This document shows positions 1-64,000 of a stretch of 64,000 bases of DNA, one piece after another. The position numbers were made by a program, and so were the translations under genes. A model generated the notes under the pieces. The model worked only from the letters and a program-made list of their open reading frames with translations. It was not told the origin of the DNA and made no database searches. Within the stretch, counting starts at the first letter, position 1. Each line of letters opens with the position of its first letter. Location of the stretch: the sequence record NC_042116.1, one strand, 5' to 3'.

Positions 1-46
1 TGATTGATTCAGTACTAGATGATTTAGAAGAAGGTTCGCTATAATA

Positions 47-54
47 TATAAATA
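47..54 (+). promoter_or_regulatory. T4-type late promoter TATAAATA upstream of tail fibre gene
   Basis: Exact TATAAATA 34 nt upstream of the ATG at 89; T4 gp55-dependent late consensus. Confidence 0.65.
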
Positions 55-88
55 TCTCTATAATATATAAACTTGAGGACTGATTTAT

Positions 89-1723
89 ATGAGTATAAGA
101 TTTAATCATGCCAGTAATACTGTTACTGGTACAGATGTAATAACTTTAGTTGTTGAAGGAGGTTCACCAAGTTCTCCACGACCACTTAGAATTAATTCAT
201 CATCTGTGGTAATGCCAAATAAACAATTACCAGTTGGTGAATCTGGTGCTGTTGTTTTTGACATGAATTCAAAGACGTTAAAATATCATAATGGTATACA
301 ATGGGTAGAACTTTTATCACAAGATGATATACTTGCACCTATACAGATATCATTAACTGATATTTACAACCAATTAGCTAACCGTGTAAGTACTGTAACT
401 TATAGTACTAGTAATATACCAACTGCATCCGTAATTGGAACAAACTTAAATATTGTATTCCCAACTTCTGGTGGTGGCGGTAGCACCGCAATTCCTGGAT
501 TGTTTACATCTTCACCTCCAGGAAGTATAATGCAATATTCATTAATTTCTGGACAAAGTGTTTCATCAATTCGTGAACAACTTAGTGGTGAATCTGGTGG
601 TCAAGCTGGTCGTGACGGAAGTTCATCTTCACCTTTTGTAACAAAAACTGGTTGGTGTTTTGGTGATGGGTTGTATTGGACATGGAATGGTGAAGGTGGA
701 TCTATAACAAAATTAGTTCCTAATTTAAACCAAAATGCATATCTTAAAGGAATTACAACAACTGGAATTACAAAAACTGATGCAACTATAGCAGGTTCTG
801 GTAGTATAAGTTCAACTTCAATAACTGCACCACAACATTATCATGGGACTGGTATGATGTTGGGGTTATCTGGTCAAGTTGCTGATGATGCTATGTTCAT
901 AAGTAATAGAGTATGGAATGATGGAATTCAATACCAAGGTGTTCAAATAACAGGTGATGTTCAAAGTAGAGTTGTAGGAAATGTAAATGGTTCGGATTCA
1001 AGAACAGCATTAAGTACCACATTGGCTATATATACAGGTTCTGACACAACATCCCATACACATACATTAACTAACAACGATGTTGCACATTTTAATGTTG
1101 CAATGGTATATAATATTGCTGAACCAAGTTTAGCACTTAATCAAACTGCTGGTGATGCTAGATATGTACTTAAAGCTGGTGATATAATGACAGGTTCATT
1201 AACTATTGCTAACTCTGCAACAATATCTACCAATGATACTAGTAATATATTATGGTTTAGAAACGCAGCAGGTCTAGAACGTGCGGCTATATATCATAAT
1301 TCAACAACTAATACACTTAGATTAAGAAGTAATGGTGGTAATGAAGTTACTATTAATCAGGTAGGAAATTTAACTGCACCTACCTTGACAGTAACTGGTG
1401 TTGCAGCAACAGGGCCATTAACCGTAACTGGTAGAATAGTAGCATCTGACGATATATGGGCGTTTTCTGATATTAGATTGAAAGAAAATATGATTCCAAT
1501 TGATAGTGCACTTGATAAATTGGAAAAAATTACTGGATATATTGGTAATATGATAGGTGAAGATACTAAACGTTCTATGGTAAGTGCACAAGAACTTCAA
1601 CAAGTATTACCTGAAGCGGTAAGTACTAAAGATGAGTATTTGACAGTTAACTATTCTGCTATTATACCTCTATTAATTCAAAGTATTAACGAATTAAGAG
1701 AAGAAGTAAGGAGTAAAAAATAA
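89..1723 (+). CDS. Tail fibre protein with C-terminal intramolecular chaperone (peptidase S74) domain
   Basis: Gly/Ser/Thr-rich fibre body; C-terminal FSDIRLKEN...ALDKLEKITG...VNYSAIIPLLIQSINEL is the S74 autocleaving chaperone signature. Confidence 0.8.
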   Translation: MSIRFNHASNTVTGTDVITLVVEGGSPSSPRPLRINSSSVVMPNKQLPVGESGAVVFDMNSKTLKYHNGIQWVELLSQDDILAPIQISLTDIYNQLANRVSTVTYSTSNIPTASVIGTNLNIVFPTSGGGGSTAIPGLFTSSPPGSIMQYSLISGQSVSSIREQLSGESGGQAGRDGSSSSPFVTKTGWCFGDGLYWTWNGEGGSITKLVPNLNQNAYLKGITTTGITKTDATIAGSGSISSTSITAPQHYHGTGMMLGLSGQVADDAMFISNRVWNDGIQYQGVQITGDVQSRVVGNVNGSDSRTALSTTLAIYTGSDTTSHTHTLTNNDVAHFNVAMVYNIAEPSLALNQTAGDARYVLKAGDIMTGSLTIANSATISTNDTSNILWFRNAAGLERAAIYHNSTTNTLRLRSNGGNEVTINQVGNLTAPTLTVTGVAATGPLTVTGRIVASDDIWAFSDIRLKENMIPIDSALDKLEKITGYIGNMIGEDTKRSMVSAQELQQVLPEAVSTKDEYLTVNYSAIIPLLIQSINELREEVRSKK

Positions 1724-2289
1724 TGGCAATACCTTGTACTGGCACAATAAAAGCTTCTGATATAAATGTCGAGTTGGGACGTCCAACAAATGGTACATTT
1801 AAAATTGGAAGTCCAGATGAACGTGCATTAGCAGGTAAACCATCTGGTTTAATTAAATTTAGTGATTTTTATTGTAAATCTGCCGCAGATCCATTACCTT
1901 GGAATGCATTCTCTTTACAAACAATTGGTGGTCGCCCTATTAGTGGTGGTGTAGCACAATTATGGAACATTGATGGTAGTACTATTGGTATATGGGGTGG
2001 TTCTGTTGGGTTAATAAAATTCAATAATCATTTTTTACGTCCAATAACACAAGTAACGTTCCAAACTTATTATCAAAATACAAATGCATGGCATACTGTA
2101 TTTGTTTATGAAAGAACTAACACTGGTTCACAAGTAGCTTTAGGAAATTATGTTGGATTACAAACTTTCACGTTAAATGTTAATGTTCCTGCTGGTCAAG
2201 AGTTATGGTTTACTCTTTATGGTGGCGGTGACCAAGGAGATGCAAACTTAATGGATCTCTTTAGAATAACAAATGTGGTATATGCATAA
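1723..2289 (+). CDS. Putative fibre-tip adhesin (gp38-like N-terminal attachment module)
   Basis: N-terminus MAIPCTGTIKASDINVELG...RALAGKPSGLIKFSDFYCKS matches the helical module of T2/T6-type adhesins; TAATG overlap with the fibre gene. Confidence 0.55.
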   Translation: MAIPCTGTIKASDINVELGRPTNGTFKIGSPDERALAGKPSGLIKFSDFYCKSAADPLPWNAFSLQTIGGRPISGGVAQLWNIDGSTIGIWGGSVGLIKFNNHFLRPITQVTFQTYYQNTNAWHTVFVYERTNTGSQVALGNYVGLQTFTLNVNVPAGQELWFTLYGGGDQGDANLMDLFRITNVVYA

Positions 2290-2301
2290 TAAAAAGATTT
2301 T

Positions 2302-2330
2302 TGGAACAGGAAAAAATGTTCTGGTATAAT
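2302..2330 (+). promoter_or_regulatory. TGRAAY-N17-TATAAT promoter (TGGAAC, extended -10)
   Basis: tggaac 2302-2307, 17-nt spacer ending tgg, tataat 2325-2330. Confidence 0.75.
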
Positions 2331-2382
2331 AGAGGCATCCTAATGAGAAGTTAGGGTGCTTTTTTTATACATGGAGAACCAT

Positions 2383-2685
2383 ATGAGCAAGAAAACTGAA
2401 TCTAAGATCGAAGCACATGATTTAAATGATGTACAACGTAAAAAATTGAAAGATGGTTTAAATTCCGCAGTAGTTCAACTGTCTCACCTAGATACTCTTA
2501 AAGAATCATATGCTGATTTTATGGATACTTTAGCAGATGAAATTGGTCTTGACAAGGGTAAATTGAAAACAGCAGCAATGCGTATCTATAAACAAGATTT
2601 CTTTGATAAAGTACGTGCACAAGATGAAGTAGAAACAATTTTAACCGTATCTGGTAATTTATCAACACCAATGGATGATGAATAA
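2383..2685 (+). CDS. T4 DsbA/GapR-like dsDNA-binding protein (start revised to ATG 2383)
   Basis: About 100-aa helical protein; DTLADEIGLDKGKLKTAAMRIYKQD resembles T4 DsbA (DELGVDGKMFNRLLALYHKD); GGAG precedes 2383. Confidence 0.5.
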   Translation: MSKKTESKIEAHDLNDVQRKKLKDGLNSAVVQLSHLDTLKESYADFMDTLADEIGLDKGKLKTAAMRIYKQDFFDKVRAQDEVETILTVSGNLSTPMDDE

Positions 2686-2690
2686 AAAAA

Positions 2691-2720
2691 TAATGCCTCA
2701 ATGATGAGGCATTAACTTTT
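2691..2720. terminator. Intrinsic terminator-like hairpin
   Basis: taatgcctca-atga-tgaggcatta with A-run before and T-run after. Confidence 0.7.
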
Positions 2721-2746
2721 AAGTACGTGAATTATAAGGAGATAAG

Positions 2747-5700
2747 ATGTATATAGATGGATATATGGAACGAAAGAGGACAAAAGAAGTCCTTCACGTG
2801 GCTGAACGTGTTAATGGTAAACGTATTTTGCGAGAAATTGAACCTGTTTATGAGTATTTTGTAGAATCTCCATCAGGAACATTCAAAACTATCAATGGTA
2901 CTATGGCTGAAAAGTTTGAATTTACTAGACATCATGAAATGAAGCAAACTATGGAGAAATTACCTAGTACTGCAAAGATTTATGAATCTGATTGTAATGT
3001 TACATTTAAAACTTTAGCAAAACACTATATGGGTAAGCCATCTCCAGATTTAAATATAGTATTTTTCGATATCGAAACTGATTTTCATCCAAAATTTGGA
3101 TATGCATCTCCAAGTGATCCTTTCAACCGAGTAACTGCAATTTCTTTATATCAAAGCTGGACAGGAAAGGACTATGTTCTTACAATGGCACCTTCTGATA
3201 TGGATAATGTAGAAGCACAAGATATTATCAACCGTTTGAACCACGAAACTAATGACCCTAACAGTACTGTATTGTTATATACAGATGAAGCTGAAATGTT
3301 TTCGGATTTTTTCGATTTGATTGAAGATTCTGACATTTTATCAGGATGGAATAGTGAATTTTATGATATTCCTTATATGGTTAATAGAACTCGTAAGATA
3401 TTCAACGAAGCGACTTTAGCTAGATGGTGCTTGTGGAATCGAAAGCCAAATGCTCGTGAAGCTGATATGTTTGGTAAAACTATTGTAACATATGACCTAG
3501 TTGGTCGTGTACACTTAGATTATCTTTCATTATATAAGAAACATGCTGGTCAAGTAGAACAATCTTATAAATTGGACTATATTGCTGAAAAAGTAACTGG
3601 TGAAAACAAAGTTTCATATGATGGTTCATTGGATAAGTTGTATCGAGAAGATTACTTAACGTTTTTACGTTATTCTAAACAAGATAGTATTCTATTAAAG
3701 AAAATAGATGATAAGATGGACTTCATTAATCTACATAACCGATTGGCTCATAAAGAATGTGTACTTATTAGTACTACAATGGGTTCAGTGGCATTGATTG
3801 ATACTGCTATCATTAATCTATCTCATAAACGTGGTGAAGTAGTATTCAATAAACGAAAACTTGATGATGAAGATGAAAGTTATGATTATCAAGAATATGA
3901 AGATTATGATGATGAGGACGAAGACGACGAACCAAAAGCAGGATCGAAAGCCGCAGGTGCATGGGTACAAGATCCAGTACTTGGATTAATTGACTTCTTG
4001 GGTTGTATTGACTTTAACTCATTATATCCAACAGTATTACGTGCGTTAGGTATGAGTACTGAATGTATTCTTGGACAATTGCGTCAAACATATACTGATG
4101 CATATCTTGCTGAACGTATTGATGAACAACGAATGAAATTCCGTGGAAGAGGTAAATTTGAACCTAAATGGACTGAAGCATGGCATGGTTTATTTGCTAG
4201 TGTTGAATTTACAATGGTTCGTGAGAAATCAGACGATATTATCACTGTAGATTTGGAAGATGGTTCATCATTCCAAGCATCTGGTGCAGAATTATATGAT
4301 ATTATATTTGGTGAAGATAGTACTATAGTATTAAGTGCTAATGGTACATTGTTTGATAAAACCAAGTATGGTGTAATTCCTGAAATTCTTACTATTTGGT
4401 ATTCTGAACGTAAAGCTCAGCAAAAAATGGTAATCGATTACAAACATCTTGCAACGGATGGTTGGGAATTAGCAAGTGAAATTGTTTCTGAATTAGAAGA
4501 AGCATTAAAATTATTACAATATGGTAATAGTTTGCATAAAACGAACTTACATGAAGACGACCCTGTATATCTTATTAGATTAGCATTGGGATCTGGTGAT
4601 ATAAGTTCAGCAGCTAAGATCATTGCTGATAATGGTATGCGTTTTGAAGGTGGTAAGTTGTATTCACCTGAAGAAGATAAAAAGTACTGTAAAGTTCAAT
4701 CATCTTTCTGGAAACAGAATCAACAAATCCGTAAAATTTTGTTAAACTCACTATATGGTGCGTTATTGAACAAAGGTTCTAGATTCTTTGATAAGAGATT
4801 AGGTCAATCAGTAACCTTAACGGGTCGTAGTATGACTAAACACCTTGCAAGTAAGATTAATGAAGTATGTACTGAAAATTATGATCATGGTGGTGGTGTA
4901 GTTGTATATGGTGATACCGATTCTGTGTATTTTAGTGTAGCACATTATTATAAAGAGAATGATATTTCATTTGATTTATCTAAAGAAGAAGTAATTGAGC
5001 TATATCAAATGATTGGTGATACAGTAGGTTCATCATTCCCATCATTTATGGATGAAACCTTTAATACTGGTATAGATAATGGTAAAATTGTAGGGGCTGA
5101 TCTGGAAATGGTAGGTTCTCGTGGTCTATTTTTGAAAAAGAAACGCTATGCTATACTAAAATATTGGGAAGATGGTTTCCGTTTAGATGTTGAAGGTAAA
5201 CCTGGAAAAGTTAAAGCAATGGGTCTTGAAATTAAACGTTCAGATACACCAAAATACATTCAAAATTTCTTAGAAGACACATTAACATCATTGCTTGTTG
5301 GGTCAGAAGAAGATGTATTACGTGCGAAAGTTCGTGAATTCAAAAAGCTATTCAAAGATCGTCCTTCATATGAGAAAGGTCAACCTAAAACCGTTAAAAA
5401 TTATTCTAATAAATTTAAAGAATATGAAGAAACTGGTAAATGTAGAGTTGGACATGTTCTTGCAGCAATACAATGGAACAAATTACGTACTATATATGAT
5501 GATATGACTGTTCCAGAAGCAACTGATGGAACTAAAGTTATAGTTTGTAAGTTAAAACCAAATCCATATGGTATTACATCGGTTGGCTATCCTATTGACT
5601 GTACCGAATATCTACCAGAATGGTTTTTATCATTACCATTTGATGACGATGATATGGAAAAAGCAGTACTAACTAAAAAATTAGGAAATATATTTGGTAT

Positions 5701-5773
5701 TTTGGATATGGACTTGGCTATTGATGAAAAAAGTTCAATTGAATTGAATACTGGTTTCCTAGAGTGGATATAA
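2747..5773 (+). CDS. gp43: Family B DNA polymerase (T4 gp43-like) with 3'-5' exonuclease
   Basis: ExoI FFDIETD, ExoII GWNSEFYDIPY, motif A IDFNSLYP, motif B KILLNSLYG, motif C YGDTDS. Confidence 0.97.
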   Translation: MYIDGYMERKRTKEVLHVAERVNGKRILREIEPVYEYFVESPSGTFKTINGTMAEKFEFTRHHEMKQTMEKLPSTAKIYESDCNVTFKTLAKHYMGKPSPDLNIVFFDIETDFHPKFGYASPSDPFNRVTAISLYQSWTGKDYVLTMAPSDMDNVEAQDIINRLNHETNDPNSTVLLYTDEAEMFSDFFDLIEDSDILSGWNSEFYDIPYMVNRTRKIFNEATLARWCLWNRKPNAREADMFGKTIVTYDLVGRVHLDYLSLYKKHAGQVEQSYKLDYIAEKVTGENKVSYDGSLDKLYREDYLTFLRYSKQDSILLKKIDDKMDFINLHNRLAHKECVLISTTMGSVALIDTAIINLSHKRGEVVFNKRKLDDEDESYDYQEYEDYDDEDEDDEPKAGSKAAGAWVQDPVLGLIDFLGCIDFNSLYPTVLRALGMSTECILGQLRQTYTDAYLAERIDEQRMKFRGRGKFEPKWTEAWHGLFASVEFTMVREKSDDIITVDLEDGSSFQASGAELYDIIFGEDSTIVLSANGTLFDKTKYGVIPEILTIWYSERKAQQKMVIDYKHLATDGWELASEIVSELEEALKLLQYGNSLHKTNLHEDDPVYLIRLALGSGDISSAAKIIADNGMRFEGGKLYSPEEDKKYCKVQSSFWKQNQQIRKILLNSLYGALLNKGSRFFDKRLGQSVTLTGRSMTKHLASKINEVCTENYDHGGGVVVYGDTDSVYFSVAHYYKENDISFDLSKEEVIELYQMIGDTVGSSFPSFMDETFNTGIDNGKIVGADLEMVGSRGLFLKKKRYAILKYWEDGFRLDVEGKPGKVKAMGLEIKRSDTPKYIQNFLEDTLTSLLVGSEEDVLRAKVREFKKLFKDRPSYEKGQPKTVKNYSNKFKEYEETGKCRVGHVLAAIQWNKLRTIYDDMTVPEATDGTKVIVCKLKPNPYGITSVGYPIDCTEYLPEWFLSLPFDDDDMEKAVLTKKLGNIFGILDMDLAIDEKSSIELNTGFLEWI

Positions 5774-5784
5774 AAGGAAAATAT

Positions 5785-6237
5785 ATGAATAACTATGACA
5801 ATCTTTTTCAAAGAATTGGAGAAGCATTAACTTCTGGTGGTGAATATAACATTATTCGTGCTAATGATGATAATGAAATTGCCATTTTGAATAATGCTGG
5901 ATTTGTACAAATTGGATCTATGAAAGATGGAGACACTATAGTGTCTCTATTTAAAATTGAGTTAAAAGCAAAAGAAGTTATTAAAATAGTAGAAGTACCT
6001 ACTAAACTATCACCACCTTGGAATAATTCTCCAATTGATCGTCAACCATTTTGGGATAATTCACCAAATGACCGTCAACCTTACATAACTAATACTCCAC
6101 ATATAATGTATAGTACTGGAACTGGTGATACATCAGAATGGATGTATAAAAAATACAACAATTCTGTAGATCTTACTTTATCAACAGAACTATACAAATT
6201 AGCAACTCTTAAAGCACCTAAACATAATAATACTTAA
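5785..6237 (+). CDS. Hypothetical protein (start revised to ATG 5785)
   Basis: ORF with AAGGA SD; no recognisable motif. Confidence 0.6.
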   Translation: MNNYDNLFQRIGEALTSGGEYNIIRANDDNEIAILNNAGFVQIGSMKDGDTIVSLFKIELKAKEVIKIVEVPTKLSPPWNNSPIDRQPFWDNSPNDRQPYITNTPHIMYSTGTGDTSEWMYKKYNNSVDLTLSTELYKLATLKAPKHNNT

Positions 6238-6243
6238 AATTTT

Positions 6244-6272
6244 TGAAACGTATACAATTAATCTGGTATAAT
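6244..6272 (+). promoter_or_regulatory. TGRAAY-N17-TATAAT promoter overlapped by a 14-bp perfect inverted repeat
   Basis: tgaaac 6244-6249, tataat 6267-6272; IR arms 6247-6260 and 6269-6282. Confidence 0.75.
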
Positions 6273-6303
6273 TGTATACGTTAACAACATGGAGAATTAA
6301 CAA

Positions 6304-7035
6304 ATGGAATTACGTGACGTACTACGCGACCTAGTAACTACAACTGCTGGAATTGATTTTGATTGTATCGCTATTTCTAGTGAAGATCGGGGTCAAGGTC
6401 AACGAATTTATATGGAAGCATATACTGGCGATAAAAACTTAGTTATGAGAGCATATACTAAGGAAGATGTACCTGAAGTTGTTGGGCGTTTTGGTATTGG
6501 TAATCTTGGAATGCTTCAAGGTCTATTAAATCTAAATGTTTACAAATCAGAAAGTACTAAAATAAGTGTGAATGCAAAAGATGGTATTGTAAAAAGTCTT
6601 TCATTTGCTTCAGACGATGCAAACACCAACTATCTAGTAGTTGCAGAAAAATTTATTCCACCTCAACCACGTTTCACTGACAAACCATATGACGTACAGG
6701 TTACACCTAGTGCTTCAAAAGTCAATGAGCTAAAAAGCTTCTCAGGAGTGTTTAAATCATTCACTGCTCACGTTACTCCCTTTACTGAGAACGGAAGTTT
6801 GTATTTTTACGTAGGTGAGAAGAATAAAAATAACCATACAGGTACATTATTATTCTCTAAAACAGATGGTGAGTTATCTCAAGGTTATGGCTATCCTATT
6901 GAACGTGTTCTACAAGCATTGAACCGCGTATCCAATGCTGAACAAAAATCAATTGGGATTACCAAAACTGGTATGTTTAATGTAACAGTAGATACTGGTA
7001 TTGCAGTTTATAGCATCTATGTAAGTGGTTGCTAA
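6304..7035 (+). CDS. Putative sliding clamp (gp45/PCNA-like)
   Basis: 243 aa with a two-domain alpha/beta pattern, GxFGIGNLxxL motif and terminal FNVTVDTGIAVYSIYV strand, close to PolB; judged by eye. Confidence 0.6.
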   Translation: MELRDVLRDLVTTTAGIDFDCIAISSEDRGQGQRIYMEAYTGDKNLVMRAYTKEDVPEVVGRFGIGNLGMLQGLLNLNVYKSESTKISVNAKDGIVKSLSFASDDANTNYLVVAEKFIPPQPRFTDKPYDVQVTPSASKVNELKSFSGVFKSFTAHVTPFTENGSLYFYVGEKNKNNHTGTLLFSKTDGELSQGYGYPIERVLQALNRVSNAEQKSIGITKTGMFNVTVDTGIAVYSIYVSGC

Positions 7036-7043
7036 TATTTTAC

Positions 7044-7066
7044 ATGGGGGTTTATCCCCCATTTTT
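7044..7066 (+). terminator. Intrinsic terminator
   Basis: atggggg-tttat-cccccat followed by T-run. Confidence 0.7.
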
Positions 7067-7079
7067 ATTGGAAAAAATA

Positions 7080-7694
7080 ATGAGTACCCCAAGATTTATT
7101 GCTGATACCCATATGGGTCATAGAAATATATGGAAATTTAGACCAGTTTTTGAAAGTACCTTACACAACGATTTGTATTTCCAATATGTACTGGCTGAAA
7201 TTTGTACAAAACGAGATTCAATGTTCTTTTTAGGTGATATTCTTTTTGATGAAAAATACTTACCATTTATTAAAGAATTACCTGGTACTAAAATTTTAGT
7301 ACTTGGAAATCATTGTACTGAATATATTAGTACTAAAAAATTATGTGATGCATTTGATGAAGTTCATTCAATGATTCGATATAAAGAATTTTGGCTAACT
7401 CATGCTCCTATACATCCAGATGAATTACGTGAAAAGAAAAATATTCATGGACATGTTCACACTGAATCTATAAATGATTTTAATTATTTAAATGTATCAG
7501 TAGATAGTTCATTTATGAATTTTTTACCTAAGACATTACTAGAAGTTAGACAGGCATTTGCTACAGTAAATACAGAGCAAAAGATTTATGCTGGTGTTGA
7601 TAATGAAAATGCACTTAATGTTATAGAGAGTAATCCTATTTCAAAAAATGCATATTATAGATCACTTGCTGAGTCAAGAAAAATAACTGTCTAA
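7080..7694 (+). CDS. Calcineurin-like metallophosphoesterase (start revised to ATG 7080)
   Basis: Motifs DTHMGH, LGD, GNH, THAP, HGHVH. Confidence 0.9.
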   Translation: MSTPRFIADTHMGHRNIWKFRPVFESTLHNDLYFQYVLAEICTKRDSMFFLGDILFDEKYLPFIKELPGTKILVLGNHCTEYISTKKLCDAFDEVHSMIRYKEFWLTHAPIHPDELREKKNIHGHVHTESINDFNYLNVSVDSSFMNFLPKTLLEVRQAFATVNTEQKIYAGVDNENALNVIESNPISKNAYYRSLAESRKITV

Positions 7695-7703
7695 GGAGTA
7701 GAT

Positions 7704-7913
7704 ATGCCATTATATACATATCGTTGTTCTATTGAAGAATGCGACCATAGTGTAGAAAAGATTGTAAAAATTGCAGATCGTGAAGCTACCACGCTTGATT
7801 GTCCAGAATGTGGTACTGAAAAAAGTATGCAATATGAAACATTCACACCAGGTGATAAAGGTAGTAATTTATATTTCAGAGGGAATTGGTTTGCCAATAC
7901 AGGCGGCTATTAA
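7704..7913 (+). CDS. FmdB-family zinc-ribbon protein
   Basis: MPLYTYRCxxxxC...CPECG signature. Confidence 0.8.
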   Translation: MPLYTYRCSIEECDHSVEKIVKIADREATTLDCPECGTEKSMQYETFTPGDKGSNLYFRGNWFANTGGY

Positions 7914-7932
7914 AGTTGATTGGAGTTAATAC

Positions 7933-8220
7933 ATGCAATTAAAAATGATTAACGATTATGTGCTAATTGCACTAATTGATAATAATAGGGTAACATCGAG
8001 TGGTTTAATCTTAACCACAGTTGAACCTCCTTGTACTGGAACAGTACTATCAGTGGGTCCAGGAAGATTTTTAGATACTGGTGACCGAGAAGAACACAAC
8101 TTAGAAGTTGGTGACGTTGTAATTTTTGGTAAATCTTCACTAAATATGCCAGTAGAAGAAGATAATGTAAAATATTATGTTATGAAAATTGGTGATATAT
8201 TCGGGAAGAAAAATGGCTAA
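7933..8220 (+). CDS. groES: Co-chaperonin GroES homologue 1
   Basis: DYVLI...TSSGLIL...GTVLSVGPG...VGDVVIFGK...YYVMKIGDIFG, canonical cpn10 pattern. Confidence 0.9.
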   Translation: MQLKMINDYVLIALIDNNRVTSSGLILTTVEPPCTGTVLSVGPGRFLDTGDREEHNLEVGDVVIFGKSSLNMPVEEDNVKYYVMKIGDIFGKKNG

Positions 8221-8938
8221 CAAAATTATACCATTCTGGTTGTACCCTTCTCATTGGGGTCTAAAAGGTCAAGCTAAAGAGCTTGCACAAATTAATTTTT
8301 ATTTTGATGGTGTTGAAGCAGATCTAAAACGTGCAGATATTATATATCTCACTAAGTCAGAATGTGAACATGCAAAAAATGAAATTAAATTTAAATATAA
8401 TTTATATGATGAGTTTCAGTATGAATTAAACAAATTACAAATAGATTTGAACATTAATGTAATTACTGCACATGAAGTAGAATTGCTAACTTTGCAATTG
8501 AAATTAAAACATAATCGCATTGATGAAAAAACTTATGATAGTGAATTTGTTGAACTAATTAAAGATGATGAACAGAAATACATTGCAGCATTGAATTATT
8601 CATTAAAATATGGTGATATTACACAAGATGAATATGAAAAAGAACTAAAAACTCATGAAAAAGAGCCTTGGTTTAAATTTGATATTGAATTTGATGAAGG
8701 TGAAAATGATTTAGTAGTTACTTTTGATTATAATGAATATTTTTGGAAGAAATTGCGTAGTGAAGGACACCCAGGTAATGATGAACATGAAATCATTGAT
8801 AACTTTATTAAAGATTGGGGTCGTAAATTAGCAACTGAAGACTACAATGGTGACTATGACACAAAGTTAACAAGTCAGAACGACGAGATGAATCAAGCGA
8901 CTGGTACTACTGACACAGGTTTTAAGATTTACGAATAA
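8213..8938 (+). CDS. Hypothetical helical protein (start revised to ATG 8213)
   Basis: PFWLYPSHWGLKG N-terminal motif; no assigned function. Confidence 0.65.
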   Translation: MANKIIPFWLYPSHWGLKGQAKELAQINFYFDGVEADLKRADIIYLTKSECEHAKNEIKFKYNLYDEFQYELNKLQIDLNINVITAHEVELLTLQLKLKHNRIDEKTYDSEFVELIKDDEQKYIAALNYSLKYGDITQDEYEKELKTHEKEPWFKFDIEFDEGENDLVVTFDYNEYFWKKLRSEGHPGNDEHEIIDNFIKDWGRKLATEDYNGDYDTKLTSQNDEMNQATGTTDTGFKIYE

Positions 8939-8967
8939 AAAAAGGAGAACATAATGTTCTCCTTTTT
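8939..8967. terminator. Bidirectional terminator between convergent genes
   Basis: aaaaaggagaaca-taa-tgttctccttttt, 13-bp perfect stem. Confidence 0.8.
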
Positions 8968-8980
8968 CGTTTTTATAATA

Positions 8981-9637
8981 TTATAGTGACAAAGCTGGAA
9001 TAGTTTTATACACTTTAATAGCAAAGTTACCAGCAGTAGCAGCAGTAGCAGAAGAAGCTAAAATAACTTCAGTACCAGTACTGGTTAGCATTGGAACACC
9101 AGTAAGATCATCGATTAATAGACGACCTTCATCGATTGCACCAGATGGAACACCTTGGAAAGTTGTAAGATCTTTATCAAAAACATTTGCACGTTCTACC
9201 AAGAATGTGATAACATTTGCAGAAGCAACAGAAGCCGCACCAGTAACACCTGAAGGGGCATTCTTGAAGCCAGCAACCGCTACAGCAGCAGCAGTATCAG
9301 AAGTTGATAGGATGACCGCACGTTGTTGAACAATGTCAATGACACGCTTTACGTTGGTTTGAGCGGCATATGCAGCAGTATAATCAGCAGCTAGTGATAC
9401 AGCAACGAATGCAGTACCATCAACACGAGTCACACCTTTATCATTCAAAAATACAATGATAGTATCTGCATCTTCGGTGTTAAGAAAACGTTGTAGCTCA
9501 GTAAAAGATGCAACAGCACCAGTAACTTTAACAACTACGTTTGAAGCACCACCGATAGCAATAGATACTAGGGCGTTTTTACCATAGAAATAGCCAAGTA
9601 CACCAGATTCAGAAAAACCATTAATACGTTCTAACAT
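8981..9637 (-). CDS. Putative virion structural protein (paralogue of 9654..10202)
   Basis: Ala/Val/Gly-rich; shares QRAV(I/L), ITF(L/I)VER and AIKV motifs with its neighbour; AGGAGG SD; late promoter upstream. Confidence 0.55.
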   Translation of the reverse strand: MLERINGFSESGVLGYFYGKNALVSIAIGGASNVVVKVTGAVASFTELQRFLNTEDADTIIVFLNDKGVTRVDGTAFVAVSLAADYTAAYAAQTNVKRVIDIVQQRAVILSTSDTAAAVAVAGFKNAPSGVTGAASVASANVITFLVERANVFDKDLTTFQGVPSGAIDEGRLLIDDLTGVPMLTSTGTEVILASSATAATAGNFAIKVYKTIPALSL

Positions 9638-9653
9638 ATTTTAGTCCTCCTTA

Positions 9654-10202
9654 TTAGACTAGTACTGGTAGTGCAGCAAATACTTTAATTGCTACGCCAG
9701 CAGCTAGTGCAGCAGAACCATCTTTTTTCTGGAATACACCAGCTTGTGCTAGATTAGTAGCGATTTCAACAGTAGGATCAACTGTTAGTGCATAAGTAGC
9801 ACCTGGTTTATTAACTTGTTTAGTTAGAACATCTTGACGTTCAACGATGAAAGTAATACCAAATGAAGCAGCAGCAAGAGTACCAGCAGAACCGTAAGCG
9901 ATAACGTTTCCACCAACAGTTCCGAAACCGGAAGCAGTAGGGTCGATTGTATTAGAAAGTACAGAAGTAGTTACTAATACTGCACGTTGTGCTAAAGCTT
10001 GTGCTATAATAAATTGGTTTTTTTCAGCAGCAGATAGTGCAGTTTGAGCAGCATCAGTACCATCTTGTGGAACTGCGGTAACTCCAATTTCTACATCTGC
10101 TGGTAGAGTAATTACAACAGTTGCAAAACCGTTATTACCACCCCAATATTCGCGACTATGTTCTGACATGCCATAGTTACGGTCAAAAGAATTAAGACTC
10201 AT
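9654..10202 (-). CDS. Putative virion structural protein (start revised to ATG 10202)
   Basis: AGGAG SD before 10202; Ala-rich; paralogous to 8981..9637. Confidence 0.55.
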   Translation of the reverse strand: MSLNSFDRNYGMSEHSREYWGGNNGFATVVITLPADVEIGVTAVPQDGTDAAQTALSAAEKNQFIIAQALAQRAVLVTTSVLSNTIDPTASGFGTVGGNVIAYGSAGTLAAASFGITFIVERQDVLTKQVNKPGATYALTVDPTVEIATNLAQAGVFQKKDGSAALAAGVAIKVFAALPVLV

Positions 10203-10322
10203 AAAAAATCTCCTTTGTCTAATTTGGTGCAGGTACTTATTGACCTGCTTAATGTTATTTATCAAATCTTTTGCGTTGATATTAATTACGCAATAAAACT
10301 TATCAAAATTCTTATATGCAAA

Positions 10323-10330
10323 TATTTATT
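10323..10330 (-). promoter_or_regulatory. Late-type promoter AATAAATA for minus-strand structural pair
   Basis: Reverse complement of tatttatt, divergent from the promoter at 10338. Confidence 0.45.
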
Positions 10331-10337
10331 TCTTTAA

Positions 10338-10366
10338 TGAAACCAACCCCAAAAATGTGGTATAAT
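10338..10366 (+). promoter_or_regulatory. TGRAAY-N17-TATAAT promoter
   Basis: tgaaac 10338-10343, spacer ending tgg, tataat 10361-10366. Confidence 0.75.
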
Positions 10367-10369
10367 TGA

Positions 10370-11382
<1,013 letters not shown>

Positions 11383-11383
<1 letters not shown>

Positions 11384-11883
11384 TGGCTATTTTAAAAATA
11401 TTAACTGACTATTCATTTATCGTAGAGACTGTATCTGGTGAAAAGATTGGAATATTGGTCAATTATGATGAAGGAACTACTGAACGTACTGGAATTGAAT
11501 TTTTTAATGCAGATGGTTCATTTAAACTTGATAGTATATCACAATTGCAGGATTTATTAGGTGAAGAATTCACTTATGCGGAAATAGAAGTAACTGATTC
11601 GACAAATACTTCAAAATCATTGGGTGATTATCCAATAAATGATACTGATACCATTACTGATATATTATATGATGATCCATTGGGTATTGGAACTTTTAAA
11701 AAGAGTTCACGTTCTAAAAAACGATTTTATCCAGGTTGGTGGTTAGTTCGTAGTGAAAATGGAACATATTTGCCTAGATTAACCATTAGTGTAGACATTT
11801 ATAATGAAAGAAATAATACCGAAGCATTATATGGTCCATTTAAAACATATATGGATGTAACTTACACATTAAAACAGTTATAA
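11383..11883 (+). CDS. Hypothetical protein
   Basis: ORF overlapping rnh stop; no motif recognised. Confidence 0.65.
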
Positions 11884-11926
11884 CGTTCATCAAGTACTAC
11901 ATTGTAGTACTTTTTAAGGAAGATGT

Positions 11927-12484
11927 ATGAATAACATGATGGAATATATAAAATGTAAAAATAGTATTTTTTATTTTATAGAAATTTATCTAAAACTAGA
12001 GCTTAGGGATTATCAAATTAAACAGATAATCAACTATATAGAAATGGAACAAGATGAAATACTGAATATTACAGGAAATAGAGGTTCAGGAGTAACATTA
12101 ATAAATTGTGTTTTCCTTTTATGGAATGTATTGTTTGGTATGAATGAAAAACATATAATGATATTAAATAAACAAGCCCTAATTTTTTATTCATTGGACA
12201 GCATATTTAAATTATATTCAATAGTAAAGTCTAATTGGCCTAATGGACAACATATAAATGAAATATCACGTAACAATAGACATATCATATCATTTAATAA
12301 TAACTGTGATATACAAGTTGGTGATTTAACTATGTTACATCAGATAAGGTCTGGATTATCGAATTATATTATATTTGATGATGTTGATATATCAAATCTA
12401 TCAATAAAAACATTAAATTTATACAATAAAAAATATATAGTAACTGATACTTATGATGATAATGATTATCTATTAGACGTATGA
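11927..12484 (+). CDS. Truncated, degenerate terminase-ATPase paralogue
   Basis: Colinear with the N-terminal third of the adjacent terminase (CKNSIFYFIE vs [10 protein letters not shown]; RDYQ vs FQYQ; GNRGSGVT vs ARQMGKT; IIFDD vs LYLDE); no nuclease domain. Confidence 0.7.
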   Translation: MNNMMEYIKCKNSIFYFIEIYLKLELRDYQIKQIINYIEMEQDEILNITGNRGSGVTLINCVFLLWNVLFGMNEKHIMILNKQALIFYSLDSIFKLYSIVKSNWPNGQHINEISRNNRHIISFNNNCDIQVGDLTMLHQIRSGLSNYIIFDDVDISNLSIKTLNLYNKKYIVTDTYDDNDYLLDV

Positions 12485-12544
12485 GTATAATTTGAACTTA
12501 AAAATGAAATATATAAAAGCTAAATAGTCTAGAAACCATATTAA

Positions 12545-15536
<2,992 letters not shown>

Positions 15537-15550
15537 GTCTCCTTTACTCA

Positions 15551-15558
15551 TATAAATA
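15551..15558 (+). promoter_or_regulatory. Late promoter TATAAATA upstream of ssb
   Basis: Exact consensus. Confidence 0.5.
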
Positions 15559-15560
15559 AA

Positions 15561-15589
15561 TGGAACATTATATTAAAATATGGTATAAT
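15561..15589 (+). promoter_or_regulatory. TGRAAY-N17-TATAAT promoter (ssb P1)
   Basis: tggaac 15561-15566, tataat 15584-15589. Confidence 0.75.
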
Positions 15590-15648
15590 GTTAACAATTC
15601 GATAGCATTACATGTGTTATCAAATACGTCAGTCATGACGAAAAAATA

Positions 15649-15677
15649 TGAAACGTATCATGAAATTGTGGTATAAT
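15649..15677 (+). promoter_or_regulatory. TGRAAY-N17-TATAAT promoter (ssb P2)
   Basis: tgaaac 15649-15654, tataat 15672-15677. Confidence 0.75.
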
Positions 15678-15758
15678 ATGAGTGTCAGAAGCAGGAAGCT
15701 ACTGACACAATAAGCAAATAAACTAAGTAACAAAGAAACAAATGATAAGGAAATCAAA

Positions 15759-16811
15759 ATGGCAACATTAGCAGAAATTCGTGCTTTATTAAAAGCAGAA
15801 CAAGACAAAGCAGAAGCAATCAAAAGTGGTACATTCTCAGGTGGTAATGGTCAACCGGATGCGTTTTTGGCATTCTGGAACATTCCAGAGAATCAAGATC
15901 TAAATCTACGTTTTCTACCAGATTTAGATATTAATAACCCTTACTTTTGGCGTGAACGTGAGATGATTAATCTTGAGTTCAACGGAATTGTTGGTGGTCA
16001 CACCGATAAAGTTAAGTTACAAGTACCTTGTAATGAAATGTGGGTTCCTAACTCTTGTCCTATTCTAGCTGAAATTCGTCAGTGGTATAAAGCTGCAAAC
16101 GAAACAGGTAACGAAGATCTAAAGAAACAAGCATCTAAGTACTGGAAAAAGAAATCTTATCTATTCCAATGTTTAGTTGCACCAGGTTCTGTTGAAGTGA
16201 AAGACGACAATGCACCTGAAAATCCAATCCGTCGCGTTCTAGTGAACAAAGATTTGTTTGAAAAGATCAAATCAATTCTAATGAATCCAGACGTTGCTGA
16301 ACTTCCAACTCATTATGATCATGGGCGTGACTTCCGTGTAATTAAGAGTAAAAATGCTGGTGGTTATAACAACTACGATGCATCACAGTTCAAATTCTCT
16401 GAGCGTCCACTAAATGGTGATGAACTTGCTGCGATTGAACAGTATGGCTTATTTGATCTAAGTGAATTTATGCCAAAACAACCAACACCAGAAGAATTAA
16501 ATGCAATCCGTGAGATGTTTGAAGCATCTGCAAATGGTGAAGCATATGATCCTGCACGTTGGGCTGCTTATTATCGTCCAGCGGGTGTTCAAAAACCAGC
16601 AAATACTGGTTCATCTAATACTGCTGAAAGCACAACTACATCAGCTAAACCTACACAAACTGTAACTGCTCCAGTACAAACTACTGTAACAGAAACTGTT
16701 GTTGCTCAAGAAGCACCAGTTCAAGAGGCTGTAACAACAGCACCAACTGAGAGTAAGCAAAAACTTTCTCCAGCAGAACTAGTAGCTAAACTAAAAGCTA
16801 AAGGTGGCTAA
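15759..16811 (+). CDS. gp32: Single-stranded DNA-binding protein (T4 gp32-like)
   Basis: LRFLPD, CPILAEI, KYWKKKSY, GRDFRVIK, YNNYDASQF patterns; low-complexity Thr/Ala/Glu C-terminal region. Confidence 0.88.
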   Translation: MATLAEIRALLKAEQDKAEAIKSGTFSGGNGQPDAFLAFWNIPENQDLNLRFLPDLDINNPYFWREREMINLEFNGIVGGHTDKVKLQVPCNEMWVPNSCPILAEIRQWYKAANETGNEDLKKQASKYWKKKSYLFQCLVAPGSVEVKDDNAPENPIRRVLVNKDLFEKIKSILMNPDVAELPTHYDHGRDFRVIKSKNAGGYNNYDASQFKFSERPLNGDELAAIEQYGLFDLSEFMPKQPTPEELNAIREMFEASANGEAYDPARWAAYYRPAGVQKPANTGSSNTAESTTTSAKPTQTVTAPVQTTVTETVVAQEAPVQEAVTTAPTESKQKLSPAELVAKLKAKGG

Positions 16812-16830
16812 TTAAAGTTGTAAAAAGAAT

Positions 16831-16860
16831 AATGGGGCTAAGGAACAGCCCCATTTCATT
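16831..16860 (+). terminator. Intrinsic terminator after ssb
   Basis: aatggggct-aaggaac-agccccatt followed by T-rich tail. Confidence 0.65.
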
Positions 16861-16875
16861 TCATGGAGAGATTAT

Positions 16876-18012
16876 ATGAAAAATATTTCTGCGGCATTCA
16901 GCAGCATTATAAAAAATAGTACAGCATCAGTAAAGAAAAATTCTGGTGTAAGTATGGGATTTCATGATCCAGACACTTGGATTAGTACTGGAAATCTAGC
17001 ATTGAACTATCGCATCAGTGGTGATTTTAACAAAGGCATTCCCCTTGGTAAAGTAACTATGTTCGCTGGTGAATCTGGTTCAGGTAAATCATTCATCGTA
17101 TCTGGTAACATTATTCGCGAAGCACAGAAACAAGGTATCTATGTAGTCTTGATTGACTCTGAAAATGCTCTTGATTCAGATTGGCTAGCCGCTCTTGGTG
17201 TAGATACATCTGATGAAAAATTACTTAAAATGAATATGGGTATGATTGGCGATGTTGCTAAATTTACTTATGAATTCATTGAAGGTTATAGAAAAGAATA
17301 TGAAAATGTACCACGTGAAGAACGTCAGAAAGTACTATTTGTTATAGATAGTATTGGTATGTTGAATACTGAAATTGCAAATGCACAGATGAAAGATGGT
17401 AATCTTAAAGGTGATATGGGTCATAAGCCTAAACAACTTAAAGCATTCATTACTAATTGTGTTAACAGTATCGGTGCATTAAATATGGGTATGGTTTGTG
17501 TAAATCACTCATATGAAAGCCAAGACATGTTCAGTCCAGACCCTAAAATAAGTGGTGGTTCTGGTTTAGTTTATGCTAGTAGTATTGTAGTTGCTATGGG
17601 TAAACTTAAATTAAAAGAAGATGAAGATGGTAACAAAACAACTGATGTAAATGGTATTCGTGCTAAATGTAAAGTTATGAAGACACGTTATAATAAACCA
17701 TTTGAAGACGTTGAAATAAAAATTCCTTGGAATGAAGGTATGAATCCACGAAGTGGATTACTTGATATGTTTGAAAAATATGGTTTGATTACTAAATCAG
17801 GAAATCGACTACTTTATGTAGATATTGATACTGGTGAACAAATATTGCAATATCGCAAAGATTGGGTATTGAATACTAATTCCTGTTTAGATTTAGTAAT
17901 GGGACAATTTAAACGTCATCCATTAATTTCACATGTCACTGAAGAAGAAAAAGGTGATGAAGAATTTGGTACTGATGTTGATTTACCAACTGATGAGGTT
18001 AATGAGGGTTAA
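16876..18012 (+). CDS. uvsX: RecA-like recombinase UvsX
   Basis: Walker A GESGSGKS, LIDSENALD, VIDSIG, SGGSGLVYASS. Confidence 0.95.
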   Translation: MKNISAAFSSIIKNSTASVKKNSGVSMGFHDPDTWISTGNLALNYRISGDFNKGIPLGKVTMFAGESGSGKSFIVSGNIIREAQKQGIYVVLIDSENALDSDWLAALGVDTSDEKLLKMNMGMIGDVAKFTYEFIEGYRKEYENVPREERQKVLFVIDSIGMLNTEIANAQMKDGNLKGDMGHKPKQLKAFITNCVNSIGALNMGMVCVNHSYESQDMFSPDPKISGGSGLVYASSIVVAMGKLKLKEDEDGNKTTDVNGIRAKCKVMKTRYNKPFEDVEIKIPWNEGMNPRSGLLDMFEKYGLITKSGNRLLYVDIDTGEQILQYRKDWVLNTNSCLDLVMGQFKRHPLISHVTEEEKGDEEFGTDVDLPTDEVNEG

Positions 18013-18014
18013 TT

Positions 18015-18479
18015 ATGGCAAAGGCATGGCATTGGATTATAAAAGACGATAAAACAAAAATCATAGATATGGTTGAGTTTTTTGAAAATGAGCTAGAAGA
18101 TGCAAGACGTGAAATTAAACAAATTGGTCTTATTGAAACTATAGCTCAACGATTGCCAGCCTACCATGAACAGCGATTCAGCCAACTTCAACAAGTAGAA
18201 ACAGTTCTCGAAATTTTAGAAATTGAAATGAGACAGCTTGAATCTGAAAAGTTTAAACATTTATTAGAACATTACAAACGTGCTCTAACAAGTTCAGACT
18301 GTAAGAAATATGTTGATGGCGATCCAGAAGTGGTAGCGTTGTCACAATTGATAGCTGATGTTTCATATATTAGGAATCAGTTGGCAGGTGTTGTGAAATC
18401 ACTAGAAATGAAAGCATTCCAGATTAATAATATAGTACGTTTACGTGCTGCTGGGATTGAAGATGCAAGAATAGATTAA
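18015..18479 (+). CDS. uvsY: Recombination mediator UvsY-like protein
   Basis: Helical 154 aa with YVDGDPEV and K(A)FQINNIVRLR motifs, directly after uvsX. Confidence 0.75.
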   Translation: MAKAWHWIIKDDKTKIIDMVEFFENELEDARREIKQIGLIETIAQRLPAYHEQRFSQLQQVETVLEILEIEMRQLESEKFKHLLEHYKRALTSSDCKKYVDGDPEVVALSQLIADVSYIRNQLAGVVKSLEMKAFQINNIVRLRAAGIEDARID

Positions 18480-18482
18480 TTT

Positions 18483-18510
18483 AAGGACGCTAATAGCGTC
18501 CTTTTTGTTT
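18483..18510 (+). terminator. Intrinsic terminator (AAGGACGC family)
   Basis: aaggacgct-aat-agcgtcctt plus T-run. Confidence 0.75.
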
Positions 18511-18523
18511 TTTGAGAGAATAT

Positions 18524-19363
18524 ATGACAGAACTTGATAAATTTTTTAATAATGTTATGGTTCTAGACACTGAAACTACTGGTGTTGATGATGAATCTGA
18601 TATTATTGAGTTTAGTAGCTCATTTCCAGAAGGAAGTAATGATTCTTTTGATGGAATGATGAATTTTACTACTAGATTCAAACCAACACATGATGTTCCA
18701 CCTGATGCGTCAGCAGTACATTTTATTACAACTGAAGATTTGATAAATGAACAGACCTATTCAGTTGGACATTATGATTTTTACCCATTATTCAAACTAA
18801 AACAGTACTTTGTAGGACATAATGTGCAGTTTGATCGAAGAATGCTTCGTAAAAATCATGAACGTATGTTTGATGACGAATTTCCAGAATTTGAGGATGA
18901 CAATAGTTGGATTTGTACGTTAAAATTAGCTAAAAAATTATTTGCAGAAGACCCTGAGTTTAAAAACTTAACTTTAAGCTATTTGTGGTTCAAATTTGAG
19001 TTGTATAAAACATGTACACGTAAAATTGTACCACATAGTGCTGAAGATGATGTATATATGTGTTATAAAGTACTTTCTCATTTAGTAAATATTGCTATTG
19101 AACGTGGGTTGGTTGATACCAATAAGGAAATTGGACGACAACTGGTTAAATTATGCAATACTCCAACTTTATTCACCGTAATGACTATTGGTAAGCATAA
19201 AGGTATGTTACTTGATGAAGTACCAATGAATTATTTAAAATGGATGATTTTGAACATGGATATTGTAAATCCAGACATGCCTAACTATGATGCTGACTTA
19301 GCATATACAGTTGAAGTCGAGATTACTCGTCGCATTGATGCTGGATTGGTGGATTTTAGTTAA
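18524..19363 (+). CDS. DEDDh 3'-5' exonuclease (ExoX/DnaQ-like) with C-terminal DUF3820-like motif
   Basis: VLDTETTG, VGHNVQFD, HSAEDD; C-terminal MTIGKHKG...VPMNYLKWM. Confidence 0.9.
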   Translation: MTELDKFFNNVMVLDTETTGVDDESDIIEFSSSFPEGSNDSFDGMMNFTTRFKPTHDVPPDASAVHFITTEDLINEQTYSVGHYDFYPLFKLKQYFVGHNVQFDRRMLRKNHERMFDDEFPEFEDDNSWICTLKLAKKLFAEDPEFKNLTLSYLWFKFELYKTCTRKIVPHSAEDDVYMCYKVLSHLVNIAIERGLVDTNKEIGRQLVKLCNTPTLFTVMTIGKHKGMLLDEVPMNYLKWMILNMDIVNPDMPNYDADLAYTVEVEITRRIDAGLVDFS

Positions 19364-19395
19364 ACCACATTAAACATAAAAAAAAGGACTCAAGG

Positions 19396-20880
19396 ATGAG
19401 TGGAATTTGTAAGTTAATACTTCAGGATGAAGTAAATTGTAAATTTGAGGGACTTGCCCCTAATATTAGGCAAGAAATGATTCGTAAAGTATCATTTGTA
19501 TTACCTTATGCTAAATTTACTCCTGCTGGAAAAATGGGCAGATGGGACGGTAAAGTTAATTTTATGAATATAGGTGGAAGCACTTATTATCATATGTTAG
19601 ATCAACTTTTACCAATTCTTGAAAAGCATAATATAATGATTGAAATTGATGATCAACGTATTACACATGATTTTGAGTTTGAGCCAATTGATGAAAATAT
19701 TTTTGATTATGTAGAATTCCCTTCTGGACATCATATGGAAGGACAAAAAATTATTTTACGTGAACATCAAGTAAATGCAGTAAATTCATGTCTTGAAAAT
19801 AGACATGGACTGCTATTAGCAAGTACAAGTTCAGGTAAAACATTAATTACTGCTGCAATGTCTAAAAGTGTTGAAAAATATGGTAGAAGTATTGTAATTG
19901 TTCCTAATAAAGATTTAGTACAACAAACTTACAATGATTATGTAATGGTCGGTTTAGATGCGGGTGTATTTTATGGTGATAAAAAAGAATTAAACCATCA
20001 ACATACTATCACCACATGGCAATCGTTAAACTCTTTATGGAAAAAAACAAAAAAAGGTGAAATTGCATTAACTGAACAAGATATTAGTGATTTTATCAAT
20101 GGTGTAGTTGCTGTTGTAGTTGATGAAGCACATACTAGTGCGGCAGAAGCCTTACATGCAGTACTAGGACAAGTAATGAAAAATATTCCATTACGTTGGG
20201 GATTAACTGGTACTATTCCTAAAGATCCAGTACTTGCAGCGAAAATAAAATGTAATGTTGGTGAAATTATATATACTATATCAGCAAAAGAGTTGCAAGA
20301 TAAACAAATTCTTAGTACTTGTAATGTAAATTGCATTAGATTGAAAAGCTCTTTAAAATTTGGTAATTATCAAGAAGAATTAAAATATCTAGTAACTGAC
20401 AAAACTAGAATGAAGTATATTGCATCAATAATTGCAGCTATTGCAGAATCTGGTAATACCTTAGTATTAGTTGATAGATTGGAAGCTGGTGAGTTATTGT
20501 GTGAATTCTTAGGTCTACCAACATCAGAATTCGTTAGAGGTGACACTAAGAAGAAAGATCGTGAAGCATCATATGGTGAAATTCGCTGGGCTGATAATAA
20601 AATACTTATTGCAACATATGGTGTGGCTAGTACTGGTATTAGTATTAGTCGTTTATATAATGTAGTACTTTTAGAACCTGGTAAAAGTTTTGTAAGAACT
20701 ATTCAGAGTATAGGCCGTGGACTTCGACGTGCAGAAGACAAAGATCACGTAGAGATTTATGACATTTCAGGTTTCAATAAGTTTAGTGCTAAGCATTCTC
20801 GTGAAAGAATGACGTACTATAAAGAAGTACAATATCCATATCACGAAATGATTGTGGAAAATTGGGAAAATATGGAATGA
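19396..20880 (+). CDS. uvsW: SF2 DNA helicase UvsW
   Basis: STSSGKT, VVVDEAH, GLTGT, ATYGVASTGISI, QSIGRGLR. Confidence 0.95.
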   Translation: MSGICKLILQDEVNCKFEGLAPNIRQEMIRKVSFVLPYAKFTPAGKMGRWDGKVNFMNIGGSTYYHMLDQLLPILEKHNIMIEIDDQRITHDFEFEPIDENIFDYVEFPSGHHMEGQKIILREHQVNAVNSCLENRHGLLLASTSSGKTLITAAMSKSVEKYGRSIVIVPNKDLVQQTYNDYVMVGLDAGVFYGDKKELNHQHTITTWQSLNSLWKKTKKGEIALTEQDISDFINGVVAVVVDEAHTSAAEALHAVLGQVMKNIPLRWGLTGTIPKDPVLAAKIKCNVGEIIYTISAKELQDKQILSTCNVNCIRLKSSLKFGNYQEELKYLVTDKTRMKYIASIIAAIAESGNTLVLVDRLEAGELLCEFLGLPTSEFVRGDTKKKDREASYGEIRWADNKILIATYGVASTGISISRLYNVVLLEPGKSFVRTIQSIGRGLRRAEDKDHVEIYDISGFNKFSAKHSRERMTYYKEVQYPYHEMIVENWENME

Positions 20881-20901
20881 AAAGATTTTTTATGATATAA
20901 T
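20873..20901 (+). promoter_or_regulatory. TGRAAY-N17-TATAAT promoter
   Basis: tggaat 20873-20878, spacer ending tga, tataat 20896-20901. Confidence 0.7.
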
Positions 20902-20934
20902 ATAGACATAACAAAATAAAAAGGATATTTTGAA

Positions 20935-21375
20935 ATGGAACTTCGTTCGAGTATCGCATTCATAGGCGATTCAGAAATTATAGAAAATATTGATTCAATC
21001 ATTAATGAAGAATCAATAATCGATGACATGGTGTTTTCGATAGATTTCATTCCTGAGCTTGAAACTAACGATACATATGTTTACCGTTGTACAACTGATG
21101 GTGACTCGTGGGTTAATATCTACGATATAAAAACTAGACTTGATGACAAGCTTGGTCAAGAAGGAAAATACGACATAATTTATGCAAGTACTGATGGATC
21201 AAGTTATATTGATGTAATCAGTCACACTGGTAATTTTGATGCGTATTTAGATACTGACCTTGATAAAATTCAGGAACTGTGTGAAACTTATGGATTGGAG
21301 TTCTACGGAATCAGTGATGATGATGAAGATTATTATCAAGATGCTGATGAAGATGACAACGACAATTATTATTGA
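20935..21375 (+). CDS. Highly acidic hypothetical protein
   Basis: 40 D/E versus 7 K/R in 146 aa (manual count). Confidence 0.7.
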   Translation: MELRSSIAFIGDSEIIENIDSIINEESIIDDMVFSIDFIPELETNDTYVYRCTTDGDSWVNIYDIKTRLDDKLGQEGKYDIIYASTDGSSYIDVISHTGNFDAYLDTDLDKIQELCETYGLEFYGISDDDEDYYQDADEDDNDNYY

Positions 21376-21384
21376 GGAAAGCAC

Positions 21385-21888
21385 ATGAATATATTAACCC
21401 CTGAAAACTATGCATTTGAAATGGATCAAGTAACTGATACTATCCCTGAAGAAATGTATTGTGTATTAGACTTAAGTACTGTTGAAGATGCTGATTATTA
21501 TTTTAAACACATTTTAAATACTGTATCGTTTAATAGTATCAGTGCGGATTTACAAATTGGAAACCATGTTGTTCAAGTACCATTGGGCTGGCAAATTTTG
21601 TTAGGTGATGAAGATACTGGAATGATGGAAATGTGTACAATTGAAAATATTTTGAATATGAAAGACCCTAGAGCGTTTGTATATAACCCTATTAGGTCTA
21701 TGTATCCAAAATACGAACAGGTTAAAGTACTAAGAGTATTCACTTTAACTACTAAATGGCAGATACCAATGCTACCAAAGAAAAATCTATTAGTAGTACC
21801 ACTACATAATGGTATAAATCCACCGTGTGTGTACTTTGCTGATGAAAATGAAAAAATTCAAGATCTCTTTTTAGGAATTGGCGAATAA
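21385..21888 (+). CDS. Hypothetical beta-rich protein
   Basis: GAGG SD; QVPLGWQILLGD and YNPI motifs; function not recognised. Confidence 0.7.
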   Translation: MNILTPENYAFEMDQVTDTIPEEMYCVLDLSTVEDADYYFKHILNTVSFNSISADLQIGNHVVQVPLGWQILLGDEDTGMMEMCTIENILNMKDPRAFVYNPIRSMYPKYEQVKVLRVFTLTTKWQIPMLPKKNLLVVPLHNGINPPCVYFADENEKIQDLFLGIGE

Positions 21889-22736
21889 TGTTTGATTTTA
21901 CTGGTTTACCTACTTCCTCTTTGGAGGAAGAAGAAGTTACTACATCTCAAATCAAGTTAGATATGAATCTATTGCTTGAAAAAATTGATATGGCAGATTA
22001 TGGATATTACGATTCACTTAGTGATAAAGAAAAGAAACATTTTCAACCTTATATTGTGTTACGTTGGGCGAGTTCATTAGATGATTCCGTACAAGTAACA
22101 TATACTGCAAAAAAAATTGAAAATGTATTCAGTAAATGGTCTGCTGGCGGGAAAGATGCGTTGAATGAGTTAAAAGACGAATTCAACAATTCGGGTTCTG
22201 GTACATGTATATCAGTAGCAAAGTATGAACATGCTAAGTATGATTGGAGAATTAAATTTGCGGTTAAAGATATTGAAAGTGCAAAATCTATTATTGAATA
22301 TATGAAAGAATTTGGAATTACTGGACATGAGATTATATCATTAATTGATAGTACTACAATTAAGAATCATCTTATCATTCTTAATGAGATGGTAAATCAG
22401 AATTTTTGGGAAATGAAAAATCATCCTGAATTAGTATATCAACTTATGTGTTCAGTATCTGAGATGATTGGACCACAAAAACGTGCTCATAATTGGATAT
22501 CACATTGCAAAGGTTTAAAGAACGTTGACAAAATGATATTTGATATTATAAAATTAACCCAACCAGAAACTATTGCTGTTCAAATGAATGAAGCTGAATA
22601 TAAAATTTTATTAAATTCATACACAAAAGAAACATTTGAAGATTTAATAAAAGAATTAGGTACTGGTGAATCAGAAATGAAAACATTATTGAAACATTTC
22701 AAAGCTGAAAAAGAAAAATATGGCAAAAACAACTAA
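21888..22736 (+). CDS. Putative clamp-loader small subunit (gp62-like)
   Basis: YYDSL...PYIVLRWASS and ...HNWI motifs loosely reminiscent of T4 gp62; judged by eye. Confidence 0.4.
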   Translation: MFDFTGLPTSSLEEEEVTTSQIKLDMNLLLEKIDMADYGYYDSLSDKEKKHFQPYIVLRWASSLDDSVQVTYTAKKIENVFSKWSAGGKDALNELKDEFNNSGSGTCISVAKYEHAKYDWRIKFAVKDIESAKSIIEYMKEFGITGHEIISLIDSTTIKNHLIILNEMVNQNFWEMKNHPELVYQLMCSVSEMIGPQKRAHNWISHCKGLKNVDKMIFDIIKLTQPETIAVQMNEAEYKILLNSYTKETFEDLIKELGTGESEMKTLLKHFKAEKEKYGKNN

Positions 22737-23439
22737 AGGGGCTGCAAAAGCCCCTATTTTTAAATGTAGGTTTTGTGATAAAGAATTCAAACGTGAAAGT
22801 ACATTAATAACTCATGTTTGCATTAAACGTGATCGATATAATGATCGTGAATCAAGACCAATGCGTGAAGCATATCGTTTATATATGATGTTTATGGAAG
22901 CTCATAGACTAGCAATGAAAAAGTCAGAAGAACCACTGATGCAATTTATCAAATCTAGATATTTTAATGATTTCTTTGATTTTGGTCAATATATTTTATC
23001 ACATGATATTCTAAATAAAGAACAATTCATTAAGTACATTTTAACTAGTGGGAAACCCGTATTTGAATGGAAATCTCATAAAGTACTTGAAGAATGGGTT
23101 ATAAAATGTATTAGAGAAGAACACCCTCGTAGAGCAATAGAACGTTCTATCAATGCGTTGGTAGAATGGGGTAATGTTACAGATAACGATTGGGTTGATT
23201 TTTTTGATAATGTAAGTACTGAACGAGCAATTATGTGGTTAGAAACAGGTAAAATTTCTCCGTGGTTAATATATATTGCAGATCCAGCTAGTGGAAACAA
23301 ATTGTTAAATCGGTTTGGTGATTCAGATTTAGATTATCTTGTTCGTTTTATTGACCCAACATACTTTAAAATACTTCAAATACGTTATAGTGATGAAGTA
23401 AATGAAATACGAAGTTTATTAACAGAGGCTGGGCTATGA
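22720..23439 (+). CDS. Hypothetical protein with N-terminal C2HC zinc-finger-like motif
   Basis: FKCRFCDKEFKRESTLITHVC; GKISPWLIY motif. Confidence 0.7.
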   Translation: MAKTTKGAAKAPIFKCRFCDKEFKRESTLITHVCIKRDRYNDRESRPMREAYRLYMMFMEAHRLAMKKSEEPLMQFIKSRYFNDFFDFGQYILSHDILNKEQFIKYILTSGKPVFEWKSHKVLEEWVIKCIREEHPRRAIERSINALVEWGNVTDNDWVDFFDNVSTERAIMWLETGKISPWLIYIADPASGNKLLNRFGDSDLDYLVRFIDPTYFKILQIRYSDEVNEIRSLLTEAGL

Positions 23440-23786
23440 AAAGTAAAATATACAGTGAACAAGAATTAACTACAGAAGAATTAGCTAAAAAAGAAGAATT
23501 GAAAGAAGATAGCAAACAACTATCAATTTTAAGACAAGGTTCTGTAACAGAAATTACAATGAGCGGGAAAACGTTTCAGGTTTCCGACCCTAAACGAATT
23601 GAACATGCAATTATAATTTTAGAACGACATGAAGAAGTCCTATTTACGTTAAGGCAACGTATCAAAGAACAAACTCAATCTATTAATATTTTGCTAAATG
23701 AAATTGAGAAATTGAAATCTGATGTTCAGAGATTGAAAGAGGAAAGTAATAATGGATTTGGATCACAAGAGTACACAAACTATTAA
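23436..23786 (+). CDS. Hypothetical coiled-coil protein
   Basis: Heptad-rich C-terminal half; ATGA overlap. Confidence 0.6.
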   Translation: MKSKIYSEQELTTEELAKKEELKEDSKQLSILRQGSVTEITMSGKTFQVSDPKRIEHAIIILERHEEVLFTLRQRIKEQTQSINILLNEIEKLKSDVQRLKEESNNGFGSQEYTNY

Positions 23787-24402
23787 TTATAGAAAGGCAA
23801 GAACTGATATTGACATTGATTTTAAAGATGGAAAATCAGTTATTGAACAACTTCCTTGTACTAGAAGTGTTGAAAAAATCACAGAAGATGGTTTGATTCC
23901 ACACAATAGTGGTATACATTTTGATAATATCCCAACTGACCCAATTTCTGGATTAGCATCTATACCATATAAAGAAGCCGAAAGGTTAGGATATCAAAAA
24001 GTTGATATTTTATCTCAATCGGCTTATGTACATGTGCGTGATAGAAATCATCTTAAAGAATTGATGAATAAAGAACCAGATTGGAATTTATTATTGGTTC
24101 CTGAAATAGTAGATCAATTGTCTCAAATTAAGAAACATATAACTTTGTTGAATATATGGAAACCTAGTAGTATCGATGAATTAGCAATGTTTATTGCAAT
24201 GATACGTCCAGGTAAACGTCAATGTCAAAGTATGAATAGTTGGGACGAAGTTCGGGCTGTTATTTGGGAGTATGATAGTATTGGACTCGATGCAGAAGGT
24301 AAAAAGTTAAGATACTTTAAAAAACCTCATGCATTCGCATATAGTTTGATGATAGTAGTTCAGTTAAATGCATTAGTAGAATATATTATTTCCTCTTCTT
24401 AA
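23752..24402 (+). CDS. DnaE (Pol III alpha)-like fragment carrying the catalytic palm (C-part of split mini-polymerase)
   Basis: RKARTDIDIDF = ERVSMPDFDVDF; HNSGIHF = HAGGVVI; GYQKVDIL = GLVKFDFL; IRPG = FRPG; FKKPHAFAY = FNKSHSAAY. Confidence 0.88.
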   Translation: MDLDHKSTQTINYRKARTDIDIDFKDGKSVIEQLPCTRSVEKITEDGLIPHNSGIHFDNIPTDPISGLASIPYKEAERLGYQKVDILSQSAYVHVRDRNHLKELMNKEPDWNLLLVPEIVDQLSQIKKHITLLNIWKPSSIDELAMFIAMIRPGKRQCQSMNSWDEVRAVIWEYDSIGLDAEGKKLRYFKKPHAFAYSLMIVVQLNALVEYIISSS

Positions 24403-24739
24403 GAGCAATATTTCTACGTTTAATTCGTTTCGTTGGCAGATCACTTAAAGAGATTACTGGACCTGAAATAACTTTCACATGGTCAGTATTAAAACGTTTT
24501 GTATAGTTTTCGAATTTTTCCATTTCCTCTTGCATAAAAAGGCAAATAGGAATAGTTCTATTACTTTGCCACCACCAATTATTGGCTAAAAGTAGCAATT
24601 CTTCTTGTAAGGATTCATCCATCTCATGGAAACAGTACAAAGTTATGTATTGTTTACTTTTGATTTTGATTATCCCATAGTAGATTACATCGTCGTGCTC
24701 TATGACCGTCACGAACGGATAAGTTTTGTGTTCATTCAT
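24386..24739 (-). CDS. Hypothetical protein with basic C-terminus
   Basis: 117-aa ORF, GGA(A)G SD, minus-strand TATAAATA at 24781-24788; WWWQSNR motif. Confidence 0.7.
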   Translation of the reverse strand: MNEHKTYPFVTVIEHDDVIYYGIIKIKSKQYITLYCFHEMDESLQEELLLLANNWWWQSNRTIPICLFMQEEMEKFENYTKRFNTDHVKVISGPVISLSDLPTKRIKRRNIALKKRK

Positions 24740-24747
24740 ATGACTTC

Positions 24748-24788
24748 CATAAATATTGTATAAAATGATAAATTATATATTATTTATA
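24748..24788. promoter_or_regulatory. Back-to-back late-type promoters (CATAAATA + at 24748; TATAAATA - at 24781-24788)
   Basis: Both octamers lie in the short divergent intergenic gap. Confidence 0.5.
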
Positions 24789-24799
24789 GAGGTTAAAAC

Positions 24800-25771
24800 A
24801 TGGCACATTACGGCGTATATATGTATCCTTATAACAATGAAGTTTCTCTTGGCAATTTTAATATGCCTTTCAATAATGAGAAATTAACAATTTATAGAGG
24901 TGCAAACAATCCTATCAGTTTTACAATACATAATGCTGATGGAAAATACACATTGATTAGTGATAATCAATATCTTGTATTCAGCATTTATGATGCTAGA
25001 AATGATACAAGAATATTTGAAGTACTTCTTGAAAAGATTTTACCTTCATGGTTATCAGAAGCTGGTCAAGCAAGACCAACCATTAGCAATAAACAAAAAG
25101 TCTATTATGGATGTATTGTTCCTGCTGGTGTTTTACAAGATTTAAGTGTAGGATCAAAGTATCGTTGGAGTATTACTAAAGTTACCATGAATGGTGATTT
25201 AATAGAACCAACTGAATACTTATACACTGGATTAAATTTTGAGGCAAGTTCTGAATTAATTTTAAGTAACTTAGCATCACCAACATTCACACCTAGTCAA
25301 GAAATTAGTGCAAATAGAAATCCATCTTGGTTACCAATAAAGGACAAAGAACAAAAACCTATAAGTAATGGGATTTTTGGGGATTATGATGTTATGCATT
25401 CTTCAGCATTACGTGCAGAAGCACAATATGGTTTAGTTGACGGTTTAAGTACTGCTGCATTCTATTTTCATAATTTTATTGGAAGGGTACAACTTCAAGG
25501 TTGTTTGTCAAATGAGACTCCAAAAGACGCAGAGGATTATAAATGGTTCATCATTAAATTGGATGGAAAAGAATTTATAGACAATCCTACTGATCCAAAT
25601 GGTATTCCTATTCCAATGGATGGTATTAGAGCATTTAATTTCCACGGTCAACTTATGTGGGTTCGTGTAGTATGTTGTATACCACCAATTATTAAAAATT
25701 ATCCACCGAACATAATCAAAAAAGATTATAATCCGTTGAATACTATTCCAAAAATCTTGATCCGTAGATAA
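24800..25771 (+). CDS. Putative virion structural protein
   Basis: Beta-rich 323 aa, GAGG SD, late-type promoter; no catalytic motif. Confidence 0.5.
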   Translation: MAHYGVYMYPYNNEVSLGNFNMPFNNEKLTIYRGANNPISFTIHNADGKYTLISDNQYLVFSIYDARNDTRIFEVLLEKILPSWLSEAGQARPTISNKQKVYYGCIVPAGVLQDLSVGSKYRWSITKVTMNGDLIEPTEYLYTGLNFEASSELILSNLASPTFTPSQEISANRNPSWLPIKDKEQKPISNGIFGDYDVMHSSALRAEAQYGLVDGLSTAAFYFHNFIGRVQLQGCLSNETPKDAEDYKWFIIKLDGKEFIDNPTDPNGIPIPMDGIRAFNFHGQLMWVRVVCCIPPIIKNYPPNIIKKDYNPLNTIPKILIRR

Positions 25772-25772
25772 A

Positions 25773-25801
25773 TGGAATGAGCTAAAAAAATGTGGTATAA
25801 T
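25773..25801 (+). promoter_or_regulatory. TGRAAY-N17-TATAAT promoter (primase-helicase)
   Basis: tggaat 25773-25778, tataat 25796-25801. Confidence 0.75.
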
Positions 25802-25832
25802 ATTTCAAAAAGACTCACATACAAGGATTTGA

Positions 25833-26879
25833 ATGATGAATCAAGTACAAAATATTATTTCAAACATTATTCATGATCCAGCACCAATAATGGATCGATG
25901 GAATCAACATAATTGCCCTGCTTGTACATCAAGAGGGCAATCAAGACCTGATACTAAAGGGCGAGGAAATCATATGTTTTTGAACGATGGTTCCATTGCC
26001 TATAATTGTTTTAATTGTCATTTAAAAACCGTTTGGTCACCTGGAAAATACTTAAGTAAGGATATGGATTCTTTATTAAGATCTTATGGTGCGTCAGAAA
26101 AAGAAATGGCACAAATAAAATTTATAGTAAAGGAAATGGTTGAAAGTGGAGATTATGAAGTAGAAGAAAGTAGTGTTTCTAAAATATATCAAAAAATAGT
26201 ACGGCGTGAATTACCACAAGGTGCTAGACCATTCTTGGATTGGGTAAATGACCCTGTTATAAACCCTGATTTTTTAAAAGTACTAAATTCTGTTAATAGT
26301 CGTAACCCATACTTATTAGATTTGGATTTATATTGGTGTCCATCGAAAGAATTTTACATGCATCAACGATTTATCATTCCTTATTATATGAATGGTAATA
26401 TTATTGGTTATACTGCTCGGCATATGGACGTAAATAGCGAATATCGTTATCGAAATCAAGTAAGCACGAGCATTTTTTATAACTTTGATTTGTTAAATGA
26501 TGATAGAATAAAAATCATTTTAGTTGCGGAAGGACCAATTGATGCAGCATTGATGGGTGGATTATCTGCAAATAATTATTTCTTATGTGCATCTCAATTA
26601 GAATTGTTACATAAGGCACAAGAACGTGGTAAAAAAATTGTTATAGTTCCAGATAGAGATAAAGATGGTTTAATAACAATTGAGCAAGCAATCGAGCACG
26701 GATTCAGCGTAGCAATGCCTGATTTTGGTGCGGTTCGTGATGAAAATGGAATTCGTCACATTAAAGATTTTGATGAAGCATGTGCTAAATTTGGAAGATT
26801 ATTTTGTTTACAAATGATTCATAATAGCATATATGATGAGAAATTTGATATAAGAGTACAAACTGAAAAATGGATTTGA
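25833..26879 (+). CDS. gp61: DNA primase (Zn-binding domain + TOPRIM; T4 gp61-like)
   Basis: CPAC...CFNC zinc motif; VAEGPIDA and VPDRD TOPRIM motifs; KDFDE. Confidence 0.88.
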   Translation: MMNQVQNIISNIIHDPAPIMDRWNQHNCPACTSRGQSRPDTKGRGNHMFLNDGSIAYNCFNCHLKTVWSPGKYLSKDMDSLLRSYGASEKEMAQIKFIVKEMVESGDYEVEESSVSKIYQKIVRRELPQGARPFLDWVNDPVINPDFLKVLNSVNSRNPYLLDLDLYWCPSKEFYMHQRFIIPYYMNGNIIGYTARHMDVNSEYRYRNQVSTSIFYNFDLLNDDRIKIILVAEGPIDAALMGGLSANNYFLCASQLELLHKAQERGKKIVIVPDRDKDGLITIEQAIEHGFSVAMPDFGAVRDENGIRHIKDFDEACAKFGRLFCLQMIHNSIYDEKFDIRVQTEKWI

Positions 26880-26886
26880 GGTTTAA

Positions 26887-28368
26887 ATGGCAATTAATAC
26901 TAACACGGACGTTAAAAAATATGATATTCAATACCAACTATATTTGCTTTCACAAATTTTTAGTACTCCCGATTTATATGTAAGATGTAAAAATGTTTTA
27001 AAACCTGACTACTTCGATAGAGAATATCATGCTAGTATTCAGTATGTTCATGATTATGCAGCTAAGTATAATATAACTCCAACTTTAAATGATATTAAAC
27101 ATAATTCGGATTTTACATTTAATGAAACTCCAGTTGGTGATTTAAATCAACAAGCAGTACTAGATAGTGTAGGTGAATTTTGTCGGCATAAAGCATTAGC
27201 ACAAGCAATTCAACAAGGAATGGAATTAGTTAATCAAAAACGCTATGGTGGAATTGAAGAATTAATTCGTGAAGCAATGTTGGTGAGTGTACAAAATGAT
27301 TTAGGTTTAGACATTTATGAAGATCCTGAAGAAGTTATAAGTTCATTAGCAACAATGCAAGGGACTTTTAAATCTGGATGGGAAACTCTTGATTATAAAT
27401 TATTTGGTGGTTTTGGTCGCCAAGAATTAGAAATATTTGCTGCTGCATCTGGTGGTGGTAAATCTGTAGTACTTCAAAATTTAGCAGTTAATTTTAGTAA
27501 AGCTGGTTTGAATGGTGCATATATTACATTAGAACTTGCTAAAGAACTTGTTGCAGTTCGTATATATGGTATGTTAGTTAATACTGCACAGATTCGTGTT
27601 AAAGTTGATATTGATGAAACTGCTGCTAAAGTTAAAATTGAAGAAAGAACAAATGGTAAATTACGTGTTCATCGACTTCCTGAATCAGTAACAACCGTTA
27701 ATGATATTGAAAGTTATATTCGTGAATTACAAATTAAAACAGGTATTAAACTAGATTATGTTTGTGTGGATTATCTTGATTTGTTAACATCAGACCGTTG
27801 TGGTCCAAATGATAAATCAAACGCTTTCGTTAAAGATAAATTTGTATCTGAAGAATTACGTGCACTTGCTATGAAAATGGACTTAACGGTGTTCACTGCA
27901 TGTCAGTTTAACCGTAGTGGTGTTGGTGGTGAAGATATAAAAAGTCAAGCACAAATTGCAGGTGGTATTTCGAAAATTTATACCGCAGATAATGTAATTT
28001 ACATCGATGCTCGTAAAGATCGTGGAGAAATGGTATTTGATTTCCAGAAAACACGTAACAGTTCAGCAGTAGGCTCACGTTTAGTTATGTCATATGATGT
28101 AGACTCATTAAGAGTACTTGATCATTATCAAACCATTCAAGAAATGCAAATTAATACTTCATTTAGACATAGTGGTAAGGTTATGGTTGGTAATGGTGAT
28201 CTAATAGCTAACCCTACTATATCTGCACCTAATGCATTGAACAAATTACAAAATACGTTATCAACAGTAAATCAAAAATCTACCATTCAAACATCGACTG
28301 ATATAAATACACCAAAGGCTGATGATAAAGTTTCAAATATACGAAACTTTTTGAATGGTAGGACATAA
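26887..28368 (+). CDS. gp41: Replicative DnaB-like helicase (T4 gp41-like)
   Basis: Walker A AASGGGKS, YITLE, VCVDYLDL, TACQFNR, QKTRN. Confidence 0.95.
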   Translation: MAINTNTDVKKYDIQYQLYLLSQIFSTPDLYVRCKNVLKPDYFDREYHASIQYVHDYAAKYNITPTLNDIKHNSDFTFNETPVGDLNQQAVLDSVGEFCRHKALAQAIQQGMELVNQKRYGGIEELIREAMLVSVQNDLGLDIYEDPEEVISSLATMQGTFKSGWETLDYKLFGGFGRQELEIFAAASGGGKSVVLQNLAVNFSKAGLNGAYITLELAKELVAVRIYGMLVNTAQIRVKVDIDETAAKVKIEERTNGKLRVHRLPESVTTVNDIESYIRELQIKTGIKLDYVCVDYLDLLTSDRCGPNDKSNAFVKDKFVSEELRALAMKMDLTVFTACQFNRSGVGGEDIKSQAQIAGGISKIYTADNVIYIDARKDRGEMVFDFQKTRNSSAVGSRLVMSYDVDSLRVLDHYQTIQEMQINTSFRHSGKVMVGNGDLIANPTISAPNALNKLQNTLSTVNQKSTIQTSTDINTPKADDKVSNIRNFLNGRT

Positions 28369-28370
28369 CT

Positions 28371-28640
28371 ATGGCAAATAAAAAGCACAATCTTCTAGAT
28401 AGTATTGTTAATTATACATCTGATAAAGAAAAATTACAAAGTTTGGGAAATCGTGCAGACCATGCAATCAATTCAGTAATAAACCTACTGGATAGTATAG
28501 ATGAAGATTTTGATCAAGAACACGCTGACGATTTGACAAGGCGTTTGTTTTTAAGTATTAAAAATCGTGACTATCGTAAATTCGAAAAAGGGCTAGAGAA
28601 TTTAGCCCTATCAGACAAACGTAAGAATAAAGGTGATTGA
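28371..28640 (+). CDS. Hypothetical protein
   Basis: 89-aa ORF with AGGA SD. Confidence 0.6.
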   Translation: MANKKHNLLDSIVNYTSDKEKLQSLGNRADHAINSVINLLDSIDEDFDQEHADDLTRRLFLSIKNRDYRKFEKGLENLALSDKRKNKGD

Positions 28641-28641
28641 T

Positions 28642-28806
28642 ATGAAAAATAACAAGATTAATGAAAATGCATCTGCTGGGTCTACAAGTGCTGGATCAAT
28701 TGCAACTGTTTCTGGAGGATTAAATTATCCATTAACAAGTCGGTTACCTCCTACAAATTTCTTTGGCTATAAAGAATATAAACCTAAGAAACATAAAAAG
28801 GATTAA
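28642..28806 (+). CDS. Small 54-aa protein missing from the ORF track (MKNNKINENASAGSTSAGSIATV...KKHKKD)
   Basis: Open frame fills the gap between 28640 and ATG 28808; AAGGTG SD; INE| motif followed by Ala/Ser/Gly-rich segment. Confidence 0.7.
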   Translation: MKNNKINENASAGSTSAGSIATVSGGLNYPLTSRLPPTNFFGYKEYKPKKHKKD

Positions 28807-28807
28807 C

Positions 28808-29206
28808 ATGAATTCCTATACATTTTATACAATTAATACTGTTATCGATATTGGTGATGGTAAAACGCCACCTATTGATAATGGGATATTTACTGGTGCA
28901 ATGAATCTATGTAGATTAGTTGAAAGCGTAATGATATTTGATCGACCTATGATGGTTAGTGTAGTAAGAACTGAAGTTGATTTGAGTAAAAACAACAATT
29001 CTGCATTTTATAATTTACCATCTGCATGGGGAGAATGTGTGGTTAGTACTTTTAAATTTACATTACCTATGGATGTGAACGTAAATTGTAATGGTATTCC
29101 ATTAGTACTACCAACAGAAGTTAATGGAACTAGATTGACTAAATTCAACAGTGTTACTTCAGAAAGAAATATTAGTATTTCAAAGCAAACCTTTTCCCGT
29201 ACATGA
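28808..29206 (+). CDS. Hypothetical, possibly structural protein (start revised to ATG 28808)
   Basis: AAGGA SD before 28808; the upstream track start overlaps the 54-aa ORF. Confidence 0.6.
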   Translation: MNSYTFYTINTVIDIGDGKTPPIDNGIFTGAMNLCRLVESVMIFDRPMMVSVVRTEVDLSKNNNSAFYNLPSAWGECVVSTFKFTLPMDVNVNCNGIPLVLPTEVNGTRLTKFNSVTSERNISISKQTFSRT

Positions 29207-29252
29207 TAAATATCTTCATGTACAGAAAAGGTTTTTCTTTTTGGAGATAAAA

Positions 29253-30167
29253 ATGGATATACAACAAACCGCACAAGAATTACAAAAATTTGCTGATGCG
29301 AATGGATTACAAATGGATGTTAACCAAGCATTAAGCTCTATGGATGCTGGTGATTTTGTAGAAATAAATCAAGCAATGGACAATTCTGATAATAGAACTA
29401 TAATGCAAGTACTTCAAAAGTACAGAGCACGTACTAATGAAAATTATCAATATTTTGATGGTACTACACTTTCAGAATCAGAAGAAATTAATACTATTAA
29501 TGCTATGGGTGTTGATGCATTAATTGAAGCATATCGTGATAATGTTCATGGTGCATTTTATGATTGTTCTCACTTAACATTAAGTGAAATGAGAACTTTA
29601 GTATATGAAGATTTAGCTAGTACGTTAAATTCTAATCAAATTAGTAATAGAAATACATCAACACAACAAACACAAATTAATCCACAGACTCAAGCAAAAT
29701 TGAAACAAGCTGAATTGCAACAAAATGCAAATAATAGTTCTTTCAAAGTTACTGTTCCTGGTGATAGTACTGGAACAAGTCAAGTTGCACCTATAGTTGG
29801 CGTTGATGTTGGACAAACCCCTCAACAAACATTAGTAGTTACTAAAAGTAATGAAAAACCAAATCAAGTGAATGTTTTTGGATTAGATGATGTTCAGCCA
29901 GTACAAGAAGATGATGAACATGATGAAGTAGAATCACAGAGTGTAATGGCACCACCAGCTAAATCTAATAATATTGAACAAGTTGGTTCACCATTTACTC
30001 ATGAAAATCCAGGATTAGGTGAATTGTCACGTGAAATTGGACGAATTGAAGGTGATCAATATGATACTTCTGGTGAAGAAAGTCCAGAAGGTAACGAAGC
30101 TATGAATAATGCTGATGAAATGATTTCTCAGATTTTAGATTTTTGTTCAAGAATGAGAGGTAGATAA
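29253..30167 (+). CDS. Putative internal head / prohead-core protein (start revised to ATG 29253)
   Basis: GGAG SD; GATAAATA at 29205-29212; acidic Q/N-rich with several x-x-E|S/D motifs. Confidence 0.5.
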   Translation: MDIQQTAQELQKFADANGLQMDVNQALSSMDAGDFVEINQAMDNSDNRTIMQVLQKYRARTNENYQYFDGTTLSESEEINTINAMGVDALIEAYRDNVHGAFYDCSHLTLSEMRTLVYEDLASTLNSNQISNRNTSTQQTQINPQTQAKLKQAELQQNANNSSFKVTVPGDSTGTSQVAPIVGVDVGQTPQQTLVVTKSNEKPNQVNVFGLDDVQPVQEDDEHDEVESQSVMAPPAKSNNIEQVGSPFTHENPGLGELSREIGRIEGDQYDTSGEESPEGNEAMNNADEMISQILDFCSRMRGR

Positions 30168-30385
30168 TGAGAGCAGTGGATACAAAAAATGGTTATTCTA
30201 TTATAGTATCTAATGAAGAATATCGCCTTATAAAAAAAGTTGATGCTAATATTAAAGTCCCTATTGAATCTTTATCAGAGTACTATCAAGAATTAGGTGA
30301 AAAATTATTTTCACGTGGTGTATTAAATAAAGAAGAAGATGGGGACACTGAATATTTTTTATCAATTAAAAGGAGTAAGCAATGA
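30167..30385 (+). CDS. Hypothetical protein
   Basis: 72 aa, stop/start overlap with neighbours. Confidence 0.6.
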   Translation: MRAVDTKNGYSIIVSNEEYRLIKKVDANIKVPIESLSEYYQELGEKLFSRGVLNKEEDGDTEYFLSIKRSKQ

Positions 30386-31179
30386 GTGAAGATTTTGGAG
30401 AATGGGAATCTCGGAAACAAGGTATAGATCTTATGAATGATATAATATCTGCATTTGATGATATCGAAGAAGGTCGTCCTGTACAAAAAAAATTACCAGA
30501 TGGAAGTACTTTCATTAATGATTTTAAACAAATAAATCTTGCTGAAACAAAAAACCTTTTATATTCTCTTCAGGAAGTAACTGGAGAGTATGGTAATATT
30601 CATCAGGAAAATTCACAATATTATGACAATGGTGGATATCTAAATGAATCTACTGATTATGATGATATCTATGGATATTATAATCCACAAGAAGGTGAGA
30701 CATATATTCAAGATCCTTCTTATGTAAGAATTCGACCGGTACAACAAAATACACAAAGTTCTCCAGTACAACAAACTAGACAATATGTTCCAGGTCAAAA
30801 CTGGAGTATTATTGAAGAAAGTGTACTTGGTATGAAAAGTGCAAAAGTATATAGTATTAAATGTAATGCTACCAATCAAATTGTGTTAAACAACATTATG
30901 ATGTTTGAATCAGCATTAGCGTTAAAGACAATCTTAAATGAAGGTAAAACTTTAACTGATCCGAAAGTACTTGGTATTATTAGTTCTGGAATTCAATATA
31001 CAAAAGTAGTGACTGAAGCTATTAGTGCTGCAAAAGAACGACAACAAGTTCTTAAAGAATCAAGGTATGATAAGGCTCAAGAATTAGATAATATTATTGC
31101 TGAACATAAACGTAAAGCAACAGAACTAAAAGAACGAGTACTAAACTTCTTAAGAGAAGAAGGATTCATAACTAAATAA
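30382..31179 (+). CDS. Putative prohead-associated protein
   Basis: Late cluster; YLNE|S and LKE|S motifs; helical C-terminus. Confidence 0.5.
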   Translation: MSEDFGEWESRKQGIDLMNDIISAFDDIEEGRPVQKKLPDGSTFINDFKQINLAETKNLLYSLQEVTGEYGNIHQENSQYYDNGGYLNESTDYDDIYGYYNPQEGETYIQDPSYVRIRPVQQNTQSSPVQQTRQYVPGQNWSIIEESVLGMKSAKVYSIKCNATNQIVLNNIMMFESALALKTILNEGKTLTDPKVLGIISSGIQYTKVVTEAISAAKERQQVLKESRYDKAQELDNIIAEHKRKATELKERVLNFLREEGFITK

Positions 31180-31212
31180 GGATAGAAATTTCATTTATAA
31201 GGAAATAACAAA

Positions 31213-31863
31213 ATGACTAAACAATTTTCAAAGATGATGGAATCTGCTAATCGTGTGGAAGCAATGAATTTTATTCAACTTAATGAATCAAACATTGAGA
31301 AAGCTGAAATCGTTCTTGCGGTTAAAGGTGAAATCGTTGATAAGCTACAACGTCAAGCAGAAGTTATTAATAACATGGGTGTTGACGTACTTGGTCCTTT
31401 ACTTGACCGCATCAAGGCTGAACATGGTGTTCCAGCAGCAGATTCATTCCGTAATAATATTAGTGGTCTATTAGATCATGCTGTTAAAACTATTATGGAT
31501 GTAAAAGATAAAATCAGTACTGAAACATTAAAATTAACTGGTGATATTACATCATCTCCTGATGTTGCAGATTTGGGTTCTGAAGTAGTTGATGATGTAT
31601 CAATTGATGTTGATGGGGATAACTTTGATTTTGAATCAGATGCCGATTTAACTGATACCGATCTTGATGCTGATATTATGAGTGAACCAACACCAATGGA
31701 TCGCGAGATGAAAGAATCAGTTAAACCTAAGCGTGTTGGAATTCAATTAGAAAGTATTAAAGGTACTGTAGGTAATAAATATTTTGGATCTAAAATCGAA
31801 ATGAACGAATGGTTAAAAGAAAATGAAACCAAGATTGCTAAGATAATTAAGATTCTTAAATAA
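31213..31863 (+). CDS. Putative prohead core/scaffold-like protein
   Basis: MME|S, QLNE|S motifs; helical N-half and Asp-rich linker. Confidence 0.5.
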   Translation: MTKQFSKMMESANRVEAMNFIQLNESNIEKAEIVLAVKGEIVDKLQRQAEVINNMGVDVLGPLLDRIKAEHGVPAADSFRNNISGLLDHAVKTIMDVKDKISTETLKLTGDITSSPDVADLGSEVVDDVSIDVDGDNFDFESDADLTDTDLDADIMSEPTPMDREMKESVKPKRVGIQLESIKGTVGNKYFGSKIEMNEWLKENETKIAKIIKILK

Positions 31864-31878
31864 TTGAGGTATTAATAT

Positions 31879-32214
31879 ATGAGGTTCAATCAGATAACCG
31901 AAGATGCACCTGGTAAAGATATACGGAATATGATTAGTACTATTGCATTATCATTAATTGCAACAGGTAGAGAACAAATTAGTATACAATCATTGATTAA
32001 TGAAATAAAAAAGCGTACTAATATTGATGTTCCATATAATGTAATGATGGATATTCTTAATGAACTTCCATTTGTACAAGATGCAAATTCTGATATGGTA
32101 AACTTACAAGGTACTGATACTTCACCTGATGGTGATAGTATTGAATCACCTGAAGAACAAGTAACTGATATGGCAACAAAAGCAGCATCTGCAAATTTAA
32201 AACAAGATATTTGA
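31879..32214 (+). CDS. Hypothetical virion-associated protein
   Basis: MRFNQITE| N-terminus like 48106 (MKYNQLNE|). Confidence 0.55.
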   Translation: MRFNQITEDAPGKDIRNMISTIALSLIATGREQISIQSLINEIKKRTNIDVPYNVMMDILNELPFVQDANSDMVNLQGTDTSPDGDSIESPEEQVTDMATKAASANLKQDI

Positions 32215-32240
32215 AACAAACGAAAAACATGTGCTATAAT
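32212..32240 (+). promoter_or_regulatory. TGRAAY-N17-TATAAT promoter
   Basis: tgaaac 32212-32217, spacer ending tgc, tataat 32235-32240. Confidence 0.75.
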
Positions 32241-32254
32241 ATAGGAGTACAAGG

Positions 32255-32956
32255 ATGTACATTCCACCTATCGTTAATAAGTACACGTATGTTGGTTATA
32301 ATCGAATCGAAGGCGGCCCGCAAGGTCGCCTTTATTCTACCCCTAGTGGAAACCTACCATCCGTGACTACAATTTTAAGTGCCACTTCTGATAATGAAGG
32401 ATTAAAGAAATGGCGTGAAGCAATCGGAGAAGAAAAAGCTAATGCAATAACATTAGAAGCTACTACAGTTGGGACTTTCATGCATGAAAATCTAGAACGA
32501 AGACTCGTTGGAGATCCCGATCATCATGGTGGTATGCCAATAAGGGTATTAGCTAGAAGTATGGCTGATTGTATACAGGAAAATGCTTGGCCTAAAATAA
32601 ATGAAGTATGGGGACAAGAAGTTCCATTATTTTATGAAGGATTATGGGCTGGAACTACTGACTTAGTTGGTATACATGATGGTATACCGTCAATTATGGA
32701 TTATAAAAATTCACGTAAACCCAAAACATGGGAATATATTGAAAATTACAGACTTCAATTGGCAGCTTATGCAATAGCACATAATGCAATGTTCGGTACA
32801 GAAATCGATAGAGGTGTTATTTTTATTTGTGTTCGCAAAGACCCTCAAAACTTACAATATCAGGAATTTGTTATTGAAGGTACTGATTTTGAAGAAGCGA
32901 AACAAATGTGGATTGAAAGAGTAGAGCAATTCTATGCTCAACGTGGAGATATGTAA
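32255..32956 (+). CDS. PD-(D/E)xK exonuclease (lambda-Exo/Cas4-like superfamily)
   Basis: PSVTTIL, GTFMHE, AGTTDL, MDYKNS, QLAAY. Confidence 0.88.
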   Translation: MYIPPIVNKYTYVGYNRIEGGPQGRLYSTPSGNLPSVTTILSATSDNEGLKKWREAIGEEKANAITLEATTVGTFMHENLERRLVGDPDHHGGMPIRVLARSMADCIQENAWPKINEVWGQEVPLFYEGLWAGTTDLVGIHDGIPSIMDYKNSRKPKTWEYIENYRLQLAAYAIAHNAMFGTEIDRGVIFICVRKDPQNLQYQEFVIEGTDFEEAKQMWIERVEQFYAQRGDM

Positions 32957-32958
32957 AA

Positions 32959-33513
32959 ATGGGAACAAGAGCAATGAAACAAGATTTATTCGCTATTAAA
33001 GCAGTAAAAGCAAAAGGTTATGATATTCAAGAACTGATTCTTCGTTCAGATGAAGAACTAGATGAATTAAAATTACCAAACAAACTTATTCAAGCAGTAA
33101 AAGAATATAAGCAACGTGGTGGTAAATCACCTGAAGAAATTGCTGAAGAAATTGCTGAAATTATGATACAAGAAAGTGCAGCAGTTGAACAAACTACGTC
33201 ATTAGATGAAACTGTTAATGAATATAAAACCAATACTGAAGAACAACAAAAAGTTATAGAAGAAATTCAAAATACTGTTGTAATTCCTGATGACGAAATT
33301 CAAATTGTACGTACTGAAAGTTCACAAGAAGATGTTGATATTATTAACGCTGCATTAAAAGAACGTGATTTTAAATCATTCGCACCGTACTTAAAACATT
33401 TGAAATCATCCGTTCCAGCACAAATTCTATCAGCAGTTGATGGAGCTAAAGTTAATGAACTTATTGAGAACCGAATTTCAGAGATTAAAGCACAAGGTGA
33501 AAGTACTAAATAA
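32959..33513 (+). CDS. Hypothetical acidic helical protein
   Basis: 184-aa ORF, GGAG SD. Confidence 0.6.
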   Translation: MGTRAMKQDLFAIKAVKAKGYDIQELILRSDEELDELKLPNKLIQAVKEYKQRGGKSPEEIAEEIAEIMIQESAAVEQTTSLDETVNEYKTNTEEQQKVIEEIQNTVVIPDDEIQIVRTESSQEDVDIINAALKERDFKSFAPYLKHLKSSVPAQILSAVDGAKVNELIENRISEIKAQGESTK

Positions 33514-33541
33514 TTCTATACTTTAATAGGAGATTTTAGTT

Positions 33542-34120
33542 ATGGCTCAAAAAGAAATTTCATTGATGCAAATACGTATGGGTAAACAACGTGATTTACC
33601 CCTTGCACTTGAAAAAGGACAACTAGGATTAAGTACTGATGTTGGACGTATGTTTGTAGGATTACCTAGTTCAACTGATCCAGCATCTATAGTAGCGGGA
33701 AGAACATGGGAAAACGCACCAAATTCTGGAAAAGAGAACATTGAAATTCTTACAGAATTTACCCCTTGGTCTATAATAAATCGCATGGTTTATCGACCAT
33801 TCAAAGTTACAGTTCCAGCAAATGGTTCAACTAATATAAACATTCAAAGTACATCAAGATTGTTTTTGGAATATATCGCATATAGTAATGCTACAGGAAG
33901 TACGTTACTTGAATCTGGTATAGTTCAATTGGTTGTACAAGGAAGTACAGTACTTATATCACAACAAAACAATACAAATCAACCTGACGGATTGGTGGTT
34001 ATCGATTATGAAAACCCAACATTTGATACAGGGACTGAAAGAATGTCAGTTACTATAACAAACAATAGTGCTGAAATTTTTACAGTAGAATTCATACTTC
34101 GTGGGTGGGATGCTTTATAA
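33542..34120 (+). CDS. Virion protein with Mtd-N/hyaluronidase-N-like attachment motif
   Basis: MQIRMG...LEKGQLGLSTDVGRMFVG resembles the xQxRRG...LxxGExG...D...xxG fibre-base motif. Confidence 0.5.
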   Translation: MAQKEISLMQIRMGKQRDLPLALEKGQLGLSTDVGRMFVGLPSSTDPASIVAGRTWENAPNSGKENIEILTEFTPWSIINRMVYRPFKVTVPANGSTNINIQSTSRLFLEYIAYSNATGSTLLESGIVQLVVQGSTVLISQQNNTNQPDGLVVIDYENPTFDTGTERMSVTITNNSAEIFTVEFILRGWDAL

Positions 34121-34140
34121 AAAAGGCACCCGCCTTTTTT
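34119..34140. terminator. Intrinsic terminator
   Basis: aaaaaaggc-accc-gcctttttt. Confidence 0.65.
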
Positions 34141-34146
34141 AACCCC

Positions 34147-34154
34147 TATAAATA
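34147..34154 (+). promoter_or_regulatory. Late promoter TATAAATA upstream of nrdA
   Basis: Exact consensus 46 nt before ATG. Confidence 0.55.
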
Positions 34155-34200
34155 GTAAACTACAAATTTTAAGAAATATAATCAACAACAAGGATGTACA

Positions 34201-36525
34201 ATGATAAACGTTACTAAACGTAATAGTGCAAAGGAAGCACTTGATTTAGATAAAATTCACCAAATTTTATTTTTTGCGTGTGAAGGTTTAACTGGTGTAT
34301 CAGTGTCTGAAATTGAAATGCGATCACAATTGCAATTCTATGAAGGTATTAGCACCAAAACCATTCATGACATTCTAATTAAAGCAGCATCAGAATTAAT
34401 TTCAGAAGATACCCCTAATTATCAATATGTAGCAGGTAGACTAATTACTTACTCATTACGAAAACAAGTATATGGTACATATGAACCAATTGAGTTTTTA
34501 ACTCATATTAAAAAACTTGTTAATATTGGTAAGTATGATGATGAGATTTTAGTTAAGTACAGTTCACAAGAACTAGAAGATTTAGGACATTATATAAAAC
34601 ATAAACGTGATAATAAGTTTACGTTCGTTGCAATGAAGCAATGGGAAGGAAAATATCTTGTTCAAAATCGTGCAGATAAGAAAACAAAAGCTTCTGCACA
34701 AATTTATGAAACCCCACAAATGGCATATATGATGATTGCCGCAACAATATTCATGGAATATACTGAAAATCGAATTCAATATGTTAAAAAATTCTATGAT
34801 GCAATTAGTAATTTTGATATTAGTCTTCCTACTCCAATTATGGCAGGTCTACGTACAAAAACCAGACAATTTAGTTCATGTGTAGTACTAAATGTTGGTG
34901 ATAGTTTAGATAGTATTGGTTCTAGTAATTTGGCGATTTTGAAATACATATCAAAGAAAGCTGGACTTGGTATTAACTATGGACGTATCCGTGCTGAAGG
35001 TACTGAAATACGTGGTGGTGACGCTGTACATACAGGTTTAATTCCATTCTTATCAGCAGTAGCAAAAACTGTAAAATCTTGTTCTCAAGGTGGTGTACGT
35101 GGTGGTGCAGCAACAGTTCATTTCCCATTATGGCATTTAGAATTTGAAGATCTTGTAGTACTTAAAAATAATAAAGGAACTGAAACATCACGTGTAAGAC
35201 AACTTGACTATTGCTTCCAATTGAATAAGACTTTTTATCAACGATTAATTGATCGTAAAAATATTACATTCTTTTCACCAAGTGATGTGCCAGGATTGTA
35301 TGAAGCATTTTGTGCAGATCAGAAAGAATTTGAACGTTTATATGTAAAATACGAAAATGATAGTAGTATTCGTAAAAAAACATTACCAGCATTAGAAGTA
35401 TTCAGTGCTTTAATGAATGAACGTGCAGAAACTGGTCGCATATACATTCAAAATATCGATTTAGTAAATGAACATTCTCCTTTTGATGAAAAAGTTGCTC
35501 CAATTGAACAAAGTAATTTATGTCAAGAGATTGCGTTACCATCTATACCATTTGATGATGTTAAAGATGATGAAAATGGCTTAATTAGCTTATGTACACT
35601 TTCTGCAATAAATTGGGGAAATTTTGATACACCAGATCAAATGGAAGAAGCCTGTGATTTATCAGTACGTGCATTAGATGCCTTACTAGACTATCAAGAC
35701 TACCCTGTAATCCACGCAGAACGAGCAACACGACTTTATAGACCACTAGGGGTAGGAATCATCAACCTAGCATATTTCTTAGCTAAGCGTGGCTTACGTT
35801 ACGATTCTGGAGCTTTAGAAACTGTAAACCAATGGACTGAAGCATGGTCTTATTATTTGTTAAAATCTTCAGTACAACTAGCAAAAGAAAAAGGTCGTTG
35901 TGAAGGTTTTGAGAATTTGAAATATGCTAAAGGTATTTTGCCAATTGATACTTATAAGAAAAGTATTGATGAATTGGTTGGAACTGAGTTAAAAATGGAT
36001 TGGGATGCATTACGTGCAGAAATAGCAATTCATGGTATTCGTAATGCTACTACTATGGCATTAATGCCAGCAGAAACATCTGCACAAATCAGTAATAGTA
36101 CTAATGGTATTGAACCACCAAGAAATTTAGTTTCAATAAAAGCATCAAAAGATGGTATTCTAAAACAAGTTGTACCAGAGATTGGTAAGTTGAAGAATAA
36201 GTATACTTTACTTTGGGAACAAGAAAGTAACATTGGTTATCTACAAATATGTGGTGTGATGCAAAAATATGTTGATCAAAGTATCAGTGCTAATACTAGC
36301 TATAATCCTGCTAACTTCCCTGATGGTAAACTTTCTATGGAAATGTTATTGAATGAATTGATAATTGCATATATACTAGGATGTAAAAATCTTTATTATA
36401 TGAATACAAATGATGGTTCAGGTGAAATAGATCTAGATAAATTAGAAAGTGATAAAAAAGGGATCGTAGTTGTACTTCCACCAATGGAAGAAGATGACGA
36501 TGATTGTGATTCATGTAAAATATAA
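34201..36525 (+). CDS. nrdA: Class Ia ribonucleotide reductase large subunit with ATP cone
   Basis: VTKR ATP cone, SSCV, QSNLCQEI, SLCTLSA, LYY, C-terminal CDSC. Confidence 0.97.
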   Translation: MINVTKRNSAKEALDLDKIHQILFFACEGLTGVSVSEIEMRSQLQFYEGISTKTIHDILIKAASELISEDTPNYQYVAGRLITYSLRKQVYGTYEPIEFLTHIKKLVNIGKYDDEILVKYSSQELEDLGHYIKHKRDNKFTFVAMKQWEGKYLVQNRADKKTKASAQIYETPQMAYMMIAATIFMEYTENRIQYVKKFYDAISNFDISLPTPIMAGLRTKTRQFSSCVVLNVGDSLDSIGSSNLAILKYISKKAGLGINYGRIRAEGTEIRGGDAVHTGLIPFLSAVAKTVKSCSQGGVRGGAATVHFPLWHLEFEDLVVLKNNKGTETSRVRQLDYCFQLNKTFYQRLIDRKNITFFSPSDVPGLYEAFCADQKEFERLYVKYENDSSIRKKTLPALEVFSALMNERAETGRIYIQNIDLVNEHSPFDEKVAPIEQSNLCQEIALPSIPFDDVKDDENGLISLCTLSAINWGNFDTPDQMEEACDLSVRALDALLDYQDYPVIHAERATRLYRPLGVGIINLAYFLAKRGLRYDSGALETVNQWTEAWSYYLLKSSVQLAKEKGRCEGFENLKYAKGILPIDTYKKSIDELVGTELKMDWDALRAEIAIHGIRNATTMALMPAETSAQISNSTNGIEPPRNLVSIKASKDGILKQVVPEIGKLKNKYTLLWEQESNIGYLQICGVMQKYVDQSISANTSYNPANFPDGKLSMEMLLNELIIAYILGCKNLYYMNTNDGSGEIDLDKLESDKKGIVVVLPPMEEDDDDCDSCKI

Positions 36526-36574
36526 AATAAATATCAGTCCCGTTATATACGGGACAATTTATGAAAGGATACAA

Positions 36575-37348
36575 ATGAAAGTAAATTATTATCAACCAAT
36601 GGACTTAGATTTTATTGAAGAGTTTTGGGATGATTTAGATATGAATTTAGTTATTCAGAATCAAAAATTGCCTCAAAGTTTTATAGAAAAGCATTTTAAT
36701 AGACTTGATTCAAATGCTTTGGTTCGTTATCAACAAATGTCTATTAATTTTGTTAAAGAAAAATGGGAATCATTTAATAAAAATATTGTAGCTCAATATA
36801 TCATTATGCCAATAGCATGGATAAAAACTAAATGGTCAGATTTTCAAGCATCTGCATTAGAAAACATTGCAAAATATCAAAAATTGACACAAGATTTCAT
36901 TCAAGAAAAATGGAATGATTTTAAAGATTTTTCAGACAAGGTGACCGATAATATTGCTCGATATCAAAAAATGACTACTGATTTTATAACTGAAAAGTGG
37001 GATGATTTTAATAAAAATTATATTTCTAAATATCAAACGCTAACAGTTGATTTTATAAAAGATAAGTGGCAAGAACTAAGTGTAGCTGCAATATCAGTTT
37101 TTCAGATTATATCAGATGACGTTAGAGATCTATTGGGATTATCAGCACCAGCAAAAACTATAACTGGAGCACAGATACTGGCTTTAGATCCATGTCCAGA
37201 TGGTATGGCACGTTTTCATGCTCATACTCCTGATGACACGACAGTACTAACATGGAATGAACTATTAGAAAAGCATTTAGGAACACAGGACGGGATTCGT
37301 GATATTCATTGGTTATCATGGAAATTAGGAAAATCAATTAATACATAA
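36575..37348 (+). CDS. Tryptophan-repeat solenoid protein (about 8 x 22-29 aa) plus C-terminal PCxDG domain (start revised to ATG 36575)
   Basis: Repeats IxxYQxL/MTxDFIxEKWxDF; AAGGA SD; AATAAATA at 36526-36533. Confidence 0.75.
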   Translation: MKVNYYQPMDLDFIEEFWDDLDMNLVIQNQKLPQSFIEKHFNRLDSNALVRYQQMSINFVKEKWESFNKNIVAQYIIMPIAWIKTKWSDFQASALENIAKYQKLTQDFIQEKWNDFKDFSDKVTDNIARYQKMTTDFITEKWDDFNKNYISKYQTLTVDFIKDKWQELSVAAISVFQIISDDVRDLLGLSAPAKTITGAQILALDPCPDGMARFHAHTPDDTTVLTWNELLEKHLGTQDGIRDIHWLSWKLGKSINT

Positions 37349-37357
37349 GGATATAAA

Positions 37358-38065
37358 ATGTCAGTATTCAAAATTAATACAAAAAGTCACTTAGAAAAAA
37401 ATATGTTTTTCGATGAATCTGTTGATATTCAACGGTTTGAATCGTTGAAATATCCAGCAATTGAAAAACTAACAGAATCACAAAAAGGATTCTTTTGGTC
37501 ACCAGATGAAGTAGATCTATCTAAAGATCGATTAGATTTTAAAACACTTACAGATCATGAGAAACATATTTTCACATCTAATCTAAAACGTCAAATTCTA
37601 CTTGACTCAGTACAAGGTCGTGGTCCCAATTTAGTACTACTACCATATGCGTCACTACCTGAATTAGAAAACTTTATTGAAACATGGGCATTTTTTGAAG
37701 GTGCTATCCATAGTAAATCTTATACACATATTATTCGCAACGTATATTCAAATCCATCTGAAGTTTTTGATACAATGCTTGACATTCCAGAAATCACAAG
37801 CTGTGCCGCAGATATTTCAAAGTACTATGATGATTTAGATTTATATGGTACTTATTACCGTTTACTTGGTGAAGGTACTCATACAGTTAATGGTGAAAAA
37901 ATTATCATTGATTTGTATGAATTAAAGAAGAAGTTGTGGTTATGTTTGAATTCCATCAACATCTTAGAAGGAGTTCGTTTCTATGTGAGCTTTGTATGTT
38001 CCTGGGCTTTTAGTGAAATTGAAAAGATGGAAGGTAATGGTAAGATTATCAAATTGATTTGCCGT
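37358..38065 (+). CDS. nrdB: Ribonucleotide reductase small subunit, exon 1
   Basis: GFFWSPDEVDL, LLDSVQGRG, IHSKSY (radical Tyr), EGVRFY, ends MEGNGKIIKLICR. Confidence 0.95.
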
Positions 38066-38160
38066 TAATTTGAGCGGCCTTGTATAGTAATATACATTGA
38101 ATAACCCTATATATCGGTGAAACTCTTAACAAGTAATGTTGAAGACAATACCGAGATTTT

Positions 38161-38198
38161 TATAAATATCCATATGAGATGAAAACATACATGTGGAG
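38161..38198 (+). promoter_or_regulatory. Intron-internal late promoter TATAAATA and SD-sequestering hairpin for the homing endonuclease
   Basis: TATAAATA 38161-38168; tccatatg (38169-76) pairs with catgtgga (38190-97) covering the GGAG SD. Confidence 0.7.
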
Positions 38199-38205
38199 TA
38201 TTTGA

Positions 38206-38943
38206 ATGAAAGATGATTTTTACGTATATATTTGGTATAACCCTGAAAACAATAAACCATTTTATGTTGGAAAAGGAACTGGTAAAAGAGCATATGATGT
38301 AAATGATAAAAGCCGAAATGCTTTCTTCATGAGAAAGTACAATAAAATTAAAAGTACTGGCTTAGATCCATATGTTATTATTGAATATGATAATTTATCT
38401 GAGAGTGATGCACTCGCAAAAGAACACGAATTAATATTAAAATACAAACCTACATTTGAAGGTGGTATTTTAACAAATTTGTCATATTCAACTGGTGGAA
38501 AATCAACAATATCAGAAAGTACAAGAGATAAATTATCTCATAAATCTTCAGGTGAAAAAAATGGAATGGCTAGATTCACTAAAGAAGAAATAGTGGAATG
38601 CTTTGAACTGTTGATTAAAGGTTATAGTAATAAAGAAGTTGAGAAAGAAACTAATATACCGTCACATGTAATATCTGATTTACGATATGGTAAAAAGTGG
38701 AAAACGGTATATGAAATTTACAAAAACAAACTGGTAAATCTTAAAATATCTGGCTTGAATAAATATAATTTGTCATTTGAAGATAAAGTTAATATTATAC
38801 ATGATATTGCAACCAGAGATAAAAATACTCAACTTAAAGATATAGCAAAGAAATATAATGTAAAAGAAACCATGATTGTTTCCATCAATTTAAAAAGACA
38901 GTGGAAAAATATATGGCAATATTATCTTGATAAAAAATCGTAA
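38206..38943 (+). CDS. Intron-encoded GIY-YIG homing endonuclease with C-terminal HTH repeats
   Basis: FYVYIWY...FYVGKGTGKR, conserved E and N; two HTH-like C-terminal repeats; stop codon overlaps the P6/P7 junction. Confidence 0.9.
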   Translation: MKDDFYVYIWYNPENNKPFYVGKGTGKRAYDVNDKSRNAFFMRKYNKIKSTGLDPYVIIEYDNLSESDALAKEHELILKYKPTFEGGILTNLSYSTGGKSTISESTRDKLSHKSSGEKNGMARFTKEEIVECFELLIKGYSNKEVEKETNIPSHVISDLRYGKKWKTVYEIYKNKLVNLKISGLNKYNLSFEDKVNIIHDIATRDKNTQLKDIAKKYNVKETMIVSINLKRQWKNIWQYYLDKKS

Positions 38944-39108
38944 CGACTATCGAAACCACATAGAGATATGGAAGGGAGTAGAGTACTCTCAAGCGAGGGG
39001 AAACGTAGGGAATCCAGAAATGGATTATGATATAGTCTGGTCTATATAGAAATATATAGCAGCTTGGATAAAGCGGAGATAGATTAGCGAACTATCTTGA
39101 ACATCACG

Positions 39109-39525
39109 GATGAGAACTTACACTTAGCAGCAACACAAATGATATTACGTTTGCTAAAGAAAGAAGATCCTGATTTTGCTAAAATAGCAGAAGAATGTCA
39201 TGATGAAGTACAACAAATGTTCTTAGATGCTATTCAGCAAGAAGAAGAATGGGCAGACTTCTTATTCAAGGATGGTTCTATAATTGGTCTAAACGCACCA
39301 ATTCTAAAACAATATATTCGTTGGATTGGTTGTAAGAGAATGAGTGCTGTGGGTATTAAATGTCCGTACAGTATTAGTCAGAATAACCCTTTACCTTGGA
39401 CGACGAGTTGGATTAGTGGTGCAGATGTACAAGTAGCTCCACAAGAAACTGAAATTAGTTCATATATCATTGGTGGTGTAGTTAATGACATTTCTGAAGA
39501 ATCTTTTAAAGGTTTAGAAATATAA
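39109..39525 (+). CDS. nrdB: Ribonucleotide reductase small subunit, exon 2
   Basis: Begins DENLH (iron ligands), ends VAPQETEISSY; spliced product 374 aa. Confidence 0.95.
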   Translation, partial: DENLHLAATQMILRLLKKEDPDFAKIAEECHDEVQQMFLDAIQQEEEWADFLFKDGSIIGLNAPILKQYIRWIGCKRMSAVGIKCPYSISQNNPLPWTTSWISGADVQVAPQETEISSYIIGGVVNDISEESFKGLEI

Positions 39526-39540
39526 TATAATATAATATAA

Positions 39541-39564
39541 AAAGGACGCATCAAGCGTCCTTTT
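39541..39564 (+). terminator. Intrinsic terminator (AAGGACGC family)
   Basis: aaaggacgc-atcaa-gcgtcctttt. Confidence 0.75.
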
Positions 39565-39579
39565 GCATGGAGAAATTAA

Positions 39580-39774
39580 ATGGATTTTCAAAATGATAGT
39601 ATTGATGTATTTGAGTTTGACCAAGAATGGATATATACTATAACATTTATTGGTGGTTCACAAATAACTGGAGCAGTTATTAAAGCATATGAAAATGGTA
39701 TAGTACTAAATTGTGGGACACATGTACCTACTGCCAGCATACTATATTTTAAACCATTATCTTTAATTCAATAA
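39580..39774 (+). CDS. Small hypothetical protein
   Basis: 64 aa, GGAG SD. Confidence 0.6.
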   Translation: MDFQNDSIDVFEFDQEWIYTITFIGGSQITGAVIKAYENGIVLNCGTHVPTASILYFKPLSLIQ

Positions 39775-39776
39775 AA

Positions 39777-39805
39777 TGAAACAGAAAAAAAAATTATGGT
39801 ATAAT
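39777..39805 (+). promoter_or_regulatory. TGRAAY-N17-TATAAT promoter
   Basis: tgaaac 39777-39782, A9 in spacer, tataat 39800-39805. Confidence 0.75.
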
Positions 39806-39835
39806 TAATTTGTAAATTGAAAAAGAGGACATGAT

Positions 39836-40066
39836 ATGAACACTGAATTAAACAACATGGTTGAAAAAAACATTGAAGTAGCAGAAGAAGTTACTGGTTA
39901 TGAAATGACAGAAGAAGATTTGGAGTATTCACGTAAAATGATTGCACGTCTTTCTGGATATTACATGCGTAAAGATGAAGAACTAGCAAAGAAACGTAAA
40001 GAAAAACAAAAACGTAGGTCTGCAAATAAATCAGCACGTCAATCACGTCGAACTAACCGTAAGTAA
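39836..40066 (+). CDS. Small protein with Arg/Lys-rich C-terminal tail
   Basis: KKRKEKQKRRSANKSARQSRRTNRK; GAGG SD. Confidence 0.7.
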   Translation: MNTELNNMVEKNIEVAEEVTGYEMTEEDLEYSRKMIARLSGYYMRKDEELAKKRKEKQKRRSANKSARQSRRTNRK

Positions 40067-40079
40067 TTAGGATAGTAAT

Positions 40080-40457
40080 ATGAAATATACTTTTACAAAA
40101 GTTAAAGAAAATTATCCAAAACGTACATATCGTAGTAAAAGAACATTAAAAAAACTACATCTTCAAGACTATGGAGTTGTACTTTCTAGTATTGTTATCA
40201 ACATTCCTGTATTTGAATCACAGTACTGTGATTCATTATTGGATATCATGTATGAACATGATAATGGCATTTTTATTTTCGGTACTGACAAAACTACTAC
40301 CATTTTAGTAGAGATTCCGGTTGATAAATTTTCTATTGAAAATGTAAAAAAATATTGTTATGAATTGTTATTGAATTTATCTGAAATTGATCAAAACTTT
40401 GCAGAAATTGAAAGCATCATGGTAGATTATGGTGATGCATATTATGGGGAATGGTAA
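40080..40457 (+). CDS. Hypothetical protein
   Basis: 125-aa ORF, AGGA SD. Confidence 0.6.
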   Translation: MKYTFTKVKENYPKRTYRSKRTLKKLHLQDYGVVLSSIVINIPVFESQYCDSLLDIMYEHDNGIFIFGTDKTTTILVEIPVDKFSIENVKKYCYELLLNLSEIDQNFAEIESIMVDYGDAYYGEW

Positions 40458-41161
40458 TGGGAAACACCGTAGAACAATTTAACCAAGTGGTTGAATTTAT
40501 GAATGTAGGATCACAGGAAGTAAACACTGAATTTAAATTCCCATCATGGAAAACTGGTTCATTTCGTTTAAGACTAATTAATGAAGAACTTAATGGAGTT
40601 AATGAATTAATACAATCATTAATGGTAGATAATCCATTGGGTGTATTAGATGGAATTTGTGATGTATTATACGTTGTTTATGGTGCTTATGCAACTTTTG
40701 GATTAGTTCCGATTTGCTGGAGCATACCAACTGGTAATAAAGATACATCTCCAGTACTTCAAATGCATCGATCAATACTTAATGCTAACCATTTAAATGG
40801 TGCATATGATCGATTGTCTCGTGGATTAGAACTTGGTGATCAACCAACGATTGAAAGTGCATTACGTGATGTTATTGACAATATTATCGACTTGTCAGTT
40901 GAATGTGGTTTTGATGTTTCTGGAGCATTTACTGAAGTTCACGAATCTAATATGAGTAAATTTTGTAAAACTTATGAAGATGCACAGGATAGTATTAAAA
41001 TTCGTTTAGAACAAGGTAAGTTAGAAGATTACACTGGTGCTACAATTCAAGAAGTTCAAGTAGGTGATAATACTTATTATATCATTAAACGTAAAAATGA
41101 TGGTAAGATTTTAAAAGGTATGTCATTCTACGAACCAGACCTATCTAAATTTATTCCATAA
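40451..41161 (+). CDS. All-alpha NTP pyrophosphohydrolase (MazG/PRA-PH-like)
   Basis: RLRLINEEL...DGICDVLYVVYG, EVHESNMSK, DGKILKG...YEPDL. Confidence 0.85.
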   Translation: MVMGNTVEQFNQVVEFMNVGSQEVNTEFKFPSWKTGSFRLRLINEELNGVNELIQSLMVDNPLGVLDGICDVLYVVYGAYATFGLVPICWSIPTGNKDTSPVLQMHRSILNANHLNGAYDRLSRGLELGDQPTIESALRDVIDNIIDLSVECGFDVSGAFTEVHESNMSKFCKTYEDAQDSIKIRLEQGKLEDYTGATIQEVQVGDNTYYIIKRKNDGKILKGMSFYEPDLSKFIP

Positions 41162-41192
41162 AAAAAAGGGAGCGTTAAAGGCTCCCTTTTTT
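41162..41192. terminator. Bidirectional terminator between convergent genes
   Basis: aaaaaagggagc-gttaaag-gctccctttttt. Confidence 0.8.
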
Positions 41193-41847
41193 ATTTTACA
41201 AGTGGTTGAATACTTGAAATATATGGTCTAAGACCATTGACTAGATTTTGTACTTGAAGGTTATCGTATTCTGAGCTTAATGTTATCATGACATATCCTA
41301 TAACTCCAACGTCAACATCTTGAACAATTGGAATTGATATTACACTTTTATATTTAGAACCAATTTTTTTATACTTTTCGCATGAATATAATTTGTTTGT
41401 ATCAAATTTATTCTCACATAAAAGTTGAATTGATGCAATGTTATCGTAATGTACATTATTCAATAAAATTTCTTGAACATTGTTAGTACTATCTACCATT
41501 GAAACCGGATTGGTATCATTAGGTAAATTAGTACCTTCTTTAGTTTCAGAAGTTACATTTATTTGACCAGTGTACATAGAAGTCCTACTATCCGATACAA
41601 ATTTATACAATACTGCGGAAGTTATATCAGGATAATTAATTATCATTTTCCTAAATTCTATATTAATATTGTTTACATTTTGAGGATTCAAATTGTAAAC
41701 ATTATTAACAATGATAGGAAATACTTCTCGTTGAGCAGTTGATTGTAATTTATTCACATTGAGTAGTACGAACAAACCAAGCACGAAACACGCAGCAATA
41801 GTAAGAAGTCTACATAATATAGTAAGCTTTTCTTTACGATTAAACAT
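41191..41847 (-). CDS. Single-TM protein with GAF-like periplasmic domain; T4 T-holin-like paralogue B (start revised to ATG 41847)
   Basis: AAGGAG SD; TM at about residues 10-30; SAVLYKF and VISIPI...GYVMITL motifs align by eye with T4 T (SAVYSF; YSCPY...GTITMYW). Confidence 0.55.
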   Translation of the reverse strand: MFNRKEKLTILCRLLTIAACFVLGLFVLLNVNKLQSTAQREVFPIIVNNVYNLNPQNVNNINIEFRKMIINYPDITSAVLYKFVSDSRTSMYTGQINVTSETKEGTNLPNDTNPVSMVDSTNNVQEILLNNVHYDNIASIQLLCENKFDTNKLYSCEKYKKIGSKYKSVISIPIVQDVDVGVIGYVMITLSSEYDNLQVQNLVNGLRPYISSIQPLVK

Positions 41848-41857
41848 GTTATTCTCC

Positions 41858-42601
<744 letters not shown>

Positions 42602-42645
42602 TTATATACATATTTACCATCACTATCATAAAAACAGCAAAAAAC

Positions 42646-42674
42646 TGAAACGGATGAAAACAATATGGTATAAT
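42646..42674 (+). promoter_or_regulatory. TGRAAY-N17-TATAAT promoter (DHFR-RNase HI-Dda operon)
   Basis: tgaaac 42646-42651, tataat 42669-42674. Confidence 0.75.
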
Positions 42675-42703
42675 GTTAACAAATACCACTTAATGAGTTA
42701 CAT

Positions 42704-43081
42704 ATGAATTATTTTATTTATAATATTGTTTCAATTTGTATAACATTGCTTTTAATATACACAGGTAATATAGTAGAAGCAAAAGCATTTTATATAATAC
42801 TATGTTTAGGTGCCATATTCATTACATATCTAATGAATAATAAAGTACTTGAATATACTACCTGTAATAGTAAACTACGAGAAGCATTAAAACTTATATT
42901 TTTAGATGAATATAAAATGAGATTATCTAATTATATCGGTTCATACATAGTTCATGCATTAATTATTTTGATGTTAATTGGAACTACTAATTTAATCATT
43001 GCAATAAGTGCAGTAATGATATATAGGGTAGCTTCATTAATTAAAAACCATAAATTTATTTTAACAGCAGGTAAACGATGA
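42704..43081 (+). CDS. Hypothetical membrane protein
   Basis: About four hydrophobic segments in 125 aa. Confidence 0.6.
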   Translation: MNYFIYNIVSICITLLLIYTGNIVEAKAFYIILCLGAIFITYLMNNKVLEYTTCNSKLREALKLIFLDEYKMRLSNYIGSYIVHALIILMLIGTTNLIIAISAVMIYRVASLIKNHKFILTAGKR

Positions 43082-43591
43082 ATAAGATGATTCTTTGCAT
43101 TGATTCTAAAAATGGAATAGGAAAAAATGGTTCAATTCCGTGGCATAGTACGGAAGATTTTAAACATTTCAAATCAGAAACCATTGGTAAAAAAATCCTC
43201 ATGGGTTATAATACATGGGAAAGTTTACCAAAAAAACCACTTCCTGATAGAATTAATATTGTAGTAACTACAAAACCTATATCAAATGATGAAATAAACA
43301 AGCATCGTGATGTAATTTTTATTCACAAGAATAATTTATCAGATTTTTTTCGTTACAATGACAATATTGTTGTTATTGGTGGTGCTACTATATATGAAGC
43401 TGCATTACCTTATGTTGACGAAGTTATATTGAGTCAGATTAATGGTGATTATGAATGTGACACAATCTTTGATATTCACACAGTTAATACAGAATTTGTC
43501 TTTTATCCAATGTCAAGTAAATTACTTGATGATGGAGTGATAGTAACATATCTACATAAGAGAATGTGGAATGATTTTGAGATGATTCGAT

Positions 43592-43599
<8 letters not shown>
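43078..43599 (+). CDS. frd: Dihydrofolate reductase
   Basis: GIGKNGSIPWHSTEDFKHFK, MGYNTWESLP, LPDRINIV, VIGGATIY. Confidence 0.95.
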
Positions 43600-44025
<426 letters not shown>

Positions 44026-44029
<4 letters not shown>

Positions 44030-45366
44030 GTATTACGCTTACGGATAAGCAACAATCTATTTTTGATGATTTGATTTATAAAATAAACAACACTGGTGGT
44101 AGAACCGAGGCTGTAATAGTTGGTTATGCTGGAACAGGGAAAAGTACTTTAGTTTCTAGTATTATTGAAAATATATACAAAGAATATAATATTGCAGTAA
44201 CTTCACCTACTCATAAAGCAAATTCAGTACTTCGTGATATGTTATATGATGTTGGATTAGATAAAGATGATGCATTAATAAGTACTATTCATTCATTTTT
44301 AGGATTGAAATTAGTATATGAAAAAAATCGTCAAGTACTTAAACATGATCCACGATCTGCAAATAGTACTGCGTATGTTGATGTATTATTTGTTGATGAA
44401 TGTAGTATGATTTCTGATGAAATGTATAATCATATTTTGAGTCAAATCCATCGTGTACGTAGGGCAGTAATTTTTATTGGAGATTCATGTCAATTGCCTC
44501 CAGTTGAAGCTGAAGGTACAACTGGTGAGACTAGATTGAGTCCAACATTTGATATTTCATTAAAGTATGAGTTAACCGAAGTATTACGACAAGCGTTAGA
44601 CAATCCAATTATAAGTGTTGCTACGATGATACGTGAATGTATAGGTACAAAGAAAGATCCATTACTTATTTTAAATAATTTAGATGGAATGGAAACAATT
44701 ACTTCAATTGATGATGAAATGTTATTTTTAGATGTATATAAAGAATATATTAATGAGTGTAGTGGTGTATCTAATAAAATTTATGATTTTGTTCAACAAA
44801 ATAAAATAATTGCATATACTAATTATAGAGTTAATTTTGCTAATATGTATATAAGAAATGAAGTTTTTCCAGAATATACAAATTCTGAATTTGTTTGCGG
44901 TGAACCGATTATATTTGAAACAACTACAGACAATTGTCCATATATGGTACAACAAATAATTAAATGTCCAGAAATTAGATCTGAATCATTTTTAGGTATT
45001 GATTGTTGGCAGTTTAAATTACCAAATGGTAATTATATTTGGGGAGTTGGCCCATATTCCAGATTAAAATTAGAAGAACATCTTGAGGATTTAGTATATA
45101 AGATTGAAAATAAAGTTGAAAATCCATTAACTAAAAAACTCTATATGTGGCAGGATTATTATATTATCAAAAACAAGATAAATGTAATCAACTATCCTTA
45201 TGCAACTACTGCACATAAATCACAGGGAAGTACTTTTAATAATATATGGTTTGATACGGATTTCATTGAACGAATTGCAAACAATGATACAAAGTGTCGA
45301 ATTTTATATACTGCATTAACCCGCCCACGATATAGTGTTATGTTAAGAAAAAATGGAAGGTTCTAA
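44026..45366 (+). CDS. dda: SF1B DNA helicase Dda
   Basis: GYAGTGKST, FVDECSM, GDSCQLPPV, TAHKSQGST, LYTALTR. Confidence 0.93.
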
Positions 45367-45563
45367 TGAAAGAAGAATATTCACATGAAACACATCAATT
45401 TGTGTTTAGTAGAACATTAGGTAAGCAATATTGTGTTAAATGTGGTTTAATTGCTTTAAACAACGGTTTATCACAATGGGCGATTGAAAAGGGGTGTTTA
45501 AATGAATTACACCCTTCATTTAAATCAACAAGATCTAAGTTCACGAATAAATTCATTTGCTGA
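45366..45563 (+). CDS. Small Cys/His-containing hypothetical protein
   Basis: 65 aa, HxF...YCVKCG motif. Confidence 0.55.
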   Translation: MKEEYSHETHQFVFSRTLGKQYCVKCGLIALNNGLSQWAIEKGCLNELHPSFKSTRSKFTNKFIC

Positions 45564-45600
45564 CCATAAATAATATAAAGTTCTTTTATGGAGACTGATA

Positions 45601-46143
45601 ATGAACAATTTATTCAACGCTTTTAGTATTAAAGTTCCAGGTCAAACACTAGATGATAAAAAATTCTTCCAGTACGCAGACTATGTAAATACCAGCACAA
45701 CTGTACCAACAGATGCTGAAACAGTGACAAAAGCAATTGCTTTTGTTAGACTTAAACAAATTAAACGTAAACTAAGTGAACTATCTGTTCCTGTTTACTT
45801 AACAATTAATTTCTCCACTCCTGGAACAGCAAGTACAGTACCTACTGATGCTGAATTGGTCGTTGGCTATATTAGCATCGAACCATTTTTAAGCACTTTA
45901 GAAACTGCACCTGATGAAGCAGATCGTTTTACAGCAGCGGCAGAAGTAATAAAAGGTATCATCGACGTTGCTCTTTCAGAGGAAATAGTGGATGAATTCT
46001 TTGAAGTTCAAACAACATACTCACGTCATAGATATCCAGGAGCAACTACAACTGATACATATCGTGAATTGGAAACAATTTTTGTAACTGTACCTGATTC
46101 TGGTGAAGTTAGTACTGTAGTTTATATTGATATTAAAGCATAA
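45601..46143 (+). CDS. Putative virion structural protein
   Basis: CATAAATA at 45565-45572, GGAG SD, Thr/Val/Ala-rich. Confidence 0.5.
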   Translation: MNNLFNAFSIKVPGQTLDDKKFFQYADYVNTSTTVPTDAETVTKAIAFVRLKQIKRKLSELSVPVYLTINFSTPGTASTVPTDAELVVGYISIEPFLSTLETAPDEADRFTAAAEVIKGIIDVALSEEIVDEFFEVQTTYSRHRYPGATTTDTYRELETIFVTVPDSGEVSTVVYIDIKA

Positions 46144-46164
46144 AAACCAACAAATGGAGTTGAC

Positions 46165-46359
46165 ATGGATAGCAGAAAGTTTTATGATATGGTTATTGAA
46201 GACGTAATGGCTTTTGACAAAGTACTTTACGATTTAGAACAAATGTCTAGCAATGCTCCAAACCCACGTATACGTACTGTGGCTGATGTAGCAATTTTAC
46301 ACGTTAAATTGGCACGTGAAATCAGCCAAGCCCTTAAAGATGCTAACGAAGGACGATAA
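46165..46359 (+). CDS. Small hypothetical helical protein
   Basis: 64 aa, GGAG SD. Confidence 0.55.
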   Translation: MDSRKFYDMVIEDVMAFDKVLYDLEQMSSNAPNPRIRTVADVAILHVKLAREISQALKDANEGR

Positions 46360-46366
46360 AAAGTCC

Positions 46367-46394
46367 TTGACAAATATTATATTTGTGTTATCAT
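46367..46394 (+). promoter_or_regulatory. Canonical sigma70 promoter upstream of IF3 gene
   Basis: TTGACA 46367-46372, 16-nt spacer ending TGT, TATCAT 46389-46394. Confidence 0.7.
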
Positions 46395-46433
46395 TAAATT
46401 GAAAAAACTATTATTCGGAGTTATAAAATATAT

Positions 46434-46940
46434 ATGAAATCTGTTATTGCCAATGATCAAATTACTGCAAAGAGCGTTCGCCTCGTTGATGAAAGTTCTA
46501 GTACAGTGATGGCAATTAATGCCGCATTAGATCTTGCTTACAGTAAAGAGATGGATTTAATTCAAGTCTCAGATCAAGATGTACCTGTAGTAAAAATTGC
46601 TAATTTGAATAAGTACTTGTACGATCAAAAACAAGCAGAAAAAGAATCTAAAAAGAAACAACGCCAAAATTCTACACAAGTAAAAGAGGTTCAGTTTTCT
46701 TTTGGAACACAGGAGCATGATTTAAATACTAAAGCTAAATCGGCACAGAAATTCATTTCTGAGGGCAAGCAAGTACGAGTCGTGATGAAAATCCAAGGTC
46801 GTACTAATTCCAATCCTAACATTCTTAAACAAAATACTGATTGTATGGGTGACTTCGTTACTCGTTTAGGTGATGTTGATTTTGTACAAAACATTGCAGT
46901 ACAGGGTAATAATGTTACCTGCACAATTAAAGCGAAGTAA
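46434..46940 (+). CDS. infC: Translation initiation factor IF3 homologue
   Basis: NDQITAKSVRLV, DLIQVS...PVVKI, YLYDQKQ, QVKEVQF, HDLNTK, KQVRVVMK. Confidence 0.92.
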   Translation: MKSVIANDQITAKSVRLVDESSSTVMAINAALDLAYSKEMDLIQVSDQDVPVVKIANLNKYLYDQKQAEKESKKKQRQNSTQVKEVQFSFGTQEHDLNTKAKSAQKFISEGKQVRVVMKIQGRTNSNPNILKQNTDCMGDFVTRLGDVDFVQNIAVQGNNVTCTIKAK

Positions 46941-46946
46941 CTTTAT

Positions 46947-46975
46947 AAGAGGGTAAATAAATTTTTACCCTCTTT
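46947..46975 (+). terminator. Hairpin after infC
   Basis: aagagggtaaa-taaatt-tttaccctctt. Confidence 0.6.
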
Positions 46976-46992
46976 ACAACTGGAGTATTATT

Positions 46993-47520
46993 ATGAAGAA
47001 TATTGAACGTAAAGTGTTCTCCCTACCTAATATTGAAGTAGTGAAAGCATCTTATAAAAATTCGGTTTATTATATCGCTGGCTCAAATGATATTACTGAA
47101 TATGTTAAAATTATTAAAGCAACACAAGATTTAGATGATCTCGACGCCATTACTTATGGTTTAACTCTTTATTTGCGTGATCATCCAGAAAATAGTCAAT
47201 TGGCAGTACCGTTATTTGATGTAGTACTATTGAATGATTCAAAGACAAGTTTTGATTATGTTATTCATATTGTTAATGATCTTTTCCGTAAAGACATTAC
47301 TGAATCTCATCAAATTGCTGATCTAATTCACTATGATGGAGCAGCAACAGTTGGTACATATCCATATGAACTAGCACATACATTTGCGTGTATGGTTGAA
47401 ACTGCAAATACACAAACGCATCAAGAGTTGCAGACTGATATTGTGCCATCAGCAAAGGTTGTTGACCCACTTTCATTGATTGAGCAATTAATTCGCCGCG
47501 ATCATCCAGAAGATATTTAA
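46993..47520 (+). CDS. Hypothetical protein
   Basis: 175 aa, GGAG SD. Confidence 0.65.
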   Translation: MKNIERKVFSLPNIEVVKASYKNSVYYIAGSNDITEYVKIIKATQDLDDLDAITYGLTLYLRDHPENSQLAVPLFDVVLLNDSKTSFDYVIHIVNDLFRKDITESHQIADLIHYDGAATVGTYPYELAHTFACMVETANTQTHQELQTDIVPSAKVVDPLSLIEQLIRRDHPEDI

Positions 47521-47525
47521 TATAT

Positions 47526-49691
<2,166 letters not shown>

Positions 49692-49692
<1 letters not shown>

Positions 49693-52142
49693 TGCCTAGT
49701 AAAAGTAAAGCACAAGCTAGGTTCATGGCAGCGGCTGCACACGATCCAGAATTTGCAAATAAAGCTGGAATTAGTACTAATGCTGCTAAAGAATGGAACC
49801 ATGCTGATGAAAAAGCGGGTAATTTGAAAAAAACTTCAAAAAAACCCGAACATGTTAATGAAGAAGTTATAAATGAAGCAAGTGGTGTTGGCATTATAAA
49901 AGTACCACCAGCATTACTTAATAAAATTCAACGATATGTTGGATCTATTTTGTTAACTATGGGATATACAAAACAACAAGAACTCCAAAAACATGGAGAG
50001 ACAGAACAGTCAAAAGTACTAATTAATTACTTAAAACGTTTTCAACGAAAATATAATGCAGCAATTTTATCTCCTAATGATTTAAGAAAATATATTAATA
50101 GTGTAAGTACGGTTCCTCTTGATGCTGATGAAATTTTTAGCCAATTACCAGAAAATATTAAAAAACGTCCAGGAGCAAAAGAGTTAATACAAAATTTAAA
50201 ATTAAGACTTCGTATTTCAAATCAGCTAGTTGGTAGAGGTGGCAGTAATCAAACAAATGGTAATTTGAATATTCAAGAAATTGGAATACCATCATATTCA
50301 CAAAAGATTAAACCAGCATCTATTGATAACGTGGTACAATCATTAAATTATGCTATTGGTACAATAGAACATGAATTGCAACATGCTATTCAAACTACAG
50401 TACTTCAAAAATTAAATTCCAATGATAAACAGACTGAAAGAAAAGCTAGATATACTGATGGTGATGATGCATATTATGCTAGTGGGATTGAATTTGGCCC
50501 ACAAGTAAAAGATTTAGCATCAGCAGCAACGGACTGGTTAGAGAATAGACCAGATGAAATAACTGGTAACAAAAATACTGATATTAGTAATGCCATTAAA
50601 TATGCTATGTCTACCTATAGTCAAGGTAAAATTATTAATGCTCTAAGAAATTATAAACACAATGATCGTGCCAATAAAGCTATGAAATTAATTTACAGAG
50701 AAGTAAGTAACTTCTATGATAACGAATATGCTGATTTGAGTGATTCTGGTGAACTAGATACATCTGAACAAAATGTATTTGGGGATACTACTGATACTTC
50801 AGTTTCATTAGAGCATCCAGAACCAGGTCAATCTACAATGGGTGATTTGTGGTTAGCTATCAGTCAATACTTTGGAGAAAAGCCAGAAGGTTTTGGTTAC
50901 TATGATGATTTAAAGGAAATTAAAATCAAACGTCCATTTGGTGAAATTTCAATAGAGACTGCTAACAATGGTGGAGTTCATCTTTATGTTCGTGTAACTG
51001 GTAATAGAGAAAAATCTTGGAACATTGAATTAAATCCAGAACAATCTAAAAAATTGATTCAAGATGTGGCATACTTTAGTACTGAAAATACTATATCTAA
51101 ACTTAAAGATAAATTAGAAGAAGAAACGGCACCTCCTGCGGATCTTGCTAAAGCAGATTATATCGTTTATGATACTAATAATACGGAAAGTATATTTAAT
51201 GATGATTCTAATAAATCTGTACAAGCAGAATATGATCAAGATGAAGGTACTGTGTATGTACATTTCAAAGGTGCACGTGACAAAATGTATATTCAAGGTT
51301 CAGGTAAAAATTATTATATTGGATATGGTTCAGAAAATGGAATAATTTGTAAAGCAGCAGACTTTAAAAAAATAATGGAACTATTAATATCATTTTATTA
51401 TGAATCAGATACTACTGACAAAATGATTAGTCGTACATTACGCAGTATTTCTAAAAATGGGGGCACAATAACCCCGTCTGATATAGAATCGCAAATTGAA
51501 TATACAAAAAGGCTACAAGCTAAACACAGGAGTACTGCTGAAGTGACTGAATCAAGTATGCGTGGATGGGTAGATGTTATACAAAATGCAGAACTAGAGC
51601 ACGATATAGATGATGCCGATGAACAAACTTTAATTAACACTGATCGTATTGATGAGATGCCTCTAAAATACGATTCATTTATGGGAATGGACCCACAAAT
51701 TTATGTGGACAAAGAAGCCCAAATAAATAAACCAAAAAATATGAAACCTATAAAAAATCATGGTCAGTGGACAACTTATCGTGGTAAAAAAGGTTTTATG
51801 GCATATGACAATGATACTGGAGAAGCTATCGCCACGGTTGAAGGTCATGAAAATGATGGATGGTTTAATGTTGAAGTTACTGCATCAAGTCGTTCAGTAA
51901 AAGGAGTGGTTTATCAAATGTTTATGGATATCATCAATGAAGTAGGGATTCCCATTTTGAGTGGGAGATTGCAATCAAATGATGCTATGAATTTTTGGAA
52001 AAGATTAATTCAATCACATAAAGTATTTGTTGTTGCTAATGGCGAAGTAATACAACAAGCTACACCAGAAAAATTCCATAAGTACTGGAGTGATGAAGAA
52101 GGATCTCCACAATCACAATTCCAATTTTTATTAGTCAAATAA
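49692..52142 (+). CDS. Multidomain internal virion protein (MPSKS leader, HExxH zincin-like domain, C-terminal GNAT-like domain)
   Basis: MPSKSKAQARFMAAAAH; INE|ASGVGIIKVPP; IEHELQHAIQ; YYASGIEF; LSGRLQSNDAMNFWKRL. Confidence 0.65.
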
Positions 52143-52151
52143 GGCAAATCA

Positions 52152-52517
52152 ATGATAGAAACAATCTTTTTATTACTAGTTATATTTCAACTAAAACATT
52201 TTCTTTGTGATTATCCATTACAAGGAAGATATATGTTAGGTAAATTCAAGAAAGAAAGATGGGAGTTACCATTAGCTGCACATGCAGGAGTTCACTTTTT
52301 AGCAACATTTGCAATTGGATTGTTTTTTGGATTTCAAATTGCCTTAGCAGTAGCAGTACTAGACTTTGGAGTTCATTTTGTAGTAGATAAAATAAAGGTT
52401 GAAGCTTCACGAAAAACTGATCATAGTAAACCTGAGTTTTGGTGGTATCTTGGTTTAGACCAAATGGCACATCATTTGACTCATTACATTATAATTGCTA
52501 TATTAGTTCTATTATAA
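52152..52517 (+). CDS. DUF3307-family membrane protein
   Basis: KHFLCDYPLQ, HAGVH, HFVVDKIK, GLDQMAHH. Confidence 0.85.
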   Translation: MIETIFLLLVIFQLKHFLCDYPLQGRYMLGKFKKERWELPLAAHAGVHFLATFAIGLFFGFQIALAVAVLDFGVHFVVDKIKVEASRKTDHSKPEFWWYLGLDQMAHHLTHYIIIAILVLL

Positions 52518-52520
52518 ATA

Positions 52521-52550
52521 TAACGATGCAGAAATGCATCGTTATTTTTT
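52521..52550 (+). terminator. Intrinsic terminator
   Basis: taacgatgca-gaaa-tgcatcgtta plus T-run (GNRA loop). Confidence 0.8.
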
Positions 52551-52579
52551 TGGAACAAAGAAACAAATTATGCTATAAT
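52551..52579 (+). promoter_or_regulatory. TGRAAY-N17-TATAAT promoter (topoisomerase operon)
   Basis: tggaac 52551-52556, spacer ending tgc, tataat 52574-52579. Confidence 0.75.
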
Positions 52580-52612
52580 ATATTGGCTAAGAAACAATAA
52601 AAGGAATTAGAA

Positions 52613-54601
52613 ATGGCAAAGGAAAAGAAAAGTTCTGTTCTCGCTGAACATGGTGTTCAACAATTAACTGAATATCAACATGCACGTATCCGTACTGAAA
52701 TGTACTTAGGATCAAAATCAGAACATGAACAACCAGTTCTTCTCTTTAGTGAAGATGGTTATACTGTGCAAAATTTAGGTTGGGTTCCTGCCCTACTAAC
52801 TTCATTCCGTGAAATCGTGGATAACTCATTAGATGAATTTGTTAAAGCTGGAACAAAAGATCCAGTACTAAAAGTATCATATAATGAAAATGAACTTGAA
52901 TTCGAAATTAGCGATAATGGTCGTGGTATTCCGATTGATTACGTACCTGAAACTCTTAAACATGTTTGTACAATGGTACTAACAGAGATGAAAACTGGTC
53001 GTAACTTCAATGATGATGAACGTAATAATGTTGTTGGTATGAATGGTCTTGGTGGTTCAGTTGTTATGATTGTTAGTGAAAAAGCTGAGATCGAAATACA
53101 TAGAACCGGAAAACCATATAAGACTGATAAATCAAATACTGAATATGATGGTATGTATAAATTCACACAGAAGTTTACAGAAGGAACTCAAATGTTCCCT
53201 GAACTTGGTATTGAAGAACCAAATATTCGTAAAGTGAAAGCAGATAAAACTGGAACAACAGTTAGATTCAAAATAAGCAAAGAAGTATTCAAAGTACATA
53301 CATTACCTATTCAGTTAGTGTATAGCATTCTTAAAGAAGTTGCGGCAGCTAACCCAACATATAAAATCTTTTTGAATGATCAACGCATTACAGTTAATAA
53401 GAAAGGTTTATTCTCTGCTGCAAAAAACACAATGATTCTCAAAGTTGATGATAATGAGACTGGACTAGATAGTACTTTCTACATTGTACCAAACGTAGTT
53501 GAGGGTCTAAGCAAGAACTTACATATGCAAGGTCTTGTTAATAATGCTCCATCATTAGAAGGTGGAACACACTTAGATACATTCCAACAAAAATTTGCAT
53601 TAGGTGTTATTAATGCATTGGATAGAGTACCTAAAAATAGAAAACGCAATTTAAAACCTAATCGTTCTGATATCGAAGAAGGATTGTTGATTTATAACAT
53701 CACAAAGATGAATACCCCAACTTTCAACTCTCAAATCAAAACGAAGCTAACTAATGAAAATGTCATCAAGCCAGTGCAAAATGCAATGAGTGATGATTTC
53801 TTTAATGAATTAGTGAAGAAAAACACTGATTGGATTGAAGAAATTTATACTAGATGTGCTGAGCGTACAAATAAAAAAGATGCTGATGAAGATCGTAAAA
53901 TGGCAAAACGACTATTAAAAGGAAAAGTTGCTAAATTACGAGATGTAAATGATACTAAACCAAGAAGCGAATGTATTCTTTTAATTGCTGAAGGTGATTC
54001 AGCAGTAAGTTCAATGACAGCAGCTAGAAATTCTTCTATTCATGGGATTTTACCTTTGCGTGGTAAAATACAAAACGTAAATGGAAGAGAGAAAACTAAA
54101 GATCTTATGGGTACTGCGGATAAACCATCAGCAATTCATGACATTATGGCATCTCTTAATATTGTTCCTGGAGAAAAAGCTATCAGATCCAATATGAACT
54201 TTGGTAAGTTATATATTTGTGCCGATGAAGATGAAGATGGTAAAAATATTGGTGCGTTAGTAGTAAATTTCTTTTATAAGTTCTGGCCTGAATTATTTGA
54301 AGATACTTCAAATCCATTCATTTACATTTTCAAAACACCATTTATTATTTTGGAAAAAGGTAAAGAATCAAAGTACTATTATGGTCACAACGTTCATGAA
54401 TACAATCCAGATGATTGGAAAGGATGGAAAGCGACTCGTGCTAAAGGTCTTGGGACTCTTGAAGTTTCAAACTTTAGAGATGCACTTGCTAATGGTGTTG
54501 CAATAGCAATAACCGATGATGGGTCATTAGCAGAAACATTGGATTTAATTTTCAATAAAGACCGTGCTGATGATCGTAAAGAATGGACTAAAGAAGACTA
54601 A
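52613..54601 (+). CDS. Type II DNA topoisomerase ATPase/TOPRIM subunit (T4 gp39+gp60 equivalent in one chain)
   Basis: EIVDNSLDE, DNGRGIP, GMNGLGG, EGDSA, PLRGK, DEDEDG, KGLG. Confidence 0.95.
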   Translation: MAKEKKSSVLAEHGVQQLTEYQHARIRTEMYLGSKSEHEQPVLLFSEDGYTVQNLGWVPALLTSFREIVDNSLDEFVKAGTKDPVLKVSYNENELEFEISDNGRGIPIDYVPETLKHVCTMVLTEMKTGRNFNDDERNNVVGMNGLGGSVVMIVSEKAEIEIHRTGKPYKTDKSNTEYDGMYKFTQKFTEGTQMFPELGIEEPNIRKVKADKTGTTVRFKISKEVFKVHTLPIQLVYSILKEVAAANPTYKIFLNDQRITVNKKGLFSAAKNTMILKVDDNETGLDSTFYIVPNVVEGLSKNLHMQGLVNNAPSLEGGTHLDTFQQKFALGVINALDRVPKNRKRNLKPNRSDIEEGLLIYNITKMNTPTFNSQIKTKLTNENVIKPVQNAMSDDFFNELVKKNTDWIEEIYTRCAERTNKKDADEDRKMAKRLLKGKVAKLRDVNDTKPRSECILLIAEGDSAVSSMTAARNSSIHGILPLRGKIQNVNGREKTKDLMGTADKPSAIHDIMASLNIVPGEKAIRSNMNFGKLYICADEDEDGKNIGALVVNFFYKFWPELFEDTSNPFIYIFKTPFIILEKGKESKYYYGHNVHEYNPDDWKGWKATRAKGLGTLEVSNFRDALANGVAIAITDDGSLAETLDLIFNKDRADDRKEWTKED

Positions 54602-54655
54602 TACATTAATGGGGTACAGTTGAAGTACCCCAATAGTAACAAAGAGGCAAATGGA

Positions 54656-56065
54656 ATGCGTAAACCTAAAAAAATTATAGAAATTGTTCCTAACGAACTA
54701 ACACTTTTGGACTTCCAAAGTTCAGATTATATAAACCAATCATCTCTTGAGTATGCATTAAGTACTTTTGATCGTTCTCTTCCAGGAATTGATGGTTTTA
54801 AAAATTCACAAAGAAAAGCTATTTTCACACTAAGTAAAATAAGCGGAGAAATTAAAACTGTATCATGTGCAGGGCGTATGATTAGTGATGGTATATACCT
54901 TCATGGTGATGTATCAGCTAGTGGAACTTTACAAAATTTGGCAAGTCCAGTAGTTAATAATTATCCGTTAATTGGAAAACGTGGTGGTTTTGGTACACAG
55001 GTTAATCCTGAACCAGCTAGTCCACGATATACTTATGTGAAGAAAACAAAAATAACAGAATCATTAGTACTAAGGGATTTAGATGTGGTTCCAATGCAAG
55101 AGAATTATGATGGAACTACAATGGAACCTAAGTTCTTTTTACCATTAATTCCATTAGCATTACTTGGAGTAGATGGAACAGCAACAGCATATAAAAGTTT
55201 CATTTTTCCATACAGAATGAATGATATTATTGATAATACTATACGTGTTATTAATAGTGAAGATTTACTTCCGATGGTTCCATATTATGCTAGTTATGGT
55301 GCAAATGACTATGTTGAAGACCGTGGAGAAGGTAAGTATACGTTCTTTGGTAAAGCAGAAGTAATTGATGCAAGTACTGTAAGAATTACTGGTTTATCAC
55401 CACGAATGAAATTAGAAAAATTCATTGAAGAATTAAATGAAATGGAAGATTCTGGAAAAATTCGCGGATATAATGATGACAGTTCAGGTAAAGTTGATAT
55501 TACTATAAAACTACCTAGAGGTCTTGCAGTTTCATGGACAGAAATGGATGTAATTGAGTATTTTGACATTTCAACTAAATTGGCACATACCCTTAACGTT
55601 TTAGGTGAAAATGGAAAAGTAAAAAGTTACAACGATGTTCGAGATATTATTCACGACTTCGTTCAATTCAGATTCAAGTACTACATTAAGCGTTATGAAA
55701 AACTTCTTTCTAATGCAGATGCAGAAGTTCGGTATAAAATTTTAGTGAAAGAATGTTTTGATAACGATATGATAGTAAAAATAAAATCATTTGAAAATCG
55801 TGGTGAAGTTGTAGACTTTGTAACATCTTTAAATAAAGAAATTGAAGCATCTGATGATAATATTCAAAATATCATAAACTTTCCTAGCTATCGTTGGACA
55901 AAAGAAAACTACGATAAAGTACTTCAAGAAATTGAAGAAGCATTGGAAAAAATGGATGAATATAATGATTTGCTTTCTAATCATGATAAAATATGGAACA
56001 TTTATAAACAAGAACTTATGGAATTACGTGACATGAATATTGTATATAGAGAAGATACTGAGTAA
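54656..56065 (+). CDS. Type II DNA topoisomerase cleavage subunit (T4 gp52-like; start revised to ATG 54656)
   Basis: DGFKNSQRK, YLHGD, ASPRY catalytic Tyr; GAGG SD before 54656. Confidence 0.95.
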   Translation: MRKPKKIIEIVPNELTLLDFQSSDYINQSSLEYALSTFDRSLPGIDGFKNSQRKAIFTLSKISGEIKTVSCAGRMISDGIYLHGDVSASGTLQNLASPVVNNYPLIGKRGGFGTQVNPEPASPRYTYVKKTKITESLVLRDLDVVPMQENYDGTTMEPKFFLPLIPLALLGVDGTATAYKSFIFPYRMNDIIDNTIRVINSEDLLPMVPYYASYGANDYVEDRGEGKYTFFGKAEVIDASTVRITGLSPRMKLEKFIEELNEMEDSGKIRGYNDDSSGKVDITIKLPRGLAVSWTEMDVIEYFDISTKLAHTLNVLGENGKVKSYNDVRDIIHDFVQFRFKYYIKRYEKLLSNADAEVRYKILVKECFDNDMIVKIKSFENRGEVVDFVTSLNKEIEASDDNIQNIINFPSYRWTKENYDKVLQEIEEALEKMDEYNDLLSNHDKIWNIYKQELMELRDMNIVYREDTE

Positions 56066-56072
56066 TTTATAT

Positions 56073-56100
56073 AAGGACGCATAATGCGTCCTTTATTTTT
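56073..56100 (+). terminator. Intrinsic terminator (AAGGACGC family)
   Basis: aaggacgca-taa-tgcgtcctt plus T-rich tail. Confidence 0.75.
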
Positions 56101-56158
56101 AATCGTATACATATAATAAATACCACAAAGCTTTTTATGTTTTTGGAGATAATAATAT

Positions 56159-58519
56159 ATGGCGAATTTCGAACCCAAATGGGATTTGATAGCTGATACC
56201 AATTCGATTAAAGAAGGACAGACTACTTATTTTAGATTACGAATTTCTAAAAGTCAACTTATTTCACCTAACGATGAATATGTACTTGATGATGACCAAT
56301 ATCTTGAATTTACATTTAATATTGTAGGTGCAGGAGAAACATTAGAAGAAAGAGATTTTAACGTATCTATAGGTGAAAGTACTTCAGAATTAATTCCTAT
56401 TGGAGAAGCAGGAACAGGCATCCCACACATTCAGGGAACGCACGTAGTAAAATTAAGTAGAAAAGATTTCCAATTGAGTTCAAGTATAACCTTTATTGAT
56501 GCATTCTTTTTTAAAATAGAATGTCCACAAGACGGAACATGGGATGGACCAGAATCATTAACATTTAATATTGATAGCATAAATGAAATCACATTATTAG
56601 ATGGACAAATTGCCAATACAGTTCCGAGTGGAATTGTGGGAATTAGTACTCAAATTTTAAATTATAATACTGAAGATGAAGTTTGGGTTACTCCCAACTT
56701 AACAACACATGGTGATAATCTATATACTATTGGTGGTATTGGATATGGATCTGAAAGTAGATTATATATTCAAGCATTTGGAAGAAGTGAAACTATAAAT
56801 GGGATTACTAATATTTTTATGCCAGCATATAAAATTGAAAAAATCACTATAGCTGATATTCCCAATGAACACATAACTGGTTCAGGTACTATTTTTATAC
56901 CTGTAGGAGTTGAGGAAGAATCTAATGTTTCAATTTTGGATACTATAGGTAATACAGTACAATCAGGATTAAAATTTAATGCTAACGGTCAGTTAGTACA
57001 AACATTAATATATGATTCTGAACCAATAGATACTTATTTTAAAGCTTCAATTGTGTCTATTACTAGTTATTATAATACACCACAAGATGCATATTTCATT
57101 GGTAAAAGATTTAGAGCATACCAAACATGGGTTTGTCCAACTAATATTACAGATTTTTATGGTGCAGTAAAGCCAAATCATATGTATCAACTTAAAGATA
57201 CTAAAGTATATCCTTATGTAGTAAAAGAAATTATTATTGAAGGAAGTACTAAAATATTATTTGAGGAAGATAAGTGGTATGATTTGGGATTATATAATGA
57301 ATCATTAGGTACTGGTATTATTGGTTCAGAAAGAATGTTTCGTGTTGTTGTAAATGATAATACTGGTACAGATATTTCTTTTGAAACTGATACAAATCTA
57401 GGTGAAATTCATGTTGGTGAATATTTTGGACATTCAGTATATCCTAAAATAATCGCTAGTGGTTCAGATTTAATAACATACCACATTGATTCAACTACTT
57501 CACCAAATGATATTACAAAATATGGATTAGATTTAACAGCAGATGGAATTGTCATTGGTGAAGCATACGCATTAAGTACTGATTTTACTGCTAATGATGA
57601 TATACCATTACAGTTTGATGTAGTCGCTACTAGTAAACTTGGTAAATCATTAACAAAAAGATTTAGATTAAGAATTATTAGAGGATTAGGACAAAACTAT
57701 TTACATGCAGATGTGTACCCATCGTTGACATTAGAACGTTCTTGGTTTAAAATGATAAGTTCAACTACATTTAGTAGAGCATTTTATTATAGGGCATCTG
57801 ACCCACGATATGGAGTAAAAACTATACCTCGTATTTTGTTAAAAGAGAACTTCGTTGATCCAACTAAAAATTGGGAAGGGATTAAACAAACGATTCTCAA
57901 TCTCAGGGCTGGAATAGTTGATACAGTTCATGGTTCACCAACACCAGATGGTTCATTTAGATTAGTACTAGGAAATTATAAAATACGTTCAGCTCTTGAC
58001 AATCAAGGAAATGTGTTGTATGATGTACTGTACAGAGAGCTACATGAAGAAGGTGTACAAGTTAATTTAAGTTTAAATCCATTGAAATATACTGATTATT
58101 CTACCTCTATAATTTCTGAGATTTTTGGATTAAGACAAAATATTTTTAATATTATAGGTGAAGATACCGTAAACTTATTAACAGATCCAACTGATTTAAA
58201 TAATCGTGGTATTGTCGTTGAACCAATCAATGGAATATCTGTCGAAATGTTAGATACAGTTCCTCGTTACATGAATCATCCATATATCGAAGATAACATT
58301 AAACCTATGTATTTCCCATGTATACCAGTTGCATACTTGCAACCAGGGCAAGGTGAAATATTGTTTAATACGATGGTACAAAATAATGAACATGGTACAT
58401 TGCTCAATACTGAATTTGAAGTATCTGGTGTTGAATTTAAATACTATACTGAAAGTACTGACAAATATGTTCAAGAAAACTTTACGGCATCATTAAAAGT
58501 GCCTAATCTATTTCAATAA
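56159..58519 (+). CDS. Large virion structural protein with Ig-like modules (baseplate/tail-associated)
   Basis: AATAAATA at 56115-56122; beta-rich; TNLGEI...GLDLTADGIVIG...FDVVATS...RFRLRI resembles putative Ig domains. Confidence 0.55.
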   Translation: MANFEPKWDLIADTNSIKEGQTTYFRLRISKSQLISPNDEYVLDDDQYLEFTFNIVGAGETLEERDFNVSIGESTSELIPIGEAGTGIPHIQGTHVVKLSRKDFQLSSSITFIDAFFFKIECPQDGTWDGPESLTFNIDSINEITLLDGQIANTVPSGIVGISTQILNYNTEDEVWVTPNLTTHGDNLYTIGGIGYGSESRLYIQAFGRSETINGITNIFMPAYKIEKITIADIPNEHITGSGTIFIPVGVEEESNVSILDTIGNTVQSGLKFNANGQLVQTLIYDSEPIDTYFKASIVSITSYYNTPQDAYFIGKRFRAYQTWVCPTNITDFYGAVKPNHMYQLKDTKVYPYVVKEIIIEGSTKILFEEDKWYDLGLYNESLGTGIIGSERMFRVVVNDNTGTDISFETDTNLGEIHVGEYFGHSVYPKIIASGSDLITYHIDSTTSPNDITKYGLDLTADGIVIGEAYALSTDFTANDDIPLQFDVVATSKLGKSLTKRFRLRIIRGLGQNYLHADVYPSLTLERSWFKMISSTTFSRAFYYRASDPRYGVKTIPRILLKENFVDPTKNWEGIKQTILNLRAGIVDTVHGSPTPDGSFRLVLGNYKIRSALDNQGNVLYDVLYRELHEEGVQVNLSLNPLKYTDYSTSIISEIFGLRQNIFNIIGEDTVNLLTDPTDLNNRGIVVEPINGISVEMLDTVPRYMNHPYIEDNIKPMYFPCIPVAYLQPGQGEILFNTMVQNNEHGTLLNTEFEVSGVEFKYYTESTDKYVQENFTASLKVPNLFQ

Positions 58520-58528
58520 GGAAAATTT

Positions 58529-58831
58529 ATGTTTCATCCATTTTTCGACCCATCATCTTTAAGTGATAAAGAACTATATGATAAAATAACTGAAGTTTCT
58601 GTTAGAATCTCTGCTGCTAGAACATCAGGGATTCAATTTGAAATTATACAATCAATGTACACATTAATTCACGCATGTGAAGAAGAGATTAGAACTAGGC
58701 AAGCTCACAAAGATCTTGAGAGTGTTTCTAAGGAAGATAATTGTGTATTTGATTCAGATAGTTATTTAAATGACAAAGATGATAAAAAGAATGAAAATAC
58801 AAAAAAACAGAACTATAAGCGAGGATGGTGA
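58529..58831 (+). CDS. Hypothetical protein
   Basis: MFHPFFDPSSLSDKELYDKI helical hairpin; AAGG SD. Confidence 0.65.
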   Translation: MFHPFFDPSSLSDKELYDKITEVSVRISAARTSGIQFEIIQSMYTLIHACEEEIRTRQAHKDLESVSKEDNCVFDSDSYLNDKDDKKNENTKKQNYKRGW

Positions 58832-59309
58832 TGTTCGTTTAGATCTGAATGCTGTTGTTTATGCTATAAACTGCGGCACAGACATTACTTATATCCAGCT
58901 TAATGAGCAAGATGAAGTTGAACGATTGAAGTTCAATGATAATTGTAAAAAATTTGGACTTACTGAACGTATGCTAGATTATAAAATAGAACATGATAAA
59001 AATCATGAACTATGGAGATATGATCCAGTATATGATAAAATCAACTTAGAAGATTATTTCCTTTCTTTATGTAGTACTGATGTTGAACGTGATCGAGTAC
59101 TATATGAATTAGGATTGTATGAAAATTATAATATGACCAAACTATTAAGATGTATGATATGGTTGGTAGATTATCTTGACGAACATAATATTTTTTGGGG
59201 ATTAGGTCGTGGAAGTTCAGTAAGCAGCTTTTGTTTGTATTTGATTGGATTACATTTGGTTGATTCAGTGAAATACGAATTAGATGTGAACGAATTTTTG
59301 AAATGGTAA
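58791..59309 (+). CDS. DnaE (Pol III alpha)-like fragment with GS motif (N-part of split mini-polymerase)
   Basis: RDRVLYEL...WGLGRGSSVSSFCLYLIGLHLVDSVKYELDVNEFLK = ERL..EL...[36 protein letters not shown]; start uncertain (58770/58779/58791). Confidence 0.88.
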   Translation: MKIQKNRTISEDGDVRLDLNAVVYAINCGTDITYIQLNEQDEVERLKFNDNCKKFGLTERMLDYKIEHDKNHELWRYDPVYDKINLEDYFLSLCSTDVERDRVLYELGLYENYNMTKLLRCMIWLVDYLDEHNIFWGLGRGSSVSSFCLYLIGLHLVDSVKYELDVNEFLKW

Positions 59310-59327
59310 AAAAAATTATGGTATAAT
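59299..59327 (+). promoter_or_regulatory. TGRAAY-N17-TATAAT promoter
   Basis: tgaaat 59299-59304, A8 in spacer, tataat 59322-59327. Confidence 0.72.
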
Positions 59328-59358
59328 ATACTAGAAGTACAGTTAAAAAGGGATTTTT

Positions 59359-59739
59359 ATGAAGAAACATACTAGCTATCGCGGTCAAAAAATCGATATG
59401 GAAATGTTGAAATTTCAGCATCAATATAGTGTAGCCGTTGGTAACGCAAACATGAATGCACGTGGTGACATTATTGGTCGCGGCGGCACCGTTGTTAAAA
59501 AGCGTGAAGATTTATTGGCAGAACGTGAACGTGAATTACAAAAACCTGATATCAGTCCAGAACATCAAAGCCACTCAATTGCTCCACAAATGGGCGATCC
59601 TATGTCTTTTGCAGATAATGGATTTGATGATACACAGTTTGAAAGTACTCCAACAGGTGATTATATTGAAGAACCAGTTGAAAAGAAAGTACCAGTAAAA
59701 CGTGCAAAAACTAAAGACGCTGATACAGACCAAGAATAA
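59359..59739 (+). CDS. Hypothetical protein
   Basis: AVGNANMNARGDIIGRGG motif; acidic tail. Confidence 0.7.
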   Translation: MKKHTSYRGQKIDMEMLKFQHQYSVAVGNANMNARGDIIGRGGTVVKKREDLLAERERELQKPDISPEHQSHSIAPQMGDPMSFADNGFDDTQFESTPTGDYIEEPVEKKVPVKRAKTKDADTDQE

Positions 59740-59749
59740 GGAAATTAAC

Positions 59750-60070
59750 ATGGAGTCAAAAGTACTTAATGCCTGTAAAGGTAAGGTTTTAGTATCTAAC
59801 TTAGATTCAGGTGAACAAGTTTTAAAATCAGGAATTGTCCTTAGAGATGATGATGGTAAAGTACGTGGTGTACATAGTCGATGGGCTAAAGTATATTCAG
59901 TAGGTGAAGATGTTACCGATATCGAAGCTGGTGAATGGATCTTAGTATCTCATGGTAGATGGTCAAGAACTATCACAGTCGAAGGTATCTCATTAAATTT
60001 AGTAGATTATCCTAAAGGTGTACTTGCAGCATGTAAGGAACGTCCAGATTTTCTTGGATTAGGATATTAA
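59750..60070 (+). CDS. groES: GroES-like co-chaperonin homologue 2 (start revised to ATG 59750)
   Basis: GKVLV...KSGIVL...AKVYSVGEDVTDIEAGEWILV; AAGGA SD. Confidence 0.75.
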   Translation: MESKVLNACKGKVLVSNLDSGEQVLKSGIVLRDDDGKVRGVHSRWAKVYSVGEDVTDIEAGEWILVSHGRWSRTITVEGISLNLVDYPKGVLAACKERPDFLGLGY

Positions 60071-60074
60071 CAAA

Positions 60075-60105
60075 AATGCTCTGCATATGCAGGGCATTAT
60101 TTTTT
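60075..60105 (+). terminator. Intrinsic terminator
   Basis: aatgctctgc-atat-gcagggcatt plus T-rich tail. Confidence 0.65.
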
Positions 60106-60116
60106 ATGGGTATAAT

Positions 60117-60416
60117 ATGAGTATAACAATAGATAATAAATTTAATTTTTATGATGTTAAAATAATTTCTTCCAATAAATCTGGTAAATTTTATTTTGAA
60201 GTAGTTAAAAACAGATCTAAAGTGTATGAAGTATCTGATGATTTATTTAAAACTATGCTGGTTTCAGCGTCTATGCAACAAAATAATAAATCGATTGGAG
60301 CAAGTACAAGTACACGTGCGAATTCATTTGAATACTTATTTGATCAATTAGAAATGACCGAAGATATTTTTACAGCACTATTATATCCAGAATGGATAAA
60401 CGAAAACAAGGAATAA
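60117..60416 (+). CDS. Hypothetical protein (start uncertain)
   Basis: ORF between GroES-2 and clamp loader. Confidence 0.5.
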   Translation: MSITIDNKFNFYDVKIISSNKSGKFYFEVVKNRSKVYEVSDDLFKTMLVSASMQQNNKSIGASTSTRANSFEYLFDQLEMTEDIFTALLYPEWINENKE

Positions 60417-60418
60417 TT

Positions 60419-61369
60419 ATGACAAGTCTATGGACCGAAAAGTACCGACCACAAAATGTTGATGAATATGTATTCAAAAATCCAGCGTTTAAATTAAAGA
60501 TGGAAGAATGGATCAGTACTGGTCAAGTCCCACATATTGGATTTTTTGGACCAGCAGGGACTGGCAAAACTTCTGCCATTAAAGTACTAATTAATGGTTT
60601 AATACAAAATGGATTTGTTGATTCATTTGATGTTACCATTTTAAATATGTCAGATGAAGGTATTGATGCAGTACGTGAAATCGAAAATGCTGCTAGATTA
60701 TCTACCATTGGTGATTATAGAATCTTCGTACTAGAAGAAATGGAACAAATGGGCTTTAAAGCTCAAGGTTCATTAAAACGTATTATGGAAGACTATCATG
60801 AGAATGCTAGATTTATTCTTACATCAAATGAACCACACAAAATTTTAAAACCAATCATATCTCGTGTACAAACCATTAACATTGAAAAACATGATCAAGA
60901 TGAATTCACTACTAGAATTATTGAAATCCTAATCAATGAAGGTGTAGAGCTAGAAACTGAAGAAAGTTTAGATTTGGTTAATAAGTATATTAAATGTACT
61001 TTCCCTGATTTCAGAAAAACATTAAACACGTTGCAAAGTTCAGTAGTTGGTGGTAAATTAGTAAAATTAGAAGATTCAGTTGATAGTACTGCAAGTTATA
61101 GAGGGGCAATTGTAGATGCCTTAAAAGCAGGGAATATTAGACAAATGCGTGAACTTATTGTTCAAAATATTCCAGAAGATGAAATTGATGGATTCTTTAC
61201 ATTTTTATATCAAAATGTTGATATGTTCACCAATGACAGTATTAAAGAAATGAAAATAAAAATCAAAATTCGTGATGCTGTAGTAAAACAAGCAAGTGTA
61301 TCTGATAGAGAAATGAATTTATCTGCACTTTTATGTGAAGTTGATCTTATTTGTAATGATCAAATGTAA
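60419..61369 (+). CDS. gp44: Clamp-loader AAA+ subunit (T4 gp44/RFC-like; start revised to ATG 60419)
   Basis: WTEKYRP, GPAGTGKT, NMSDEGID, FILTSN, FPDFRK. Confidence 0.93.
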   Translation: MTSLWTEKYRPQNVDEYVFKNPAFKLKMEEWISTGQVPHIGFFGPAGTGKTSAIKVLINGLIQNGFVDSFDVTILNMSDEGIDAVREIENAARLSTIGDYRIFVLEEMEQMGFKAQGSLKRIMEDYHENARFILTSNEPHKILKPIISRVQTINIEKHDQDEFTTRIIEILINEGVELETEESLDLVNKYIKCTFPDFRKTLNTLQSSVVGGKLVKLEDSVDSTASYRGAIVDALKAGNIRQMRELIVQNIPEDEIDGFFTFLYQNVDMFTNDSIKEMKIKIKIRDAVVKQASVSDREMNLSALLCEVDLICNDQM

Positions 61370-61380
61370 TAGGAAAATAA

Positions 61381-62007
61381 ATGCAAAATATCAAAAAGAA
61401 AGCAGTACTGTTAGATTGTGATGAAGTACTTTTAAATCACTTAAATGGATTTAAAAAGTATGTTCAAAAATATTATGATATTGAAACAAAAGGTGAACCA
61501 ATGCAATATAACCTACAAGATTGGTTACAATGCGATGGTGAACGAGTTATGGAATTATTGAAGAATTTTAATTTCTACTCATATGAATTTGGGTTACTTG
61601 AACCAATGGATGGTGAAGATACAATCAAATATATGCAACGGTTAAGATTTGAAAATCCTGATGTAGCATTTATTGTTGTAACTAAAAGCGGTACATTTGG
61701 TCATGGTGAAGTACTTCGAAAAGTAAATCTTCATAATGTATTTGGTGATATCTTTGATGATATCATTATCTTAGAGAATTATCAATCTAAACGAAATACA
61801 TACTTAAAGTTAATGCAACAATATGATATTATTGCAGTAGTTGATGATCATCTTGATAATATTCATACTGCACAAAAACTTGGTCTTGATACCGTAGTCT
61901 ATCAATGTTCTCATAATATTTCAGAAAAGGATAATGATAATTATCTATTTGTTGAATGTTGGATTCAAATGTATTATGAACTTAATAAATTAATCAAAGG
62001 GGTATGA
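61381..62007 (+). CDS. HAD-superfamily 5'(3')-nucleotidase-like phosphatase
   Basis: LLDCDEV motif I, VVTK motif II, K...VVDDHLDN motifs III/IV. Confidence 0.85.
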   Translation: MQNIKKKAVLLDCDEVLLNHLNGFKKYVQKYYDIETKGEPMQYNLQDWLQCDGERVMELLKNFNFYSYEFGLLEPMDGEDTIKYMQRLRFENPDVAFIVVTKSGTFGHGEVLRKVNLHNVFGDIFDDIIILENYQSKRNTYLKLMQQYDIIAVVDDHLDNIHTAQKLGLDTVVYQCSHNISEKDNDNYLFVECWIQMYYELNKLIKGV

Positions 62008-62017
62008 TCCCCTTTTT
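61996..62017 (+). terminator. Intrinsic terminator
   Basis: aaagggg-tatgat-ccccttt plus T-run. Confidence 0.6.
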
Positions 62018-62084
62018 GTATAAGTAAATAAGGTTATATTATTATGTTTCTCTTATGAGAAATAACCTTAAAGGAAAAATATAC

Positions 62085-62645
62085 ATGGATAGTTCACAAG
62101 CAATTCAAAATCTCTATGACCAAGATGGATTATTAGATATCCTTCTTGGTGTTGAAGAATATTTTGATAATATGGATTTGTATGCTTATAAGAACTGGAT
62201 ATATGGTGAAGTAGTTGAAGGGCCAATCGTTAGTAAGTATTGGGTTGAAATTACATTAAAATTTGATCATCAAACATTTCCAGATCCAGTAGCAACACAA
62301 ATGTTCGAAAGACAAGGGACAAAAATCTTCATACGTCCAGATTGGGAAATTTACCCAATTGCACACCCACGTGGTAATGAAGATATGCAAAGCGTATTAG
62401 GTAATGGTTCAAGTATGCGTAAACCTAAAGATGAACGCAAAGCAATCATTTTATATAAATTTCAAATTCCTCGCCGTTTAGTTAATCCTGAAAGTTTCGA
62501 TGAATATAAATTAATGGCATCTGATTTTAATAGCAATACAATGCAAGATGATGTGGATGTTCCAGAAAAAGATCCTCAAGACCAAGAATCGATGGAAGGT
62601 CAAGATGATGATATTCAATTCGATGAAACTCAAGGAGGACTATAA
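62085..62645 (+). CDS. Hypothetical protein (start revised to ATG 62085)
   Basis: AAGGA SD; AGTAAATA at 62023-62030; DLYAYKNW...GP motif. Confidence 0.7.
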   Translation: MDSSQAIQNLYDQDGLLDILLGVEEYFDNMDLYAYKNWIYGEVVEGPIVSKYWVEITLKFDHQTFPDPVATQMFERQGTKIFIRPDWEIYPIAHPRGNEDMQSVLGNGSSMRKPKDERKAIILYKFQIPRRLVNPESFDEYKLMASDFNSNTMQDDVDVPEKDPQDQESMEGQDDDIQFDETQGGL

Positions 62646-63328
62646 TGTCTAAAAGAATTTATGAAAGGGCGTTAAGACCATTAGTACTTAAAGATTTAAT
62701 ACATCCAATAATTAGCATTGATGAATATACTCCAAAAATTGATGAAACAAATATTGTAGTACTATTTCAAGTACTTGATAACTTCGATGCAGCATATGAT
62801 TTAAGTTCATTTATAGAACGTTCTCCAGTTGAAGTGGTTGATACTGAGGCGGCTGAAACTCCAAATGTTGATGGTCGATATATGGTATTTGCTGAATTTG
62901 AAAGGAATGGAGAATTTCCTAATAAACTAATGTCATTGATAAAATCAATTGAAAATATTTGTCCAGATCCTGGTTGGAAATTACAAGTGTATGGCATTAA
63001 TGATCCTATTGATTTAGACATAGACTCTATTACTGATGGAATGGAACTTATTAGTGAAGAAGAATTAAAAGAGTTTTTTGATTTTGCACCAATTAATGTG
63101 GAATTTTTAAAAGAGTCAATTAAATTAAAAAGTATATATGGTTCAGAATTGCATTACAGTTTAGGTTCTGGTATAGTTGATGAAGATTATATCAAAGGAT
63201 TATTAAAAGAAGAAATGACACTAGATGGAACTCGCTTAAGTGCAGTTCTTGGTGAGCATTATGATGTTCTTAGAAGTGGTAAAAATTATATTGTTGGAAT
63301 TAATGGGCGATATATCGTATTAAGATAA
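62645..63328 (+). CDS. Hypothetical protein
   Basis: ISIDEYTPKI, DLSSFIE motifs; overlap with upstream stop. Confidence 0.7.
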   Translation: MSKRIYERALRPLVLKDLIHPIISIDEYTPKIDETNIVVLFQVLDNFDAAYDLSSFIERSPVEVVDTEAAETPNVDGRYMVFAEFERNGEFPNKLMSLIKSIENICPDPGWKLQVYGINDPIDLDIDSITDGMELISEEELKEFFDFAPINVEFLKESIKLKSIYGSELHYSLGSGIVDEDYIKGLLKEEMTLDGTRLSAVLGEHYDVLRSGKNYIVGINGRYIVLR

Positions 63329-64000
63329 TGAAAATATATAATATGTTAATTGCACTACATGAAAGTACTAAAACACCTTTACATCAATACGGTAATGTTG
63401 GTTTAAGTAAGCGATTATATGTAAGAACTTACGAAATCAATAGAATTGGTAAAAATTATGATAACATCAATCGTAGTGATGTTGGTACTGAACTGGTTCT
63501 AAAAGCATATTTGGCTCGTAAAGTTTATATTAATGAACAATACCTACGAGGTAGGTTTTTAATTGATGAACTATATGAGAAAGAAGTTCAGTTCACTAAT
63601 GGTTTATGGAGAATATTCTCAGTTGAAGTCTTTGGGGAATTGCTACCTGAACTACCTGTGCCGACAACATACAAAGAATTACAACATATTTTTGATCATA
63701 GTGATGTATATAAAGAGTTCAACTTATATACTACAGTTAAAGAAGCAGTTATTCATAATCAAATAGCAGATTCAGACAAATGCGTCAGTATGCGAGATTT
63801 TGATTTATTTTGCTCATTACCAGGTAGTACTGGTTGGACTTCAATACAACATGGTGCAAGTTTAGTTGATGGTAGAACTGAAGCTCCACAACGATTATTA
63901 CAAGCATGTATGGGTATGTACCGATATGAGTTTATAGGTTGCCCTGAACCGTATGAAAATTTTTGGAAAGAACGTGCTTCACTAGCAATGAAAAAAGCTA
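63328..64000 (+). CDS. Hypothetical protein, 3'-truncated by window end (absent from ORF track)
   Basis: TAATG overlap; frame translates without a stop to 64000 (MKIYNMLIALHESTKTP...). Confidence 0.7.
   Translation, partial: MKIYNMLIALHESTKTPLHQYGNVGLSKRLYVRTYEINRIGKNYDNINRSDVGTELVLKAYLARKVYINEQYLRGRFLIDELYEKEVQFTNGLWRIFSVEVFGELLPELPVPTTYKELQHIFDHSDVYKEFNLYTTVKEAVIHNQIADSDKCVSMRDFDLFCSLPGSTGWTSIQHGASLVDGRTEAPQRLLQACMGMYRYEFIGCPEPYENFWKERASLAMKKA

Follow-up and report, generated by a model that had tools for sequence, protein, structure and literature searches.

The 64-kb stretch of DNA analysed here, called the window below and numbered from its first base, is 100% identical to Yersinia phage fHe-Yen9-04, a 354-kb Rak2-like jumbo myovirus of the genus Eneladusvirus, and has 80-87% DNA identity to phage BF, Erwinia phages, CBB and GAP32 (80-81% to CBB and GAP32). 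It is 94.3% coding and 5.7% non-coding. A pattern search for TGRAAY-N17-TATAAT returned exactly 12 sites in it, all on the + strand, with -35 hexamers starting at 2302, 6244, 10338, 15561, 15649, 20873, 25773, 32212, 39777, 42646, 52551 and 59299. An earlier note on this DNA had listed these same twelve sites; dinucleotide shuffles of the sequence give a mean of 0.28 sites and a maximum of 3. Every site is intergenic or overlaps the final codons of the gene before it, and in 8 of the 12 the -10 ends 29-33 nt ahead of the following start codon. We refer to the sites as class II promoters.

The first (2302..2330, TGGAAC-N17-TATAAT with TGG) stands before g255, a 100-aa ORF, and g256, a family B DNA polymerase gene; CBB, fENko-Kae01 and a 121Q-like phage each have an orthologous site ahead of the same gene. 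The note had called the ORF that follows it dsbA-like; that assignment is not supported, the family search having found no significant family for this ORF, and the DNA polymerase gene comes next. A leader hairpin 3' of this promoter has a folding z-score of -1.46, by itself not significant. The promoter at 6244..6272, overlapped by a perfect inverted repeat of 14 nt (6247-6282), precedes g258, whose reading as a clamp has as its sole basis an HHpred note in the record of a relative. The site at 10338..10366 lies in a divergent intergenic region before g265 (RNaseH / 5'-3' exonuclease). Two sites in tandem, upstream at 15561..15589 and downstream at 15649..15677, precede g270, which encodes a gp32-like single-stranded DNA-binding protein (SSB); the pair is kept in CBB, fENko-Kae01 and the 121Q-like phage.

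The site at 20873..20901 is a TGGAAT variant with TGA before g275, its -35 overlapping the end of g274 (UvsW helicase), and its terminal T is kept at the ortholog in four other lineages. Another TGGAAT variant, at 25773..25801, precedes g283 (primase) and g284 (gp41-like helicase). The site at 32212..32240 lies 14 nt from the start codon of g293 (PD-(D/E)XK exonuclease), and the one at 39777..39805, with an A9 run in its spacer, precedes g302. At 42646..42674, in a second divergent intergenic region, a promoter precedes g307-g310 (membrane protein, DHFR, RNase H, Dda helicase). The promoter at 52551..52579 precedes g320/g321, the topoisomerase II subunits; a terminator-like hairpin with a T-run stands immediately 5' of it. 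The last site, 59299..59327, is a TGAAAT variant with an A8 run before g325, its -35 overlapping the end of g324. The note's other assignments (RNaseH/5'-3' exonuclease, SSB twice, primase, PD-(D/E)XK exonuclease, the DHFR-RNaseH-Dda operon and topoisomerase II) stand.

In all 12 window sites the spacer ends in TGn, as the note had claimed, with the TG at -15/-14 adjoining the -10 hexamer as in an extended -10 promoter. They also share a feature that the note had missed, an extra T two bases 5' of the TG, and so read TnTGn-TATAAT. The spacers are A-rich overall, and the several A7-A9 runs reported earlier come to three (25773, 39777 and 59299). The -10 and the spacer fit a canonical sigma70 promoter; the -35 is TGRAAY and not TTGACA, in agreement with the note. 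Allowing one mismatch, or a spacer of 16 or 18, added zero + strand sites in the window. The class is confirmed as a motif, and the twelve sites are probably real promoters of a distinct kind which joins a sigma70-like extended -10 to a non-sigma70 -35.

The genome-wide scan with a chance control for which the note had called gave 41 TGRAAY-N17-TATAAT sites against 2.1 expected. With the TG required (TGRAAY-N14-TGn-TATAAT) there are 37, all on the + strand, against 0.10 expected; TGn is found in 37 of the 39 + strand sites, and T at -17 in 36 of the 37. These sites precede more than the replication, recombination and nucleotide-metabolism genes that the note had named: tRNA genes and a gp55-like late sigma gene are preceded by them too. 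In five cases the -10 ends 9-23 nt before an Rfam-confirmed tRNA gene, and a sixth site precedes an annotated tRNA-Met. The site at record position 169561 precedes g237, annotated as 'sigma factor for late transcription'. Long gaps follow some promoters; searched with Rfam for RNAs that might lie in them, the tRNA/early 100 kb returned tRNAs only.

A second, host-type class coexists with this one. Among the hexamers 17 nt upstream of all 1044 TATAAT in the genome, the most frequent are TGAAAC (23), TGGAAC (12) and TTGACA (11). TGn accompanies 34 of the 35 TGAAAC and TGGAAC sites, versus 3 of the 11 TTGACA sites. The canonical TTGACA-N17-TATAAT sites cluster in early regions, including two at 330740 and 330934 upstream of g497/g498, and TTGAC-class sites are found again in all lineages whose sequence is informative.

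The earlier note could not identify the responsible factor in the window and advised a search of the rest of the genome for sigma-like proteins. The rest of the genome contains g498, a sigma70-family gene at record positions 332070-333062, beyond the window, with a diverged region 4. Its Pfam matches are Sigma70_r2 and r3, with no r4 match, and it aligns with SigA, RpoD and RpoS as far as the first helix of the region 4 helix-turn-helix and not beyond. Regions 2 and 3 are primary-sigma-like, while region 4.2 is divergent; a point against g498 as the reader is that the residue aligned with the primary-sigma region 3.0 glutamate is not conserved. The structural model has a confident four-helix C-terminal domain, and a fold search with the whole protein returned group 1/2 sigmas. 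The diverged region 4 carries a small hairpin insertion and a predicted recognition helix that begins TLSRRY. By its gene and domains g498 is a phage-encoded sigma70-family protein, and it is predicted to replace the host sigma. Each of the related genomes examined encodes a full sigma of this kind, diverged in region 4.2.

The -35 hexamer was compared with this helix across relatives. Orthologous promoters before the same genes keep their position, and the hexamer differs by lineage. Lineages with the helix TLSRRY/L (Yen9-04, BF, CBB, GAP32, four metagenomic contigs and the P0029 contig, which contributes one site) have TGRAAC at 52 sites and TGRGAC at none, counting sites with a TGn-TAnAAT -10. 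To these the Xanthomonas phage XaC1, whose sigma is only 41% identical, adds 9 TGAAAC/TGAAAT sites with a -10 side of its own, TGTTC-TATACT. Where the helix is xxHRxY (fENko-Kae01, the 121Q-like phage, EJP2) there are 15 TGRGAC sites versus 1 TGRAAC, and where it is TLHYKF (RaK2/K64-1) there are 13 YTGAAC sites. The hexamer tracks the recognition helix and not overall sigma relatedness, and it switches in concert at orthologous promoters between phage genera with closely related hosts. The metagenomic contigs P0047, P0068 and P0032, from distant sigma lineages and short or site-poor, were left out of the co-variation; against the pattern, the two sites in P0032 lack the predicted hexamer. We tried to tie the -10 differences to regions 2.4/3.0, and the presence of TGn in a lineage does not go with His or Tyr at the region 3.0 position.

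The comparison of relatives suggests that class II promoters are read by the phage's own sigma and not by the host main sigma. The co-variation covers about three helix states, perhaps three or four independent changes, in sigmas that differ at many other positions besides the helix, and a co-evolving DNA-binding factor would yield the same pattern. Tentatively, and as a possibility that we hold just short of even, the phage sigma and the whole promoter set may have changed together in the Rak2-like jumbo phages. The base at -32 and -34 could then be set by one or two residues where the helix begins (Ser vs His 308 and Arg vs Tyr 309 of g498), and dozens of promoters per genome would have been rewritten in concert (A to G at -32) with their positions kept. 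If true, nature would here offer a legible code for -35 specificity, in a sigma that still reads the -10 in the host manner.

The hexamer varies with the helix by lineage while the TTGAC class persists, and for this reason host core RNA polymerase with a phage sigma is the likeliest mechanism. Class II promoters are probably a second transcription class, read by host core enzyme carrying g498. TTGACA-type promoters stand ahead of g498, so the host sigma70 holoenzyme would make it first, from canonical promoters in the small-ORF early region. The g498 product would then join the host core RNA polymerase, its regions 2 and 3 reading the TnTGn-TATAAT extended -10 and its diverged region 4, with the helix TLSRRY, reading TGRAAC at about -35 to -30. 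It would switch on about 37 promoters, which stand ahead of genes for replication, recombination and nucleotide metabolism, of many tRNA genes and of the gene for the gp55-like late sigma. The result would be a cascade in three steps, with host sigma70 first, the phage sigma second and the gp55-like late sigma third.

The motif and its positions, the two promoter classes, the g498 gene with its domains and the lineage-by-lineage co-variation are direct observations; from them we infer g498 as the reader, the transcript start positions and the timing. In the literature searched, no phage of this clade has transcript 5' ends, a time course of expression or protein-DNA measurements on record. Middle timing is plausible. 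The fENko-Kae01 virion proteome includes a sigma factor, although the paper does not state which, and class II might therefore be active from the start rather than being a middle class.

One alternative is that host sigma70 alone reads these sites as strong extended -10 promoters, with TGRAAC no specificity element but either a tolerated -35 in an 18-bp register (wTGRAA) or a binding site for some regulator such as a repressor. Host sigma70 can use a perfect TGn-TATAAT even where a -35 is absent, and the pairing of a weak -35 with TGn is the compensation predicted for sigma70. Shifted by one base, 5 of the 12 window sites read TTGAAA or TTGGAA, and the RaK2-type hexamer TTGAAC resembles the sigma70 consensus TTGACA. 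The base preceding the TG of the hexamer, however, is A or C in the other 7 of the 12; with the T in only 5, the 18-bp register is kept as a minor rival only. Sigma70 does not require the A, A and C positions of the hexamer, yet in the 37-site set they are fixed or almost fixed, being kept in 37, 37 and 34 cases, and the window holds no one-mismatch variants. Against this alternative stand also the concerted change of hexamer at orthologs between genera on closely related hosts, the retention of TGAAAC in XaC1, and the canonical TTGACA class in the same genomes. We consider host sigma70 alone unlikely.

The earlier note preferred a different model, in which host sigma70 is retained and reads the extended -10 while a phage-encoded DNA-binding activator, alone or together with an anti-sigma-like partner, takes the place of region 4 on TGRAAC, as with T4 MotA/AsiA. 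The architecture fits, since an excellent TGn-TATAAT is joined to a non-sigma70 element near -30/-35. The phage has a T4-like set of replication and late-transcription genes, and lineage-specific hexamers would also suit a co-evolving activator. A MotA- or AsiA-like product is, however, annotated nowhere in the 354-kb record and none is reported for CBB, and a family search of seven ORFs around g498 yielded no MotA/AsiA-like family. All related genomes examined instead have the complete sigma with its diverged region 4.2, whose helix tracks the hexamer. Of the note's claim that a phage factor replaces sigma region-4 specificity, the part that holds is a phage-specified determinant outside the window; that determinant is likelier to be a complete sigma70-family sigma, g498, than a remodelling of host sigma region 4, for which no proteins are annotated. 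The activator model is rated quite unlikely.

An ECF-type sigma, of host or phage, that reads the -35 as B. subtilis SigW does is highly improbable: TGAAAC is indeed the SigW-type consensus (as for SigX and SigM) with its AAC core, and to that extent the analogy drawn in the note holds, but the -10 is TATAAT with TGn and not CGT-type, and the sole non-gp55 phage sigma is no two-domain protein, having three domains including region 3 and group 1/2 sigmas (SigA, RpoD, RpoS) as nearest solved relatives. A profile of its C-terminal domain, run against all solved structures at E = 10, matched sigma-4 fragments of group 1/2 sigmas alone, none of them from an ECF sigma. Membership in the ECF class or in the T4 MotA/AsiA class is not supported.

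For fHe-Yen9-04 the outcome is a usable transcription map, in which one class has about 37 promoters, an early class of host type stands apart from it, and a sigma cascade is probable. The phage tRNA genes would belong to class II. The co-variation would offer matched pairs of sigma-4 helix and -35 hexamer, a natural series set against an unchanging -10, useful for asking how -35 specificity is encoded.

The T4 middle promoters have a sigma70-type -10, often extended, and a phage element that replaces the -35, and they too stand before replication and nucleotide-metabolism genes; fHe-Yen9-04 differs in having a full phage sigma and no annotated MotA- or AsiA-like genes. With extended -10 sigma70 promoters the class shares the TG one base 5' of TATAAT and the preceding T, but fHe-Yen9-04 adds a constrained element at -35 to -30 that is unlike TTGACA and lineage-dependent.

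The closest system is in the same clade. A 'divergent RpoD-like' motif, with -35 TGAAACG and a classic -10, has been published for Pectobacterium phage vB_PcaM_CBB (Buttimer et al. 2017, PMC5259590), and the same paper notes it for Cronobacter phage GAP32 (Abbasifar et al. 2014). The class is thus not novel, and because it is already in the literature, our finding is a confirmation and extension of a published promoter class and not a discovery. The -35 TGAAAC(G) and classic -10 are shared by 12/12 window sites and 37 genome-wide, and all 10 window promoters within the CBB stretch compared have a CBB site before the orthologous gene. In both phages sites precede the DNA-synthesis gene block (orthologous to CBB_258-329) and the gp55-like gene, and an RpoD-like class lies in the early region, where CBB also carries a sigma gene (PMC5259590). 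fHe-Yen9-04 belongs to another genus, and the CBB paper assigns no reader and describes neither the constant TnTGn nor the promoters ahead of tRNA genes nor the hexamer differences between lineages. Promoters are not analysed in the papers on fENko-Kae01, Eneladusvirus, RaK2 and fEgEco12, and the PA5oct RNA-seq paper gives TTGAC/TATAATA promoters only.

Reviews hold that jumbo phages without their own RNA polymerase encode sigma homologues which likely steer the host core enzyme to phage promoters. Phage-encoded sigmas demonstrated by experiment are phiEco32 gp36 and Salmonella phage 7-11 gp47 (PMC8948821), in whose systems a phage sigma70-family protein works with host core at phage promoters and host sigma70 at early ones, on experimental evidence there and as a prediction here. 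The 7-11 protein has a region 4 and uses bipartite promoters with a 16-bp spacer (PMC8948821). The proteins and motifs are unrelated to those of fHe-Yen9-04, and the phiEco32 and 7-11 promoters are without a TATAAT-type -10, whereas here the -10 side is sigma70-like and the -35 side alone is private to the phage.

The window carries 12 sites of the form TGRAAY-N17-TATAAT, all on the + strand, with -35 hexamers at 2302, 6244, 10338, 15561, 15649, 20873, 25773, 32212, 39777, 42646, 52551 and 59299. These are exactly the sites that the earlier note had described, and in dinucleotide-preserving shuffles of the window the same pattern appeared on average 0.28 times and at most 3 times. The spacer ends in TG at 12/12 sites, as claimed, and all 12 also have a T two bases upstream of that TG, outside the search pattern, which makes the -10 region TnTGn-TATAAT. 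Although 94.3% of the window is coding, every site is either intergenic or overlaps the final codons of the preceding gene. In eight of the 12, the end of the -10 and the start codon that follows are 29-33 nt apart. No further + strand site in the window turned up when one mismatch, or a spacer of 16 or 18 nt, was allowed. Based on the contrast with the shuffles, the intergenic placement and the absence of near-variants, these sites, called class II promoters here, are a real and sharply defined class.

Several of the window's promoters have features of their own. The 2302 promoter heads a DNA polymerase gene pair, and the label "dsbA-like" previously given to the ORF behind it was not supported. 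Its transcript would start with a hairpin and then a run of U, 5' of and close to the g255 ribosome-binding site (window 2331-2382); the fold is not significant by itself, and the orthologous promoter of Xanthomonas phage XaC1 has a similar hairpin and T-run downstream. The spacer, -10 and start region of the clamp-gene promoter are crossed by a perfect inverted repeat of 14 nt (window 6247-6282), its arms 8 nt apart. CBB and fENko-Kae01 likewise have an inverted repeat, of different sequence, around the -10 of their orthologous promoters. The feature has the look of a symmetric operator or hairpin that has been conserved. Two class II promoters lie 88 nt apart (window 15561-15677) within the 222-nt gap 5' of the SSB gene, and this tandem pair is kept in CBB, fENko-Kae01 and 121Q-like phage. 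The topoisomerase promoter is part of a terminator-promoter module (window 52521-52579), in which a terminator-like hairpin with a T-run ends right at its -35. Separately, the ribonucleotide reductase small-subunit gene (window 37358-39525) is annotated as two pieces with one inserted ORF between them, and is a single gene in CBB, XaC1, K64-1 and fENko-Kae01.

The genome record was split into nine adjacent pieces and each was scanned separately. TGRAAY-N17-TATAAT has 41 matches, 39 of them on the + strand and 2 on the - strand, where first-order Markov simulations lead one to expect about 2.1; requiring TGn leaves 37 sites, which all lie on the + strand and compare with an expectation of 0.10. 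Among these 37, conservation extends beyond the pattern to T at -17 (36/37), G at -13 (29/37) and a C that ends the hexamer (34/37). Both the spacer and the flank upstream are rich in A, and 21/37 have an A seven bases past the -10.

Class II promoters extend past replication genes, since sites outside the window also head tRNA genes, a Lon-like protease, NAD-salvage genes, g237 (annotated "sigma factor for late transcription") and others. At five of the sites the -10 ends 9-23 nt upstream of a tRNA that Rfam confirms, and a sixth site precedes an annotated tRNA-Met. At record 292478-292596, a class II promoter with a -10 ending 17 nt upstream is dedicated to a tRNA that is annotated as a suppressor, with anticodon CTA. 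No gene is annotated in the 300-680 nt that follow the promoters at record 93234, 174227, 260347, 305577/305760 and 334669. These stretches may hold unannotated small genes or RNAs; an Rfam search of two of the nine record pieces (L003 and L004) returned nothing except tRNAs.

When the hexamer 17 nt upstream of every genomic TATAAT was tallied, with no motif presupposed, three stood out: TGAAAC (23), TGGAAC (12) and TTGACA (11), with all others at 6 or fewer. TGn accompanies TGAAAC or TGGAAC in 34 of 35 cases and TTGACA in 3 of 11. The TTGACA-type promoters cluster near the left end and at 250-347 kb, where small ORFs and tRNA genes abound. Two of them (330740 and 330934), together with a conserved TTGCAC-type site at 331357, lie upstream of g497/g498, of which g498 is the sigma gene discussed below. 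Downstream of this sigma operon, at record about 333574 (L004:33560-33610), the -35 TTGACT of a sigma70-type promoter sits inside the stem of a terminator-like hairpin with a T-run, a composite conserved in CBB, fENko-like contigs, 121Q and EJP2.

The earlier note held that the responsible factor was not to be found in the window, and a candidate does lie outside it: g498 (record 332070-333062, 330 aa), annotated as an RNA polymerase sigma factor. It matches the Pfam models Sigma70_r2 and r3, and the region 4 model gave no match. Against solved structures, SigA, RpoD and RpoS align from region 2 to about residue 290-300, which spans region 4.1 and the first helix of the helix-turn-helix and stops before the recognition helix. 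There are 68 homologues of equal length, on contigs of about 350 kb. A structural model built from 35 of these predicts the C-terminal domain with confidence (pLDDT 82-92): three helices (252-260, 265-275 and 285-291), a small hairpin and a long helix that spans 304-324. A fold search with the whole protein matched group 1/2 sigmas. Taken together, the Pfam matches, the end of the alignment, the model and the fold search indicate that g498 is a three-domain sigma with an ordinary-looking -10-reading part and a predicted private -35-reading helix. The earlier note had recognized TGAAAC as a SigW-type -35 and suggested looking for an ECF-like sigma. The likeness holds as letters, but an ECF sigma as reader is very improbable, failing both on the -10 and on sigma architecture; g498 showed no ECF relationship even at E = 10.

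The window is bases 186001-250000 of Yersinia phage fHe-Yen9-04, a Rak2-like jumbo myovirus of the genus Eneladusvirus (354,378 bp). The comparison with its relatives drew on their replication region, their sigma region, or both. Serratia phage BF and several Erwinia phages have 87% DNA identity to it, Pectobacterium phage CBB and Cronobacter phage GAP32 80-81%, and the 121Q/PBECO4-like, RaK2/K64-1-like, Munch/fENko-Kae01-like and Xanthomonas phages are more distant. Orthologous promoters precede the same genes at similar distances: the ORF before DNA polymerase, clamp-like, RNaseH, SSB (the tandem pair), g275, primase, exonuclease and g302. Their register is unchanged, while the -35 hexamer varies by lineage. 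Where the sigma-4 helix starts with TLSRRY/L (g498 residues 306-311), as in Yen9-04, BF, CBB, GAP32, four metagenomic contigs and the P0029 contig, the hexamer is TGRAAC (52 sites, none TGRGAC). XaC1, whose sigma is only 41% identical, has TLSRRY and TGAAAC/TGAAAT at 9 sites with a -10 of its own. With SLHRCY, SIHRKY or TIHRRY, in fENko-Kae01-like phages, 121Q-like phages and EJP2, it is TGRGAC (15 sites, 1 TGRAAC), and with TLHYKF, in RaK2/K64-1-like phages, YTGAAC (13 sites). Whole-sigma identity does not predict the hexamer, because identities cut across the hexamer groups: the fENko-Kae01 sigma is 48% identical to that of Yen9-04 and 39% to that of 121Q, whose nearest is the RaK2 sigma (47%). 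The TTGAC class was seen in every lineage with informative sequence. At nine orthologous XaC1 promoters (e.g. 6223, 10293, 26233) TGAAAC is kept and TnTGG-TATAAT is replaced by TGTTC-TATACT; in the segments that align with regions 2.4 and 3.0, the XaC1 sigma and g498 differ.

Most of the compared phages infect Enterobacterales, and across that order region 4.2 of sigma70 hardly varies. The hexamer shifts with the phage, holds across a change of host order, and tracks the phage-sigma helix, which points to a phage-encoded reader, with the g498-type sigma as the obvious candidate. The independent changes are few, and another co-evolving factor would yield an identical pattern. Host sigma70 acting alone through the extended -10 is unlikely given a hexamer that changes with the phage. 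Host sigma70 with a phage activator, in the manner of T4, is quite unlikely given the match between hexamer and sigma helix.

If g498 is the reader, host sigma70 holoenzyme would transcribe the early regions, including g498, and core enzyme with g498 would then read TGRAAC-N12-TnTGn-TATAAT. This would switch on replication, recombination, nucleotide-metabolism, tRNA and gp55-like sigma genes, and the gp55-like sigma would then serve late promoters of the ATAAATA type described for CBB. Class II promoters could also be active from the outset of infection, because the fENko-Kae01 virion proteome contains a sigma factor, which one not being stated.

The class is already known, and the earlier note rediscovered it in a further phage of this clade. 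The CBB paper described promoters with a divergent RpoD-like motif (-35 TGAAACG), eleven before the DNA-synthesis block CBB_258-329 and one before a gp55-like gene, and saw the motif in GAP32 too (PMC5259590). It also reported 18 RpoD-like promoters concentrated in the early region, which encodes a sigma with regions 2, 3 and 4, and an ATAAATA motif 5' of structural genes (PMC5259590). Two reviews note that jumbo phages without their own RNA polymerase encode sigma homologues, which probably bring the host's core enzyme to the promoters of the phage. Among systems established by experiment, those nearest to the working proposed here are two phage sigmas, phiEco32 gp36 and 7-11 gp47 (PMC8948821).

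Follow-up and report, generated by a model that had tools for sequence, protein, structure and literature searches.

[quoted passage not shown] The gene is probably an eroding copy of a packaging accessory that is itself non-catalytic and dispensable. Its presence in fHe-Yen9-04 is ordinary, since the literature already treats the gene as a hallmark of Rak2-like jumbo phages: a "truncated large terminase" or "terminase-like protein" was described as typical of the group in 2017 and again in 2020, and neither paper proposes a function for it (PMC5259590; PMC7760394). The feature is thus not new to the literature, and the initial observation is largely correct, the fHe-Yen9-04 gene being a further-degraded allele of the published hallmark. 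Added here are the dead motifs in all orthologs examined, the evolutionary rates, the absence of the gene from one relative (L123), and the truncation in fHe-Yen9-04 and fHe-Yen9-03, where a relic of the lost end is still readable out of frame.

A dead TerL ATPase domain beside terL

The window, meaning the whole 64,000-nucleotide stretch that was analyzed, covers record positions 186001-250000 of fHe-Yen9-04 (LT960551, genus Eneladusvirus, 354 kb). Over 11300-14300 it matches LT960551 at 100% identity and fHe-Yen9-03 at 99.9%. The open reading frame of interest is annotated "hypothetical protein" in LT960551 and is flanked by g266 (166 aa) and g268, which encodes TerL (Table 1). Its 185 codons and its Shine-Dalgarno sequence (AAGGA, 8 nt upstream) are both as first described. 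The adjoining terL is recognized by Terminase_6N (E 4e-15), Terminase_6C (E 1e-5) and phrog_36964 (E 8.5e-263), and its product is 93% identical in amino-acid sequence to the TerL of phage BF, with a dN/dS of 0.046. The hairpin between g266 and g267 occurs also in BF and pEa50, with paired changes in the stem (ACTACA/TGTAGT versus ACTGCA/TGCAGT), and is probably a terminator or an RNA-stability element. Scans with promoter and terminator consensus sequences and a search for TATAAATA gave nothing useful near g267, and none of the RNA sequencing runs searched for the locus contains it.

Table 1. Features of the g267 locus, in window coordinates
Feature	Position	Strand	Basis
g266, conserved 166-aa gene upstream of g267, unknown function, synteny anchor	11383..11883	+	phrog_15898, E 4e-87
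Hairpin between g266 and g267, 8-9 bp stem, 3-nt loop, then U-run	11893..11916	+	RNA fold -9.9 kcal/mol, z -2.35
Shine-Dalgarno of g267, AAGGAA	11914..11919	+	sequence reading; annotated RBS in LT960551; conserved in BF
g267, 185-aa catalytically dead, C-terminally truncated paralog of the TerL ATPase domain	11927..12484	+	homology, alignment, AF2 model
Degenerate Walker A, T49 G N R G S G V T57; Arg52 and Gly55 kept, Lys replaced by Val56	12071..12097	+	alignments A1, A4
Degenerate Walker B, Y147 I I F D151 D152; Asp kept, catalytic Glu replaced by Asp	12365..12382	+	alignment A4
Motif III position, V172 T D T175, last conserved element ahead of the premature end	12440..12451	+	alignment A4
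Out-of-frame relic of the lost C-terminal block, ELNSLGKPAFNLMYGCTRGLEDGK in BF	12517-12570	+	overlaps terL ribosome-binding region
terL (g268), intact large terminase, nuclease domain present	12569..14209	+	Walker A ARQMGKTT, Walker B LYLDE

BLASTP, PHROG and alignment agree with the claim that g267 is colinear with TerL, over TerL residues ~33-215. Compared by BLASTP with the TerL of the phage itself, g267 shows 24% identity across residues 4-129 (E 4e-7); its PHROG match is phrog_5989, "terminase large subunit" (E 8.4e-26); and in a search of the PDB a profile built from the orthologs recovers the ATPase domain of T4 gp17 (E 2.7e-12). Searched against Pfam, g267 shows no Terminase_6N match at E<=1, its sole match being ResIII at 19.8 bits, under the cut-off of 22.5; a word-based protein search returns only g267 itself and one weak 305-aa match, because the family is too diverged for such a search. 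The AF2 model, built from an 11-sequence alignment (pLDDT 83.6, pTM 0.84), is a confident fold up to residue ~150 and has the RecA-like ASCE ATPase fold of TerL. Foldseek places it closest to two TerL ATPase domains (E 2e-8 to 1e-6), that of T4 gp17 (2o0h, E 2e-8, TMq 0.70) and that of P74-26; 4znj and 8dgc are also among the matches.

Both catalytic residues said to be missing from g267 are indeed replaced (Table 1), Val56 standing in place of the Walker A Lys and Asp152 in place of the catalytic Glu found in the LLYLDE of TerL. The nuclease region is likewise missing, as the frame ends at residue 185 with no C-terminal RNaseH-like domain. Motif III, by contrast, had been called absent, and this was wrong: V172-T-D-T175 aligns with I-S-S-T of TerL, and the frame stops just beyond it. 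Five positions are invariant across the paralogs and TerLs in alignment A4, namely the Q-motif Gln30, Arg52, Gly55, Arg141 and Asp151, with Arg141 lying 10 residues before the Walker B Asp. Arg141 is the putative counterpart of the trans-acting arginine finger R139 of P74-26 TerL, of which 4znj is the R139A mutant structure. A retained Arg141 would suit a donor of an arginine finger in trans. Most family members keep this Arg; it is replaced in L117 and RaK2_00110, and the putative finger is not universal.

The paralog family in Rak2-like phages

Orthologs of 229-236 aa occupy the same position in BF, five pEa_SNUABM phages, CBB, GAP32, Kaldavass and XbC2, and g267 matches the family profile (A3) at E 2.5e-43. 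Metagenomic relatives were gathered by using homologs of g266 as anchors, and seven were fetched. In six of these (L117, L118, L119, L120, L122 and L124) an ORF of 210-279 aa is open between the two flanking genes, and the gene order, g266-like gene, paralog, terL, is identical in these six and in the named relatives, for six genomes of which it was displayed. The family profile matches four of the six ORFs, at rising divergence (E 1e-76 to 4e-10). The L120 ORF and RaK2_00110 are not accepted as confirmed orthologs (RaK2_00110 gives an hhalign E of 0.05, and neither has an hmmsearch match); their shared position and similar motifs make orthology possible. The seventh relative, L123, has no paralog, only g266, a 131-nt spacer and terL, the spacer carrying a strong hairpin and a TATAAATA motif. 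The check across relatives that the initial annotation called for finds the gene kept open in the orthologs and missing altogether from L123.

Full-length members cover the entire TerL ATPase domain (profile positions 4-227 of 235). Their C-terminal block, YPWY..LT..W...LNSLG..F..YGCTRG, corresponds in alignment A4 to the TerL segment VTW..P.RD..W.....LG...F..EY.C.F. In most relatives the stop codon of the paralog abuts or overlaps the start of terL, so translation of the two genes is probably coupled. None of the 15 syntenic ORFs (13 of them profile-confirmed orthologs) keeps the Walker A Lys, which gives way to V, I, L, M, S or T; in the closer orthologs, where the alignment is secure, D, S or N stands at the position of the catalytic Glu. 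With the Lys replaced in every member and the Glu changed in the closer ones, the family has been catalytically dead from its origin. In a phylogenetic tree the Rak2-like paralogs are split from all TerLs, from gp17.2 of phage phiM12 and from the second TerL-like ORF of L114 by a long branch (1.83, support 96/99). Because of long-branch and composition warnings, this tree fits an ancient duplication within the lineage and a foreign acquisition alike.

That L114 ORF (263 aa), whose Walker motifs are intact, comes from the one locus, among 80 environmental T4-like terL loci, that has a second TerL-like ORF. In ten environmental T4-like loci, the genes that precede terL gave no informative Pfam matches.

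Selection on the full-length gene is best judged from Kaldavass, XbC2, L022 and L025, a less saturated set (dS 0.45-0.67). Among these, omega is 0.16-0.28 for the paralog, compared with 0.03-0.06 for terL and 0.03-0.10 for g266, so the full-length gene is under purifying selection, 3-5 times weaker than that on its neighbors; its pace of evolution is ~10 times theirs. The statement that this is not a simple pseudogene is upheld at the level of the family, whose members stay open across saturated divergence with the omega values just given. Constraint is strongest in the N-terminal 30 residues and in residues 166-225 (dN 0.03-0.08). A sliding-window analysis of four closely related orthologs peaks at a dN/dS of 0.67, with most windows at 0.04-0.28, and finds no window above 1 that would indicate diversifying selection. 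Fast evolution is also expected of a gene caught in an arms race, a point taken up below.

From the place of the gene beside terL and from weak but real purifying selection we infer a non-enzymatic, dispensable accessory of the packaging machinery, which would work through contact with TerL. The family is a stand-alone TerL ATPase domain that has lost ATP hydrolysis while retaining the fold, the Q-motif Gln and the Arg, Gly and Thr of Walker A, and its product may touch TerL as a pseudo-subunit or a regulator, taking no part in catalysis. A regulatory or dominant-negative effect of g267 itself on the motor, as suggested initially, is possible. A bolder proposal, which we consider doubtful, is that the Rak2-like clade uses the dead paralog as a dedicated non-catalytic partner of the motor, placed in the small-terminase slot and acting on TerL, for example by donating an arginine finger or by gating assembly. 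If true, this would be a pseudo-enzyme subunit undescribed for any viral terminase, and fHe-Yen9-04 would carry a naturally occurring mutant of it, with the C-terminus deleted.

Probable erosion of the fHe-Yen9-04 copy

The gene in fHe-Yen9-04 and fHe-Yen9-03 departs from this family pattern. It had been described as uninterrupted, and this is true of its 185 open codons; but relative to every ortholog it has been shortened by deletions and a break of frame. DNA alignment of its 3' part with BF and pEa50 shows deletions of about 30, 12 and 8 positions plus a few smaller ones. The result is a gene without some 50 conserved residues at the C-terminus, a block that is among the two under strongest constraint, and its stop neither abuts nor overlaps terL: an 84-nt spacer takes the place of the overlap, and terL has a Shine-Dalgarno sequence of its own. 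The relic of the lost block lies in a different frame from g267 (mod3=1 versus mod3=2), with several stops in between; its DNA now functions in initiating translation of terL, and it is probably preserved because it overlaps the terL ribosome-binding region.

What is left has diverged unusually far. The paralogs of fHe-Yen9-04 and BF share 46% amino-acid identity (dN 0.44), as against 90-95% (dN 0.04-0.05) for rnh, g266 and terL; the dN/dS of g266 for this pair is ~0.05, and a branch-specific omega for the paralog (~0.5) is rough, because dS is saturated between the two. Among 54 columns invariant in six outgroup orthologs, 28 (52%) are changed in fHe-Yen9-04 and 17 in BF, whereas in a TerL control the changes come to 45 and 47, respectively, of 488 invariant columns. 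The maximum-likelihood terminal branch of the fHe-Yen9-04 paralog is 1.43, ~7 times that of BF (0.21), and the corresponding TerL branches are 0.03 and 0.017. The marked AT-richness first noticed in g267 is real (GC 22.8%, versus 33.5% in terL), and it resides in the protein-determining positions of the codon: GC2 is 0.20 in g267, 0.30 in the BF paralog and 0.37 in TerL, with GC3 at 0.17 in g267 and terL alike. FYMINK residues make up 48% of g267, 39% of the BF paralog and 30% of TerL, and GARP residues only 8% of g267. Extra AT at codon positions 1 and 2, and not at 3, is what mutation pressure leaves behind in a protein under weak constraint.

The frame has nevertheless stayed open against considerable odds. 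At the composition of g267, the probability that 185 codons remain open is ~2e-9, and the other two plus-strand frames contain 27 and 29 stops. After 100 random AT-biased neutral hits, the frame would still be open in only 0.6% of cases; since g267 differs from BF at 216 of 555 nucleotides, the frame must have been selected open for most of that time. A near-identical phage in a wastewater metagenome of 2023 shows 10 differences across the 2.8-kb stretch compared, none of them in g267 or in the spacer between g267 and terL.

There is a case that the short form is a fully functional regulator, whose working unit is the ATPase core as far as motif III. It would join or cap TerL assemblies and modulate their ATPase or nuclease, as a dominant-negative or a donor of an arginine finger, and the loss of the C-terminus would be adaptive. 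An open frame, an allele that is stable in an independent metagenome, and retention of Gln30, Arg52, Arg141 and Asp151 all speak for it. The truncated protein moreover models confidently and ends at the same structural point as gp17.2 of phage phiM12, so the short form could be functional rather than decaying. We nonetheless find this unlikely. In relatives, the block that was lost is one of the two under the strongest constraint, about half of the family-invariant positions are altered, and the long branch goes with heavy compositional drift at codon positions 1 and 2. Nor is gp17.2 a good analog of g267, because its Walker motifs are intact.

An eroding copy remains the reading we prefer. 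The deletions and the frame break removed the segment that in TerL forms the end of the ATPase domain, and they separated g267 from its former coupling to terL. What is left, 185 codons that evolve much faster and drift toward AT, is probably a partly disabled remnant, its frame still open and its fold still predicted, that is heading for the loss already completed in L123. Loss of function is probably still under way. The fHe-Yen9-03/04 allele, with its C-terminal block deleted, and L123, with the gene absent, serve as natural experiments: they show that these phages can do without the protein, or at any rate without the end of it that is conserved best, which argues against an essential subunit of the motor. 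The wider interest is that a dead copy of a motor ATPase domain has been kept beside terL for a very long time, weakly constrained, in Rak2-like phages with no recognized small terminase.

Other proposed roles and known systems

That last circumstance suggests a different role, in which the family would substitute for the small terminase TerS in Rak2-like phages lacking a recognizable gp16, recognizing DNA and activating TerL. The position is right, g267 lying directly upstream of terL in the canonical TerS slot and its relatives overlapping terL; size and fast divergence are TerS-like as well. The T4 gp16 family (PF11053), searched for in the genome, has no match, and the CBB paper nowhere names a small terminase; a missing gp16 match is weak evidence, given how far TerS proteins diverge from one another. 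Nor does the neighboring g266 look like the small terminase: neither Pfam nor NCBIfam yields a match for it, and it shows no similarity to phiM12 gp16; its 61 homologs, and likewise its Atlas neighbors, are all unnamed. Its AF2 model (pLDDT 83.6) is beta-rich, without a TerS-like fold, and has no Foldseek match at E<=0.001 and no convincing PDB match (best VIA Z 4.9). Against a TerS role for g267 stands its RecA-like fold, where a TerS should show a helical, ring-forming architecture; g267 shows neither a TerS family match nor a helical oligomeric fold, and it has a neutral pI and no DNA-binding motif. L123 keeps terL with no paralog, and phiM12 has gp16 alongside its truncated TerL. We regard such a substitution as quite improbable.

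The initial annotation proposed, as one of its readings, a decoy or titrator of immunity: the dead ATPase domain would mimic TerL and bind the defense receptors Avs1-3 without triggering them, thereby shielding the phage. The fold of the g267 model is what such a mimic would need, and evolution ~10 times faster than in the neighbors is common in host-interaction genes. Dispensability in one relative would also suit an accessory counter-defense gene. The pattern of selection, though, is one of relaxed purifying selection, with no window of dN/dS above 1, and the gene is absent from L123 and eroding here. Avs3, according to the paper on its structure with terminase (8dgc), reportedly reads the nuclease domain and the active site also, features that are missing or altered in g267. 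A contact between KpAvs2 and the ATPase domain of TerL has been predicted (PMC11564622), which would favor a decoy, but Avs receptors are activated when they bind their targets. The one published example we found of a TerL-ATPase-like phage protein acting on an Avs receptor is Ksap2 of phage Bas60, a small protein with weak structural similarity to the TerL ATPase and a reported interaction with an Avs receptor; it triggers KpAvs2 rather than blocking it, and so is no decoy (PMC11564622). An Avs-binding mimic is accordingly likelier to be a trigger, and a liability, than a shield. Sequence kinship between Ksap2 and g267 is not expected, and our literature search on Avs, terminase and decoys found no paper describing a terminase decoy. 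Taken together, these points make a decoy very improbable.

Hardly credible, finally, is the idea that the frame is open just to bring ribosomes to an overlapping terL start and that its protein is functionless: the overlap in most relatives and the weak constraint on amino-acid sequence would fit, but dN/dS of 0.16-0.28 and conserved N- and C-terminal blocks point to constraint on the protein itself, fHe-Yen9-04 has kept the frame open although the coupling is gone, and L123 expresses its terL with no leader.

Besides Ksap2, three known systems help to place the gene. In Sinorhizobium phage phiM12, gp17.2 (SmphiM12_113, 196 aa) is a fragment of the TerL ATPase encoded directly upstream of gp17; like g267 it ends just past motif III and belongs to the same PHROG. 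Unlike g267 it has an intact Walker A (GKTT) and an intact Walker B with its Glu (IDE), it coexists with an annotated gp16, and the tree places it on the TerL side of the long branch. With the TerL ATPase domains of T4 gp17 and P74-26 (2o0h, 3cpe, 4znk), g267 shares the fold and, in alignment, the Q motif, the Arg, Gly and Thr of Walker A, the position of motif III, and the Asp of Walker B together with the Arg that precedes that motif, while it lacks the Walker A Lys, the catalytic Glu, the segment forming the end or lid of the ATPase, and the nuclease domain. The truncated terminases of Rak2-like phages (CBB_274, GAP32_268, BF_0272, pEaSNUABM50_00268; phrog_5989) are the orthologs of g267, sharing with it the slot between a g266-like gene and terL, the homology to the TerL ATPase, the N-terminal block, and Walker A and B motifs that are both dead. 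They differ from it in being 229-236 aa rather than 185, in carrying the YPWY..LNSLG..YGCTRG block, in overlapping terL, and in having diverged far less than g267, which stands at 46% identity to its BF ortholog between neighbors that stand at 90-95%.

Genes and hairpin upstream of the terminase paralogue

Gene g266 lies immediately upstream of g267, the terminase-like paralogue of fHe-Yen9-04, and its location is constant, with a T4-type RNase H on one side and the terminase genes on the other. Its conservation is very strong throughout the Rak2-like phages (dN/dS ~0.05), and Klebsiella RaK2-type phages still show 52% identity to it. The protein has no family annotation; an AF2 model (pLDDT 83.6) predicts a beta-rich fold in two parts, for which comparison to the PDB gives no convincing match (highest VIA Z 4.9). 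The relatives BF and pEa50 conserve the hairpin that follows g266, and the changes in its stem are paired; the hairpin leaves no space for a promoter upstream of g267. A simple terminator scan misses it because the stem is AT-rich. Farther upstream, two adjacent Ala/Thr/Val-rich ORFs (203-218 aa) look like tandem paralogues; the BF and CBB annotations list them as structural proteins.

Features of the terminase region and of related loci
Feature	Location	Strand	Remarks
Ala/Thr/Val-rich ORF	window 8981-9637	-	
Ala/Thr/Val-rich ORF	window 9654-10265	-	
g266	window 11383-11883	+	166-aa protein
Hairpin with U-run	window 11893-11916	+	between g266 and g267; -9.9 kcal/mol, z -2.35
Region with 131-nt spacer	L123:3505-3645		spacer in place of terminase-like paralogue, upstream of terL
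Stand-alone TerL ATPase-domain ORF	L114:998-1786		environmental T4-like phage
Stand-alone TerL ATPase-domain ORF, phiM12 gp17.2	L035:3468-4058		

Variation at terL among relatives

The terminase-like paralogue is absent from L123, a metagenomic Rak2-like relative, whose spacer contains a GC-rich hairpin, AAGGATGCCCCGGCATCCTT, and, 5' of terL, TATAAATA, which resembles a T4 late promoter. The terL genes of L119, L122, L124 and L008 (RaK2) run from 818 to >877 codons and carry LAGLIDADG homing-endonuclease (intein) insertions; fHe-Yen9-04 terL, at 546 aa, has no such insertion. Intein-like sequence also splits two environmental T4-like TerLs (L029/L030 and L033/L034), with the break point directly after Walker A or Walker B.

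Stand-alone ATPase-domain copies in other T4-like lineages

The L114 ORF and gp17.2 of Sinorhizobium phage phiM12 both keep Walker A, Walker B and the catalytic Glu intact, and a complete terL lies directly downstream of each. Other T4-like lineages have therefore come to carry a second terminase copy, confined to the ATPase domain and possibly active.

Follow-up and report, generated by a model that had tools for sequence, protein, structure and literature searches.

The DNA analysed here, hereafter the window, is a stretch of 64,000 nucleotides of sequence record NC_042116.1, and positions in the window equal those of the record minus 186,000. The record is that of the Yersinia phage fHe-Yen9-04, an Eneladusvirus with a genome of 354,378 bp that belongs to the Rak2-like jumbo myoviruses. 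Two open reading frames (ORFs) in the window, g280 and g324, showed resemblance to different parts of the catalytic core of the bacterial replicative DNA polymerase Pol III alpha (DnaE). Their products are called the C-half and the N-half, respectively (Table 1). Both ORFs are 100% identical to their fHe-Yen9-04 counterparts. In a preliminary description of the window, made from the letters alone, the two ORFs had been proposed to make up a split and miniaturised polymerase of the C family. The ORF of the C-half was found with the five motifs named there in the order given (RKARTDIDIDF, HNSGIHF, GYQKVDIL, IRPG and FKKPHAFAY), and the partner ORF was also present. The gene of the N-half starts 35,039 bases downstream of the start of that of the C-half. 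A second possible ATG at 58770 would lengthen the N-half to 179 aa; the start in the relatives and in RefSeq is the one at 58791.

Table 1. Positions in the window of the two genes under study and of the replication and recombination genes around them.
Feature	Gene	Position	Strand	Remarks
Family B (T4 gp43-like) DNA polymerase (PolB)		2747..5773	+	1008 aa; PF03104 and PF00136, E ~1e-21; phrog_262, E 3e-215
SSB		15759..16811	+	
UvsX recombinase		16876..18012	+	
DnaQ/ExoX-like 3'-5' exonuclease	g273	18524..19363	+	PF00929, E 7e-18; phrog_192; 4.4 kb upstream of the C-half gene
UvsW helicase		19396..20880	+	
C-half	g280	23752..24402	+	216-aa ORF
DnaG/gp61-like primase		25833..26879	+	phrog_47, E 5e-30; downstream of the C-half gene
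DnaB/gp41-like helicase		26887..28368	+	phrog_19, E 8e-67; downstream of the C-half gene
N-half	g324	58791..59309	+	172-aa ORF
RFC-like clamp loader		60419..61369	+	phrog_168, E 5e-75; 1.1 kb downstream of the N-half gene

The two genes lie among genes of a T4-like replication system (Table 1). The family B polymerase, which is labelled 'hypothetical protein' in RefSeq, is presumed to be the main replicase. The split polymerase had been described as standing alongside a complete PolB replisome. The polymerase, SSB, UvsX, UvsW, primase, helicase and clamp loader are indeed encoded in the window, but the word 'complete' had to be dropped, as a sliding clamp was not located in the window. Homologues of gp61 and gp41 are listed in the CBB genome paper as well. 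The gene order SSB-UvsX-UvsW-...-C-half-...-primase-helicase was repeated in a metagenomic relative of 42% identity (L009/L010), and the order N-half-...-clamp loader in two relatives of ~37-40% (L011 and L012). These conserved neighbourhoods fit a role in replication or recombination, but they may simply follow from the overall colinear organisation of these genomes. Scans for sigma-70 promoters, for terminators and for the T4-late-type TATAAATA gave nothing above chance. The DnaQ/ExoX-like exonuclease was considered as a dedicated partner of the split polymerase. This candidate was rejected; beyond the Rak2-like and PA5oct-like clades, in which it occurs, the exonuclease is found in unrelated small phages too, and it is not among the matches listed for Atu_ph07, SCTP-2 and XacN1. 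It is possible that the exonuclease acts as a proofreader in trans, but the link is weak.

The relationship of the two halves to Pol III alpha was analyzed with Pfam and PHROGs families. The N-half matched PF07733 (Pol III alpha NTPase domain) with 31.9 bits against a gathering cut-off of 23.9 (E 1.4e-7), residues 106-178 being aligned with profile positions 23-95. The C-half on its own reached 12.2 bits with PF17657 (Pol III finger), against a gathering cut-off of 22 (E 0.11); this family was matched individually by 13 of the 34 C-half relatives, with a best E of 3.6e-6. The PHROGs phrog_11778 and phrog_11127, which correspond to the C-half (E 1e-105) and the N-half (E 5e-84), respectively, both carry the label 'DNA polymerase'.

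Profiles were built from 34 relatives of the C-half (A1) and 31 relatives of the N-half (A2) and compared with the PDB. Profile A2 found DnaE chains only, the best being E. coli DnaE (residues 321-392; E 0.0013). The top matches of profile A1 were also DnaE chains only, the best being Mtb DnaE1 (E 0.0048). The C-half profile is aligned with Mtb DnaE1 in four collinear stretches, the first of which lies at the SMPDIDIDF strand (412-424); residues 567-673, spanning KxD to RPG, and FNKSHA..Y (773-788) are covered as well. For the PDB search with the C-half a profile was needed, since a single-sequence phmmer search gave only spurious weak matches (PrfA, E 0.11). When hhalign was used, residues 101-172 of the N-half were placed onto residues 323-395 of E. 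coli DnaE (E 1.8e-6). The C-half profile gave a local match with a probability of 13% (E 0.0022) to the lone E. coli DnaE sequence, in a comparison with no profile on the DnaE side.

The models of the C-half and the N-half predicted by AF2 had pLDDT values of 92.3 and 84.1, respectively. In Foldseek searches against the PDB, the first 9 matches of the C-half model were all DnaE, and the first 10 matches of the N-half model were all Pol III alpha (DnaE), followed by PolC. The probabilities were 0.95-1.0 for the best seven matches, while the E values were modest (7e-3 to 2.5e-2). Against viral models, the N-half found phage 'Pol III alpha' proteins on top. The comparison of each half with DnaE structures, which had been suggested together with the original proposal, thus returned DnaE as the top match by both profiles and Foldseek, with PolC in addition for the N-half. 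The resemblance of both halves to DnaE is beyond chance.

The motifs of the two halves were mapped onto E. coli DnaE, and the numbering of the map was verified on dnaE of E. coli K-12. In the N-half, GLGRGSS corresponds to GPGRGSG (~360-366) of E. coli DnaE, and the C-terminus ..NEFLKW corresponds to ERFLNP (389-394). In the C-half, D19, D21 and D23 correspond to D401, D403 and D405, H51 to H511, K83 and D85 to K553 and D555, R152-P153-G154 to R639-P640-G641, and F189..H193..Y197 to F756..H760..Y764. Equivalents of the catalytic residues D401, D403 and D555 are therefore kept, as had been stated, in the form of D19, D21 and D85, which are invariant across the 34 relatives. On E. coli DnaE the N-half extends to about residue 395, and the C-half resumes at about residue 399, just ahead of D401/D403; the earlier observation that the one starts where the other stops is borne out by these positions. 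According to this map, the break is located between the helix following the GS loop and the DxD strand, that is, inside the Pol-beta-like catalytic fold. The Pol-beta-like palm signature is spread over two chains; GLGRGSS belongs to the N-half, and D19, D21 and D85 belong to the C-half. Residues 1-18 of the C-half were of low confidence in the AF2 model (pLDDT 53-69), which fits a cut loop. Whereas full-length DnaE is a single polypeptide, two ORFs 35 kb apart are found here.

The N-half consists of an extension (residues 1-95), to which no role is assigned, and, at residues ~100-172, a helical palm segment that binds NTP and includes the GxGRGSS loop. The C-half consists of the palm beta-sheet, which bears the DxDxD and KxD carboxylates, and a trimmed finger containing RPGK and FKxxH..Y, and has no thumb. 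The distance between D23 and H51 is 28 residues, compared with 106 residues between D405 and H511 of E. coli DnaE, and the AF2 model of the C-half showed a tight beta-hairpin at the position of the thumb. Between RPG and FxKxH there are 36 residues versus 117 in E. coli DnaE, and the finger is about 130 residues in size versus about 350 in DnaE. Since Y197 in the last motif is followed by 19 residues, versus 396 in E. coli DnaE, the outer fingers and the clamp-binding, OB and tau-binding region are missing. A PHP domain gave no Pfam match in either half; the N-half has about 95 residues ahead of its palm segment. That the thumb and the greater part of the fingers are reduced, and that the PHP, OB and clamp-binding domains are absent, had been noted in the preliminary description and is in agreement with these spacings and with the Pfam result.

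Both families are widespread. For the C-half, a word-indexed search gave 192 clusters at 90% identity, and an exhaustive metagenome search (E <= 1e-3) gave 700 representative clusters at 50% identity. Nearly all of the best 150 of these 700 clusters are no longer than a stand-alone C-half (94-233 aa, most of them about 185-215 aa). The family of the N-half comprised 329 clusters. Across hundreds of clusters the lengths are steady, at around 172 aa for the N-half and 190-216 aa for the C-half. Among the 34 relatives of the C-half, down to 39% identity, the invariant sites are D19, D21, D23, H51, K83, D85, R152, P153, K155, H193 and Y197, and the motifs HNxG, KxD, RPGK and FKxxH..Y are unchanged. 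The invariant sites of the N-half are R102, E106, G137 and G139-R140-G141-S142-S143 (GxGRGSS). All N-half sequences stop at ..[ED]F[LIF][KR], followed by at most a few residues, so that the conservation of the split point, proposed earlier as a check, was found.

One detail of the preliminary description was of narrower validity. An Arg at the position of R396 of DnaE, five residues ahead of the first Asp, is present in this C-half (R14), but it is confined to the enterobacterial-phage clade, and the distant relatives begin 3-5 residues before the first Asp. The position of R390 of DnaE is occupied by Glu or Asp in the relatives of the N-half. In comparison with GAP32 and 121Q, dN/dS was 0.05-0.08 for the C-half and 0.08-0.09 for the N-half, values that denote strong purifying selection on both genes; the synonymous sites were close to saturation.

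In a tblastn search (E 1e-5), 96 phage records matched the C-half and 93 matched the N-half. Among the matches listed, both halves are present in each lineage, namely the Eneladus/Asterius/Rak2 group, Phosso, Atu_ph07, the PA5oct-like phages, SCTP-2, XacN1, RAS14 and Slickus01. They are always encoded by separate, non-adjacent genes, 11-224 kb apart. The distance between the halves is 35 kb in fHe-Yen9-04, 34 kb in RaK2, 31 kb in 121Q, 44 kb in PA5oct, 15 kb in both XacN1 and RAS14, 116 kb in SCTP-2, 182 kb in Atu_ph07 and 224 kb in Phosso. The weakest match of the C-half was found in Alishewanella phage Slickus01, a non-jumbo phage of 141 kb, and a local profile search found the N-half 11 kb away from it. 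The anticipated co-occurrence of the two halves was thus observed in all lineages examined, including this weakest match, and the split is kept in all of the phage lineages examined.

Two fused forms, P0302 and P0373, were found in metagenomic sequences as rare singletons, among the best 150 clusters of the exhaustive search, with the two halves in the order of DnaE. In the fused chain P0302 (375 aa), the full N-half (residues 6-186; hhalign probability 99.9) is followed by the C-half (residues 189-372). In the fused chain P0373 (336 aa), the core of the N-half (residues 6-110; hhalign probability 94) is followed by the C-half (residues 110-320), and the N-terminal extension of about 85 aa is absent. 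The linkers of the fused forms, counted from 'F[IL]K' to the first Asp, are 4-10 residues long, compared with 8 in E. coli. A search for close fused relatives of P0373 gave none, and IMG/VR gave no further fused forms. These natural fusions are an independent argument for a single enzyme made up of both parts. On one contig (L006), a fused form lies directly behind a replication-initiator gene.

The homology, the invariant residues, the conserved split, the co-occurrence, the two fusions and the presence of PolB and replisome genes in the window support the original proposal of a catalytic core of Pol III alpha that has been miniaturised and split into two distant genes. On the basis of the sequence comparisons and the structural models, the two genes probably encode two halves of one minimal C-family (DnaE-type) nucleotidyltransferase, which would be present as a non-covalent pair beside the T4-like PolB replisome. 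It is quite likely that the pair assembles as a heterodimer into an active composite nucleotidyltransferase. Whether this enzyme would be a DNA-templated DNA polymerase is finely balanced, and we lean only slightly towards that view.

In such a composite enzyme, the N-half would provide the GxGRGSS loop and the next helix, the elements by which DnaE holds the triphosphate of an incoming nucleotide. The C-half would provide the beta-strands with the metal-binding carboxylates D19, D21 and D85 (D23 is invariant too), and its trimmed finger with RPGK and FKxxH..Y would position the incoming dNTP as in DnaE. Either half alone would be inactive, and the two together would form one composite active site, about 390 residues in size. 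Since the PHP, thumb, clamp-binding and OB parts are absent, a distributive polymerase acting on short patches would be expected. It would be DNA-templated and accessory to the T4-like PolB replisome, and we infer that its processivity is low. Candidate roles are primer extension, or the filling of gaps during recombination-dependent replication or during repair. It is uncertain whether a primer-template could be stably bound without the thumb and most of the DNA-contacting elements. No missing function demands a split polymerase, because the phage already has PolB, a primase and an exonuclease.

It is worth considering other interpretations of these facts. The wider Pol-beta fold superfamily includes many non-polymerase transferases, and the thumb, HhH, OB and clamp-binding parts, which hold the primer-template in DnaE, are missing from the phage pair. 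The pair could in that case be an active nucleotidyltransferase of the Pol-beta fold but not a templated polymerase, for example a terminal transferase, an enzyme that makes primers de novo, a synthase of nucleotide signals, or an enzyme that adds nucleotides to a protein or to the ends of DNA. The invariant motifs, however, go beyond a generic nucleotidyltransferase signature and include the C-family finger motifs RPGK and FKxxH..Y. In addition, H193 is aligned with H760 of E. coli DnaE, the residue proposed as the steric gate against rNTPs. The retention of the C-family-specific finger motifs, with H193 at the position of H760, points to dNTP-dependent templated synthesis. A separate DnaG-type primase in the window and the position of one fused relative directly behind a replication-initiator gene also speak against a non-templated activity, which we consider rather unlikely. 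The location of the two genes far apart, in different gene blocks, might instead suggest that the halves function independently, for example as a decoy or adaptor for parts of the host replisome or as a structural or regulatory descendant of dnaE. This would be difficult to reconcile with a break inside the catalytic fold and with active-site residues that are invariant in both pieces. The co-occurrence of the halves in all lineages examined, the weakest match included, and the two independent natural fusions, with the order of DnaE and a linker of DnaE length, also argue against it, and independent functions seem improbable.

Two further readings concern the origin and the maturation of the pair. 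In the earlier CBB genome paper, the N-half was the only part recognised, and it was called a 'truncated' Pol III alpha, a designation that would suit decaying remnants of a captured bacterial dnaE. The dN/dS values of 0.05-0.09 show, however, that the genes are not decaying fragments, and their lengths are stable and their catalytic residues invariant. Decay is therefore very improbable, and it has effectively been refuted already by the conservation data. The classic example of a polymerase gene divided into two pieces that lie far apart is cyanobacterial dnaE, and the phage halves might likewise be joined after translation by a split intein. The N-half, however, stops at ..EFLK(W) without an intein N-fragment of ~100 aa, and many C-halves begin 3-5 residues before the first Asp, which leaves no space for an intein C-fragment of ~35 aa. 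Pfam gave no intein match in either half. The probability of such joining would seem to be negligible, and the non-covalent pair is retained as the preferred interpretation.

The phage pair can be compared with several known systems. Like DnaE and PolC, it has a Pol-beta-like palm with a GS-type loop, DxD and a third Asp, RPG and KSH..AY, in the same order. Unlike DnaE and PolC, it is divided between two polypeptides, lacks the PHP domain, the thumb and the region following the fingers, and does not conserve R390 and R396. As in the split-intein DnaE of cyanobacteria, a dnaE-type polymerase is derived from two genes far apart. In cyanobacteria, however, the full-length protein is restored by protein trans-splicing, whereas the phage halves have no intein fragments and together amount to a core of ~390 aa, with the cut inside the palm immediately ahead of the DxD strand. 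The cut in cyanobacterial DnaE lies elsewhere in the protein. Shortened DnaE-like polymerases of other phages, such as phrog_13169 (~463 aa) and those of Cellulophaga phage phiST (525 aa) and Pseudomonas phage PA5 (466 aa), match the N-half in both sequence and structure, but they are single chains and larger than the split core.

The split enzyme itself is not new, because it has already been described in silico by Iyer, Anantharaman, Krishnan, Burroughs and Aravind (2021, Viruses 13:63; PMC7824862), who independently arrived at the same interpretation and reported a phage-specific split minimal Pol III alpha in the group 2.2 jumbo phages. They described two proteins whose genes lie far apart, an N-terminal one that binds NTP and a C-terminal one that binds Mg2+ and the template, in phages that also have a family B polymerase. 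The authors suggested a role in the synthesis of one strand or in repair and proposed the enzyme as a model of the ancestral enzyme. The pair of fHe-Yen9-04 is the same as this split enzyme, with no essential difference; the phage is a Rak2-like relative of group 2.2, and its split enzyme is likewise accompanied by PolB and by replication genes of the T4 type. What is added here to Iyer et al. is incremental, namely the residue map, the AF2 and Foldseek comparisons, dN/dS, the conserved split, the two fusions, the 141-kb non-jumbo phage and about 700 metagenomic clusters. No biochemical or genetic study of the split polymerase was found in the literature. Since the concept was published in 2021, the value that is left is to be sought in biochemical and genetic work and not in discovery.

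Bacterial replicative polymerases are large multi-domain machines, and a natural core of ~390 residues in two pieces would define the catalytic minimum of the C family. Such a core would also bear on how the C family arose, and would offer a compact, naturally split polymerase scaffold. A further question is why a second, bacterial-type polymerase is retained by strong selection in phages that are already equipped with a full T4-like PolB replisome. As a more speculative extension, which we regard as doubtful, the core of ~320-390 residues might be a self-sufficient template-directed C-family polymerase, the smallest of the family. In the jumbo phages its activity might be gated by the assembly of the two halves, and the fused form together with the Rep-type initiator on the single contig L006 might be a two-gene replication module of small replicons. 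If this were true, the self-sufficient core of ~320-390 residues would serve as a working model for the ancestral core of Pol III.

The annotation of the pair differs between the halves. The relatives of both had been expected to be labelled 'Pol III alpha'. This is widely the case for the N-half, but the C-half is mostly labelled 'hypothetical', 'putative membrane protein' or simply 'DNA polymerase'. The annotations were merely repeated in later genome papers. The assignment of the C-half as a 'membrane protein', as in the annotation of GAP32, was rejected; the hydrophobic helix at residues 191-215 corresponds to the finger helix of DnaE that follows KSH..AY.

Counterparts of both halves of the proposed split minimal Pol III alpha, which in the window are the catalytic half (216 aa, g280, 23752..24402) and the NTP-binding half (172 aa, g324), were found in the non-jumbo Alishewanella phage Slickus01. 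Since this genome is only 141 kb in length, the split enzyme is not confined to genomes larger than 200 kb.

In several GenBank records (e.g. GAP32_282), the catalytic half is named 'putative membrane protein' on account of a predicted transmembrane helix. The supposed transmembrane stretch, residues 191-215, is however the DnaE finger helix that follows the KSH..AY motif. The label is therefore wrong, and the membrane protein assignment was rejected as a misprediction.

The 95 N-terminal residues of the NTP-binding half contain several helices and two short strands, and no family match was found for them. This extension is absent from P0373, a metagenomic single-chain fusion of the two halves (336 aa). 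The P0373 gene overlaps by 4 nt with an upstream gene, the 552-aa product of which carries an HTH and a Pfam 'Replicase' domain (PF03090, E 2.5e-13). On this single 8-kb contig, which also carries an endolysin-like gene, the pair looks like an initiator-plus-polymerase module of a small element.

The DnaQ/ExoX-like exonuclease encoded near the catalytic half is common to the Rak2-like and PA5oct-like clades. Since it is also found in unrelated small Pseudomonas phages, it is only a weak candidate for a partner of the mini polymerase.

Locations of the features discussed
Feature	Location	Remark
Both halves in Slickus01	OQ508957.1 68346-68957 and 79796-80308 (L013)	Annotated hypothetical proteins
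Family B DNA polymerase, 1008 aa	window 2747..5773	Clear family match; RefSeq 'hypothetical protein'
DnaG/gp61-like primase, 348 aa	window 25833..26879	Clear family match; RefSeq 'hypothetical protein'
DnaQ/ExoX-like exonuclease with ~95-aa C-terminal extension	window 18524..19363	4.4 kb upstream of catalytic half
Fused mini Pol III P0373 and upstream Replicase gene	L006:1516-4181	JGI metagenome contig Ga0669126_0033275
N-terminal extension of NTP-binding half, residues 1-95	window 58791..59075	
NrdB (ribonucleotide reductase small subunit) in two ORFs	window 37358..39525	PF00268

The two NrdB ORFs abut in the Pfam model, covering profile positions 6-190 and 189-281, respectively. Between them lies a 245-aa ORF (38206..38943) with a weak match to an HNH endonuclease PHROG (E 2e-6), and NrdB is a candidate for a gene split by a homing endonuclease. 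It is a second split enzyme within the window, beside the mini Pol III alpha.

Follow-up and report, generated by a model that had tools for sequence, protein, structure and literature searches.

Two separately encoded proteins of the Yersinia phage fHe-Yen9-04, g324 and g280, probably form a minimal C-family (DnaE-type) polymerase specific to phages, as non-covalently associated subunits that share a composite active site. This Rak2-like jumbo myovirus (genus Eneladusvirus) has a genome of 354 kb, and the window analysed here is a 64-kb stretch of it, matched at 100% identity by megablast (window positions 1–64,000 are positions 186001–250000 of record NC_042116.1, so that window position x is record position x + 186000). 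The open reading frame at window positions 58791–59309 on the + strand corresponds exactly to the annotated CDS g324 (YP_009623934.1), whose product is named 'DNA polymerase' in RefSeq but 'hypothetical protein' in the original GenBank entries. Its partner g280 lies at 23752–24402 on the + strand, leaving 34,388 bp between the end of g280 (24402) and the start of g324 (58791). The evidence consists of homology, motif conservation, co-occurrence, collinear fused relatives and the absence of an intein or intron.

The two-gene mini-polymerase is real and is already known as a computational prediction. Using comparative genomics, Iyer, Anantharaman, Krishnan, Burroughs and Aravind (2021; Viruses 13:63; PMC7824862) described a split minimal Pol III α in 'group 2.2' jumbo phages, in which one protein, the N-terminal one, binds NTP and the other, the C-terminal one, binds Mg2+ and the template, their genes lying far apart. 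The group 2.2 system occurs in gammaproteobacterial jumbo phages and Atu_ph07, accompanies a family-B polymerase and T4-type replisome, and possibly cooperates with that polymerase in synthesis of one strand or in repair (PMC7824862). The g324/g280 pair matches this system on every described point and differs from it in nothing of kind: fHe-Yen9-04 has a GS-motif protein, a separate metal- and template-binding protein, distant genes, a PolB with a T4-type replisome, and no other Pol III domains. The novelty implied in the preliminary description of this DNA is thus superseded by the 2021 study (PMC7824862). A full-text literature search retrieved only that prediction and no experimental follow-up, and a 2026 review of jumbo phages does not mention the split Pol III α. 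Our analysis adds a residue-level map that includes an acidic swap at the R390 position and retention of the H760 gate, natural fusions of the two halves with their synteny, and a tree in which the fusions are nested in split forms.

Pfam, PHROG, profile alignment and AF2/Foldseek analyses identify the 172-aa g324 as the N-terminal nucleotide-binding subunit of a minimal split Pol III α, in agreement with the preliminary description, which had read it as the GS-motif half of a DnaE-type enzyme. The match to Pfam DNA_pol3_alpha (PF07733; E = 1.4e-7, 31.9 bits, cut-off 23.9) covers residues 106–178 of the 179-aa ORF and profile positions 23–95 of 260, with the last 73 residues aligned, and g324 belongs to PHROG phrog_11127 ('DNA polymerase', E = 4.6e-84). 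Its GS motif G139-R140-G141-S142-S143 (59205–59219, +) corresponds to E. coli G361-R362-G363-S364-G365 and is found in 23/23 family members. The family profile aligned to E. coli DnaE residues 322–392; g324 residues ~95–172 correspond to DnaE palm residues 322–394, and residues 134–172 line up with E. coli K-12 DnaE 356–394, with the F-L of the FERFL helix conserved. Residues 1–75 or so are specific to the family. The protein ends, with the C-terminus quoted in the preliminary description, at the junction of the FERFL helix and the catalytic strand as stated there: the last residue, W172, lies over DnaE P394, two residues past the FERFL helix and six before the catalytic D401. Also as described, the R390 equivalent is replaced, by E168 in g324 (59292–59294, +) and by an acidic residue in 23/23 diverse family members (E in 20/23, D in 3/23). 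A profile of the N-half found nothing among PDB sequences at E ≤ 0.01, and the Pfam and E. coli alignments therefore bear the homology of g324 instead. A structure search placed Pol III α in all of the top ten Foldseek PDB matches to the AF2 model (pLDDT 83.9), with PolC lower, although these matches are weak (best E 0.18, prob 0.82).

The preliminary description was also correct that the catalytic half lies elsewhere in the genome. PHROG assignment, a motif map and AF2/Foldseek identify the 216-aa g280, 34 kb away, as the C-terminal metal- and template-binding subunit, comprising the latter part of the palm together with a reduced index/middle finger. It carries four motifs collinear with DnaE: a catalytic strand D19-I-D21-I-D23-F (23806–23823, +), corresponding to E. 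coli D401-F-D403-V-D405-F, within a segment in which g280 RKARTDIDIDF (residues 14–24) aligns with DnaE RVSMPDFDVDF (396–406), with D19, D21 and D23 in 23/23 members; K83-V-D85 (23998–24006, +), invariant in 23/23 and corresponding to E. coli K553-F-D555, the primer-phosphate lysine and third catalytic aspartate; R152-P153-G154 (24205–24213, +), with R and P invariant, corresponding to the templating-nucleotide contact R639-P640-G641; and a helix-loop-helix nucleotide-selection motif, Y188-F189-K190-K191-P-H193-...-Y197 (24313–24342, +), corresponding to E. coli Y754/F756/K758/H760/Y764. In the last of these, g280 Y-F-K-K-P-H193-A-F-A-Y197 aligns with E. coli Y754-G-F-N-K-S-H760-S-A-A-Y764, and conservation over 23 members shows H193 and Y197 invariant, F189 in 22/23 and a Tyr at 187 or 188 in 22/23. 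Altogether D19, D21, D23, H51, G54, K83, D85, R152, P153, K155, H193 and Y197 are invariant across 23 family sequences with identity down to 38%. The protein belongs to PHROG phrog_11778 ('DNA polymerase', E = 1e-105), and RefSeq gives it the same name. Searched against Pfam, g280 itself matches nothing at E ≤ 0.1, so its homology is shown through relatives, motifs and fold: 7/23 family members match Pfam DNA_pol3_finger (best E = 3.6e-6), the sole PDB match of the family profile is M. tuberculosis DnaE1 (5lew; E = 0.0043) over four collinear stretches, and the AF2 model (pLDDT 91.1) retrieves Pol III α in all of its top 12 Foldseek PDB matches (E 0.008, prob 0.98–0.99 for the top six). The Pol III α matches of both halves come from Thermus, Mycobacterium and E. 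coli. Taken alone, the statistics for each half are weak (Foldseek E 0.008–0.18), and the case rests on the concordance of many lines.

The residues that the two phage proteins retain were assigned functions in E. coli by a 2026 cryo-EM analysis of the Pol III ternary complex (bioRxiv 10.64898/2026.06.29.735100). In that complex R362, G363 and S364 touch the dNTP and R362A is dead; D401 and D403 bind metal B; K553 touches a primer phosphate and K553A is inactive; R639, P640 and G641 reach the templating base; Y754 provides stacking for the incoming base and H760 is the steric gate against rNTPs; and R390 lies within 4 Å of the dNTP, with R390A cutting catalytic efficiency 27-fold (bioRxiv 10.64898/2026.06.29.735100). 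All residues which that study marks as essential or in contact with the dNTP (R362/G363/S364, D401/D403, K553/D555, R639/P640, F756 and H760) have equivalents that are invariant or nearly so (23 diverse members per family), with the R390 position as the exception. These conserved active-site residues are divided between g324 and g280, such that the three catalytic carboxylates and GS loop of a C-family palm are all present but spread over two polypeptides.

Comparison with bacterial Pol III α (DnaE; PolC) shows that the phage pair has the same Pol-β-like palm, R-G-S loop, D401/D403/D555 triad, K553, RPG and Y754/H760 helix-loop-helix, but differs in architecture. Bacterial DnaE is a single chain of 1160 aa with PHP, thumb, little finger/β-binding HhH, OB-fold and τ-binding tail modules and an arginine at position 390, whereas the phage pair amounts to ~390 aa in two chains, lacks all of these modules, has E or D in place of R390 and, unlike bacterial replicative DnaE, coexists with a family-B replicase. 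A PHP domain was matched by Pfam neither in g324 nor among the window ORFs scanned. The thumb is missing from g280, in which 66 residues separate D19 and D85, compared with ~154 between E. coli D401 and D555, and only a β-hairpin is modelled there; the β-clamp-binding/HhH, OB and τ-binding modules are likewise absent, as g280 ends ~20 residues past the H760-equivalent motif. The earlier term 'split DnaE' therefore holds for a DnaE-type core in two genes, but not in the sense of two halves of a full-size DnaE.

The two halves belong together by alignment and by distribution. Their ends are exactly complementary, with g324 ending at DnaE position 394 and g280 aligning from 396. A tblastn search found 96 records with g280 and 106 with g324, about 13 of the 106 being ordinary full-length DnaE, in near-identical sets of phages; record counts per genus were equal for the two, and both halves co-occur in about 95 phage genomes. 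Among the tblastn matches listed, XacN1, Xoo-sp13 and RAS14 have the C-half only. The halves lie tens of kb apart in every genome among the matches listed for both, for example in RaK2, PA5oct and Atu_ph07. Synteny extends to PA5oct, which encodes homologues of the two halves as EST35_0220 and EST35_0288: there a small ORF and then a GroES-like gene come after the N-half, and an antisense ORF, a structural gene and then the primase after the C-half. Neither PA5oct homologue bears a virion mass-spectrometry flag, unlike its neighbour. An exhaustive profile search of a 50%-identity library identified 694 protein clusters of the C-half family, nearly all 180–220 aa in length; among the best 150 of the 694, all but two are ≤233 aa, and both exceptions are fused proteins. 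Judged from its sequences, the C-half family is large and under constraint.

Rare single-chain proteins of 336–376 aa join both halves in DnaE order. In P0276 (375 aa) the N-half profile matches residues 8–185 (hhalign E = 5.8e-33) and the C-half residues 189–372; in direct comparison, g324 residues 6–171 align with P0276 residues 11–180 (E = 4e-20) and g280 residues 18–205 with residues 190–374 (E = 5e-28), leaving a linker of 9 residues between the halves. P0365 and P0366, which with P0276 are 375–376 aa long, come from different samples and are 78–81% identical to P0276, and this recurrence in other samples indicates that assembly error did not create the fusion. Downstream of one fused gene (L010) lie homologues of g281c (E = 4e-10) and g282 (E = 1e-8), so that this gene occupies the C-half locus of a related phage. 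P0346 (336 aa) is a fourth, more divergent fused form, whose gene overlaps one for a PF03090 Replicase. No relative of P0276 turned up in a scan of IMG/VR viral contigs. In an unrooted maximum-likelihood tree of C-half sequences, with P0346 on a long branch, fused forms fall at two places, each nested with strong support in stand-alone proteins. On this topology, parsimony favours an old split with occasional re-fusion.

From these observations we infer a physical association of the halves, a DNA polymerase activity and a biological role. In the proposed mechanism g324 and g280 would associate non-covalently into one Pol-β-like nucleotidyltransferase core, to which g324 would contribute the R-G-S loop that holds the incoming nucleotide, and g280 the catalytic aspartate triad, the lysine for the primer phosphate, the RPG contact to the template and the Tyr/His motif for base stacking and sugar gating. 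Retention of the steric-gate histidine and template contacts makes template-directed incorporation of dNTPs the most likely predicted chemistry. Since PHP, thumb, clamp-binding and OB modules are all missing and the phage encodes a family-B replicase with a T4-like replisome, the pair is most probably not the main replicase but an accessory polymerase, with a predicted role in gap filling, repair, recombination-linked synthesis or one specialised replication step. DnaE grips the primer–template with its thumb and its duplex- and clamp-binding modules, none of which the pair has, and templated processive synthesis is accordingly not assured. The acidic residue in place of R390, a dNTP contact in E. 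coli, also counts against the proposal.

The same lack of thumb, duplex-DNA and clamp-binding modules is compatible with a nucleotidyltransferase of another kind than a template-directed DNA polymerase, which might for example act as a terminal transferase, add nucleotides in a primer- or protein-linked fashion, or make a signalling or modified nucleotide. The Pol-β-like superfamily includes many non-polymerase transferases, its fold serving many such enzymes, and the change of R390 to an acidic residue in all members would also suit such an activity. We nevertheless regard this as unlikely, as RPG, the stacking Tyr and a sugar gate of the H760 type, all invariant or nearly so, are characteristic of templated selection of dNTPs, and the fused relative P0346 is in an operon with a Replicase gene. 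It is very unlikely that the halves no longer cooperate and have independent roles, for example with the N-half as a nucleotide-binding regulator: although 34 kb lies between the genes, which belong to separate transcription units with distinct promoter-like motifs, and the N-half has a family-specific N-terminal domain of ~75 aa, the halves strictly co-occur across distant phages, neither contains a complete active site, and natural fusions join them in DnaE order through a short linker. Decay of an acquired host dnaE into pseudogene remnants could account for each ORF being only a fragment of the DnaE domain set and for RefSeq/GenBank annotators often having left them 'hypothetical', but the conservation pattern effectively rules this out: at 30–40% overall identity the catalytic residues are invariant, length and ends are conserved over hundreds of clusters, and synteny is kept from Rak2-like phages to PA5oct.

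A last alternative concerns how the halves of the proposed two-subunit polymerase come together. Cyanobacterial DnaE is split far downstream, at about residue 770 of the full-length protein, each half carries a split-intein piece, and the product is covalently ligated. That catalytic subunit likewise comes from two distant genes, and this precedent is the sole support for a post-transcriptional or post-translational covalent joining of g324 and g280 through a split intein or RNA trans-splicing. The phage break instead cuts the active-site palm, between DnaE positions 394 and 396, and is without an intein, a difference from cyanobacterial DnaE that the preliminary description had drawn correctly. 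Its claim that no intein or intron is present also stands: Pfam detects neither an intein nor any further domain in g324 or g280, and Rfam detects no family at gathering score, hence no intron family, anywhere in the 64-kb window. A split intein requires roughly 100 + 35 residues. However, g324 stops 2 residues past the F-L anchor and its relatives stop 0–11 residues after FLK, while the leader of g280 before the catalytic strand is 18 residues long, poorly conserved, modelled with low confidence and absent in some relatives, so that neither end could accommodate a split intein. The annotation gives both genes an RBS, a start and a stop of their own, the two sets lying 34 kb apart. Covalent joining is therefore extremely unlikely.

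Other divided genes suggest how the break may have arisen. The full-size DnaE of Clostridium phage CS266P1 is interrupted in the same linker as g324/g280, with an upstream ORF covering PF07733 positions 2–102 and a downstream ORF covering positions 103–260 from the DIDVDF strand. Unlike g324 and g280, these halves are adjacent (~0.8 kb apart) and full-size (PHP, palm, finger and HhH). An I-HmuI-like HNH endonuclease gene lies between them, and the end of the insert contains a group-I-core-like GAAGAGAUAGUCUAAUC; the insert may be a group I intron, although the Rfam group I score is not significant (E = 3.7). Within the window, the RNR small subunit is also cut, with g298 covering profile positions 6–190, g300 covering 189–281 and an HNH-like ORF, g299, between them; no group I intron was detected in this split nrdB. 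Together, the cut of nrdB around g299 and the CS266P1 case suggest that homing endonucleases are splitting genes at conserved sites in the fHe-Yen9-04 genome, by analogy a plausible route to the DnaE split. Replicative-type polymerases built from two separately translated polypeptides also exist in family B, including the split gp43 of some T4-related phages and the two-subunit PolB of some archaea, and PHROGs contains separate families for the N-part and C-part of PolB. These belong to another fold and family, and their break lies between the exonuclease/N-terminal and polymerase regions and not through the nucleotide-binding site of the palm.

If active, the pair would be the smallest known C-family polymerase, with ~390 residues and an active site made from two chains, and would offer a tractable model of what the DnaE core does alone. 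It would also be a model for bacterial replicases built up from a minimal nucleotidyltransferase, as argued by Iyer et al. (PMC7824862). With an active pair, moreover, a large jumbo-phage clade, several members of which are under consideration for phage therapy, would possess a second polymerase in its T4-like replisome. We consider g324/g280 of moderate-to-low interest as a discovery and of higher interest as a biochemical target.

Both genes are embedded in a replication-rich region. The 64-kb window contains the phage's own family-B polymerase, g256, and T4-type replisome genes for a gp41-like helicase, gp32, UvsX/UvsY/UvsW, Dda, a gp44-like clamp loader and topoisomerase II. The preliminary description had set g324, at the end of a late-looking structural unit, against a catalytic half in a replication cluster, a contrast that is not clean. 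A virion structural protein is annotated for g322, in the tightly packed g322-g323-g324 series (g323 and g324 overlap by 41 nt), but g324 has topoisomerase II on one side and the clamp loader on the other; g280 neighbours UvsW, primase and helicase, but its start is overlapped by 35 nt by g279, also annotated as a virion structural protein. We considered g279 and g323, short coiled-coil-like ORFs that overlap the starts of the halves, as paralogues bridging the two, and likewise two equal-length genes upstream of the halves in PA5oct; neither pair showed similarity and both ideas were dropped.

Differential timing of g324 and g280 expression, which the preliminary description had proposed to gate assembly, is possible given the sequence signals upstream of the two genes. 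A T4-late-promoter-like core, ATAAATA (56116–56122, +), lies 37 nt upstream of g322, the first gene of g322-g323-g324, behind a hairpin terminator that closes the unit before g322 (56073–56093). Motif counts give 20 copies of ATAAATA in the window where 56 would be expected, a depletion; of the copies checked, most lie ~35–90 nt upstream of a gene start. It also occurs 5′ of RNR, SSB and topoisomerase genes and is therefore not a clean late marker. On the g280 side, motif enrichment identified TGATATAAT (20893–20901, +), an extended −10 σ70-like element (TGnTATAAT) 34 nt upstream of g275, the first of the co-directional genes g275-g280; a terminator-like hairpin lies between g275 and g280 (22737–22755). 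Downstream, a TTGAAA-18-TGGTATAAT promoter-like site at 59298–59327 would serve g325. With the nucleotide-binding loop and the catalytic triad on separate polypeptides, the split might act as a regulatory device, a temporal AND-gate in which the polymerase would form only when the late-like and σ70-like programmes overlap, confining accessory synthesis to a late stage (recombination-dependent replication or pre-packaging gap repair), and the E or D that always replaces R390 might belong to the subunit interface or reflect a changed nucleotide preference; we regard this as quite unlikely. Across the window TGNTATAAT is enriched, with 20 copies against 10.5 expected and 0/100 shuffles reaching 20, and about half of the copies lie just upstream of gene starts, many of them those of replication genes.

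Single-chain forms of the minimal DnaE occur naturally in metagenomic contigs, where proteins of 336–376 amino acids unite the two halves that the phage encodes separately as g324 (N-half) and g280 (C-half). In the tree, these fused forms nest at two places among stand-alone C-halves. The fused gene of contig L010 (519-1649) retains the downstream synteny of g280, that of L006 (3171-4181) overlaps a gene for a PF03090 Replicase, and another lies at 1066-2193 of L005. A break in the same linker as that of the g324/g280 split is found in Clostridium phage CS266P1 (OP172775.1; 2957-6525), in a full-size DnaE with PHP, palm, finger and HhH regions. There the interruption falls between positions 102 and 103 of PF07733, the Pfam DNA_pol3_alpha model, and the inserted gene encodes an I-HmuI-like HNH endonuclease. 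The 3′ end of the insert resembles a group I intron core, with an Rfam match that is not significant (E=3.7).

The window also contains a second divided enzyme, the ribonucleotide reductase small subunit NrdB (37358-39525), encoded by g298 (37358-38068; Pfam Ribonuc_red_sm positions 6-190) and g300 (39097-39525; positions 189-281). Between them, g299 (38206-38943) has a weak PHROG match to an HNH endonuclease (E=2e-6), and an Rfam search of the divided gene found no group I intron. It looks as if NrdB either was split by a homing endonuclease or is interrupted by an intron that escaped detection.

Each half of the mini-DnaE is preceded by an ORF of about 100 codons that extends 35-41 nt into the start of that half: g279 (23436-23786) before g280, and g323 (58529-58831) before g324. 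Weak coiled-coil-type Pfam matches, all below cut-off, were obtained for g279, and a single one, likewise below cut-off, for g323. Comparison of g279 with g323 detected no relatedness, and the parallel arrangement at the two halves therefore seems coincidental.

Two further polymerase-related genes lie in the window. Contrary to its RefSeq label of 'hypothetical protein', g256 (2747-5773) is by sequence a family-B DNA polymerase (phrog_262, E=3e-215), with Pfam exonuclease and polymerase matches separated by about 370 unassigned residues. A stand-alone DnaQ/RNase_T-type 3′-5′ exonuclease is encoded by g273 (18524-19363; Pfam E=7e-18; PHROG label 'DNA polymerase exonuclease subunit'). Because the family-B polymerase has a built-in exonuclease domain, g273 could instead proofread for the PHP-less mini-DnaE, making it a candidate partner of that enzyme.

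Two promoter-like elements deviate from expectation across the window. The T4-late-promoter core ATAAATA is strongly depleted (20 copies versus 56 expected; for example 47-54, 14209-14215, 24749-24755, 28303-28309, 34148-34154 and 56116-56122), and the majority of copies checked lie in the correct orientation about 35–90 nt 5′ of a gene start. This combination of depletion and placement suggests a genuine promoter class kept out of gene interiors; the downstream genes are structural but also include those for ribonucleotide reductase, SSB and topoisomerase. Enrichment is seen for the extended −10 element TGNTATAAT: against 10.5 copies expected there are 20, a count reached in 0 of 100 shuffles, with examples at 2322, 6264, 10358, 15581, 15669, 20893, 25793, 32232, 42666, 52571 and 59319. 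These sites are likely host sigma-70-dependent promoters, and about half stand directly 5′ of a gene start, in many cases that of a unit of replication genes.
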